A DNA stretch of 32,000 nucleotides, taken from positions 480,001 to 512,000 of the forward strand of contig CAZETV010000001.1 in NCBI GenBank assembly GCA_964514965.1, read 5' to 3'. Below, one piece after another: positions 1 to 32,000 of this stretch. The translations under genes and the position numbers were made by a program. Numbering within the stretch: the stretch's first letter is position 1; the number at the start of each line of letters is the position of its first letter. Below the pieces are notes generated by a model. It did not search any database. It was not told where the DNA came from and saw only the letters and a program-made list of their open reading frames with translations. This stretch comes from Candidatus Hadarchaeota archaeon. GTDB taxonomy: Archaea; Hadarchaeota; Hadarchaeia; Hadarchaeales; Hadarchaeaceae.

Positions 1-120
1 GAGCCTCTCGCCGTAGACTTGTGTGCCTGGAGCTAGATTTACAGTTGCAAGCTTGCGCGTCCCATCTTCAAGCTTAACCCAGTAGACCCCAGCAAAGCGT
101 TTGTGTTCGGTTACTTTCAT
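1..120 (-). CDS. flpA: Fibrillarin (C/D-box sRNP rRNA/tRNA 2'-O-methyltransferase), first 40 codons only; gene continues past the left edge
   Basis: Reverse-strand translation from ATG at 120..118 gives [40 protein letters not shown], a typical archaeal fibrillarin N-terminus. Its ATG overlaps the nop5 stop (ATGA at 117..120), the conserved nop5-flpA order. It is absent from the ORF track because no stop lies in the window. Confidence 0.8.
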
Positions 121-1271
121 TTTCTCGGCTCCTTATATTTCGCCTTGATATCAGCTATACGCGCCTTCAAGTCAGCGACAAGCTTGTCCCCCACAAACTC
201 ACCCGACATCGCGTCGACGCGCGCGGCTATGGATAGTTTTCCTGCGAGGGCACGAGCTATCTTTCCCCGCTGCCACTTAGGCGCTCCCCGGACCTCAGGG
301 TACTGATAGATTACGCCGTGCTTTGGGGGCCTCGCTTGAGAACGGAGCGCCCTGAAGAGAGCTTTTTCCGCCCCGAGTACCTGAAGTGTGCTCGCGGGCG
401 AACGAGAAAGTTTCTTCAAACCACCCGCTAGTGAAATAAGCCTTGCACCAACCGAGCCACCGACGACCGTTCGCAGATTTGGCGCCACTTGGGCCATCAA
501 CCCATCGATATATTCGGCTATTCGCTCCCGGAACTCGTATAAGGAGAACACCTCTCGTGCACACCCCTGCAGTATTTTGATATCGAGTTCGTCGAATGGG
601 GCGCCTAAGGAATTCATTGCAGCCTCGGCTATTTGCGCCGCGTTTTCATCTGATAATTCAATCACGCTCTTCACCGCAGCTTGAGTAAATCGCTCACGGG
701 AGCCCAATTCTAAGATGAGTTTCAGGTATTTTTGATGCTCAACAACAAATCTGTCGAGCTCGGGGAAGTGGGTAGAGTACCACTCGCGTATTAAGCCAGA
801 AAGGATGTTTGTGAACTTATCAAACTCATTAAGCATGCCTATAGCTTGGATGACTAGCTTGTCTCGCTCGGCTGCCTCCTCCCGGAGCTTTTGCCGCGTG
901 AGGATGAATGTTACTTCCCGGGCAAGCTTGTCTGACTCCTTAAATCCCACCTCTTTAGCTATCTTTTTGAGCTTGGTACGTAGGAGTTCACCTGCAAGAT
1001 TCGGTAGCTGCACCTCGAACTTGGTACGTCGAAATTCCTTACGCAATTGTGAGACGAGCAATTCAGACTCTAGGGTAAATTCAAGGAAACCTTTCTTGAC
1101 TAGTTCAGCTATGATCTCGCGGTGCTCTTCCGTAGAAGCTCCCATCTGAACGCTCGCCAGCCGCCCGGCCACTTCGATTGCGTCCCGGGGGAACTGCTTC
1201 GACGCCAACATTCGCCCCTCATCATCGAACGCGAACACGCCTAACACACATTCAGCTATATGAACCGCCAT
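117..1271 (-). CDS. nop5: Nop5 (Nop56/58 homologue), C/D-box sRNP core protein
   Basis: 384-aa ORF with a coiled-coil middle region. The Nop-domain C-terminal half reads [28 protein letters not shown]...[12 protein letters not shown]...[19 protein letters not shown]. It lies directly upstream of fibrillarin. Confidence 0.92.
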
Positions 1272-1290
1272 GTGCGCACCTGACTAAAAG

Positions 1291-1300
1291 TTAATTTAAA
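1291..1300 (-). promoter_or_regulatory. TATA-like box for nop5-flpA
   Basis: The reverse strand reads TTTAAATTAA about 20 nt upstream of the nop5 ATG (1271). This spacing fits a leaderless or short-leader archaeal promoter. Confidence 0.5.
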
Positions 1301-1488
1301 CTTCATAAAGCTTTAATAGAGGGGCCAAAGATTGCCTATCCTGCCTGTTTGAATCCTTTCCTCACCACATCTCTTAACAAACCGCTCGACATCCTCGCGC
1401 TTGGTGTAAGATATGCTATCAACCCCGCACAGAATTCAGCTGGGACGCAAGTGGTGAGAATGAGATTATAGTAATAAGACAGTAGGCC

Positions 1489-1752
1489 TCAATCAGACAT
1501 ACCAAACTTAACGATTTTGCCGTCAATGTTTTCGACCACACCGCAGAACCCTTTTGAATTTTTAGGCGCTCGAGCTGGCAAACCGTGGCGCCTTTTAATG
1601 CTAATATGCGCCGCCTCGATGTAAAGCCTAGCATCCTCGAAACTTTCGCACACACATTGGGCATAGCCATTTGACGTAGCCGAGATATCCTCAGATTCCC
1701 TGTCGCAGACATCACACTCGGCTCGCCAACCATTAGTGTGACGCAAAAACAC
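1489..1752 (-). CDS. Hypothetical small Cys-containing protein (87 aa)
   Basis: The ORF has balanced charged composition and motifs CDVCD...CVC...C. It is divergent from pdxS. It is preferred over the overlapping 114-aa ORF at 1419..1763, which is Ser/Leu/Arg-rich. No family was recognised. Confidence 0.35.
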   Translation of the reverse strand: MFLRHTNGWRAECDVCDRESEDISATSNGYAQCVCESFEDARLYIEAAHISIKRRHGLPARAPKNSKGFCGVVENIDGKIVKFGMSD

Positions 1753-1807
1753 GGCGCCACCATTTTCCTTTTTAGGTAAGAGCGATTAAATATGAATTGG
1801 TGAAAAC

Positions 1808-2716
1808 GTGCAGAAGAAAACTGGTGAAAAAATCGTTGCTTTCGGCACTGAGCGCCTGAAGCGTGGATTCGCTAAGATGCAAAAGGGTGGCGTAATCATG
1901 GATGTCACGAACCCCGAACAGGCAATCATAGCTGAGGAGGCTGGAGCAGTAGCGGTAATGGCTTTGCAAGCGGTACCTGCCGACATTCGAGCAGCAGGTG
2001 GCGTCGCTCGCATGGCGGACCCAGCGATTGTTGAGGCAATCATGAATGCCGTCACCATCCCGGTTATGGCTAAATGCAGAATAGGCCACTTCGCGGAGGC
2101 GCAAGTTTTGGAAGCATTAGGAGTGGACATGATAGACGAAAGTGAAGTTCTTACTGTTGCTGACGAAGAAGCACATGTAGACAAACATAAATTTAAAGTT
2201 CCATTCGTTTGTGGCTCTTACGATTTGGGCCAAGCGCTGCGAAGAATAGACGAGGGAGCCGCGATGATCCGAACAAAAGGAGAAGCAGGTACTGGCAACG
2301 TAGTTGAAGCAGTCCGCCACATAAAGCTGACGAAAAAGCAGATAGCCGAGCTGGCTGGACTATCGCGCGATGGATTAGAGGAAAAAGCGCGGGAGTACCG
2401 GGTACCAGCTGAGTTGGTTGAAGAAACAGTAAAACTGAAACGTTTACCGGTGGTTTGGTTCGCGGCTGGGGGTATCGCGACGCCTTCTGACAGTGCGATG
2501 GTCCTGCAATTAGGTGTAGACGGAGTCTTCGTTGGGTCAGGTATCTTTAAAACAAGCGACCCATCACGTATGGCAAAAGCGATTGTAGAAGCAACGAGGT
2601 ACTATGATGATCCCCAAGTTTTGTTAGAAGTCAGCAAGGGGTTACCAAAAGCTATGCACGGAATAGACATCAAAAAGCTTAAGGAATCCGAGAAATTGCA
2701 GGCTAGAGGCGTCTAA
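1808..2716 (+). CDS. pdxS: Pyridoxal 5'-phosphate synthase, lyase subunit PdxS
   Basis: 302 aa with a GTG start. Family-typical stretches include [55 protein letters not shown] and [18 protein letters not shown]. It is followed by pdxT. Confidence 0.96.
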
Positions 2717-2749
2717 GAACACCCACTTTTTATAGATTAGTTTGGATAT

Positions 2750-3358
2750 GTGGCAATCGTGAAGATAGGCATTATTGGTCTCCAAGGCGCTGTGAGCGAG
2801 CACCTCGAGGCGGCGAAGCGGGCGATGCAAAAGCTCGGCATCGAAGGCGAGACTGTCTGGGCCAGCAGACTTAGTCAGTTTGAACGCATAGATGGCATCA
2901 TCATTCCCGGAGGAGAATCGACGACGATCAGCAAGCTCATGCTCAAGACGGGCCTTTTTGAGCGGGTCAAGCAGCTTGCAGCCGGTGGCACTCCAATCTT
3001 AGGCACTTGTGCTGGCCTCATCGTATTGGCCAAACGCGGGGACGAGCAAGTCATGCAAACTGGGCAGCCATTGTTGGAACTGATGGATATCTCCGTGATT
3101 CGGAATTCTTTCGGGAGGCAGCGCGAGTCATTTGAGGTAAATTTGGAGATTCCAGTTTTGGGTGAGAGGCCCTATAGCGCAGTCTTCATCCGAGCACCAT
3201 CTGTCGAGAAAGTTTGGGGGAATACTCAAGTCTTGGCCAAGTTTCAAGAAAAAATCGTCGCGGTGCAACAAGACAACTTGCTTGCGGTGGCTTTTCATCC
3301 AGAACTCACATCCGACACACGATTGCACGAGTATTTCCTACAGATGTGTCAAAGATAA
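2750..3358 (+). CDS. pdxT: Pyridoxal 5'-phosphate synthase, glutaminase subunit PdxT
   Basis: 202 aa with a GTG start. It shows a class I amidotransferase pattern: IIPGGESTT, nucleophile motif GTCAGLIVLA, and C-terminal AFHPELT. Confidence 0.95.
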   Translation: MAIVKIGIIGLQGAVSEHLEAAKRAMQKLGIEGETVWASRLSQFERIDGIIIPGGESTTISKLMLKTGLFERVKQLAAGGTPILGTCAGLIVLAKRGDEQVMQTGQPLLELMDISVIRNSFGRQRESFEVNLEIPVLGERPYSAVFIRAPSVEKVWGNTQVLAKFQEKIVAVQQDNLLAVAFHPELTSDTRLHEYFLQMCQR

Positions 3359-3410
3359 ATCAAGGAAAAGGAAATTAAACTAGTCGCGCTAAATAATTTA
3401 GGGCGGATGA

Positions 3411-3833
3411 ATGAACTTACGTTGCCCCAAAAATGTGCATTTTGAGTGTCAGCGATGCGCCAAGTGCTGCGGCGATGGTTCACACCGTGGACGAAATATC
3501 TTGTTGATAAAATCCGAAGTCAAACAGATATCCCAAGCAACAGGACTAAGACCGCTCTCATTTGCCTCTCGCTCATTAAGTATTCAGCCCTACCGCTACA
3601 GGATGAAAAAACGAGGCGGGAAGTGCGTCTTCCTTGATGGAAAAGCTTGTAGGATTTACAACATCAGGCCCCTCATCTGCCGCTTTTACCCGTTCTCGCT
3701 CAAAAGGGGCAACAACGGCTATAAGTTCGAGGTTTCGGAGGAGTGTCCGGGTATCGGTCTTGGGGATGCCTCAAAAGAGAGTGACTTTGAGAGAATGTTT
3801 GAAGACGCGCAAAGAGTATTACAAACTTCATAG
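3411..3833 (+). CDS. YkgJ/UPF0153-type zinc- or iron-chelating cysteine-cluster protein
   Basis: 140 aa with the N-terminal CxxCxxCC signature (CQRCAKCCGD). Later Cys residues are typical of the family (GKCVFLDGKACRIYNIRPLICRFYPF). Confidence 0.7.
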   Translation: MNLRCPKNVHFECQRCAKCCGDGSHRGRNILLIKSEVKQISQATGLRPLSFASRSLSIQPYRYRMKKRGGKCVFLDGKACRIYNIRPLICRFYPFSLKRGNNGYKFEVSEECPGIGLGDASKESDFERMFEDAQRVLQTS

Positions 3834-3838
3834 CATTA

Positions 3839-3929
3839 TTTTTTCACCGCTTTCACTAACTTTTTCTTAACAATTTCATTTACTGCTTTTTTGCGGCAAC
3901 TCCTTTCTCTAATGTCGAGTATTTTTTTC
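3839..3929 (+). terminator. Cluster of oligo-T tracts downstream of the ykgJ-like gene
   Basis: Three T6-T7 runs (3839..3844, 3887..3892, 3923..3929) lie within 100 nt after the stop at 3833. Oligo-T is the known archaeal intrinsic termination signal. Confidence 0.4.
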
Positions 3930-4019
3930 TCCACTCAAAGGTTCTCAAGCTAAAAATTATCTGTGGGCCCCATCACAAGTCTTTTGAATACTGCCACCAA
4001 ATTACAAACTGGTGTATGT

Positions 4020-4286
4020 ATGCAAGAATTTCCAGAGTTCGTCGAAGAAGAGGAAGAAGAAAACTGGCCAGCGACGATAAGGTTGGAGATAATTGAGTAT
4101 ATTCTACGTCGCCACGGTGCTCTTCGTGCCCCAGACCTAGCGCATATCTTAGATTGGAAAGTTCGAGAAATTAATCGCGTGCTTCGCCAGCTCGAGAGCT
4201 CCGGCCGCGCGAAGCGCATGAAGCTAGGGAAGAACTATGTTTGGTCTTCGATTGAGGAGCCGCACCTAACGCCCATGCATTACTAG
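4020..4286 (+). CDS. Small acidic-N-terminus winged-helix-like DNA-binding protein (88 aa from ATG 4020; the track ORF starts at GTG 3963)
   Basis: The sequence is MQEFPEFVEEEEEENWPATIRLEIIEYILRRHGALRAPDLAHILDWKVREINRVLRQLESSGRAKRMKLGKNYVWS. This pattern is helix, helix-turn-helix, then a beta wing, as in wHTH regulators. No family was assigned. Confidence 0.5.
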   Translation: MQEFPEFVEEEEEENWPATIRLEIIEYILRRHGALRAPDLAHILDWKVREINRVLRQLESSGRAKRMKLGKNYVWSSIEEPHLTPMHY

Positions 4287-4431
4287 GCAAATCGTGCCCT
4301 AGATTGACTTTTCCGTACTTTTGATCCTTGAGCAACCGAGCGATTTGGTTAAACTACAATTTGGCGGAAGCGTCCCGATAAAAAGACCTAAACTTTTATT
4401 GCTCGTCGGGTGATGCTTTTAGCGTGGTCGG

Positions 4432-4866
4432 ATGGTCAGAATGATTAACATCGAATCAAAACCATCAGTACCCCGAGTGGCGAAGGCAGGCGGTTTTATC
4501 CATTTGAAACCCGAAACACTCAAAAAAATCGAGGCAAGCGAGGTGCCCAAAGGCGATGTGCTAGCAGTTGCTCAGACTGCCGCGATTTTGGCGGTCAAGC
4601 GCACCTCGGAACTCATTCCTTTAACCCACCAAATTACAATTACAGGCACTGATGTAATTTTTAAGCTGGAGAAGGAAGGGATTCGCGCTGAGGTTGAAGT
4701 GAAAAGCACGGGACAAACCGGCGTCGAGATGGAAGCATTGGTTGGCGTAACGAGTGCACTGCTCACAATCTGGGACATGATAAAAAGCTTGGAGAAAGAT
4801 GCGGCAGGACAGTACCCCGTGACTTCAATCGACGACATTCGTGTGTTAAAGAAGGTGAAAGGTTGA
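4432..4866 (+). CDS. moaC: Cyclic pyranopterin monophosphate synthase MoaC
   Basis: 144 aa with MoaC-typical segments ELIPLTHQI, TGQTGVEMEALVGVTSALLTIWDMIK. Confidence 0.9.
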   Translation: MVRMINIESKPSVPRVAKAGGFIHLKPETLKKIEASEVPKGDVLAVAQTAAILAVKRTSELIPLTHQITITGTDVIFKLEKEGIRAEVEVKSTGQTGVEMEALVGVTSALLTIWDMIKSLEKDAAGQYPVTSIDDIRVLKKVKG

Positions 4867-5378
4867 GTGGAATCGAACATCGCAGGGGGGCACCAACACA
4901 CCTGAGGATAGCGGTTCTTGTCGTGAGCGATACTCGGGCGGCGGCCATACGTAAGGGACGTGATGAAGACGTTACCGGAAAGCTCATCGAACAAAGCGCG
5001 CGAGAAGCCGGGCACGAGACGACTAGATCAATAGTCCCAGATGATTCACGCAAGATAAAAAAAGCTGTCCAAGAGTTCATCGCGGACAAAAAAATCGATG
5101 TCGTGATAACTACGGGCGGCACTGGCATAACAAAGCGTGATGTCACAATTAAAACATTAAGCCCGCTCTTCGAAAAGGAGTTGCCGGGGTTTGGTGAAAT
5201 TCTGCGACGCATCGGCTATGAAAAAGTCGGCACGGCGGCGCTTCTGACCTTGAGTACCGCCGGCCTCATAAGGCGAAAGCTGGTTTTTTGCTTGCCCGGG
5301 GCCCCAAATGCGGCAGAGGTCGCGATGAAAATAATCCTTCCCGAGTTGGGGCACATCATCAAGCACGCACGTGAGTGA
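4863..5378 (+). CDS. moaB: Molybdenum cofactor biosynthesis protein MoaB/MogA family
   Basis: 171 aa. A TTG start overlaps the moaC stop by 4 nt. MoaB/MogA signatures are present: IAVLVVSD, VVITTGGTGITKRDVT, PGFGEILR, CLPGAPNA. Confidence 0.85.
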   Translation: MSGIEHRRGAPTHLRIAVLVVSDTRAAAIRKGRDEDVTGKLIEQSAREAGHETTRSIVPDDSRKIKKAVQEFIADKKIDVVITTGGTGITKRDVTIKTLSPLFEKELPGFGEILRRIGYEKVGTAALLTLSTAGLIRRKLVFCLPGAPNAAEVAMKIILPELGHIIKHARE

Positions 5379-6612
5379 GATGCAAGTTCGAATGCGGGGC
5401 TTTGCTCACTATACCAAGCTTGGAGATGCCCTGAAGCTCGTGCTTTCGCGAGTGAAACCTTTGAGTTCTGAGATAATCTCGTTCGATAAAGCGTTAGGGC
5501 GCGTGCTGGCCGAAGATGTCGTCTCAAAGATAGATGTCCCTCCCTTCAATCGCTCGGCCGTCGATGGTTACGCTGTTCGCGCGGCTGATGTATTTACGGC
5601 TAGTGAGACAAAACCAAAAAGACTTCGAATAATCTGGTCTGCGAAAATTGGAGTTCCAACCAAACTTTGTGTGCAAAAAGGAGAGGCAATCAAACTTATG
5701 ACTGGGGCACCAATGCCCCACGGCGCAGATGCAGTCGTAATGGTCGAACACACCAAAATCGAGAAAAAACGAATAGCTGTGCTGGTACCGCTCACACCCA
5801 ACAAGAATGTTTCAGCGCGGGGGGAGGATGTTCGCGCGGGCGATGTAGTGCTAAGGCGCGGGCAGCAACTCAGACCTCAAGATATCGGCATGCTTTCGTC
5901 AATCAGCCATCTCAAGGTGCCAGTTTTTCTTAAACCGAAAGTTGCGATTATCGTGACCGGACCCGAACTCAGGCGTCCAGGCAAACGACTAAAACCAGGC
6001 CAAATTACGGACATTAACAGGTACTCTTTATCCGCGGGGGTTACAAACTGCGGCGGCCTAGCGAATCCGCTCGGCATCACCTCTGACAAACCACAAGCGA
6101 TGCGCCGTGTGCTACAAACAGCACTGAAAAATGATGTGGTCCTTATTTCGGGCGGAAGTTCAGTGGGAGAACATGATATCGCCCCCGACATTGTTACCGA
6201 ACTTGGAGAGCTGCTTTTCCATGGTGTCGCCTTACGTCCCGGTGGCCCAACCGCATTTGGCGTGGTTCGGGGTAAGCCAGTGTTCTGTCTAGCTGGTTTT
6301 CCTGTTGCATCGCTGGTTGCTTTCGATATGTTGGTCAGACCCGCGATTTGGGCGATGCAGGGGCTGCCTCCGGATTGGGGATGCCTAAGGGTTCAGGCGA
6401 AGCTGACACGTAAGGTTGCCTCAAACTTGGGGCGCGTGGATGTGGTGCGGGTGCGGGTCCGGAGTGAGGCGGATGAACTTTTGGCTGAGCCAATCCGAAT
6501 CACAGGGTCAAGCATCCTGAGCTCGATGACGCGCGCTAATGGCTTTTTCTTGATTCCTGAAGATGTGGAAGGGTTTGGAAAGGATACTGTCATAGAGGTT
6601 GAACTTTATTAA
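5371..6612 (+). CDS. moeA: Molybdopterin molybdenumtransferase MoeA (paralog 1)
   Basis: 413 aa. Start is GTG 5371 (overlapping moaB) or ATG 5380. MoeA motifs present: IDVPPFNRSAVDGYAV, MTGAPMPHGADAVVMVE, ISGGSSVGEHD, CLAGFPVAS. Confidence 0.9.
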   Translation: MSEMQVRMRGFAHYTKLGDALKLVLSRVKPLSSEIISFDKALGRVLAEDVVSKIDVPPFNRSAVDGYAVRAADVFTASETKPKRLRIIWSAKIGVPTKLCVQKGEAIKLMTGAPMPHGADAVVMVEHTKIEKKRIAVLVPLTPNKNVSARGEDVRAGDVVLRRGQQLRPQDIGMLSSISHLKVPVFLKPKVAIIVTGPELRRPGKRLKPGQITDINRYSLSAGVTNCGGLANPLGITSDKPQAMRRVLQTALKNDVVLISGGSSVGEHDIAPDIVTELGELLFHGVALRPGGPTAFGVVRGKPVFCLAGFPVASLVAFDMLVRPAIWAMQGLPPDWGCLRVQAKLTRKVASNLGRVDVVRVRVRSEADELLAEPIRITGSSILSSMTRANGFFLIPEDVEGFGKDTVIEVELY

Positions 6613-6646
6613 CCGAGCGTTTGATTACGTTAAGGAGCGTGATTTC

Positions 6647-6799
6647 GTGACAGGAAAGATTGAGGACATGGCAGCTGATTTAATCGCAGAGCTCAGGAAT
6701 CGACTCGACGAGCTTGAGCGCCGAGTTTCTTCCCTTGAGCTATCGCTGGGAAAAGCCCAGCTACCCAACCATGACAACAAGATTGAGTCGAAGCGTTAA
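6647..6799 (+). CDS. Small coiled-coil protein (50 aa from GTG 6647; the track ORF starts at TTG 6599)
   Basis: AAGGAG at 6632..6637 lies 9 nt upstream of GTG 6647. The heptad-like sequence is EDMAADLIAELRNRLDELERRVSSLELSL. It sits immediately upstream of, and co-oriented with, the secretion-type ATPase. Confidence 0.4.
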   Translation: MTGKIEDMAADLIAELRNRLDELERRVSSLELSLGKAQLPNHDNKIESKR

Positions 6800-6813
6800 A
6801 GCAGGTAAGGATT

Positions 6814-9024
6814 ATGACGCTTCGGATCTATCGTTCCGGCCCACTTCAGGTCGCAGAAATAGAGTGTCATGGTTGCAAAGGGCTGAGTTCACTCGAAGAT
6901 AAGCGTTGCCGCGCCTGCGTGCTCAAGCAGCTCGGTGCGCAAAACTTGGTAGATCAAGTTACCCTTCGCCGGGCCTATAAACGAGTGTACTGTTCGAGCG
7001 AACTATCAAAACTCGCCAAAACCCTAGCTGTTATCAAACAGCTCATTTTCGACCGTGCATCCTATACTGCAAGTGAGAAAGACAAGTGCAAAGGTTGCGT
7101 AGATAAACGATGCAGAGAATTGACCGAACTATGGGAAAAAATTATAGAGACACCACATGATTTTTCACCGATTGAGAAATTAGTGAAAAAAAACAGTAAA
7201 CTTAAAGGCGAATGTGCGAAATGCACCGAACGTTATTTCCTAAAACTTATCGCGAGCGCAAGGACAGGATTGGCGAGTATTACAACAATTCAAAACGCTG
7301 ACAAAATTGATTACGAGGCGGTTTTTGCGGCACGGGTGATGCCTTTTTTCGTCGAGGGAATTTGTCATCCACCAAAGCACAGATTAAAACTGCTAGAGAC
7401 TTATGAGTTAGCCGAGCGGCGAGGCATTGTGCGAATCTATGAACAACTTGACCGTCCGCTGCCTTTCTACCAACTTGACCTTCCAGAATTCAAGATGCCC
7501 GCGGAGCACCTCCAGTTGCTGGATGATGCATATAAATTTGAGACGAAGACCAAACCAGGACACGCCCGTTTTGCTTTCCCAACGCGAATCTCGGGGTTCC
7601 TCGACGATTGGTACAATGTTTTGCTACATATCCTTCGGGAGCGCTCGGATGTCAAAATTCCCTCTGGTAAGCTTAGGGAACTAGCCAAGCAGATGTCCAG
7701 CTGGCTCACTTACCGATGGCTTGAACCACTCAGTTACGATGACAAACTAACCGACATTTACATCCCCGCACCGCCCGAGCTTCAGCCGATTCGAGTCGTC
7801 CACGAACGTTGGGATATGTGCGAGACTGGTATTCATTGGACGACGCCAGCTCTGTTGGGGTTTGGAGAAACGCTCGCTTCACGCCTTGCAACGTCTTTCG
7901 ATGAAGTCCGTCCGCAGTTGGACATTGAAATCCCCAAGCTTGGAATGCGATTATTTCTGAGTCGATACCCGGCGATATGGTCGAGGAGCATCGCGATATC
8001 TGCTAGGAAGCGCCGCCGACGAGCTTGGACTCAACCACTCTTCCTTGAGCGGAGCACACTCACACCTCTCGCCAGCTCGCTCGTGAGCAACCTCGTTCGG
8101 CGAGGTGCTTCAGCTTTTATAATAGGCGAGATGGGAAGTGCAAAGACCAGCGAAGTCGAGACGCTAGTGCCCGAGATAGGCCCCCACCAACGCATCATAG
8201 CGTTTCAGGATACGGAGGAACTCCACCTTGAGGAGTTCGTCACACATGGTTACTCAATCGAAAATGTACGAATTACCGATGCGGGTCATCTCCAACGCCA
8301 AATTGATGCCTTCCTTAGAGGGGGTGCTGCATACTGGCTCATCACAGAGGTACGGGCGATGGAGGCGGTTAGAGCAGCTTTGGGGGCGGCAACGCGGCAG
8401 GGAAGTCAACCAATCGTAAGCAGCTTTCATGCCCGCTCGAAGCAAGAGATGTTTGATCTGGTGTGCCGCATCATGGGATTGCATGACGCAGCTTACAAAT
8501 ACGTTGATCTTATTGTCAGCACCGCTCGATTTTCCACTCCCACCGGCACCATTAGACGAGTGATAGAGGTGGCTGAAGTACTCAAAGATTGGGAAAACAA
8601 ACCGAAATATGCCGAGCTTTTCACCGACGACCGCCAGCGAGATTTGCTCGTGCCAAGAAATTTTCTTTGCGGTGATAAGCACCTTCTCGAGTGCTTGAAC
8701 TCCTTTGACCTCTCAAAACTCAATGTTCTAGATGCTACACAAAGATTGGACTTCTTGCCACCTGAAAAAGGCGGAAGTCAACTTGTGCCCAAGATGTGCA
8801 AGAGGTTCGCGATAGATGAGCAAGAATTCCTAACGGGGATTCTCGCAGAGGCTAAAATGAAATCTGACTTGCTTTGTTTGGCCCGAAGCACTGGCAATAT
8901 GGATTATCTTGAGCTACCATTCGTGAGTCGCGCCTACGACGCTTACTTCTCTTTCGTTAAAGAAAATGACCCAGAGTACGAGCGCGTTCTAACAAGGTGG
9001 AAAAGTTGGTTGAAGACTCTTTAA
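6814..9024 (+). CDS. Divergent FlaI/PilB/VirB11-superfamily (type II/IV secretion) ATPase with a Cys-rich N-terminal extension
   Basis: 736 aa. The C-terminal half is collinear with FlaI/GspE-type ATPases. The P-loop region is FIIGEMGSAKTS, the Asp-box-like region IAFQDTEELH, the Walker-B/Glu region AYWLITEVRAMEA, and the His box SSFHARS. The N-terminus carries C18-x2-C21-x10-C32-x2-C35 and a second CKGC-x4-C...CAKC cluster. Confidence 0.8.
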   Translation: MTLRIYRSGPLQVAEIECHGCKGLSSLEDKRCRACVLKQLGAQNLVDQVTLRRAYKRVYCSSELSKLAKTLAVIKQLIFDRASYTASEKDKCKGCVDKRCRELTELWEKIIETPHDFSPIEKLVKKNSKLKGECAKCTERYFLKLIASARTGLASITTIQNADKIDYEAVFAARVMPFFVEGICHPPKHRLKLLETYELAERRGIVRIYEQLDRPLPFYQLDLPEFKMPAEHLQLLDDAYKFETKTKPGHARFAFPTRISGFLDDWYNVLLHILRERSDVKIPSGKLRELAKQMSSWLTYRWLEPLSYDDKLTDIYIPAPPELQPIRVVHERWDMCETGIHWTTPALLGFGETLASRLATSFDEVRPQLDIEIPKLGMRLFLSRYPAIWSRSIAISARKRRRRAWTQPLFLERSTLTPLASSLVSNLVRRGASAFIIGEMGSAKTSEVETLVPEIGPHQRIIAFQDTEELHLEEFVTHGYSIENVRITDAGHLQRQIDAFLRGGAAYWLITEVRAMEAVRAALGAATRQGSQPIVSSFHARSKQEMFDLVCRIMGLHDAAYKYVDLIVSTARFSTPTGTIRRVIEVAEVLKDWENKPKYAELFTDDRQRDLLVPRNFLCGDKHLLECLNSFDLSKLNVLDATQRLDFLPPEKGGSQLVPKMCKRFAIDEQEFLTGILAEAKMKSDLLCLARSTGNMDYLELPFVSRAYDAYFSFVKENDPEYERVLTRWKSWLKTL

Positions 9025-10979
9025 AAGTAGAGGAATGGCTACCCGTAAGCGAGGATGTACGAGAAATCCTTGAGCGTTTCAAACAGGTCGAGAAACGTCC
9101 ACCGTATTTTTATGAACGCCTGTGCAAGATCGCTTATCGAATTTTTGGTAAACTCACACAAAACATGAAAGTGACCGAATCTACCCAGCGCGAGCTTGAG
9201 CAAGCAAAGCTCAGAATTTCAGCGCGAGAGTACTGGGCTGGGTTCTTCCTCATGTTGAGCATTCCTATTCTTATGAGCGTTCTTGGGTGGCTACTAACAG
9301 GTCTGACAGGCTCGAACATACTCGCGATGTGGTGGCTCCCTATGCTTGACTTAGTATTAGCATGCGCCTTGGGAATGGTATTCTACCTCTATCCTCCAAG
9401 CCTCGCCGGGATAAAGCGAAGCGAAGCTCAAGGGGGGGCAATTCACACTATTATGTTGTTAAGCTTCGCTCTCTATCATAAGCCCGACCTGCGCGGGGCA
9501 ACGATTTTAGCTGCTAACGAAAGCAAAGGCGAACTCGCGGGTGACCTTCAGCGCGGGCTGCTCGAACTCGATACTCGCCACCGCTATGAGAGTGTCCGAC
9601 ATATGCTCACTGTAATAGCTCATAGGTGGGGCGAAATCGATGAGGGCACGAGGCAGGCGCTTTTCGATATTCTCCGCTCTACTGGTGCGCTGGAGGAATC
9701 TTCTCGCATCTCTGATGTTAGCAGGGCACCACAACGTGTTCTTGGGAGCAGTGAAGCTCAGCTGAGCAAGCGTTTAAACGCGCTGGTAATGCCCACAATG
9801 GCGTTCATGGTATTCGGCTCGCTTGCGATAGTCGGGATAATAGGTCTCTCTCCATTGTTCGGCGCGATAGGGGCAAACTTTGTCCAACTGCACTTCTTCG
9901 TGCTTACAACCCTCTTACTCGTGGCCTCCTTTTTCACATTCACTACATACATGGGCAGTCTCAGGCCCACGACCCTACCTCCTCCCGAGGTGCCGGAGGA
10001 TGATCCTCGCCTGCCCTCACGAGGGAATTCAAGAATCTTCTCGCGAGAAGTTCCATCTTGGTTGCCACCGCTCTTGGTTTTCCTTGCTATCGCTTGGCCA
10101 GGTTTCCTCTATTTCGGGGGCATTAAGGCGGGTACGTTAGGAGCGCTCGTTCAATGGGTGAACGCGTTTTGGTTCATCTGGGCTACGGCTGCGGCGGTTG
10201 CTGTCTACGCATATCTCTACGCTGGGCAGCGAAAGAAGTTTCGAGAAGAAGAAAGGACAAAGGCAATTGATTGGGTAGCGGCGCTCAACACTATCGGTTC
10301 ACGCATGATTGACGGGAAACCAATGAGCCAGGCGATGGTCGAGACTGCTGAGTTAATGCCAGAGTCGCCTGTCTCGAATCAGCTCCACGAAATCGTCGAA
10401 AGCACTGAAAAGCATGCCATAGATGTGCGCCGCGCGCTATTTGAGCGAGGGTTGGTCAAGCGAACCTTTAACCCCCTCATCCAAAGCTTCCTAAACGTGA
10501 TTACACGCATTCGACGGAGTTCGGAAGCTGCAGCAGGACAGGCGTGCATGATGGCGGCAGATTTCCTCTCGACGTTGCATTTAGTCGAACACCGCTTCCG
10601 TGATCGGATAGAGGAGGCGATGGGAAATCTCTGGTTAGTCACAGTAGTTCTGTTACCGACCGTCTGCGCGATGTCAGTCTGGGTGATGGAGTTCATGTCT
10701 GGTGTCTCGTTCACAGTGGCGGGTGAGTCTGCGGGTGCTGGACTGACGAATCTACCCCTCCTGCTGGGCGCAATGGAGGCCAGCGAACTCGTTCTCCTGA
10801 AACTCGTGATGGGTCTAACGGCTATAGCTCTCGCGGCGGTGATGGCTCGCTACATGGCAGTGATAAGTGCTGGCAACGATAAAGTCGAGCTTTGGATTAC
10901 GATGGGTAAAACCGTCTTGTCCACTACGATAGTTTTCACTGTCGCATACTTAGGTTTCGGTTTAATTAAGGGAGCGTAG
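8997..10979 (+). CDS. FlaJ/TadC/GspF-like polytopic membrane platform protein
   Basis: 660 aa. A GTG start overlaps the ATPase gene by 28 nt. At least 9 hydrophobic segments are present. Two soluble helical regions resemble T2SS-F repeats, for example AIDWVAALNTIGSRMIDGKPMSQAMVETAELMPESPVSNQLHEIVESTEKHAIDVRRAL. Position directly after a secretion ATPase supports the call. Confidence 0.7.
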   Translation: MEKLVEDSLKVEEWLPVSEDVREILERFKQVEKRPPYFYERLCKIAYRIFGKLTQNMKVTESTQRELEQAKLRISAREYWAGFFLMLSIPILMSVLGWLLTGLTGSNILAMWWLPMLDLVLACALGMVFYLYPPSLAGIKRSEAQGGAIHTIMLLSFALYHKPDLRGATILAANESKGELAGDLQRGLLELDTRHRYESVRHMLTVIAHRWGEIDEGTRQALFDILRSTGALEESSRISDVSRAPQRVLGSSEAQLSKRLNALVMPTMAFMVFGSLAIVGIIGLSPLFGAIGANFVQLHFFVLTTLLLVASFFTFTTYMGSLRPTTLPPPEVPEDDPRLPSRGNSRIFSREVPSWLPPLLVFLAIAWPGFLYFGGIKAGTLGALVQWVNAFWFIWATAAAVAVYAYLYAGQRKKFREEERTKAIDWVAALNTIGSRMIDGKPMSQAMVETAELMPESPVSNQLHEIVESTEKHAIDVRRALFERGLVKRTFNPLIQSFLNVITRIRRSSEAAAGQACMMAADFLSTLHLVEHRFRDRIEEAMGNLWLVTVVLLPTVCAMSVWVMEFMSGVSFTVAGESAGAGLTNLPLLLGAMEASELVLLKLVMGLTAIALAAVMARYMAVISAGNDKVELWITMGKTVLSTTIVFTVAYLGFGLIKGA

Positions 10980-11419
10980 CTAACATCGAAGTTCTACCGC
11001 TTAACGAGCAGCGAAAGCGGGCTTCGCAGTTGCTTGGCGAGGAGACAGGTATGGGTATACCCCCCACGCAATCTGCTGGTGCGGTTTCTAGAACGCGCAC
11101 ACTTTTGGGTGAGTTTATCCATCGGCTCCAAAAGGGCGCAGAGGTATAGATTAGAATATTTAAAATGGGTTGGAAAATTTCAAAATCGCTTCACGGGCCA
11201 GTGCGCTGCCATTACTGCGGTAAATCAGCGCGGGTGATGGCGATGGATAGAGAGCAAGCGAATTTATACTCCAGTAAGTTCGGAATGTTCGAAATCTCAG
11301 TGCGAAAGTTAAAACGTGAATTAATCATTTAAACGAAAAATAACTCATTCCTAAACCGAACCTGATTTATACACCTTACTATATACCCAGCACCAAGTTT
11401 AAATGCGACGCGTAATTAG

Positions 11420-12757
11420 ATGGGTGGTGGTGAAATGGCTTCTAAATCCGAAATCATGCAACTCGCGAAAAAAGAAGAGATAAAGTTCGTTCAGATGCAG
11501 TTCATGGACATTTTAGGCACAGTCAAAAATGTAACAATCCCGATCACTAAGCTCGAAAAAGCTCTTGAGGAGGGCGTGTTCTTTGATGGGTCCTCAATAT
11601 TGGGATACACTACGATTGAGGAGTCCGACATGCGCCTTAAGCCGGACCCTAACACTTTTGTCGTGCTTCCTTGGCTCCAAGACAACATGGAAACAGCCCG
11701 CATCGTGTGTGATGTGTACGACCATGAAGACAACCGGTTCGATGGAGATCCGCGGGCGGCCCTCCAAAGGTTGATGAACCGCGCCCAGAAGAAGGGCTGG
11801 GTCTTCAACACCGCTCCGGAATACGAGTTCTTCCTCTTCATGCTGGACGAGCGAGGGAGTCCGACGACGAAACCCTCCGATCACGGGGGCTACTTTGACT
11901 TGATGCGCGACCGTGGCGATACTGTTCGAAAAGAAATAGTCACCTATCTCAATGCAATGGGTTTTGACGTTGAGGCTTCCCATCATGAAGTTGCACCTGG
12001 ACAGCACGAAATTGACTTGGCGTACTCTGACGCTATAACGTCAGCCGACCGTGTTGCTATGATGAAGTACGTTACGAAAAATATCGCCAACAAACACGGA
12101 CTTTACGCCACTTTCATGCCTAAGCCAATCTTTGGGATCAACGGCTCTGGGATGCATGTCCACCAGTCACTGATGACGCAAAACAAAAGCGTTTTTTACG
12201 ACCCTAAAGGCATATATAAGCTAAACAAGCTCGCGTTTTACTTCATCGGGGGCATGCTGAAGTACGCGAGGGAAACATGCGCGGTTCTCGCCTCATCGGT
12301 CAACTCTTACAAACGTTTGGTTCCAGGGTATGAAGCACCTGTTTACATATCATGGGCCAACCGAAATCGAAGCGCCTTCATTCGTGTACCAGCGGGTAGA
12401 GGCGCACGAACGCGCATCGAACTTCGTAACCCCGATCCGGCTGGTAACCCATATCTTCAGTTCACGGTGATGCTCGCCGCCGGATTGAAGGGGATTGAGG
12501 ACAAGATCGAGCCACCCGAACCAGTCGAGAAAGATATCTTCCGCATGAGCGTCGAAGAACGGGAGACCTTGGGTATAGGGTCCTTGCCGGAGAACCTCGG
12601 GCAGGCGCTTGATTGTATGAAACAAAGCAGCTTGATTCGGGAGGCGATGGGGGACCACCTCTTCAATCACTTCCTCTACATTAAAGGTCAAAATTGGGAA
12701 AACTACAGGGCTCAAATCAGCGATTGGGAAATAAAAACGCTTTTGCCATCACTTTAA
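11420..12757 (+). CDS. glnA: Glutamine synthetase, type I
   Basis: 445 aa (440 aa if ATG 11435 is the start: MASKSEIMQLAKKEEIKFVQMQFMDILG). GS signatures present: FDGSSI, EASHHEVAPGQHEI, NGSGMHVHQS, NSYKRLVPGYEAP, NRSAFIRVP. Confidence 0.96.
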   Translation: MGGGEMASKSEIMQLAKKEEIKFVQMQFMDILGTVKNVTIPITKLEKALEEGVFFDGSSILGYTTIEESDMRLKPDPNTFVVLPWLQDNMETARIVCDVYDHEDNRFDGDPRAALQRLMNRAQKKGWVFNTAPEYEFFLFMLDERGSPTTKPSDHGGYFDLMRDRGDTVRKEIVTYLNAMGFDVEASHHEVAPGQHEIDLAYSDAITSADRVAMMKYVTKNIANKHGLYATFMPKPIFGINGSGMHVHQSLMTQNKSVFYDPKGIYKLNKLAFYFIGGMLKYARETCAVLASSVNSYKRLVPGYEAPVYISWANRNRSAFIRVPAGRGARTRIELRNPDPAGNPYLQFTVMLAAGLKGIEDKIEPPEPVEKDIFRMSVEERETLGIGSLPENLGQALDCMKQSSLIREAMGDHLFNHFLYIKGQNWENYRAQISDWEIKTLLPSL

Positions 12758-12796
12758 CAGTTCGGTTCTGTTTTAAAAAAGTATGATTAAATCGTT

Positions 12797-13735
12797 TTAT
12801 TTTGAATTCTTTCTCATCGGTTCAATTTTTAAAGTCAATTTTTTCAGCACAGGAATTCGTTTCTTAATCAATTTTTCAATCTTTTCTACTATTTCATTCG
12901 CAACATAAACAGAAAGATTTCCATCCACTTTAATACGCATTTCCCCAACAATGTACGGTCCTGACTTTCTGAGATTAACCTCGTGAACCTCTTCAACACC
13001 CTCTACGCTCTCGGCTATACTTTTGACACTACCTCTAGTGCCCGGACAAGCACAACCGTCCATAAGGATGAGCGAAGATTCCCTTATCGCGCCGTATGAA
13101 ATTGCAAAGATAAAAATAGCTATTATCATGGCAGCGACAGCCTCTGCTTGATAATATCCCAAATAAGAGAAAATCAAGCCCAAAAAGACTATTGATGACG
13201 CCATCCCTGTCTTTATCGAATTTTTCGCGTCTGTTTTAAGTGCTACTGAACCAAACGTATTTGCCACTTTTCTTTTGTATACGGCTAATATGAAAAAAGC
13301 TGCAGCAGAAAAAGATGACACAATTAACCCAACGATAGGGAAGGTTAACTCTTTAGGATTAATTAGAGACAAGTACGAACTATAAAAAATCCAGATGCCG
13401 ATAAACACGAGAAAAATGGCTACAATCATTGAAGCAAAATTTTCCATCTTGTAATAGCCGAACTGAAATTTTTCACTAGGACTCTTGTGTAGCATTCTCA
13501 AGCCGATCAATACAATTAATGAAACAAATGCATCGGCAATCGTGTGAACCCCATCCCCTCTCAGTGCAACACTGCCAGATAGAAATCCCGTGAAAAGTAA
13601 AAGACATCCAAGAGAAATTAATGTGAATATAGATATTTTTGTAATCTTTTCGCCTTTTGCTAATTTATCATCAAATTGCATTTTATTCTTTTTCCCCTCG
13701 TATAATATTACATGTTCACTTTCTAAAAATTTCAC
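12797..13735 (-). CDS. Cation diffusion facilitator (CDF) family metal efflux transporter
   Basis: 312 aa from GTG 13735. A more plausible start is ATG 13681 (MQFDDKL...), with TAATATTATA about 20 nt upstream. It has six hydrophobic segments, HTIADAFVSL in TM2, and a C-terminal cytoplasmic alpha/beta domain (VEEVHEVNLRKSGPYIVGEMRIKVD). Confidence 0.85.
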   Translation of the reverse strand: MKFLESEHVILYEGKKNKMQFDDKLAKGEKITKISIFTLISLGCLLLFTGFLSGSVALRGDGVHTIADAFVSLIVLIGLRMLHKSPSEKFQFGYYKMENFASMIVAIFLVFIGIWIFYSSYLSLINPKELTFPIVGLIVSSFSAAAFFILAVYKRKVANTFGSVALKTDAKNSIKTGMASSIVFLGLIFSYLGYYQAEAVAAMIIAIFIFAISYGAIRESSLILMDGCACPGTRGSVKSIAESVEGVEEVHEVNLRKSGPYIVGEMRIKVDGNLSVYVANEIVEKIEKLIKKRIPVLKKLTLKIEPMRKNSK

Positions 13736-13764
13736 TAATTTAAAATCTAATTTTTAAATTTACC

Positions 13765-13978
13765 AAATGCGGGGATTCGACCGCGCGACTACTCCGCAGC
13801 GGTTCGGTCTCCCTCTCCGTACTTTTTGCCGTGCAATCTTTTTCCAGCACTTCAGCTTCAACGCGCCCTACCACGCGTCTTATCCACTGCCTTCCCTAGC
13901 CGCGCTAGGTTCTTCCATGGCTCCCCTTTGCCCTTAGACAAAAGTTTAGCCTTCTTTGCTGGCTTCCTCCCCACCATT
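13765..13978 (-). ncRNA. Candidate structured non-coding RNA of unknown family (~214 nt)
   Basis: This is a G-rich island, about 56% G+C by my count, between AT-rich flanks. The 5' AAUG-GU-GGGGA pairs with the 3' UCCCC-G-CAUU. Internal hairpins are AGCC/GGCU, CUUUUG/CAAAGG, CCUAGC/GCUAGG and ACGCG/CGCGU. A TTTAAATA box lies about 23 nt upstream on the same strand, and an A/T-rich T-tract region lies downstream. No ORF of 60 aa or more is on this strand. I could not match conserved motifs of tRNA, SRP RNA or RNase P RNA. Confidence 0.3.
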
Positions 13979-14082
13979 AGCTTTTCAGCAATATTCAACT
14001 ATTTAAAGTTTTTGCGTGTTACTAAAAATGTAACAAACTTACGTTTAAGTTTAAAAGTAAATTAAAATTTGCGGCGGTTAAG

Positions 14083-14769
14083 ATGCCCTTAAAATCGCAG
14101 GTCAATAAATGCGCTTCCGCTCCAACGATTGCGGTCTTCACTATATTCTTGATCCTGTGCTCAAGCGTAGCGATAGTTACTTTTCAGTCTCTAGAAGAGC
14201 GAGGGGTCTCAACGATTATTCTGGAGAGTGCTGCTGATCTAGTTCGCGCTACAGCATCGCAAGTTGAAAGCGAACTAAATTCAACGCTCGAGAGCTCGAT
14301 AGTTGCTGCGATGTATGATGTCGGCTTAACGGGTGGTACGCGTGAAAATGTGGAAAATTACATTCGCGAATACATGAACGCGCATATCTCTGACATCAAC
14401 GCCTCTTCAAGCTCACCCCTTAAAGTCACCGTACCCCTATGCGACGAAAACTCGCTCATGATTGAGTGGTCACCTAATGGAGGCATTTGCGCGGGGGGTT
14501 ATCTAGACGCCAGCTTTGAGCATGTGATGGGCCCTAAAGCATTTGGGTTAAGTTTACATGCAATGTCCCGCCCGAGGTTTGAAAGGATAAAACAAGTAGC
14601 TGAATTATCTGCGGTGATGGTGGCGAACGCAGACATCGTGGAGTTGGAGCGAGTGCTTAACGAGAACTATGCGTGCGAAGGGCTTACGGTTGAGCTGGTG
14701 GATGAGAACGGTATAGTTTCAGTGACTGTGCGGGACATCTTTGGGGCTCGAGGAGTATTCGTTCCTTAA
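14083..14769 (+). CDS. N-terminally membrane-anchored protein, paralog of the 165-aa protein at 26273..26770
   Basis: 228 aa with a single N-terminal hydrophobic helix (PTIAVFTIFLILCSSVAIVTF). Collinear similarity to the 165-aa protein is visible: SIVAAMYDVGLTGG vs RAAAENLLLG, VENYIREYM vs AMENALEYL, and SLMIEWSPNGG vs SSWELSWPEG. Confidence 0.6.
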   Translation: MPLKSQVNKCASAPTIAVFTIFLILCSSVAIVTFQSLEERGVSTIILESAADLVRATASQVESELNSTLESSIVAAMYDVGLTGGTRENVENYIREYMNAHISDINASSSSPLKVTVPLCDENSLMIEWSPNGGICAGGYLDASFEHVMGPKAFGLSLHAMSRPRFERIKQVAELSAVMVANADIVELERVLNENYACEGLTVELVDENGIVSVTVRDIFGARGVFVP

Positions 14770-15761
14770 ACCACAGCTTCTAACTCGGGCTCCGATTGGA
14801 AAACAAAGCCAGGAGTATTTTCCAGATACCACCATGGCATAGCTTGATATTGCAAGATGTAACCGTCAAATTCTACCTGCCAAGTGAGGTAAGTGGAAAC
14901 GTTGGTAGTCACTGCAGCAGCTCGAATCGATGCGTTATTCGGTATGCTTACTACTAAATTATCGCTTATACGCCGCCAAGTCCGCGAGCGTAAATAACCA
15001 AGCGCCTGCGCAGGCGAGTACAGCCATCCACTCAAGTAAGCGTTTTCTGCACTGGGACAGAGTAAGGGGTTGTCAAATTCTCCCGAGTAATTATCGATGT
15101 TTGAAATAACCCAATTATTATCGACGAGTCCGATATTTTCACAGTTTTCGTACCCTTGAACACGAAGCAATATTGAACCAGTACGAACGAGTATCGAATC
15201 GCTATTTTCCCATTTGTATGCGTCAATGTCACGGGACACGTCAAAGTAGGCGGCGATAATCGCTGTTGCCTCGCGCTGGTTCTCTCGCGCGAAATAATAG
15301 AATTCCGGTGGTTCGCCTGAGGGTGTGTGAAAAACGTTTTCAGGTACCGTTTCAATCGGGGAGGCGCTGACGAGCACGACATCACCCGAGCACGTGAAAT
15401 AAACCCTTCCTCCAGGTGTGATGCTTGTACTCTCCATCTGCAACCCTACATTTGCAACGGTCCAGTAGCTTTCGCCTGCTCCAGTCCCCTCTGTTATCCT
15501 CACTATGAAGGTCGAGCGGTTCTCATCTATTTCGAGCTCATAACTTGAACCAGCTAATTGCAAGGGCAAGTCAAGAGTGGGCTGCTGTCCAGATAGAGCT
15601 GAAAAACAGGTTTTTGCTAAATCGTCCGCAAGCGCTTGGGCCTGAGCACTGACCTCGAATTCCCGCTGCTCCGTCAACTGCATGAAGAAGACCCCCGCAA
15701 GCAGAATAGCCATGAGAATCCCGAAGAGCAGATAGAACGGCAGCTCGTAGGTATCAGACAC
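14766..15761 (-). CDS. N-terminally membrane-anchored protein (331 aa), unknown family
   Basis: A GTG start overlaps the upstream 120-aa gene stop by 8 nt. The N-terminus is MSDTYELPFYLLFGILMAILLAGVFF, followed by a beta-rich, Trp/Tyr/Asn-rich extracellular-looking domain. Confidence 0.65.
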   Translation of the reverse strand: MSDTYELPFYLLFGILMAILLAGVFFMQLTEQREFEVSAQAQALADDLAKTCFSALSGQQPTLDLPLQLAGSSYELEIDENRSTFIVRITEGTGAGESYWTVANVGLQMESTSITPGGRVYFTCSGDVVLVSASPIETVPENVFHTPSGEPPEFYYFARENQREATAIIAAYFDVSRDIDAYKWENSDSILVRTGSILLRVQGYENCENIGLVDNNWVISNIDNYSGEFDNPLLCPSAENAYLSGWLYSPAQALGYLRSRTWRRISDNLVVSIPNNASIRAAAVTTNVSTYLTWQVEFDGYILQYQAMPWWYLENTPGFVFQSEPELEAVV

Positions 15762-16116
15762 TTACCGTCACCCCATTCTCCGTGCGCTTGATAACTAGCC
15801 GCGCCTGTTGCCCGCTGAGAGTCGGCCCACTGACCATGGCACCCGCATCGAAATTCTCCTGTGTCTGCCCGATTACGATCACTACTGATTTCTCTTCGAA
15901 TTGGAGTTCACAGTTTGTGGGCACCATGATGTCGAAGGGGAGAGAAGCCCCTACGTCTTGATCTGCTAGGAGCTTTACCTGCTGCGCGAGCTGCTCGGCC
16001 TGGTGTCTGAAAACGGTCTCTGTGCTCCCATTCTGATATTGTAAGTATAGTGTAGCGAAAATCGAGAGGAAAATTGCAACAAAGATAACACTCGCTAAGG
16101 TTCGAAGAGCCACCAT
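15754..16116 (-). CDS. Small N-terminally anchored protein (120 aa), paralog of 27189..27542
   Basis: The N-terminus MVALRTLASVIFVAIFLSIFATLY matches MPAFRTLALVILAAFVVSIFILGY. Shared downstream pattern: I.VP....I.FE...V.I.G and a C-terminal L.V....N.V.VS. Confidence 0.65.
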   Translation of the reverse strand: MVALRTLASVIFVAIFLSIFATLYLQYQNGSTETVFRHQAEQLAQQVKLLADQDVGASLPFDIMVPTNCELQFEEKSVVIVIGQTQENFDAGAMVSGPTLSGQQARLVIKRTENGVTVSV

Positions 16117-16238
16117 GCCATCGCCTTACTTTCTCACGCAGACATTGAACAAAAAGATTACTTTGCGACTCTTCCCCTAAGTTAAACACCAATGATTACT
16201 TATCGCGCAAATTTTAAACTCAGTATTTAATTATTAAG

Positions 16239-17489
16239 ATGGTATTCATGCCTGAGTTTCTCCACGTGGCCAAACTTGAGGATGCTTGCACAAAGCTTGA
16301 GAAACATTGGAAAATCAAGCCACGAAAAGTCAACGTGCCGCTCGATGAGGCCGCTGGACGTGTGCTGTCCGAAGATGTCGTCTCAAAGATCGATGTCCCT
16401 CCGTTTAATCGTGCTGTTTTTGATGGCTATGCAGTCCATGCTATGGACACATTTGGAGCCGGGGAAGAATCGCCCGTTGAACTCACTTGCGTGGGTAGCG
16501 TACGCGCAGGCGAGTGGCCGAAGATTAAAATCAGGAGGAGGCAGTGCACAGAGATTTCTACTGGCGCACCAATCCCAAGAGGTGCGAACGCCGTGTCCAT
16601 GGTTGAATACTCAACTGTGGATGCACAAGTCGTTCAAATTTTTCGCGCGGTTGCACCGGGAGAGAACATCTCCAAGAGAGGTTCAGAGATTAAACATGGG
16701 ATGAAGGTTTTGCACGCAGGAAGAGTGATAACACCCCAAATACTTGGAACACTCGCGGCAATCGGGAAAAAACGAGCCAAAGTTTACTCACCCAAAGTTG
16801 CGGTGATATCAAGCGGAATCGAGTTAGTCAGCGCGGGCTCCTCACTCAGACGGGGGAAAATATACGATGTAAACGGACCCGCGATCTGTCGAGCCGTCAA
16901 GCTCTGCGGGGCTGAGGCTAAATATCTCGGCATCGCGAAGGATGAACTCAGTAGCCTGACTAATTTTGTTAAAAGAGGGCTGGCAACCTGCGATGTGATA
17001 TTACTCTCGGGGGGGTCGTCAGCTGGTGCAGGGGATATCGCGCCAGCCGTGATTGACCGGATGGGAAAACCCGGTGTAATTGTGCACGGGCTTGCGATGA
17101 AACCTGGCAAACCAGCATTCGTGGCTGTCGTGCGGGGTAAACCGATTTTTGGGCTTCCTGGCTATCCGGTTTCCGCACTGATGGTTTTCGACCAGCTAGT
17201 TGCACCTTACCTGCGCCACCTGAGCGGCTTACCGCGAGTTGAACGGGCAAAAGTTCAGGCGAAGTTAGCATCTAAAATCATCTCGGCGCGGGGGAGACGA
17301 GAACTCGTGCCAGTGAAGCTCGTTCAAGAAGGGAGAGAAGTTTGTGCTAAACCGCTATTCAAAGGTTCGGGTGCGATAACTGCGCTCTCGCTGGCCGACG
17401 GATACATTGATGTGCCGATCAATCGAGAAATCGTCGAAGAAGGCGAAGTCATCGAGGTCAACTTGTTCAGAGGTGTCGAGGTTGCTTAG
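16239..17489 (+). CDS. moeA: Molybdopterin molybdenumtransferase MoeA (paralog 2)
   Basis: 416 aa with MoeA motifs IDVPPFNRAVFDGYAV, STGAPIPRGANAVSMVE, LSGGSSAGAGD, GLPGYPVSA. An AAATTTTAAAC box lies about 20-28 nt upstream of the ATG. Confidence 0.9.
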   Translation: MVFMPEFLHVAKLEDACTKLEKHWKIKPRKVNVPLDEAAGRVLSEDVVSKIDVPPFNRAVFDGYAVHAMDTFGAGEESPVELTCVGSVRAGEWPKIKIRRRQCTEISTGAPIPRGANAVSMVEYSTVDAQVVQIFRAVAPGENISKRGSEIKHGMKVLHAGRVITPQILGTLAAIGKKRAKVYSPKVAVISSGIELVSAGSSLRRGKIYDVNGPAICRAVKLCGAEAKYLGIAKDELSSLTNFVKRGLATCDVILLSGGSSAGAGDIAPAVIDRMGKPGVIVHGLAMKPGKPAFVAVVRGKPIFGLPGYPVSALMVFDQLVAPYLRHLSGLPRVERAKVQAKLASKIISARGRRELVPVKLVQEGREVCAKPLFKGSGAITALSLADGYIDVPINREIVEEGEVIEVNLFRGVEVA

Positions 17490-18216
17490 AATAATATTAA
17501 TAACCGGCCACAAGAAGAGCGGCAAGACCAAAGTAATCGAGGGTTTAATCAAAGAGCTAATAAATCGTAGCTATCGCGTGGGAACGGTGAAACATGTCCC
17601 GAAACAAGGATTCACGTTGGATCAATCTGGTACGGACACTTGGAGGCATGCCCAAGCGGGGAGTAAGACAATAGTGTGTGTAAGCCCTGAAGAAGTTGCA
17701 ACTCTGGAGAAACGTAAGCCTGACCTCGGAGGAATACTTTTGAGTTTGCGTGACCTCGATTTTGTCATATTGGAGGGCTTCGGTAGTGTTAAAAATTTAG
17801 TGAAGATAACGGTTGCCCGAAATGAGAACGAAGCATCGGAGTTGGACGACGATTTCACGGTCGGTTTTATAGGCCAAGGAGTCGGTGCAAAAGAGGTCTT
17901 AGACCCGGATAATTTTAGAGCAATTGCTGACTTGGTCGAGCAGAAAGCACTTCCCCCTACAGCTGGTCTCGACTGCGGAGACTGTGGTTATAGAACCTGC
18001 AGAGAGTTTTTTCTCGCAGCTCTAGCTGAGAAAGCTCCGAAAAACGGTTGCAGACCGCTCTTTGGCCGCGTCCTGCTTACGGTGGATAGCAGACGAATCC
18101 CCCTTAATGTTTTCATGCAGAATTTGATAGCCGGAACCATTGCTGGGATGTTAACCTCTCTGAAAGGTGCTAAAGGAGAGGAGATAAAAATCGAGGTAAT
18201 TCGGCATGAAAGATAG
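17482..18216 (+). CDS. mobB: MobB (molybdopterin-guanine dinucleotide biosynthesis adapter, P-loop GTPase) fused to a C-terminal Cys-motif domain
   Basis: The likely TTG start at 17482 overlaps the moeA stop; the track ORF extends to 17407 inside moeA. The MobB core is ILITGHKKSGKTKVIEGLIKEL...VGTVKH...GTDTWRHAQAG. The C-terminal part carries CGDCGYRTC-x17-C, like the RnfB-N-terminal / putative Fe-S cluster domain. Confidence 0.8.
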   Translation: MLRIILITGHKKSGKTKVIEGLIKELINRSYRVGTVKHVPKQGFTLDQSGTDTWRHAQAGSKTIVCVSPEEVATLEKRKPDLGGILLSLRDLDFVILEGFGSVKNLVKITVARNENEASELDDDFTVGFIGQGVGAKEVLDPDNFRAIADLVEQKALPPTAGLDCGDCGYRTCREFFLAALAEKAPKNGCRPLFGRVLLTVDSRRIPLNVFMQNLIAGTIAGMLTSLKGAKGEEIKIEVIRHER

Positions 18217-19147
18217 ATATGGGCGGCCAATCACCAGCTTGCGAATATCCGTGACTAACAGGTGCGACCTAAATTGTTTTTACTGCCATCGAGAGGGCTG
18301 CCAAGGCGGAGATCGGGAGATGACAGCGAACGAAATAGGTGAAATAGTCCGAGTCGGATCAGAATTTGGTATCAAAAATGTCAAGCTGACTGGCGGAGAA
18401 CCTCTGATGCGTGATGATATAGAGGATATAGTGTCCGCGGTTAATCAGCCCTCCATTGCTGATGTTTCGATGACGACCAACGGCACTAAGCTCGCTGGAA
18501 AAGCGAGAGGGCTAGCAGAGGCCGGGCTTAATCGTGTCAACATTAGTTTGGATACTCTAAAACCTCTAATTTATTCTAAGATCACCGATGCGCCGAAGCT
18601 TGAACGCGTTCTAGAAGGCATAGACGCCGCGCTGGATGCCGGCCTGCATCCCGTGAAGTTGAACATGCTTGTCCTTAGGGAGATTAATGAGGGCGAGATT
18701 GAGCAGGTAATGGATTATTCACTGGACCGCGGAGCAATTCTGCAGATTCTAGAATTGCTTCGAACGCCCGATATCGCAGAAATTTATGAGCGCTTTCACG
18801 TTAGCTTAGAACCATTTGAACGTAAGATTCGCGAACAGGCACTGGACATCAAGACACGCCTATTAGGGCAAGCAAGGAAAAAGTACATTCTGCCCAAGGG
18901 AGAGGTTGAGATCGTCAGACCGATGCATAACTCCGAATTCTGTATGCATTGTACCCGCCTTCGCCTCACTCCTGATGGTCATCTCAAACCGTGCCTGATG
19001 CGCAACGATAACCTCGTGGATGTATTTTCCCCTATCAGTATAGACGACCTCGAAGGAGTCCGCAAAGCTTTCGCCGAAACCATCGCGAGGCGGGAACCAT
19101 ATTTCAAAGGTGTAGCTCGTGAGATATGCATTCAGAGTTGCGTATGA
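18206..19147 (+). CDS. moaA: GTP 3',8-cyclase MoaA (radical SAM)
   Basis: 313 aa overlapping mobB by 11 nt. It has the radical-SAM CDLNCFYCH motif, GGEPLMR, and C-terminal second-cluster cysteines (FCMHCTRLRLTPDGHLKPC). Confidence 0.92.
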   Translation: MKDRYGRPITSLRISVTNRCDLNCFYCHREGCQGGDREMTANEIGEIVRVGSEFGIKNVKLTGGEPLMRDDIEDIVSAVNQPSIADVSMTTNGTKLAGKARGLAEAGLNRVNISLDTLKPLIYSKITDAPKLERVLEGIDAALDAGLHPVKLNMLVLREINEGEIEQVMDYSLDRGAILQILELLRTPDIAEIYERFHVSLEPFERKIREQALDIKTRLLGQARKKYILPKGEVEIVRPMHNSEFCMHCTRLRLTPDGHLKPCLMRNDNLVDVFSPISIDDLEGVRKAFAETIARREPYFKGVAREICIQSCV

Positions 19148-19931
19148 TGGATCGCATTATTTTGGATTCGTCAGGCAACCGAGCAAGCCCACCGTCGAAG
19201 CAGAACTGTTGAAAGCTTTCAAGAATTGCGGCGCATATCGTGAGTTAAAAAAAGCACAGTTTCGCACGGCAGCTCGAACGGATCGCGGCGTCAGCGCAGT
19301 CGGGCAAGTCGTGGCGTTGGATGTCGTCAAGGAACCAACTTTAAGTTTCATTAACACCTGCTTACCAGATGATATCGCAGTGCTTACAGCGATAGAAGTT
19401 GGGCCAAAGTTTAATCCTAGAAGGCAAGCACAAAGCAAACATTATCGCTACGTCTGCGAGGCGCTTCCCAACTTTAATCTGCCTCTCGCCCGCCGTGCCG
19501 CAAAGTTGCTCGAGGGCACCCACGATTTCAAGCATCTATGCAAGCACGACCAGGGACGGTCAACTCTCAGGAATCTCAAATACGCAAACGTTCGTGTTCA
19601 AAAAATTATTATTTTCGATTTCATCGCTCGGGCGTTTCTCTGGCAACAAGTACGGCGAATGGTGAATGTGCTACTTGCAGTTGGCACCGGCAAACTCAAT
19701 TTGGACGAGCTCAAAAGAATGTTAGAAGGGCGGGCAAAACAAGCAATGCAGCCAGCGCCAGCGGAAGGACTTATTTTAGTTAACGTCCGATATCCTTCCT
19801 TCGTGCTAATGCCTGACAAGCGTGCAGTTTCGAAATTTATTGAATACTTAAAGAGACGCGCACATCCGAGTTACGATGCAATGGCGCGCCTACTTCTACC
19901 AAAGCAAAACCCTCAATTCACTTCACTCTAA
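19119..19931 (+). CDS. truA: tRNA pseudouridine(38-40) synthase TruA family
   Basis: 270 aa. A GTG start overlaps moaA by 29 nt. The N-terminus is YAFRVAYDGSHYFGFVRQP and the catalytic-Asp motif is AARTDRGVSAVGQV. Confidence 0.85.
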   Translation: MRYAFRVAYDGSHYFGFVRQPSKPTVEAELLKAFKNCGAYRELKKAQFRTAARTDRGVSAVGQVVALDVVKEPTLSFINTCLPDDIAVLTAIEVGPKFNPRRQAQSKHYRYVCEALPNFNLPLARRAAKLLEGTHDFKHLCKHDQGRSTLRNLKYANVRVQKIIIFDFIARAFLWQQVRRMVNVLLAVGTGKLNLDELKRMLEGRAKQAMQPAPAEGLILVNVRYPSFVLMPDKRAVSKFIEYLKRRAHPSYDAMARLLLPKQNPQFTSL

Positions 19932-20091
19932 CTTAATTGCAATTCAAGTTTCGATTACTCCACTACCTCTTCTGGTTCTAAATCCCTCGGCTTATCCTTC
20001 AAAGTCTCAATCTTCCGCTCGGCCACCTTTAGCTCCCAATCGATTTTCTGCCTTTCCGCGATTGCCTCAGACCTTTTCTCGCAACCATGAC

Positions 20092-21231
20092 TTACCGCTC
20101 CCACATCAACAGGCTTTCCCGCGCTATTCCGACCTTTTTCCTCGCGGGAGTTGTACAGAAACGCTTGTTTACCACGATTACTCGCTTGGCCTTGAACCCG
20201 ACACGTTCTGCAAGCCTGCTAAGCGTTTCGCCGACATCAATAACACCTTCCGGGAAACATCCATCCGATGCAACCAAACAAACTCTCGCTCCGTGCTTGC
20301 AGACGCGATAAAGCTCCTTAATCACCGCGAACATGTCCCTGAAGTAAAGTTTCGCTTCGATTGGTTTTCCCTCAACAAATTCTCCAACTTCAGAAAAATC
20401 ATCCACAGTACCTCCCTCACGTACGCCGATAAGCTGATCTGAAGCTGGAGCATCCAAGCCCAACAACTGCTGCTCGATGCGGTACGCGTTGATGTATTCC
20501 CGTTTGTTTAAATAGGGTGGGGAGGTAACGACTGCATCGACGCTCTCTTCGGCCAGCCCAAGTTTTCTCGCGTCGCAGCGTTCGACCGTTACCCTGCAGG
20601 CTTTTCCCTCGAATCGCTCGACATCGCTACACATGCGCAGGAGTTGTCTTTTGAGCATGTTTCGAAGGGAATGCGCCGGCTTCTTGACGACCCTTATAGC
20701 CGCACCATCCTTGTGTGTCCAGCTACCTCGCATCGCCGCGTTCATCAGCCCTAGTAACAGAAATTCGCGAACCTTCTCGTTTTCAACCCTTAGTATTTCC
20801 TGCTTGAAGAATGCGATGTCTTCCATCAGATTTTTTGGAAAAACGCGCGCGACGAAACCAGGCATTTCAATTTCTAGTTTCTCGAACTTCGATTTCATCA
20901 ACGCCCGAACAGCTACCCTGAGTTCTTTCACATCATAATCTCTTAGTTTCACGCGAGAGGCGAACAACATGATTGGATATACATCATAACCAACACTGTC
21001 CACCCCAAGTTGTTTGCAGGCAAGCAGCGTCGTTCCGCAGCCAACAAACGGATCAATTAAGAGGTCGCCTTCGCCAAGCCCCCAAGTTTCAGCGAGTAGG
21101 AACACGAGGTCTCGGGAGAAAGCCTCTTTGAAATAGAACCAATTGTAGATGGGAATTCGCTTATTTACGAGGAAGGTCGCCAGTTTGCCCAATTTGAGCC
21201 TCTCGACTATCCTCACAGAAAAACTCTCCAA
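20092..21231 (-). CDS. SAM-dependent N4/N6-type DNA (possibly RNA) methyltransferase, no restriction partner in window
   Basis: 379 aa. A TTG start lies 1 nt after the rfcL stop. The AdoMet motif LIDPFVGCGTTLLA is near the N-terminus. The catalytic motif IV VVTSPPY lies about 170 residues later. Confidence 0.8.
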   Translation of the reverse strand: MESFSVRIVERLKLGKLATFLVNKRIPIYNWFYFKEAFSRDLVFLLAETWGLGEGDLLIDPFVGCGTTLLACKQLGVDSVGYDVYPIMLFASRVKLRDYDVKELRVAVRALMKSKFEKLEIEMPGFVARVFPKNLMEDIAFFKQEILRVENEKVREFLLLGLMNAAMRGSWTHKDGAAIRVVKKPAHSLRNMLKRQLLRMCSDVERFEGKACRVTVERCDARKLGLAEESVDAVVTSPPYLNKREYINAYRIEQQLLGLDAPASDQLIGVREGGTVDDFSEVGEFVEGKPIEAKLYFRDMFAVIKELYRVCKHGARVCLVASDGCFPEGVIDVGETLSRLAERVGFKAKRVIVVNKRFCTTPARKKVGIARESLLMWER

Positions 21232-21232
21232 A

Positions 21233-22456
21233 TCATCTTATTGATTTAAGATAATCAACTTCAGCATCGCTCAGTTCAAGTTCGGTCGCGATTCGGGATG
21301 CAACCTTCTTGTCGTGTTTGAATATCAAGTGAAAGTAGGGCAAGAAGTTTTTTCGTGCAACTTTAGAGGAGGTGTGACAACGGGCAGCAACTTTTTTCGC
21401 TGCGCTATCACGCACGGCCCGAACAGACCTAGTTCTGCCGAAATATTTTCCAGAACTGGGAGGTTGAAAGCGGACAAATTTTAGCTCACCATCACGAGAA
21501 AGAGCGACTCCGGCGCTCATTAGGTCGCTAGCGTACCTCCAAAGCCCGTAAGCTTGTCTTCTTCTAGCACGGCCTAGAAAAATATCTGCTCGCGAAATGG
21601 CGTCGTAGGCCTGAACTCGGTCAGTCGAGTCGGCAAACATCCGTGGGATATTTTCATTAATCCACGCAAGAGCATCGTCAGGCGCCTTGTCGAGCGCCCA
21701 TAACAACTCTCGGGCTTCTCTGACTCCTTTAGCATATACGAGTTGCTTCAGCACGTCGAAAATGTTAGCTCCCCTGTCGCGCCGGTAAAGCACGACATCC
21801 TTTATGGCTAAGCGCTTTCTGCCGGCCGTAATGGTTTGCAAATCGTTTATCGCGGAGCGCAGATCACCCCCTACAGTTTCAGCAATTACGTTCAATGCGA
21901 TCGGGTCGGCTTCGATGTGCTCCGCGCGACATATCCGTTGAAGTACGCTTGCGATTACATCCTTAGTTAAGCGCCTGAAGTTTGTGGCAAGGCAGGTGCC
22001 TCTTATTTTCCACGGAATCGCATATTGATCATTTGCAATTAGCACCAACGGGTTCTGAGTTTGCTTGAGCAATTCCTCAATCGCGCGATATCCACCCCGA
22101 TCTGTAGTTCCGTAGACATTGTCTGCCTCGTCAAGCACGACCAACCGTTTGCCTTCAGCCCCCGCAAAAAGGGTTCCTGTCGTCGCTGCTGTGCCGGCAA
22201 CCTGCTGGACTATTTTAAGAGTGCGTTTGTCGCTAGCATTGAGCTCGATTAAATCCCACCCAAATTCCCGCGCCAATGCAGCGGTGGCAACTGTTTTCCC
22301 GGTCCCCGCTGCCCCGTAGAGAAGGAGGGCTGATTTTTTTGGCTTGCCTATCCGCCACCCTTCCGCCCAGTCGAGCATTACTTTAAGAGCTTGAGGTTGC
22401 CCAATTACTTCCCCAAGTTTGCGAGGTTTGTATTTGTCAACCCAAGATTTTGACAT
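21233..22456 (-). CDS. rfcL: Replication factor C large subunit
   Basis: The start is most likely ATG 22456 (MSKSWVDKYKPRKLGEVIGQ...), and the track ORF adds 26 implausible residues. Walker A is LLLYGAAGTGKT, followed by IELNASDKRT and Walker B VVLDEADN. Confidence 0.87.
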   Translation of the reverse strand: MSKSWVDKYKPRKLGEVIGQPQALKVMLDWAEGWRIGKPKKSALLLYGAAGTGKTVATAALAREFGWDLIELNASDKRTLKIVQQVAGTAATTGTLFAGAEGKRLVVLDEADNVYGTTDRGGYRAIEELLKQTQNPLVLIANDQYAIPWKIRGTCLATNFRRLTKDVIASVLQRICRAEHIEADPIALNVIAETVGGDLRSAINDLQTITAGRKRLAIKDVVLYRRDRGANIFDVLKQLVYAKGVREARELLWALDKAPDDALAWINENIPRMFADSTDRVQAYDAISRADIFLGRARRRQAYGLWRYASDLMSAGVALSRDGELKFVRFQPPSSGKYFGRTRSVRAVRDSAAKKVAARCHTSSKVARKNFLPYFHLIFKHDKKVASRIATELELSDAEVDYLKSIR

Positions 22457-22583
22457 GGATACACCAAACACAATTTGGCCGGGTTTGATTAAAATGATTG
22501 GGGCGTGGAAAACAGAAAAATATTCTTGCCCCATCTCCTGAAAATTGTCTTAAGTTCTAGTTCCATATACTGAATGGGATAAC

Positions 22584-23885
22584 GTGAAAATTGCGGTCAT
22601 CGCTGACACTCACCTGGGGACGAAGTGGGGGACTGCGCGGGAACAAGATTCTTTCGAGCAGACTAGAGAGGCCGTTGAGCAAGCGCTTGAACTTGGTGCG
22701 GAACTCATTCTCGTACTCGGCGATATTTTTGATATGAGAATCCCCCGCCAAGAAGTTTGGGCCCAAGCCATGCGTATCCTCTCAATTCCACTAGCAAAGG
22801 GACGAAACGAAATTACACTCAGCCGTGTTATAGACAAAAATCAGGACGATTTCTCCCCGGTGGCGCTCCGCGGGACACCCGTAATTGCTTTACACGGAAA
22901 TCACGAGCGGCGCACCAGAGGATTCATCAATCCTGTAGAAGCTCTCGAAGCTGCAGGTCTACTTATCCACCTGCATCACAACACGCTGGTTTTTAAAACC
23001 TCAAGTGGTACGTTAGCGATTCACGGCATGAGCAATGTACCCGAACAACATTCAAAAGATGTGCTCGCCACTTGGAACCCAAAGCCTGTGAAAGATGCGT
23101 TCAACATCCTGATGCTTCACCAATCTGTGGGACAGTACGTGTACTCGAGCGAGGAGTTCCCGACAATTGACCTCTCGGATCTGCCGTCCGGGTTTGATCT
23201 TTACCTCTGTGGACATATCCACTATCATACAGAAGCTACAACTCACGGGAAGCCACTGCTCTTTCCAGGAAGCACCGAACGAACCCAGCTGCTTCAAGTG
23301 GAGGCAGGGGTGCCAAAGGGGTTCTACATGCTCGACCTCGATGACCGGCTCAGCTACGAGTTTATCGCGCTTAAGAGTACACGAGATTTTTATTACGAAG
23401 AAATGAAATTCGAGAGTGTTGGAACCCTTCAGTTGAGTGAAGCGGTAAGAACAAAGGTATCGGAGCTTCTGGAGCGGCCCAGACACAATTTCGAGAAGCT
23501 ACCTCTGATCAGGCTGAGGCTCACTGGAACCCTCTCAAAGGGGGCATCGCGCAGCGAGTTAGACGAGCGATCAATCATTCAGGAGTTCGCCGATCGAGCG
23601 TTGGTCGCTATAAGCAAGGGCGATCTCACCTCCCCAGGGCTTGAGGAAAAAGTACAGCTCCTACGCAAGTTGAGGGAGAGACGCTTACCAATAGATGAGA
23701 TGGCTATGGGTCTGCTCGAGGCAAACCTTCGCGAGGTCAATTACGATCAACCGTTCGACGTACGTATGCTCTACAATCTTTTGGTTGAGAACAGGAGCGG
23801 GGAGGCTCTTCAAAAGGTGTTTGATGTGGTGGAAGAGCAGGTCAAAATTGAGCTGGAGAGGAAATCAGATGATAACTCAAGTTAA
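22584..23885 (+). CDS. mre11: DNA double-strand break repair nuclease Mre11
   Basis: 433 aa with a GTG start. Calcineurin-like phosphoesterase motifs appear in order: IADTHLG, LGDIFD, LHGNHE, LMLHQ, CGHIH. Confidence 0.92.
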   Translation: MKIAVIADTHLGTKWGTAREQDSFEQTREAVEQALELGAELILVLGDIFDMRIPRQEVWAQAMRILSIPLAKGRNEITLSRVIDKNQDDFSPVALRGTPVIALHGNHERRTRGFINPVEALEAAGLLIHLHHNTLVFKTSSGTLAIHGMSNVPEQHSKDVLATWNPKPVKDAFNILMLHQSVGQYVYSSEEFPTIDLSDLPSGFDLYLCGHIHYHTEATTHGKPLLFPGSTERTQLLQVEAGVPKGFYMLDLDDRLSYEFIALKSTRDFYYEEMKFESVGTLQLSEAVRTKVSELLERPRHNFEKLPLIRLRLTGTLSKGASRSELDERSIIQEFADRALVAISKGDLTSPGLEEKVQLLRKLRERRLPIDEMAMGLLEANLREVNYDQPFDVRMLYNLLVENRSGEALQKVFDVVEEQVKIELERKSDDNSS

Positions 23886-26271
23886 ACTAAAAAATTGGAA
23901 GTCTCACCGCAACACCGATTTGCATTTTGGCGATGGCACGAATGTTCTCATAGGAACCATGGGTGCTGGAAAGTCAGCAGTATTGGATGCGATTACCTAT
24001 GCTCTCTTCGGAACTCTGCCTGCGGTGCAGACCCGGCGCATCAAGCTTGAGAATCTCATAACGAACCGACCTGATGTGATGAATCGAGCAGAGGTTGAGG
24101 TTGGGTTCCTCACGCCTAACGGCGACGAATTTACAGTCAAACGTGTCATCGAGCTAGGGAAAGGGACAGTACTTTCGGAACTTCGAAAAGCTACCGGCGA
24201 GTTAATCGAGAGCCCAAGTGCAACACGTGTAAGTGAGAATATCCGCTCCCTCCTCAAACTAGATTACGACCTCTTCGAGCGAGCGATTTACGCGGAACAA
24301 AATCGTTTGGATTATTTTCTGACCTTACCGCGCGGCAAACGTATGGAAAACATCGATGAACTTTTGGGTATAAACAAGCTTGAGCTGGCACGCAAAGAAA
24401 TCGGCTCGCTCACAAACCGCGTCCGGGACCGAACCGAGGAACGGAAGAAAACCATAAACCAACTCGGACAGGATGCTTCGCTAGCTCTCTTGCCGACCCA
24501 CGAGCAGGAGATGAAAGATATTGAACTCTCGAGGCAGGAGAGCCAGAGGAGGCTTCAGCAAATTCAACCAGAATTGGAGGCGACCTCCTCCCAACTCCAG
24601 CAATTTCGCAAAACCGAGCAGGAACTCGCACAGTTGGAGAGTTCATCTCGCGAACTCGATGGGGCGATAAATGCGCTGAATCGTCAAATCGAGCAAATCA
24701 AAGAGAGGTTAGGGGCCGCTGTCGCGTTTGCTCCCGAAGAACTCAAACGACGGGTGACGGATTTTGAACAGGCATGCCGCAAAACCGATGCCCGTACGAC
24801 TGAACTCAACTCTAATTTAACTACTAGCAGCTCGAGGGTGCGGGAATTAGAAACCAAGATATGGATGATCCATGAACGCTTGGAAAGGCTCACGAGCGAG
24901 ATAAAACGAAAACACAAGTTGAGTGAAGAGTTGGGAAAATTAAGATCACAAGAACTGGTGAAGTTGATTGAAGAACTGCAGCTTAAGTCTAGAAGCGCTG
25001 GCGATGAACTTGCAGCTTCTCATGCCCGAGCGCAGGACTTTCAGCAAATAATAGATGAACTCGCAGCAGCTGGTTCAACGTGCCCAGTCTGTGAAAGTCC
25101 CCTTGAGGAGAGCAAAAAGCAGCAATTATTGGAGGAGCGCAAAGAACAGCTTAAGGCGAAAATCAAACGCGCAGCCGAACTTGACGCGCACGTGAAAGAG
25201 TTGAATAAAAATTTGAACGAGAAGCTCGAACTTCAGAGAAAAGCCCAGCTACTGGCGAAGGAAACCGAGGAGCTTCCTGCGATAGAGGCAGAACGTTCTC
25301 AGCTTTCCCAACAAACTCAAAGTTTGGAACGGGAACTTCTAAATGTGCAGACGGCGACAAGGAAACTCAAGATTGAGGTCGAGATGGCACGCAAAGAAGC
25401 GGAAACACTTCGTGAGCAGTTCAACGCAACCAAGCAGTCACTTCAGCTAAGGCTTGACTTGAACCATCTTGAAATAGATCACGCGCAAAAGTTCAACGAA
25501 CGATTACGTGTACAGCACGAGCTGGATCAGTTTAAGCGCACTTATGACGCTGGACGGGTAAAAGAATTCGAACGTAAATACGAGGAACTCATTCGCGCTC
25601 ATGAGCGTTTGCAAACTGAACTTGTCGGGAAGGAGCAGTTGATCGCGGAGAAGCGGAGACTCATCGAGAATATTCGAGAAAAGCGTGAGACGATTTTGCG
25701 ATGTGAGATAGAGGTCAAACATCTGGAGGACGCAGTGAGAGGGCTAACTACAATTCAAGCCGCGCTCGCGCGAACCCAGGTGGCTATGCGCAGGGAATTC
25801 ATCGATGGAGTTAACGAGGCGATGAGCGAACTCTGGGAGAGCATCTACCCTTACGGAGATTTAACAGGCATCAAACTTGCTGTCGAGGGGGGTGAACGAG
25901 GAAGCGATTACGTGCTGCAACTCCGCGATCGCTCTGGAAATTGGACTCCAGTCGAAGGAATCGCGAGCGGAGGTGAACGCACCGATGCCTGCCTAGCCCT
26001 CCGGATAGCGTTTGCGATTGTGCTCGCGCCATCGCTCAGCTGGATCGTGCTTGATGAACCTACGCACAATCTCGACGAGGAAGGTATTCAGGAACTCGCG
26101 AAAGTTTTGAGGGAGCGCCTCCCAGAAATTGCGCAGCAGATAATAATTATAACTCATGAACAGCGGCTAGAGGAAGCGGTGAGTGGCTACCTCTATCGTT
26201 TTTCACGAAACAAGGATGCGGATGAGCCAACGAAGGTCGAACGAGCGACAGTCCCAGAGCGATTTGATTGA
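23878..26271 (+). CDS. rad50: DNA double-strand break repair ATPase Rad50
   Basis: Start is ATG 23878 (MITQVKLKNWKSH...), overlapping the mre11 stop by 8 nt. The track ORF start at 23695 lies inside mre11. Walker A is GTMGAGKS. It has long heptad coiled coils, a central zinc hook CPVC, the signature ASGGER and Walker B WIVLDEP. Confidence 0.92.
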   Translation, partial: QVKLKNWKSHRNTDLHFGDGTNVLIGTMGAGKSAVLDAITYALFGTLPAVQTRRIKLENLITNRPDVMNRAEVEVGFLTPNGDEFTVKRVIELGKGTVLSELRKATGELIESPSATRVSENIRSLLKLDYDLFERAIYAEQNRLDYFLTLPRGKRMENIDELLGINKLELARKEIGSLTNRVRDRTEERKKTINQLGQDASLALLPTHEQEMKDIELSRQESQRRLQQIQPELEATSSQLQQFRKTEQELAQLESSSRELDGAINALNRQIEQIKERLGAAVAFAPEELKRRVTDFEQACRKTDARTTELNSNLTTSSSRVRELETKIWMIHERLERLTSEIKRKHKLSEELGKLRSQELVKLIEELQLKSRSAGDELAASHARAQDFQQIIDELAAAGSTCPVCESPLEESKKQQLLEERKEQLKAKIKRAAELDAHVKELNKNLNEKLELQRKAQLLAKETEELPAIEAERSQLSQQTQSLERELLNVQTATRKLKIEVEMARKEAETLREQFNATKQSLQLRLDLNHLEIDHAQKFNERLRVQHELDQFKRTYDAGRVKEFERKYEELIRAHERLQTELVGKEQLIAEKRRLIENIREKRETILRCEIEVKHLEDAVRGLTTIQAALARTQVAMRREFIDGVNEAMSELWESIYPYGDLTGIKLAVEGGERGSDYVLQLRDRSGNWTPVEGIASGGERTDACLALRIAFAIVLAPSLSWIVLDEPTHNLDEEGIQELAKVLRERLPEIAQQIIIITHEQRLEEAVSGYLYRFSRNKDADEPTKVERATVPERFD

Positions 26272-26272
26272 T

Positions 26273-26770
26273 TTAGGCCCCAGCAATCTCGAAAATCCTC
26301 ACGGTCGCTGGCACAGCAATGTTTTCCCCACCAGCCGTGGTTAAACGTACCTCCCCTTGTCTAACAAATTGTTTCTCCGCATCTATGCCGGGCCCAACAC
26401 CTTCGGGCCATGAAAGCTCCCAAGAAGAGTTATCGTAACTTAAGTTGACCGCCACAGCATATCCTGGCGGGCAAAGGTATTCGAGGGCGTTCTCCATGGC
26501 GGAGCGCAAGTGGAGTCCAGGCACGGTTGGTTGTCCTAGCAGAAGATTTTCGGCGGCCGCTCGCAGAAAGCTTATACTATACGGCCCGACCCAAGCGAGC
26601 TCCAATGTCATGTACAAATGTTCGCTCTTGAGTTCGAGTTGGCGGTCGGTGGCTGTCTGGAGTGGTCTCAAGCTGTAGGTGTGCATAAACACCGCGGCGA
26701 GGACTAGCATTACAAACATGAAAGCGATTGCGAGAATATCTGCAACGCCCTGATTTTCTAAGCGCGCCAT
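26273..26770 (-). CDS. N-terminally membrane-anchored protein (165 aa), paralog of 14083..14769
   Basis: The likely start is ATG 26770 (MARLENQGVADILAIAFMFVMLVLAAVFMHTY), overlapping the upstream gene by 13 nt. This is the last gene of a 4-gene minus-strand operon. Its stop is 1 nt from the convergent rad50 stop. Confidence 0.6.
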   Translation of the reverse strand: MARLENQGVADILAIAFMFVMLVLAAVFMHTYSLRPLQTATDRQLELKSEHLYMTLELAWVGPYSISFLRAAAENLLLGQPTVPGLHLRSAMENALEYLCPPGYAVAVNLSYDNSSWELSWPEGVGPGIDAEKQFVRQGEVRLTTAGGENIAVPATVRIFEIAGA

Positions 26771-27192
26771 GCGATCACACTTAACTTGGCGGGTAAGAAT
26801 CGGCCATCCTCGTAGAGTGCGCACGCCACCGCCAACGAACATCTCGCCTTATCCTCGGGTGGGGCTAAACCATAGGGTCCGAGAATATATTCGCTCCCAG
26901 CCTCGTAGCTCACCGAAACCAAAAAATCAAAGTTTTCACCACCAATCTCCCAGCGGGTGGGACAATTTTCAAGTTTCTCAGGATCAATCGAGTACATGTG
27001 CAACTTTTCATCGTTGTCTACATACGCCAGTTCCTCTACAGATAGGCGGGTGACGATTGCTGACGTGACATCAGTTAGCTCAGTGAGCGCAGAGATGGTA
27101 CGGTGTTGTTGGTAAGCAGAGACGGTCACAAGCAAGAAAGAGATAACAAGAATGCATGTAGTAAGTGTTTTCAGGATTTGGGTTAGTGTCAT
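26758..27192 (-). CDS. N-terminally membrane-anchored protein (144 aa), unknown family
   Basis: The N-terminus is MTLTQILKTLTTCILVISFLLVTVSAY, followed by a soluble domain. The start overlaps the upstream gene stop by 4 nt. Confidence 0.6.
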   Translation of the reverse strand: MTLTQILKTLTTCILVISFLLVTVSAYQQHRTISALTELTDVTSAIVTRLSVEELAYVDNDEKLHMYSIDPEKLENCPTRWEIGGENFDFLVSVSYEAGSEYILGPYGLAPPEDKARCSLAVACALYEDGRFLPAKLSVIAWRA

Positions 27193-27542
27193 TTGCTCAC
27201 CACGACTGAATTATCTTCAAGCGTTACTGTTAGCACGTATGAACCTTCGCTGAGTTCTTGGCCTATTAATTGTATCGAGTACCCATTTTCTGGGACTTCG
27301 AAACCGTTTATTGCCACACGTTGATTTTCAAACTTGATTTTGTAACCGCTAGGCACAGTAATCTCAACGGTTTGTGGGTTTCCGGTCGCAATCGCTGCTT
27401 GAACACCGTTGTTCAGTTCAAGTGCAGCGTCCCTTGCTCTACGCTCGCGGTCGAGTCCTTGAAGGAACTGGTACCCTAAAATGAATATCGAAACTACGAA
27501 AGCGGCAAGTATCACGAGCGCAAGGGTCCTGAAAGCGGGCAT
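27189..27542 (-). CDS. Small N-terminally anchored protein (117 aa), paralog of 15754..16116
   Basis: The N-terminus MPAFRTLALVILAAFVVSIFILGY is followed by a beta-rich domain. See the paralog comparison at 15754..16116. Confidence 0.65.
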   Translation of the reverse strand: MPAFRTLALVILAAFVVSIFILGYQFLQGLDRERRARDAALELNNGVQAAIATGNPQTVEITVPSGYKIKFENQRVAINGFEVPENGYSIQLIGQELSEGSYVLTVTLEDNSVVVSK

Positions 27543-27547
27543 ACTTT

Positions 27548-28006
27548 CTAGCCTACGATAGTCAGCTGAAATGTTGTGCTCTTTGTGGTACCGTCTTCGC
27601 CCGTCACACGGATACTTATCGTGATGGCGTCTGGCTCGGCAGTATTATCGACGCTTATGGTCATGATCGAATCGAACTCTGGGGTGCTGCTCTGAGGAGA
27701 GAAACTTACGCTAACTCCAGTTGGCATTCCAGTCGCGCTGAGCGTCACCTGCTTGTCGTAACCCAGCACTGATTGGACGGTGACTTGCGCAGTAATCGTA
27801 TTCTCGCTAGTTGTTGGTTTTCCAATCGTTTCACTCGTGGGCGAGACGTTTACGCTAAAGCTAAGAGTCTCCTGCGCGCCTATGCCCACCTGCTGGTAAA
27901 GCGTCACTCCTATACCCAGCCCCACAGCGAGCAAGATTATGCCCGCCATGATTTTCATCACGGTAGGTTCTACCCCTACTTCATCCTCCAATAACCCCTT
28001 CACCAT
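27548..28006 (-). CDS. Candidate archaeal type IV pilin-like / surface filament subunit with C-terminal Ig-like (CARDB/PKD-like) beta domain
   Basis: ATG 28006 is preceded by GGAGGT at a 5-nt spacing; the track starts 2 codons earlier at TTG. The N-terminus MVKGLLEDEVGVEPTVMKIMAGIILLAVGLGIGVTLY resembles the archaeal flagellin/pilin N-terminal domain (compare ..RGVSPVIGVILMVAITV..). The C-terminus has alternating beta pattern QVTLSATGMPTGVSVSFSPQSS...ITISIRVTGEDGTTKSTTFQLTIV. Confidence 0.6.
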   Translation of the reverse strand: MVKGLLEDEVGVEPTVMKIMAGIILLAVGLGIGVTLYQQVGIGAQETLSFSVNVSPTSETIGKPTTSENTITAQVTVQSVLGYDKQVTLSATGMPTGVSVSFSPQSSTPEFDSIMTISVDNTAEPDAITISIRVTGEDGTTKSTTFQLTIVG

Positions 28007-28040
28007 GCTCAACCTCCATAGCTTACTTTTCGATCTTTAA

Positions 28041-28060
28041 AGCATTAAATTAATAATGCT
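28041..28060. promoter_or_regulatory. A/T-rich inverted repeat in the divergent pilin-operon / glmM promoter region
   Basis: The sequence AGCATTA-AATTAA-TAATGCT has 7-bp perfect arms and a 6-bp spacer. It lies 35-55 nt upstream of the pilin-like gene ATG and next to CTTTAAAG. It could be a TATA/BRE region, an operator, or both. Confidence 0.3.
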
Positions 28061-28236
28061 TGTTCAATAAAAACTATTGGTCCACCGGTACATTCAACAT
28101 CAAAATTATTTTTGAGTTTAACTCATGTGTTTTGTTCACGAAATAACAACGATCCCACAATTTTTTTAATGGCATGAAAAAATAACTATGGGCGATTCAC
28201 ATCCCTAAAATATTCGGAACATTCGGAGTTCGCGGC

Positions 28237-29568
28237 GTGGCCAATCAAGAACTCACGCCCGAGTTTGGGTTTGAGGTGGGGCTCGCTCTCGCCACCTACA
28301 TTAAAGGAAATGGAAGGGTTGCAGTCGGTTATGACACAAGGACATCAAGCGTGATGTTCGCGCAGGCGATAACTGCTGGAATCATCTCTGGGGGATGTGA
28401 TATGGCCGCCATCGGAACCTCACCAACTCCGGTTTTATCATTTGCAATCCGCCATTTCTCCTGTGATGCCGGAGTGATGATAACGGCATCTCACAATCCG
28501 CCCCAATATAATGGCATCAAGCTCTGGGAATCAGATGGCGGAGCATTTTCCCGCAAAGGGGAAAAAGAAATCGAACGAATAATCTTAGAGAAATCTTGGA
28601 AGCGGGCACCCTGGAATAAAATAGGGAAAATCAGAAAATTCGACGCTCTCACCCCATATATTAAGGGAATTCTAAATCGCATCCCCAAGTTTGAACGGAA
28701 ATTAAAAGTAGTAATAGATTGTGCCAATGCTACGGGAAGTTTGGTCACCCCTAGACTCCTCAGAGAGCTTGGTTGCAAGGTGATCTCGATGAATTGTCAG
28801 ATAGACGGAACTTTTCCAGGAAGAAATCCAGAACCAACTCCAGAAAATACCAAGGAACTCTCAAAAGCCGTGGTGGCCTGCGGTGCTGACCTAGGGATAG
28901 CTCACGACGGAGATGCCGACCGAACCGCTATTGTAAATGAAAAAGGAGAAGTGCTCGCCGGAGACAGGGTGTTCGCGCTGGTGGCCTTTCACCTCCTCCA
29001 AGAAAAGAAAAATCCGAGGATAGTAACAGATATCTCCGCCAGTTCGGTACTAGACGATGTTGCGAGAGAACTGGGCGGAAGTGTTTTAAAAACCCCTGTG
29101 GGCGAGCCCGAGATAGCGCAGGAGATTCGGGAACACGGATGTGACCTAGGCGGGGAGGAGACCGGGAGTGTAATCTTTCCGGACTGGGCTTTATGTAGGG
29201 AAGGGATTATGACCGCTCTGAAGTTCATTGAGCTTCTCGCGCGATCAGGTGAAAAAGTTTCGAATTTTGACCGCACTATACCACAATATTCCTTGATCAA
29301 GCAAAAAATAAAATGTCCGAATGATATCAAAGGACAAGTGTTAAATTTGCTTTCAGAACGGTTCGCCCAGTACAAGCTAAATAGGATAGATGGTTTACGC
29401 GTGAATTTTGATGATGGATGGCTGCTACTTAGACCCTCTGGGACTGAACCAATTTTCAGGTGCTTTTCGGAGGCTAAAAATTCTGAAAGGGCCAAGGAAC
29501 TCGCAGAGCTCGGGATGCGGGAACTTAAGATATGCGCCAAAACCGTGTGCTCTAAGCCAAAAAATTAA
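28237..29568 (+). CDS. glmM: Phosphoglucosamine mutase / phosphomannomutase family (archaeal GlmM-type); the true N-terminus lies upstream of 28237
   Basis: 443 aa from GTG 28237. It has the active-site Ser loop TASHNPPQYNGIKL, the metal loop AHDGDADR, and GEETGSVIF. The same frame is open back to 28186 and encodes the conserved family N-terminus IPKIFGTFGVRG, but with no ATG/GTG/TTG (see finding). Confidence 0.9.
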   Translation: MANQELTPEFGFEVGLALATYIKGNGRVAVGYDTRTSSVMFAQAITAGIISGGCDMAAIGTSPTPVLSFAIRHFSCDAGVMITASHNPPQYNGIKLWESDGGAFSRKGEKEIERIILEKSWKRAPWNKIGKIRKFDALTPYIKGILNRIPKFERKLKVVIDCANATGSLVTPRLLRELGCKVISMNCQIDGTFPGRNPEPTPENTKELSKAVVACGADLGIAHDGDADRTAIVNEKGEVLAGDRVFALVAFHLLQEKKNPRIVTDISASSVLDDVARELGGSVLKTPVGEPEIAQEIREHGCDLGGEETGSVIFPDWALCREGIMTALKFIELLARSGEKVSNFDRTIPQYSLIKQKIKCPNDIKGQVLNLLSERFAQYKLNRIDGLRVNFDDGWLLLRPSGTEPIFRCFSEAKNSERAKELAELGMRELKICAKTVCSKPKN

Positions 29569-29591
29569 ATGCGTCATGTAACCTAACAAAC

Positions 29592-31487
29592 TTATTTTTT
29601 TAGTAATCGTTTGATTTCTTTTCGAAGGAGTTTGCTCACAAGTTGACCATCTGCTTTGCCACGAACTTCTTTCATCACGATGCCCATCAATTTTTTATAC
29701 GATTTTTCTCCTTGCTCCTTGACCATCTCAATATTGTTATCCACAACTCCAGAAACCAAGTCCTTAAGCTCACGTATCGACATCGCTTTAAGGCCAAGCT
29801 CATCCAGAATTTTCTCAACCTTTTCCCGTGGTTTCCTCGCCAAGGCGCTAAGGATTTGGGGGATTGATTCTTTTGTGATTTTCCTGAGCGAGAGGAGTTT
29901 AAACGCGCCCTCCAGATGCGTCTTATTGAGATTTTCGACTGGAACCCCCTCTCTTCGAAGGCTTACCAGTGTTTCTTCTAAAGTGGAAGCAACTAACGTG
30001 GGGTCTACACGATATTTTTTTACTATATCTTCAAACAGGACAACATTTTCTGAAAGGCTTATGCGGCCGGCTAAATTTTGACTCAGGCGATATTCTTTGA
30101 TAAATCGCTTAACTTTATTTTCAGGAAGTTCCGATAGTTTACTTTTTATCCTGTTTAATCTATCTCCACTAATTGGAATTGGCGGGATGTCCGTTTCCGG
30201 GTACATTCGCTCTGCACCCGGCAGCGGGCGCATGAATTCTGTGTTTCCATCGCGCAGAGCTCGGCGTGTCTCCTCCGGTACACCTCGGAGTGCTTGGTTC
30301 GCCCTATCTACAACAGCTTTTAACGCAATTTCTGTTCTTTCTTTATCACCTACCACGAGCACGACGGCATCGTACTCCGCAGCTCCGATCGTGCTTCTCA
30401 GTTTATCGGTCTCTTCTTCTGAAATTCCATACCCGGGCAGCTCATCCGTGTGGAAAATGCCTCCAACCTTTCCGTAAAGTCTTGCATGGTCCGCGAGTTC
30501 CGTGCCAAATCTACGTCCCGGTTGAAGTTCCCTGCCGAGAATACTCGCAAATTTGGGTAATTTTACTGCGAGCGCCCTCCCTCCAGTTCCAATCTCCCCG
30601 CGGACGACGCCGGAATTGGTACAGGAAAAAATCTCTGTGACATCGGTGCCCTTCCATTCCACTTTTTCTACTCCCCTTCGTCTCAATTCATCACGAATTT
30701 CCAGTAGGACAAGCTGTCTTTTCACCTCTCGCTTGATAACCTCAGAGATCAGCGAGAGTTCCTGCACCCCTTTAATCTCCTGACGTGCACCGTCTGCGAC
30801 TGAGATGTTTATGTCCTGACGAATAGTCCCAATCCCCCGCTTGACCTTCCCGGTTGCCCGTAGAATCTGTCCGATATGCAGAGCTGCCTTCGCTGGTGTC
30901 TCGGGGTCTGAGAAATCCGGTCCGGTAGCAATCTCGACGAGCGGAATGCCCAGCCTATCCAGCCGGTAATTCGCGTACTTTGTATTTTCATCCATCTTCC
31001 TAGCAGCATCTTCCTCCAGACAGATTGTTGATATCCTGAAACTCTTGCCGTCGGTCTCAACCCGCCCATCTAGGGCTACTAAGGCAGTACGCTGGAAACC
31101 GCATGTGTTACTGCCATCTATTACTATCTTGCGCATCGTGTGAACCTCGTCTACCTGCTTGGCCCCGAGCAGTAACGCCACCTCAAGGACTATGTTGAGC
31201 GCTTCCTCGTTGATGGGGTGTGGTGGTTCATCATCCAGCTCTACAAGACACGTGCTGTCTGGATAAACTTGATACACAAACCCTTTACCTTTCAGAACTT
31301 CTGCCAGCGCGGCACGGTCCACTGCCCCCATCTCACTCTGTGTCGGGCGCAGTCTCCGCATCACCTTCAGCGACGGTTCCTCCTCGCGCAGTATTGAGGG
31401 ACAGTTACAGAACAGCTTGTGGGTATGGAGTTCCTGATGTATTTCAAACCCGACACGCAGGCCGAGTTTTTCGTATCTAAGCGCCAT
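29592..31487 (-). CDS. gatE: Glutamyl-tRNA(Gln) amidotransferase subunit E
   Basis: 631 aa. The archaeal-specific GatE pattern is YEKLGLRVGFEIHQEL.T.KLFCNC, LEEDAARK, PETDIPPI. A C-terminal YqeY-like tail is present (KSYKKLMGIVMKEVRGKADGQLVSKLL). Confidence 0.95.
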   Translation of the reverse strand: MALRYEKLGLRVGFEIHQELHTHKLFCNCPSILREEEPSLKVMRRLRPTQSEMGAVDRAALAEVLKGKGFVYQVYPDSTCLVELDDEPPHPINEEALNIVLEVALLLGAKQVDEVHTMRKIVIDGSNTCGFQRTALVALDGRVETDGKSFRISTICLEEDAARKMDENTKYANYRLDRLGIPLVEIATGPDFSDPETPAKAALHIGQILRATGKVKRGIGTIRQDINISVADGARQEIKGVQELSLISEVIKREVKRQLVLLEIRDELRRRGVEKVEWKGTDVTEIFSCTNSGVVRGEIGTGGRALAVKLPKFASILGRELQPGRRFGTELADHARLYGKVGGIFHTDELPGYGISEEETDKLRSTIGAAEYDAVVLVVGDKERTEIALKAVVDRANQALRGVPEETRRALRDGNTEFMRPLPGAERMYPETDIPPIPISGDRLNRIKSKLSELPENKVKRFIKEYRLSQNLAGRISLSENVVLFEDIVKKYRVDPTLVASTLEETLVSLRREGVPVENLNKTHLEGAFKLLSLRKITKESIPQILSALARKPREKVEKILDELGLKAMSIRELKDLVSGVVDNNIEMVKEQGEKSYKKLMGIVMKEVRGKADGQLVSKLLRKEIKRLLKK

Positions 31488-31609
31488 ATCACCGCCCGAT
31501 CAATTTTTGATTGTGTAATATTTCAGTAAATAGATTGACCCACCCATCCCAATACTCTAACTTTTTAGGAAAAGATAGTTGCGTCTAATGAGGGACGAAC
31601 TTGGACGAA

Positions 31610-32000
31610 ATGGTCAAAATAGCCCTGATTCCGGCCCTGATGTTTTTGGGCATCGCGCTGAAGAAGACCAAGCTGGGCCTGAAGGCCTCGCATCTAGAGT
31701 TATTAATCATCTATTTCACCGCCCCTATATTGATGTTCACAGAGATGCTGAAAATAGAACTCGACAGCTTTTCTCTCGGAAGCATCGCTGGGGTATCCTT
31801 GGCTTTCTTAGCGCTCTGTTTCTCGGTGAGCTATGGGTTATCGAGAAAATTCACGGGGCGAGCAAAGGGCACAATAGTTTTCAACTCAACTTTTTTTAAC
31901 TCGATGTTCCTGCCATTTCCGCTAATTTACGCGTTCTACGGTGACCTTTCCATCGCCTTACTCTTCAGCCTGCCGATATTGATCGTTCACAATACCCTCG
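31610..32000 (+). CDS. AEC (auxin efflux carrier) family membrane transporter, N-terminal 130 codons; runs off the right edge
   Basis: The frame from ATG 31610 reads MVKIALIPALMFLGIALKKTKL...LIIYFTAPILMF...TIVFNSTFFNSMFLPFPLIYAFYGDLSIALLFSLPILIVHNTL. It is hydrophobic and AEC-like. It is absent from the track because no stop lies in the window, and it replaces the implausible track ORF at 31579..31899. Confidence 0.7.
   Translation, partial: MVKIALIPALMFLGIALKKTKLGLKASHLELLIIYFTAPILMFTEMLKIELDSFSLGSIAGVSLAFLALCFSVSYGLSRKFTGRAKGTIVFNSTFFNSMFLPFPLIYAFYGDLSIALLFSLPILIVHNTL

Follow-up and report, generated by a model that had tools for sequence, protein, structure and literature searches.

A divergent, lineage-wide variant of the archaeal type IV pilus in Hadarchaeota, probably encoded by ten genes in three dispersed blocks

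Ten genes arranged in three blocks over 21 kb of a Hadarchaeota genome probably encode one very divergent, lineage-specific type IV pilus (type IV filament) system. The pilus machine is real, lineage-wide and largely unannotated; it is a divergent variant of the archaeal type IV pilus and not a new kind of machine. Hadarchaeota are uncultivated, small-genome archaea of the subsurface, and no description of their surface appendages was found in the literature. The genes were analyzed within a stretch of 32,000 nucleotides from a Candidatus Hadarchaeota archaeon (the window), in which all ten open reading frames were present as located by an earlier sequence-only reading. That reading had taken the three blocks as parts of a single type-IV-filament-like machine, and a gene-neighbourhood comparison across Hadarchaeota and a Micrarchaeota contig bore this out. 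The ten features are as follows (small proteins are designated p117 to p331).

6647..6799, plus strand: small hydrophilic coiled-coil peptide, 50 aa from GTG 6647 (alternative ORF start, TTG 6599)
6814..9024, plus strand: secretion/assembly ATPase of the FlaI/GspE2/TadA type, 736 aa (profile matches and motifs)
8997..10979, plus strand: highly divergent putative platform protein of the T2SSF/TadC/FlaJ type, 660 aa (start overlaps the ATPase stop by 28 nt)
14083..14769, plus strand: p228, prepilin-like protein with a class III-type N-terminus (inverted relative to compact loci)
14766..15761, minus strand: p331, N-anchored protein with a p117-like N-terminal domain and a C-terminal domain of ~200 aa (hhalign)
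15754..16116, minus strand: p120, small N-anchored pilin-like protein, paralog of p117 (BLASTP)
26273..26770, minus strand: p165, prepilin-like protein with a class III-type signal (a longer ORF reaches 26842, 189 aa)
26758..27192, minus strand: p144, N-terminal signal-anchor protein of the pilus operon (alignment)
27189..27542, minus strand: p117, small N-anchored pilin-like protein, N-terminus MPA(L/F)RTLG (family alignment)
27548..28006, minus strand: p154, candidate major pilin, 152 aa from ATG 28006 (alternative ORF start, TTG 28012)

Gene order across Hadarchaeota

Genes for Moco biosynthesis, GlnA, a CDF transporter, RFC, Mre11 and Rad50 lie between the blocks; interleaving with Moco and DNA-repair genes had been noted previously. 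No tRNA or Rfam elements were identified in the window. Separation of the blocks by housekeeping genes, together with the lack of a family assignment for six of the seven small proteins, would fit three unrelated blocks, the small proteins being ordinary membrane or secreted ones with a secretion ATPase as a chance neighbour. However, in a comparison of 49 Hadarchaeota loci (individual loci carry L numbers), at least 20 genomes other than this one had the small-protein families contiguous with the ATPase-platform pair, and the same was observed on the Micrarchaeota contig. This leaves unrelated blocks with next to no probability, and chance co-occurrence is effectively refuted by synteny.

A compact gene order, ATPase-platform-p154-p117-p144-p165-p228, was identified in at least nine Hadarchaeota genomes; p120-p331-p228, which often lies divergently upstream of the compact order, adjoined it in three further genomes, and L048 contained a complete cluster of 8.4 kb. 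The platform gene directly followed the ATPase gene in every locus, and the 28-nt overlap between them was kept in all loci. In all compact operons p154 was the first gene after the platform; p165 was the fourth, and p144 was always located between p117 and p165. The p228 gene followed p165 in nine loci (L013, L015, L017, L018, L023, L025, L026, L038 and L045) and p331 in three (L024, L028 and L048). The p331 gene adjoined the ATPase gene in L024, L027, L028, L030, L039, L041, L048 and L049, with p120 upstream of p331 in L024, L028, L048, L001 and L034. The coiled-coil peptide gene was found directly upstream of the ATPase gene in L001-L006, L007, L010, L028 and L029, and was absent in L015 and L048. 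Physical clustering of these ten families in dozens of other genomes places the pattern far outside what chance would produce, and synteny provides the decisive evidence for one machine.

The presence of a compact cluster in other Hadarchaeota indicates that dispersal in this window is secondary. The dispersed layout is common to close relatives (84-91% identity) and therefore represents a clade-level rearrangement. In compact loci the platform is followed by the pilin genes and then by p228 and GlnA, never by Mre11/Rad50, and the Moco and Mre11/Rad50 genes adjacent to the blocks in the window are incidental to the pilus system. A DNA uptake or exchange pilus coupled to Mre11/Rad50, as in Ups or competence pili, could be proposed from the position of block (iii), which abuts Rad50 in convergent orientation with a gap of 1 nt. 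Against it, the Mre11/Rad50 adjacency is not conserved, compact loci continuing with p228 and GlnA, and no linked DNA-binding or translocase component was found. A DNA-uptake pilus was judged highly improbable and was rejected on synteny and component evidence; nothing supported the uptake role that had been raised when the blocks were first described.

The assembly ATPase and its platform partner

In the ATPase, a catalytic core (residues ~290-610) is flanked by a cysteine-rich N-terminal domain (~1-290) and a unique C-terminal domain. Its initial description as FlaI/PilB-like was upheld by NCBIfam matches to FlaI (E = 3e-15) and TadA (E = 9e-11), and by PDB profile matches to FlaI (E = 2e-21), afGspE (E = 9e-21), CpaF (E = 9e-16) and VirB11 (E = 5e-8) that were confined to residues 280-612. 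The window ATPase itself gave no match to Pfam T2SSE; many of its orthologs carry a precomputed PF00437 match. The motifs G..G.AKTS, FQDTEEL, WLITEVR and SFHA were invariant in 14 diverse homologs, and the Asp box, Walker B Glu and His box are conserved in the family. In 115 of 120 Hadarchaeota ATPases the Walker A Gly before the Lys is replaced by Ala; this substitution could alter ATPase activity and was counted against a pilus. Clusters of the form CxxC...CxxC at residues 18-34 and ~92-137 are conserved in most orthologs and also in DPANN and Haloterrigena relatives. All source-named members of a set of 121 ATPase homologs belong to Hadarchaeota/Hadesarchaea or candidate division MSBL1. The coiled-coil peptide of block (i) proved to be hydrophilic, as expected from its first description, with no hydrophobic segment and weak matches to the coiled-coil families DUF7310 (E = 0.0066) and ArlX (E = 0.16). 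It is a probable cytoplasmic accessory of the ATPase.

The best single family matches of the ATPase are to FlaI, the coiled-coil peptide weakly matches ArlX/FlaX, and p117 and p120 could be analogues of FlaF/FlaG, all of which would suit a derived archaellum, a rotary swimming organelle. However, the FlaI equivalog model of NCBIfam scored the ATPase at 55.9 bits against a cutoff of 550, and FlaH/KaiC, archaellin, FlaF/FlaG, FlaC/D/E and FlaX were found in neither the window nor any compact locus. The window part of this result agrees with the sequence-only reading, which had noted no KaiC/FlaH, archaellin or prepilin peptidase there. In another Hadarchaeon a canonical cluster of KaiC, Pilin_N, T2SSE and T2SSF exists separately beside the ATPase-platform pair, and the literature ties large extra ATPase domains to non-motility systems. 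An archaellum is very unlikely on this evidence, and was rejected on synteny and component evidence.

The platform protein, previously described as a FlaJ/TadC-like membrane protein, is polytopic with multiple TM segments, and its relation to T2SSF emerged through intermediates. The window protein had no Pfam match, and T2SSF was detected weakly in 3 of 17 orthologs (best E = 0.0017). Among the 603 relatives of the platform family profile, the full-length proteins P0279 (28.2 bits) and P0344 (30.4 bits) scored above the 25.2-bit gathering cutoff of T2SSF (PF00482) and matched the platform profile at E ~1e-54 and ~1e-40, respectively. Intermediates above the Pfam threshold would thus place the platform transitively in the T2SSF/TadC family. 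The AF2 model was all-helical (pLDDT 81.6), and Foldseek matched it to the EpsF cytoplasmic domain (2vmb, probability 1.0, TM score 0.71 by target) and to a PilC model (3jc8, probability 0.72), the global E-values being weak for both. A PDB profile search with the platform gave no match. Comparison by hhalign with a single canonical FlaJ (L032), and of the N-terminal with the C-terminal half as a possible internal repeat, gave alignments that were in register and not significant. Deep-branching family members are annotated by JGI as 'Flp pilus assembly protein TadB'.

The small N-anchored proteins

All seven small proteins contain exactly one hydrophobic segment, located at the N-terminus, in agreement with the sequence-only reading. 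The beta-rich domain that had been assigned to each of them was checked by modelling of p154, which showed a beta-sandwich. In the AF2 model of p154 a helix runs from the predicted cleavage site (residues 14-47) and is followed by an Ig-like beta-sandwich (residues 50-151), with pLDDT >90. The p154 family carries the motif (R/K/A/V)G↓VEP..MK..G..LL.IGLGIG (arrow, predicted cleavage site), in which G, E and P were invariant in 24 homologs. Foldseek analysis of the model returned generic Ig/Fn3-like folds, and archaeal pilins were not among the top matches, which was counted against a pilus.

Conserved class III signal features were identified at family level in three of the small proteins: p154 (G↓VEP), p165 (G↓VSD) and p228 (G/A↓(A/S)AP). 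Orthologs of p165 share the motif [KR]G↓VSD(I/V)L..AFMF, with G8 and D11 invariant, and those of p228 share [KR]G↓(A/S)A(P/A)TLAIF followed by a hydrophobic stretch. Neither protein had a match in Pfam or PDB; p165 is likely a minor pilin, and p228 is likely a minor pilin or an accessory subunit. Class III signal features were lacking in p117, p120 and p144 and ambiguous in p331. In this genome V, Q and C, and not K/R, occupy position -2 of the three putative cleavage sites; this was also counted against a pilus, as was the outcome of motif scans of the window and 792 kb of related flanks, which revealed no A24 prepilin peptidase. A Pilin_N pilin with KRG↓VSP was identified in another Hadarchaeon (L032), and a class III peptidase is therefore implied in the phylum.

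The p117 protein matched p154 by hhalign (92%, E = 7e-7) and Pilin_N (PF07790) weakly (E = 0.22), the latter being the best pilin-family match of the small proteins. It is likely a minor pilin or base component. Two paralog pairs had been proposed between blocks (ii) and (iii). The 120/117 aa pair was retained, with 32% identity between p120 and p117 by BLASTP (E = 2e-8). The 228/165 aa pair was not, since BLASTP gave E = 9 and profile-profile comparison a probability of 6.7% over the N-terminal segment only. The N-terminal 130 aa of p331 matched the p117/p120 family (hhalign 96%, E = 4e-9), some p331 orthologs carry KG↓(K/R/S)I(I/V)WRIL, and DUF7266 was detected below threshold in 4 of 11 orthologs (best E = 3e-5, 24.2 bits against a cutoff of 27.6). 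p331 is a candidate tip or adhesin subunit. By these profile matches, p117, p120 and the N-terminal part of p331 share homology with p154. The p144 alignment contained no canonical cleavage motif; p144 matched the p117 family weakly (hhalign 48%) and showed no similarity to p331 by BLASTP.

Beyond the DUF7266 match of some p331 orthologs, Pfam and NCBIfam searches with the small proteins and Pfam searches with orthologs of p165, p117/p120, p331 and p228 yielded only noise below threshold, and PDB profile searches with all six small-protein families gave nothing meaningful. The small proteins thus matched no well-characterized non-pilin family in Pfam, NCBIfam or PDB, in keeping with the earlier impression. 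None of them reached the Pilin_N threshold, a further point counted against a pilus.

Seven different small pilin-like subunits and no obviously amplified major pilin gene could also describe a short pseudopilus or bindosome-like scaffold that displays or secretes other class III-signal proteins, as opposed to a long adhesive filament. Such a scaffold has models in the Bas system of Sulfolobus and in the 'functionalised TFF' that has been put forward for substrate-binding proteins. A 2026 preprint argues that functionalised machines are widespread and ties large extra ATPase domains, such as those found here, to non-rotary specialized functions. However, the NCBIfam BasE model scored the ATPase at 23.3 bits against a cutoff of 1000, a substrate-binding protein gene was linked to the cluster in none of the 49 loci, and the p154 model, a compact helix plus Ig domain, is built as filament subunits typically are. 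We consider a scaffold of this kind unlikely.

Proposed assembly, relatives in DPANN archaea and comparison with named systems

The preferred reading remains a type IV pilus, and its assembly mechanism can be proposed by homology. A prepilin peptidase encoded elsewhere would cleave p154 (G↓VEP), p165 (G↓VSD) and p228 (G/A↓SAP). The ATPase, as a hexamer, would dock on cytoplasmic helical bundles of the 660-aa platform, and docking may use its cysteine-rich N-terminal domain and the coiled-coil peptide. ATP hydrolysis would then pull the pilin N-terminal helices from the membrane and stack them into a filament, with p154 as the most likely major subunit. The proteins p117, p120, p144 and p331, which are N-anchored or of pilin fold and have no canonical cleavage site, would most likely form a priming, tip or base complex, and the extra 200-aa domain makes p331 a candidate adhesin. 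The most probable role would be adhesion or cell-cell contact, and not swimming. The 21-kb dispersal would reflect sub-lineage rearrangements, and interleaving with Moco, GlnA and Mre11/Rad50 would be functionally meaningless. That a filament forms, that p154 is its major pilin and that it serves adhesion are what we infer from these comparisons; no filament on any Hadarchaeon was found in the literature, which was counted against a pilus.

The system is conserved throughout Hadarchaeota, and its core and gene order are common to DPANN archaea, in which the ATPase-platform pair reappears in the same gene order and with the cysteine-rich N-terminal domain. On the Micrarchaeota contig the operon is collinear with the Hadarchaeota compact operon, and it contains a 48-aa coiled-coil ORF, a p117 homolog (HMM E = 2e-10, hhalign 94.9%), a p154 equivalent of 74 aa (NNKG↓VEGLP) and a positional equivalent of p228 of 227 aa (KG↓FAVTPL). 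Outside the Hadarchaeota/DPANN group the closest relatives found were a Haloterrigena plasmid ATPase with a Cys-rich N-terminus and its platform (107 and 73 bits), compared with 44 bits for a canonical PilB3-like ATPase of the same phylum. The Haloterrigena ATPase could be aligned in the catalytic core only; the full-length N- and C-terminal domains are common to Hadarchaeota and DPANN and absent from the halobacterial protein. The small-protein profiles gave no significant match to the Haloterrigena and L050 loci.

A more tentative reading, which we regard as possible though doubtful, is that the Hadarchaeota and DPANN loci constitute a distinct, as yet unclassified clade among archaeal type IV filament systems with its own pilin families (the G↓VEP major pilin and the p117/p120/p331 fold family), a fused platform of 650-750 aa and an ATPase of ~740 aa that also bears a C-terminal domain. 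Its sharing would reflect horizontal transfer or a role in inter-archaeal cell-cell contact, and the Hadarchaeota-specific Gly-to-Ala substitution in Walker A a mechanistically altered motor. Such a clade would pair a free-living subsurface phylum with episymbiotic DPANN. Its platform is barely recognized by the curated T2SSF models, and the cysteine-rich N-terminal domain of its ATPase is possibly metal-binding.

For the type IV pilus as a whole, the analysis brings ten genes per genome, of which nine carry only a hypothetical annotation, into one phylum-conserved machine and links it to equally unannotated loci in DPANN, archaea for whose symbiotic lifestyle attachment structures are central. 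Its platform and pilins are probably overlooked in censuses of archaeal type IV filaments based on arCOG or Pfam. The loci give cryo-ET and proteomics concrete targets, p154 being the candidate filament subunit.

The sequence-only reading had suggested an undescribed system. This holds for the platform and pilin families, which are annotated as hypothetical proteins with no Pfam domains, but the machine itself is an ordinary archaeal type IV pilus. Its closest published description is subclade 4F of Makarova, Koonin & Albers 2016 (subsystem 4F in Sivabalasarma & Albers 2026), which it resembles and to which, by relative profile scores, it may belong. Subclade 4F combines an ATPase bearing a cysteine-rich N-terminal domain with a TadC-like partner and an associated small intracellular coiled-coil protein, arCOG07564; in its nanoarchaeal members, pilins 'could not be identified' (PMC4858521). 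The Hadarchaeota ATPase likewise has a CxxC-bearing N-terminal domain, a TadC-like partner and a small coiled-coil protein. Unlike in 4F, where the major pilin is of the PilA family (arCOG02981 or arCOG10216), the Hadarchaeota pilins lie outside the PilA/Pilin_N family, and no S-layer-like, CetZ or SMC neighbour was found at the Hadarchaeota loci.

The archaellum shares the order of ATPase then platform, and FlaI/FlaJ (ArlI/ArlJ) provides the best-scoring characterized homologs of the ATPase core; the N-anchored pilin-fold accessory proteins could be analogues of FlaF/FlaG. In contrast to the archaellum, the system has no FlaH, archaellin or FlaCDE/FlaX, and its ATPase adds an N-terminal domain of ~290 aa and a C-terminal domain of ~130 aa. 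The bacterial Tad/Flp system (CpaF/TadA, TadB and TadC) is matched in the ATPase core (CpaF, 9e-16) and in having short pilins with a G↓x-E motif (74 aa in the Micrarchaeota homolog). It differs in the position of the pilin Glu (+5 in Tad/Flp, +2 in the Hadarchaeota G↓VEP) and in having two platform proteins as opposed to one of 660 aa, and no secretin, TadZ or RcpA-type parts were found here. The Methanococcus Epd pilus (system 1), which occurs in euryarchaeal relatives of Hadarchaeota and in DPANN, is similar in its many minor pilins and small major pilins. The Epd locus contains two platform genes, DUF2341 adhesins, EppA and MinD, whereas the Hadarchaeota loci have a single platform gene and DUF2341, EppA and MinD in no locus. 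Finally, although their pilin families differ and AapX or UpsX-type partners are absent here, the Sulfolobus Bas bindosome, Aap and Ups systems share with the Hadarchaeota pilus a minimal set of an ATPase, a platform and a few class III-signal proteins.

A secretion-type ATPase and a divergent platform protein

Pfam scans of all large ORFs identified the window as archaeal chromosome. The assigned genes were Nop5, PdxS/PdxT, MoaC, MoaB, MoeA (two copies), GlnA, a CDF transporter, MobB, MoaA, TruA, a DNA methylase, the RFC large subunit, Mre11, Rad50, GlmM and GatE. The ten ORFs that a sequence-only reading had placed in three blocks (i-iii) and interpreted as one type-IV-filament-like machine were all present:

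6647-6799 (+), block i, coiled-coil peptide
6814-9024 (+), block i, ATPase, 736 aa
8997-10979 (+), block i, membrane protein (platform), 660 aa
14083-14769 (+), block ii, p228 (p, protein; number, length in aa)
14766-15761 (-), block ii, p331
15754-16116 (-), block ii, p120
26273-26770 (-), block iii, p165
26758-27192 (-), block iii, p144
27189-27542 (-), block iii, p117
27548-28006 (-), block iii, p154

The window ATPase had no Pfam match. Comparison with NCBIfam revealed similarity to FlaI (3e-15) and TadA (9e-11), and a 14-sequence profile matched FlaI (4ii7, 2e-21), A. fulgidus GspE (2oap, 9e-21), CpaF (9e-16) and VirB11 (5e-8) in the PDB, bearing out its description as FlaI/PilB-like. The PDB matches were confined to residues 280-612, and CxxC clusters lay within the N-terminal 290 residues. 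The Asp box (FQDTEEL), Walker B (WLITEVR) and His box (SFHA) were invariant. The Walker A motif was G..G.AKTS: in 115 of 120 family members, Ala takes the place of the Gly that canonically precedes Lys. In the window the motif lies at 8125-8148 (ATPase residues 438-445, GEMGSAKT). Judged from these sequences, the Ala-type P-loop is a conserved, Hadarchaeota-specific variant of a motif in which Gly before the catalytic Lys is near-universal. All homologs with a source name were from Hadarchaeota (Hadesarchaea/MSBL1).

The 660-aa protein is polytopic, and its ORF shares 28 nt with the end of the ATPase gene. All 100 of its 100 homologs in a 5.8-billion-protein set were 'hypothetical' and none carried a Pfam T2SSF domain; 3 of 17 orthologs matched T2SSF weakly (best E 0.0017). 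When the family profile was searched exhaustively with HMMER, 603 representatives were retrieved, 161 of them at E ≤ 1e-30; among them were full-length relatives (600-750 aa) from Micrarchaeota, Nanoarchaeia and Altiarchaeales. Two relatives, P0279 and P0344, exceeded the T2SSF gathering score and thus link the platform to T2SSF transitively. The AF2 model was all-helical (pLDDT 81.6); part of it aligned in Foldseek to the EpsF cytoplasmic domain (2vmb, probability 1.0, TM 0.71 by target) and to a PilC model, with poor global E-values. Through these intermediates and the partial EpsF fold match, the proposed FlaJ/TadC-like identity is accepted, as a very divergent TadC/FlaJ-type platform.

Seven small pilin-like proteins

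Each of the seven small proteins of blocks ii and iii contained a single hydrophobic segment at the N-terminus, as the sequence-only reading had noted. The two paralog pairs that it had proposed fared differently: p120 and p117 were 32% identical (E 2e-8), whereas sequence comparison did not support pairing p228 with p165. In profile-profile comparison, the first 130 residues of p331 also matched p117/p120 (96%, E 4e-9), as did p154 (92%, E 7e-7). Three families had conserved N-termini of the class III type in ortholog alignments (↓, predicted cleavage): p154, (R/K/A/V)G↓VEP..MK..G..LL.IGLGIG, with G, E and P invariant in 24 homologs; p165, [KR]G↓VSD(I/V)L..AFMF; and p228, [KR]G↓(A/S)A(P/A)TLAIF. 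Some p331 orthologs carried KG↓(K/R/S)I(I/V)WRIL. A canonical cleavage site was absent from the alignments of p117 and p120 (MPALRTLG...) and of p144. In the window genome, the -2 residues at the predicted sites of p154, p165 and p228 were V, Q and C, all non-canonical.

Searches of Pfam, NCBIfam and the PDB with the small-protein families yielded no curated family above threshold and no solved structure, and thus no match to a well-characterised non-pilin family; the sole family lead was sub-threshold DUF7266 in some p331 orthologs. The AF2 model of p154 comprised a helix at residues 14-47, starting from the predicted cleavage site, followed by an Ig-like sandwich (pLDDT >90), and Foldseek returned generic Ig-like folds only. 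Motif scans of the window and of 792 kb of related flanks detected no prepilin peptidase.

One conserved gene set, dispersed in the window

To survey the locus, one genome per GTDB species was scanned, yielding 49 loci that encode the ATPase, all in Hadarchaeota. All window proteins were compared with these loci by tblastn, revealing four layouts:

Layout 1, single operon ATPase-platform-p154-p117-p144-p165-p228 followed by GlnA: L013, L015, L017, L018, L023, L025, L026, L038, L045
Layout 2, p120-p331-p228 divergently upstream of ATPase-platform-p154-p117-p144-p165: L024, L028, L048 (in L048, nine genes in 8.4 kb)
Layout 3, p331 adjoining the ATPase, MoaC-MoaB-MoeA upstream: L033, L039, L041, L049
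Layout 4, dispersed as in the window: L001, L004, L005, L034

This gene-neighbourhood test was the key check on the claim that the three blocks form one system, and it found the same gene families clustered in other Hadarchaeota. Since layout 4 occurred only in close relatives of the window (84-91% identity), dispersal is a derived rearrangement in one sub-lineage. In the window, p228 and p331 are convergent, their stop codons overlapping by 4 nt (14766-14769); in the three layout 2 loci, p228 lies directly downstream of p331 on the same strand, which implies that, in the window lineage, p228 was inverted precisely and in place. The Moco and Mre11/Rad50 neighbours of the pilus genes are incidental.

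Several further features of the neighbourhood were observed. Two MoeA paralogs (5371-6612 and 16239-17489; ~40% identity by tblastn cross-hits) belong to separate Moco groups, MoaC-MoaB-MoeA1 upstream of the ATPase, an arrangement also seen in distant Hadarchaeota (L039, L041, L049), and MoeA2-MobB-MoaA beside block ii. GlnA (11420-12757) is still 3' of the platform gene, and it directly follows the pilus operon in L013, L015, L017, L018, L025, L026 and L045 (~16-18 kb in each locus); this adjacency is conserved in many Hadarchaeota, with no obvious functional link. The CDF gene lies between GlnA and p228, which are adjacent at that point in compact loci, and its site may be an insertion or rearrangement point. 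GC content was 0.43 at 12001-14000 (CDF gene and block ii upstream region) and 0.45 at 28001-30000 (GlmM), compared with ~0.50 elsewhere. The mechanical Rad50 ORF (858 aa; 23695-23885 region) starts 58 codons before the first SMC_N/AAA_23-matched residue and overlaps Mre11; the true start is probably the ATG at ~23869 (MITQVKLKNW...), leaving an overlap with the Mre11 stop of ~17 nt.

In L032 (11638-19131, CAZKGC010000001.1), none of the window's small-protein (pilin) genes was detected within the locus downstream of the divergent ATPase-platform pair. The pair is followed by a canonical cluster (KaiC/FlaH-like ATPase, Zn-ribbon protein, Pilin_N pilin with KRG↓VSPVVG, MinD/ParA, PilB3-like T2SSE ATPase, T2SSF platform and DUF7289 protein), so that two type IV filament systems adjoin; here the pilins used by the divergent pair may be different ones.

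Taken together, these data show one conserved gene set. It encodes an ATPase with a secretion-type core, a platform of the T2SSF type and pilin-like subunits, some of which carry class III-type motifs. The subunits would be processed by a peptidase unlinked to the locus, and ATP-driven assembly would then produce a filament with p154 as the likely major subunit, probably serving adhesion or contact. The main gaps in the case for this mechanism are the peptidase, which the 792 kb of flanks did not yield, the deviant Walker A and the non-canonical -2 residues, and we found no experimental observation of filaments on Hadarchaeota in the literature.

Relatives outside Hadarchaeota and known systems

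A Micrarchaeota contig (L051, SRR12113385; 3918-10793) encodes a 716-aa ATPase (242 bits full length to the Hadarchaeota profile) and a 633-aa platform (232 bits). Next come a 74-aa protein (NNKG↓VEGLP; p154 HMM, 2.8e-5), a homolog of p117 (136 aa; E 2e-10; hhalign 94.9%), two proteins of 131 and 129 aa, one of 166 aa (NG↓QSAIDL), a short coiled-coil ORF (48 aa) and a protein of 227 aa (KG↓FAVTPL), an order collinear with the Hadarchaeota operon. A second DPANN contig (L050:3595-14686) resembles it and carries a divergent 125-aa coiled-coil gene; on both, a Cys-rich ATPase (716-742 aa) and platform precede a row of small N-anchored proteins without Pfam matches. A Haloterrigena sp. KLK7 plasmid (L053:5363-10232, NZ_CP149790.1) encodes a related pair: the ATPase, which has a Cys-rich N-terminus, scored 107 bits over its core only, and the platform scored 73 bits. 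Two small N-anchored proteins flank the pair, and the N-terminus of one, ...DDRAIEG↓LPIRLVIALVVG, resembles the G↓VEP and G↓VEGLP motifs. Both the Micrarchaeota relative (GPRGSGKS) and the Haloterrigena one (GTRGAGKT) keep the Walker A Gly. The canonical PilB3-like ATPase of another Hadarchaeon scored only 44 bits to the Hadarchaeota profile.

The interpretation as a single type-IV-filament-like machine is supported. The system is an archaeal type IV pilus variant that spans the lineage, is very divergent, has largely escaped annotation and is shared with DPANN archaea; in the window genome its genes are secondarily scattered. As a machine it is of a known kind, and the value of the finding lies in annotation and in targeting structural work.

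The archaellum was excluded, as FlaH, archaellin and FlaX are all absent from the window and the compact loci and the FlaI score of 55.9 bits fell short of the cutoff of 550; the earlier statement that the window holds no FlaH/KaiC-like protein or archaellin was confirmed. System 1/Epd differs in having two platform genes, DUF2341 adhesins, EppA and MinD. A 2026 MacSyFinder2 preprint (Sivabalasarma & Albers) makes no mention of Hadarchaeota, and the census of Makarova et al. 2016 (PMC4858521), covering 126 genomes, predates Hadarchaeota genomes. For its subclade 4F, that study reports an ATPase with an additional Cys-rich N-terminal domain, an intracellular coiled-coil protein as its partner in halobacteria, and members from nanoarchaea, for which the pilins 'could not be identified'. 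This subclade is the closest published description, a likeness by description and profile scores.

Follow-up and report, generated by a model that had tools for sequence, protein, structure and literature searches.

The open reading frame at 6814-9024 of the window (the whole 32,000-nucleotide stretch of Hadarchaeota DNA analysed here) probably codes for an assembly ATPase dedicated to a pilus-like (type IV filament) system confined to Hadarchaeota. The nucleotide site of this enzyme has been remodelled, and it is probably still functional.

6814 to 9024, + strand: variant FlaI/GspE-type secretion ATPase, 736 aa, frame intact (FlaI model match, AF2 model, Foldseek)

The product is a very divergent FlaI/GspE-type secretion ATPase, and several searches bear out the assignment to the secretion superfamily made in the earlier note. 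The NCBIfam FlaI model matched it with E = 3e-15, and a phmmer search of the PDB matched it to FlaI with E = 1e-10; its score for the FlaI equivalog NF058587 was 55.9 bits, below the 550-bit cut-off. The best Foldseek matches of an AF2 model (pLDDT 88.9, pTM 0.86) were FlaI (4ihq/4ii7) and afGspE (2oap), with E = 1e-25 and TM scores, normalised to the target, of 0.71-0.76; CpaF, PilB, VirB11 and PilT were also matched. The model predicts the two-domain fold of PilT/VirB11-like ATPases, with a PAS-like N-terminal domain (NTD) and a RecA-like C-terminal domain (CTD). A Cys-rich extension (residues 1 to ~170) precedes the FlaI-like NTD (~171-420), and the RecA-like CTD (~421-612) is followed by a helical C-terminal tail (~613-736). 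The extra N-terminal part was previously put at ~430 residues, which is too many: K444 of the query corresponds to K268 of FlaI, and Foldseek aligned ~570 FlaI/afGspE columns to residues ~170-736, giving a true excess over FlaI of ~170-176 residues.

A Pfam search of the ATPase and of the adjacent platform protein gave no match at E ≤ 1, and a six-frame scan of the genome with PF00437 did not detect the ATPase gene. The same model is passed by some of the orthologues, and by a canonical paralogue in the same genome with 71 bits. The miss reflects limited sensitivity of the model and is no argument against homology. Archaellum genes were sought in the neighbourhood of the ATPase, and neither archaellin nor FlaG/F/H/X was found; the ATPase is therefore not an archaellum motor.

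HMMER alignments to FlaI (4ii7) and afGspE (2oap) placed the motifs of the query directly over GETASGKTT, IEDTPEL, RQRPNYILVGEIR and TFHA, showing that the motifs had been correctly assigned by eye.

7948 to 8016, + strand: Arg fingers R379 and R398 with the R400/R401 basic linker, RLFLSRYPAIWSRSIAISARKRR (alignment to FlaI)
8125 to 8151, + strand: variant Walker A, GEMGSAKTS, family form G-[ED]-x-G-[TS]-A-K-T-S (direct translation, alignment)
8203 to 8223, + strand: Asp box, FQDTEEL, with Q465 replacing the first Glu (direct translation, alignment)
8317 to 8355, + strand: atypical Walker B region, RGGAAYWLITEVR, with the D and G of D-h4-G-E replaced and E512 retained (direct translation, alignment)
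8422 to 8436, + strand: His box, SFHAR, with H539 (invariant in 59/59 orthologues)

R379 and R398 align with R203 and R222 of FlaI at an identical spacing of 19 residues, and the distance from the Asp-box Glu to the catalytic Glu is 43 residues in both query and FlaI. E512 maps to the catalytic Glu (PilB E395, FlaI E336). By alignment and PDB chain numbering, E469 of the query corresponds to GmPilB E357, PilT E163 and FlaI E293, and GmPilB E357 is the last Glu of EDPVE. The Glu to Gln change recorded earlier in the Asp box is real, and affects the first Glu of E-D-x-x-E; the last Glu, which coordinates Mg, is retained. Loss of an Mg ligand was considered as a meaning of this change and rejected, because PilB E357 maps to the last Asp-box Glu.

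Conservation was counted over 59 aligned orthologues, with 110 canonical relatives as the sister comparison. G438, A443, K444, T445 and S446 of Walker A, Q465, D466, T467 and E469 of the Asp box, and R379, R398, R400 and R401 were each invariant (59/59), R379 and R398 in the sister family too. R502, G504, W508, E512 and R514 of the Walker B region were likewise invariant in the orthologues. The sister family has Gly at the position of A443 and retains the first Asp-box Glu (110/110 for both). At position 505 the variant clade has A, P, S, E or Q, whereas all 110 sisters have [ED], and at position 511 it has T (47), A (8) or S (4), whereas all 110 have G. GxxxxAKT was present in 119 of 120 family matches, the sole exception being an N-terminal fragment. 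The combination of AKT, Q and [TAS]E was found only in the variant clade (121 sequences), and 218 relatives had GK[ST], E and GE. P0248 was the only sequence to pair AKT with otherwise canonical motifs; P0282, taken at one point for a second AKT outlier, was rejected as such when MAFFT revealed a canonical GTRSAGKTS. A canonical P-loop elsewhere in the protein would have changed the reading of the motifs, but no [AG]x4GK[ST] was present anywhere else in the ATPase, and the assignments stand.

The dN/dS ratio of the ATPase gene was 0.09-0.11 overall, 0.044-0.057 in the NTD and 0.056-0.082 in the CTD, the strongest purifying selection within the gene being in the ATPase core (omega 0.05-0.08). 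Whether orthologues conserve the substitutions had been left as a question, and the invariance of A443 and Q465 (59/59) answers it. This invariance, together with a core dN/dS of 0.05-0.08 and a protein that has no canonical P-loop elsewhere, argues from sequence comparison that the substitutions are selected, and are not drift, noise or decay. The first Asp-box Glu, since it is invariant in the sister family, probably matters for function.

McCallum et al. 2017 (PMC5424180) list as universally conserved, with an assigned role in the mechanism, the Lys and Thr of Walker A, the catalytic Glu, the Glu of the Asp box that binds Mg, the His of the His box and a pair of Arg fingers; the Gly that precedes the Walker A Lys and the Gly in D-h4-G-E are also described as completely conserved in PilT-like ATPases (PMC5424180). 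Every mechanistically assigned residue (K444, T445, E469, E512, H539, R379 and R398) is invariant in 59/59 variant sequences, as are D466 and R514. Because every residue known to do chemistry is intact, the ATPase is most likely a working enzyme, possibly re-tuned, and not a dead one. Four nucleotide-site positions appear to have been remodelled on the stem of the clade: Ala took the place of the Walker A Gly before Lys, and Gln that of the first Asp-box Glu; D-h4-G-E lost its Asp, and Thr, Ala or Ser stands where its Gly was. All four would be backbone or second-shell positions. Since the phosphate-binding, Mg-binding and water-activating side chains are all kept, the variant should still be able to bind ATP and hydrolyse it, perhaps with different kinetics.

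An Ala-containing P-loop has a precedent in active ATPases. Active Mcm2/3/5 carry GDP[GS]TAKSQ, a Walker A with Ala (PMC2952866, Table 1), and the MCM helicase Walker A, GDP[GS]T[AS]KSQ, shares with the variant a GxxGxAK[ST] P-loop in which Ala replaces the Gly before the Lys (PMC2952866). MCM proteins belong to the AAA+ division of ASCE and have a classical hhhhDE Walker B, whereas the ATPase is PilT-like; the resemblance is convergent, confined to the P-loop, and indirect as a precedent. The catalytic motifs had earlier been called degenerate and the protein a possible pseudo-ATPase. That description is not sustained by a site in which all assigned residues are invariant, the core omega is 0.05-0.08 and the Ala P-loop is of a kind normal in active MCM.

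The variant sequences form a monophyletic group (SH-aLRT 99) on a stem of 0.94 substitutions per site, in keeping with the suggestion of a new clade. In a tree without named subclade 4F references, and in which long-branch effects are possible, the group branches at the base of the long-form clade and not inside it. The tree gives no support to the variant as a recent duplicate of the Hadarchaeota canonical gene, and this origin was rejected. The variant would have split off long ago, as a paralogue, from the long-form (~730 aa) archaeal secretion ATPases, whose N-terminal Cys-rich extension and helical C-terminal tail would fit the description of subclade 4F. It was found in 51 of 66 Hadarchaeota genomes and in 23 of the 26 of high quality, and the clade is restricted to Hadarchaeota. 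No description of it was found in the literature on Hadesarchaea type IV pili and T4P pseudo-ATPases. The canonical paralogue in the same genome (L008:4113-6308) can be aligned with the variant over its whole length (25% identity, E = 1e-47), and its motifs are fully canonical. Of the 23 high-quality genomes with the variant, 21 also contain such a canonical long paralogue. The present genome encodes two other T2SSE ATPases, and a 565-aa FlaI-like enzyme is among the possible partner ATPases.

Two genes adjoin that of the ATPase.

6647 to 6799, + strand: small coiled-coil ORF, 50 aa from a GTG start, 66 aa if started at TTG at 6599 (motif, position)
8997 to 10979, + strand: FlaJ/PilC/TadC-type platform membrane protein, 660 aa, overlapping the ATPase gene by 28 nt (homology to the partner of the paralogue)

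The platform protein is homologous over its full length to the 591-aa partner of the canonical paralogue (L008 6309-8084; 21% identity, E = 1e-22), which itself passes Pfam T2SSF (26.0 against 25.2 bits). A platform gene lies directly 3′ of the ATPase in every locus with downstream sequence. The small ORF is likely to be an accessory or regulatory partner of the ATPase. A coiled-coil ORF with L-x2-[RK]-[LVI]-x2-L-E lies immediately 5′ of the ATPase in 13 of 45 loci, among them those of the most basal variant clade and that of the canonical paralogue. The best Pfam match of the small ORF was DUF7310 at 17 bits, and the 92-aa ORF upstream of the paralogue matched DUF7310 at 23.8 bits, both below the cut-off of 40. 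A coiled-coil arCOG07564 protein has been described in subclade 4F loci (PMC4858521).

Candidate filament subunits are encoded further along the window.

14083 to 14769, + strand: pilin-like gene, 228 aa (orthologues have RG/SA or RG/AA, then a hydrophobic helix)
14766 to 16116, - strand: two N-terminally anchored proteins, 331 aa (14766-15761) and 120 aa (15754-16116) (BLASTP, synteny)
26273 to 26842, - strand: pilin-like gene 4, ~165-189 aa, with a Q-G/V-A-D-I-L class III-like signal (synteny, N-terminus)
26758 to 27192, - strand: operon gene 3, 144 aa, N-terminal membrane helix (between p117 and p189 homologues in other loci)
27189 to 27542, - strand: pilin-like gene 2, 117 aa, N-terminal hydrophobic helix (synteny, weak Pilin_N)
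27548 to 28012, - strand: pilin-like gene 1, 154 aa, G-V-E-P motif, hydrophobic helix and Ig-like beta-sandwich (orthologues, model)

In ~17 related loci a five-gene pilin-like operon immediately follows the platform gene; in the window the operon lies at 26273-28012, and the pilin genes are 3-17 kb from the ATPase in the present genome, not adjacent to it. In other Hadarchaeota the orthologues of gene 1 come immediately after the platform gene, and they have the motif [DE][EQ]RG/VEP. An AF2 model of gene 1 predicts a helix at 16-49 and eight strands with pLDDT above 90; Foldseek matched this 154-aa model to generic Ig-like domains only and to no archaeal pilins, and we claim no pilin-fold match. 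Homologues of genes 2 and 4 follow the platform gene in ~17 loci; gene 2 has a weak match to Pfam Pilin_N (E = 0.22) and is paralogous to the 120-aa gene at 15754-16116, and the gene 4 homologues have a conserved N-terminus, [KR]G/VSDIL. The 228-aa gene is in other genomes the fifth gene after the platform gene, or part of a divergent upstream trio, or both. This trio consists of the 331-aa, 120-aa and 228-aa genes. Homologues (BLASTP E = 9e-61 and 5e-14) adjoin the variant ATPase gene upstream and divergently in L009/L038, L035, L039, L041 and L056, and the trio occupies this divergent position in ~10 loci.

Searches of the pilin-like proteins against Pfam and NCBIfam gave nothing significant, and their putative identity as pilins is drawn from N-terminal motifs, including class III-like [KR]G/V, [KR]G/S or [KR]G/A, and from their architecture. 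The genome also contains a Peptidase_A24 gene (70.8 bits). The core set for a type IV filament (ATPase, platform, pilin-like class III genes and prepilin peptidase) is present in full, with ATPase and platform genes adjacent, pilin-like genes linked to them in ~17 related loci, and Peptidase_A24 elsewhere in the genome. By analogy with FlaI and PilB, the ATPase would sit as a hexamer on the cytoplasmic side of its cognate FlaJ/PilC-like platform, whose gene appears to be translationally coupled to that of the ATPase. Binding and hydrolysis of ATP would drive insertion of the pilin-like subunits with class III signal peptides into a surface filament, after processing by the prepilin peptidase encoded elsewhere in the genome.

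The N-terminal extension contains two Cys4 sites.

6865 to 6918, + strand: Cys4 site I, C18-x2-C21-x10-C32-x2-C35, CHGCKGLSSLEDKRCRAC (alignment, model)
7087 to 7224, + strand: Cys4 site II, C92-x2-C95 and C134-x2-C137, at the N-termini of two long helices (alignment, model)

The cysteines of both sites are conserved in 47-57 of 59 orthologues. C18, C21 and C32 of site I are common to the canonical sister family (104/110), the fourth ligand position being taken by C35 in the variant and by C3 in the sister sequences. The model has the first CxxC of site I following a beta-hairpin, and the second would begin helix 30-41. Site II is kept in 50-52 of 59 variant sequences, is invariant in 110/110 canonical sisters, and is deleted in a basal short-form clade of ~660 aa. 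The extra Cys of CKGC-x4-C, C100, is not conserved. The earlier note proposed two zinc ribbons; there are indeed two conserved Cys4 sites, but site II does not appear to be a zinc ribbon, because in the model it bridges the N-termini of two helices. The extension presumably binds metal. It is common to the canonical paralogue and its large family, and so is not peculiar to the variant; a Cys-rich N-terminal extension has been published for subclade 4F ATPases (PMC4858521).

The combination of Ala P-loop, Gln and loss of D and G might mark out a class of type IV filament motor with kinetics of its own, for example a slow, tight-binding "ATP latch" suited to extremely energy-limited subsurface Hadarchaeota, or an enzyme whose hydrolysis is gated by a metal- or redox-sensitive Cys4 domain or by the coiled-coil partner. 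We consider this unlikely; if true, PilT-like motors can run with a P-loop and Walker B geometry other than that held invariant so far.

An unlikely alternative is that the variant is a regulatory or scaffolding paralogue, which binds ATP, hydrolyses it very slowly or not at all, and acts as a switch or latch on the platform. The mechanical work would be done by the canonical long-form paralogue or the 565-aa FlaI-like enzyme, loosely as with PilT-dependent PilU. In its favour, four normally invariant active-site positions changed together and were then fixed, and a change of Glu to Gln near the metal site is of a kind that slows hydrolysis in other ASCE ATPases. Other ATPases are also at hand, in the canonical paralogue of 21/23 high-quality variant genomes and in the two further T2SSE enzymes of this genome. 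However, a mere nucleotide sensor would not need the catalytic Glu, Mg-binding Glu, His-box His, Arg fingers and Walker A Lys and Thr all to be invariant, and MCM shows that an Ala P-loop is compatible with catalysis (PMC2952866). The variant is also paired with a co-evolving platform and an adjacent pilin operon of its own, and at least two high-quality genomes (G007 and G029) have the variant with no detectable canonical long paralogue.

It is improbable that the enzyme, still a motor, has switched to a different substrate or cofactor, whether an NTP or dNTP other than ATP or a divalent cation that is not Mg. The changes do cluster at the phosphate and metal site (A443, Q465 and T511), their invariance suggests selection for a new geometry, and Gln in place of Glu alters the charge beside the metal-binding Glu. 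The data give no hint of a different nucleotide, however; E469, which is the Mg ligand, and the Thr of Walker A are both retained, and position 511 tolerates T, A and S and so probably has no direct ligand role. Sequencing or assembly error, or pseudogene decay, can be discounted almost completely, since it has nothing in its favour beyond the unusual residues and a few MAG copies that seem split or carry a stop (G006, G007, G013, G024 and G051), and the same residues recur in 119/120 independent metagenomic and MAG sequences and in 59/59 orthologues, with an intact 736-aa frame, a dN/dS of ~0.1 and a confident AF2 model.

On the favoured reading, that of a probably functional assembly ATPase, the result is an altered active site in a pilus motor, and no new kind of machine is revealed. 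In reviews and structural papers, PilT/VirB11-like motors are held to have completely conserved Walker A and atypical Walker B residues (PMC5424180). A clade in about three-quarters of the sampled Hadarchaeota genomes has replaced four such positions and keeps them under strong purifying selection. This amounts to a natural experiment on the active-site positions that such motors truly cannot do without, with a canonical paralogue of the same architecture in the same cell as a built-in control. As PF00437 misses the ATPase, T4F censuses may under-count the Hadarchaeota system and its un-annotated pilin-like operon.

Among known systems, the bacterial GspE and PilB enzymes resemble the variant in having a Cys4 metal site inside a secretion ATPase, and PilB crystals contain zinc (PMC5424180). 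The bacterial site is in the C-terminal domain, whereas the two sites described here are in an N-terminal extension absent from the bacterial enzymes and FlaI. FlaI of S. acidocaldarius (4ii7/4ihq) and GspE2 of A. fulgidus (2oap) are the best matches in both sequence and fold, with the same NTD and RecA-like CTD; the query differs in its ~170 extra N-terminal residues with two Cys4 sites, its ~120 extra C-terminal residues and its variant motifs. The ATPase-platform pairs of subclade 4F (Makarova et al. 2016, PMC4858521; Sivabalasarma & Albers 2026, PMC13705601), of which L008:4113-6308 and 6309-8084 are the representative in this genome, have in common with the variant system a ~730-aa ATPase with an extra N-terminal Cys-rich domain, both Cys4 sites and a C-terminal extension. 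They also share a long single-gene TadC/FlaJ-type platform directly 3′ of the ATPase, and the small upstream ORF may correspond to their intracellular coiled-coil protein (arCOG07564), its Pfam DUF7310 match being below the cut-off. The variant differs from them in its Walker A Ala, its Asp-box Gln and the loss of D and G from D-h4-G-E, where canonical relatives have G, E, [ED] and G in 110/110 cases. It forms a separate clade on a long stem, restricted to Hadarchaeota, that PF00437 fails to detect, and its system includes an adjacent pilin-like operon of its own; 4F pilins, by contrast, are reported to stand alone for the most part.

Direct translation showed that the ORF for the variant secretion ATPase, with its altered motifs and N-terminal Cys clusters, is real. 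Its features, read by translation of the coordinates, are as follows; residue numbers refer to its product (the query).

6814-9024, + strand: variant ATPase ORF, 736 aa
6865-6918, + strand: Cys site I (C18, C21, C32, C35), CHGCKGLSSLEDKRCRAC
7087-7224, + strand: Cys site II (C92, C95, C134, C137), CKGC...CAKC
8125-8151, + strand: Walker A, GEMGSAKTS
8203-8223, + strand: Asp box, FQDTEEL
8317-8355, + strand: Walker B region, RGGAAYWLITEVR
8422-8436, + strand: His box, SFHAR

The protein gave no Pfam match at E ≤ 1, and matched the NCBIfam FlaI model with E = 3e-15 and 55.9 bits (cut-off 550 bits). When compared with PDB sequences by phmmer, residues 302-612 aligned to FlaI of S. acidocaldarius (1e-10) and to GspE of A. 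fulgidus, placing all four motifs where the earlier note had assigned them. That note had allowed for a canonical P-loop elsewhere in the protein; a search for [AG]x4GK[ST] throughout the query found none.

A word-indexed search yielded 124 relatives with 40-90% identity, mostly full length, all from Hadarchaeota/Hadesarchaea MAGs and metagenomes. In a 59-sequence alignment, G438, A443, K444, T445 and S446 of the P-loop were invariant, as were Q465, D466, T467 and E469 of the Asp box, R502, G504, W508, E512 and R514 of the Walker B region, H539, and R379, R398, R400 and R401. Position 511, Thr in the query, was T47/A8/S4. GxxxxAKT was found in 119 of 120 relatives, the exception being an N-terminal fragment. 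The substitutions are thus kept among orthologues, and are not noise or assembly error. Pairwise dN/dS against four close orthologues was 0.087-0.107 for the whole gene, lowest in the ATPase core (NTD 0.044-0.057, CTD 0.056-0.082) and higher (0.09-0.23) in the N-terminal extension and C-terminal tail. Motif conservation and low core dN/dS together therefore indicate that the motifs are selected states, neither errors nor decay. Five Hadarchaeota MAGs (G007, G006, G024, G013 and G051) carry the gene in two frames, interrupted by a stop, or in two halves (G007:C1:32898-35080; G006:C41:1605-3783; G024:C2:13610-14797 and 40552-41604, 26 kb apart); these copies may be pseudogenes, or may stem from insertions or faulty assembly.

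When 1.84 billion representatives were searched with a profile, the score gap was sharp, variant members scoring 640-1118 bits and the next sequences at most 322 bits. Among all collected sequences, the combination of AKT, Q and [TAS]E was confined to the variant clade (121 sequences), and GK[ST], E and GE were present in 218 relatives. A single representative, P0248, had AKT with otherwise canonical motifs. This metagenomic long-form protein of 764 aa (Walker A GSKSTAKTS; Asp box and G-E Walker B canonical) lies on a long unresolved branch, and may represent either a separate origin of the P-loop change or a step on the way to it. In a maximum-likelihood tree, made by a 'quick' search with the three trait columns taken out, the variant sequences formed a single clade (SH-aLRT 99) whose stem measured 0.94 substitutions per site, bearing out the earlier suggestion of a new clade. 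It was placed outside the Hadarchaeota canonical clade and branched off close to the root of the long-form group; given the quick search and the long stem, a long-branch effect may account for this placement. Of 66 Hadarchaeota genomes, 51 encode the variant, as do 23 of the 26 of high quality, 21 of these 23 also encoding a canonical long paralogue; in G007 and G029 it is apparently alone.

The source genome (1.28 Mb, 94.5% complete) contains three further PF00437 matches. One locus (L002/L008) encodes a 731-aa canonical twin which aligns over query residues 5 to 734 (25% identity, E = 1e-47) and resembles the query in its N-terminal CxxC clusters and C-terminal tail, with canonical motifs (GSRGSGKTS, LEDTSEL, RLGESILVVGEVR and TIHGA). 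Upstream of it is a 92-aa coiled-coil ORF whose top Pfam match is DUF7310, and downstream a 591-aa membrane protein above the Pfam T2SSF cut-off (26.0 versus 25.2 bits), homologous over its full length (E = 1e-22) to the 660-aa platform protein of the window (8997-10979, + strand). A second locus (L001, G000:C1:1006439-1010359) encodes a 565-aa FlaI-like ATPase (PF00437, 184 bits) followed by a 369-aa T2SSF protein; since this ATPase scores 316 bits against the FlaI equivalog cut-off of 550, the genome seems to lack a true archaellum motor. The third (L003) is a weak, unrelated match of 26 bits.

The canonical family comprises 4,896 matches and reaches Hydrothermarchaeaceae, Methanobacteriota and Altiarchaeales besides Hadarchaeota. 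In 110 full-length members the Walker A Gly, the first Asp-box Glu, [ED] at 505 and the Gly preceding the catalytic Glu were all invariant. Many of the canonical long-form relatives reach 1,100-1,780 aa, with apparent inteins exactly within Walker A (candidates P0260, P0274, P0275, P0283, P0295 and P0342; HMM alignment '...AHN|TS' after GK) or the Asp box (P0293, P0298, P0299, P0301 and P0314; '-HN|TLEL'), and P0142 and P0183 have precomputed Pfam LAGLIDADG and intein-splicing matches. No variant-clade member showed an intein-like insertion.

An AlphaFold2 model of the query from the family alignment (pLDDT 88.9, pTM 0.86) matched FlaI (4ihq, 4ii7) and afGspE (2oap) best in Foldseek, with E about 1e-25 over about 570 columns and target-normalised TM of 0.71-0.76, followed by CpaF, PilB, VirB11, PilT and DotB. 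Nearly all of FlaI aligns to residues ~170-736, with FlaI K268 at K444, so that the N-terminal surplus over FlaI is about 170-176 residues and not the ~430 estimated earlier. The C-terminal tail is helical, of about 120 residues. At site I a beta-hairpin precedes the first CxxC and helix 30-41 starts at the second, a modelled knuckle-plus-helix layout typical of zinc sites; at site II, the pairs C92/C95 and C134/C137 are each at the N-terminus of a long helix. Canonical site I is C3, C20, C23 and C35, with three ligands common to the variant and the fourth moved. Site II is present in 110 of 110 canonical members; basal short-form variants (~660 aa) have lost it and kept the motif substitutions. 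Cysteines of ATPases of 4F, an archaeal T4P subclade, were taken as disulfide formers by Makarova et al. (PMC4858521); in a cytoplasmic domain of an anaerobe, metal binding seems more likely.

Gene neighbourhoods were compared in fifty reference-genome loci, all from Hadarchaeota. The platform gene followed the ATPase gene, usually overlapping it, in every locus with downstream sequence, and in about 17 loci a five-gene operon came directly after it. The operon proteins and their window counterparts are:

Protein 1: 145-160 aa, [DE][EQ]RG|VEP and hydrophobic helix
Protein 2: 120 aa
Protein 3: 135-145 aa
Protein 4: 160-173 aa, [KR]G|VSDIL
Protein 5: 226 aa, RG|SA
28012-26273, - strand: counterparts of genes 1-4
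14083-14769: counterpart of gene 5

In about 10 loci the ATPase gene is preceded by a divergently oriented trio encoding proteins of 120, 331 and 228 aa, whose window counterparts are at 14083-16116. The two window regions, 26273-28012 (- strand) and 14083-16116, hold nine unannotated genes for N-terminally anchored pilin-like proteins, scattered here over ~20 kb; their homologues directly adjoin the variant ATPase-platform pair in other Hadarchaeota. For none of the nine proteins did Pfam or NCBIfam give a significant match. The model of the first (p154; 27548-28012, - strand) has a long N-terminal helix and an eight-stranded Ig-like sandwich, an architecture consistent with archaeal pilins; Foldseek returned generic Ig-like domains only, and Pfam nothing. 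A Peptidase_A24 prepilin peptidase gene is on contig 2.

In 13 of 45 loci, distributed over the clade, the ATPase gene is immediately preceded by a coiled-coil ORF. The window's 50-aa ORF (6647-6799) has a sub-threshold top Pfam match to DUF7310, as has the twin's 92-aa ORF, and the two share a similar L-x2-R-L-x2-L-E-R-R-V-x2-L-E core. The ATPase operon is flanked on one side by a block of molybdopterin genes and on the other by glnA, and many related loci share this glnA neighbourhood; the window has two moeA paralogues (5371-6612 and 16239-17489), the first preceded by moaC and moaB.

According to McCallum et al. 2017 (PMC5424180), PilT-like ATPases show complete conservation of the Walker A and B residues, of the catalytic Glu, of two Arg fingers and of one Asp-box Glu; in GmPilB the catalytic Glu is E395, and the Asp-box Glu E357 takes over Mg coordination from the absent Walker B Asp. 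The GmPilB chain 5tsg is offset by +20 (GE415 = E395), so its Asp box E373-D-P-V-E377 is native E353...E357, and E357 is the last Glu. The P. aeruginosa PilT chain reads K136, E159-D-P-I-E163 and G203-E204, agreeing with the published K136 and E204 (PMC6762196), and FlaI has E289-D-T-P-E293 and catalytic E336. By this numbering the invariant E469 is the predicted Mg ligand of the query, and Q465 replaces the first Glu only. All side chains of assigned chemical role are thus kept, the changes falling at backbone or second-shell positions, so that the enzyme is probably still catalytic, perhaps with changed kinetics. The proposal of a degenerate or pseudo-ATPase is not supported, in view of the invariance of these side chains and of the occurrence of the Ala P-loop in yeast Mcm2/3/5, active ATPases with Walker A GDP[GS]TAKSQ (PMC2952866, Table 1). 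The variant P-loop, GxxGxAK[ST], has Ala for Gly exactly as they do, although MCM belongs to the AAA+ division.

Neither Makarova et al. (PMC4858521) nor Sivabalasarma & Albers 2026 (PMC13705601) mentions Hadarchaeota or a Walker-motif deviation. For 4F the former describe an additional Cys-rich domain at the N-terminus of the ATPase and, at its loci, a coiled-coil protein (arCOG07564), and the latter stress that the N- and C-terminal extensions of T4F ATPases are specific to each subsystem; as a trait of the wider family, the Cys-rich N-terminal domain was already known.
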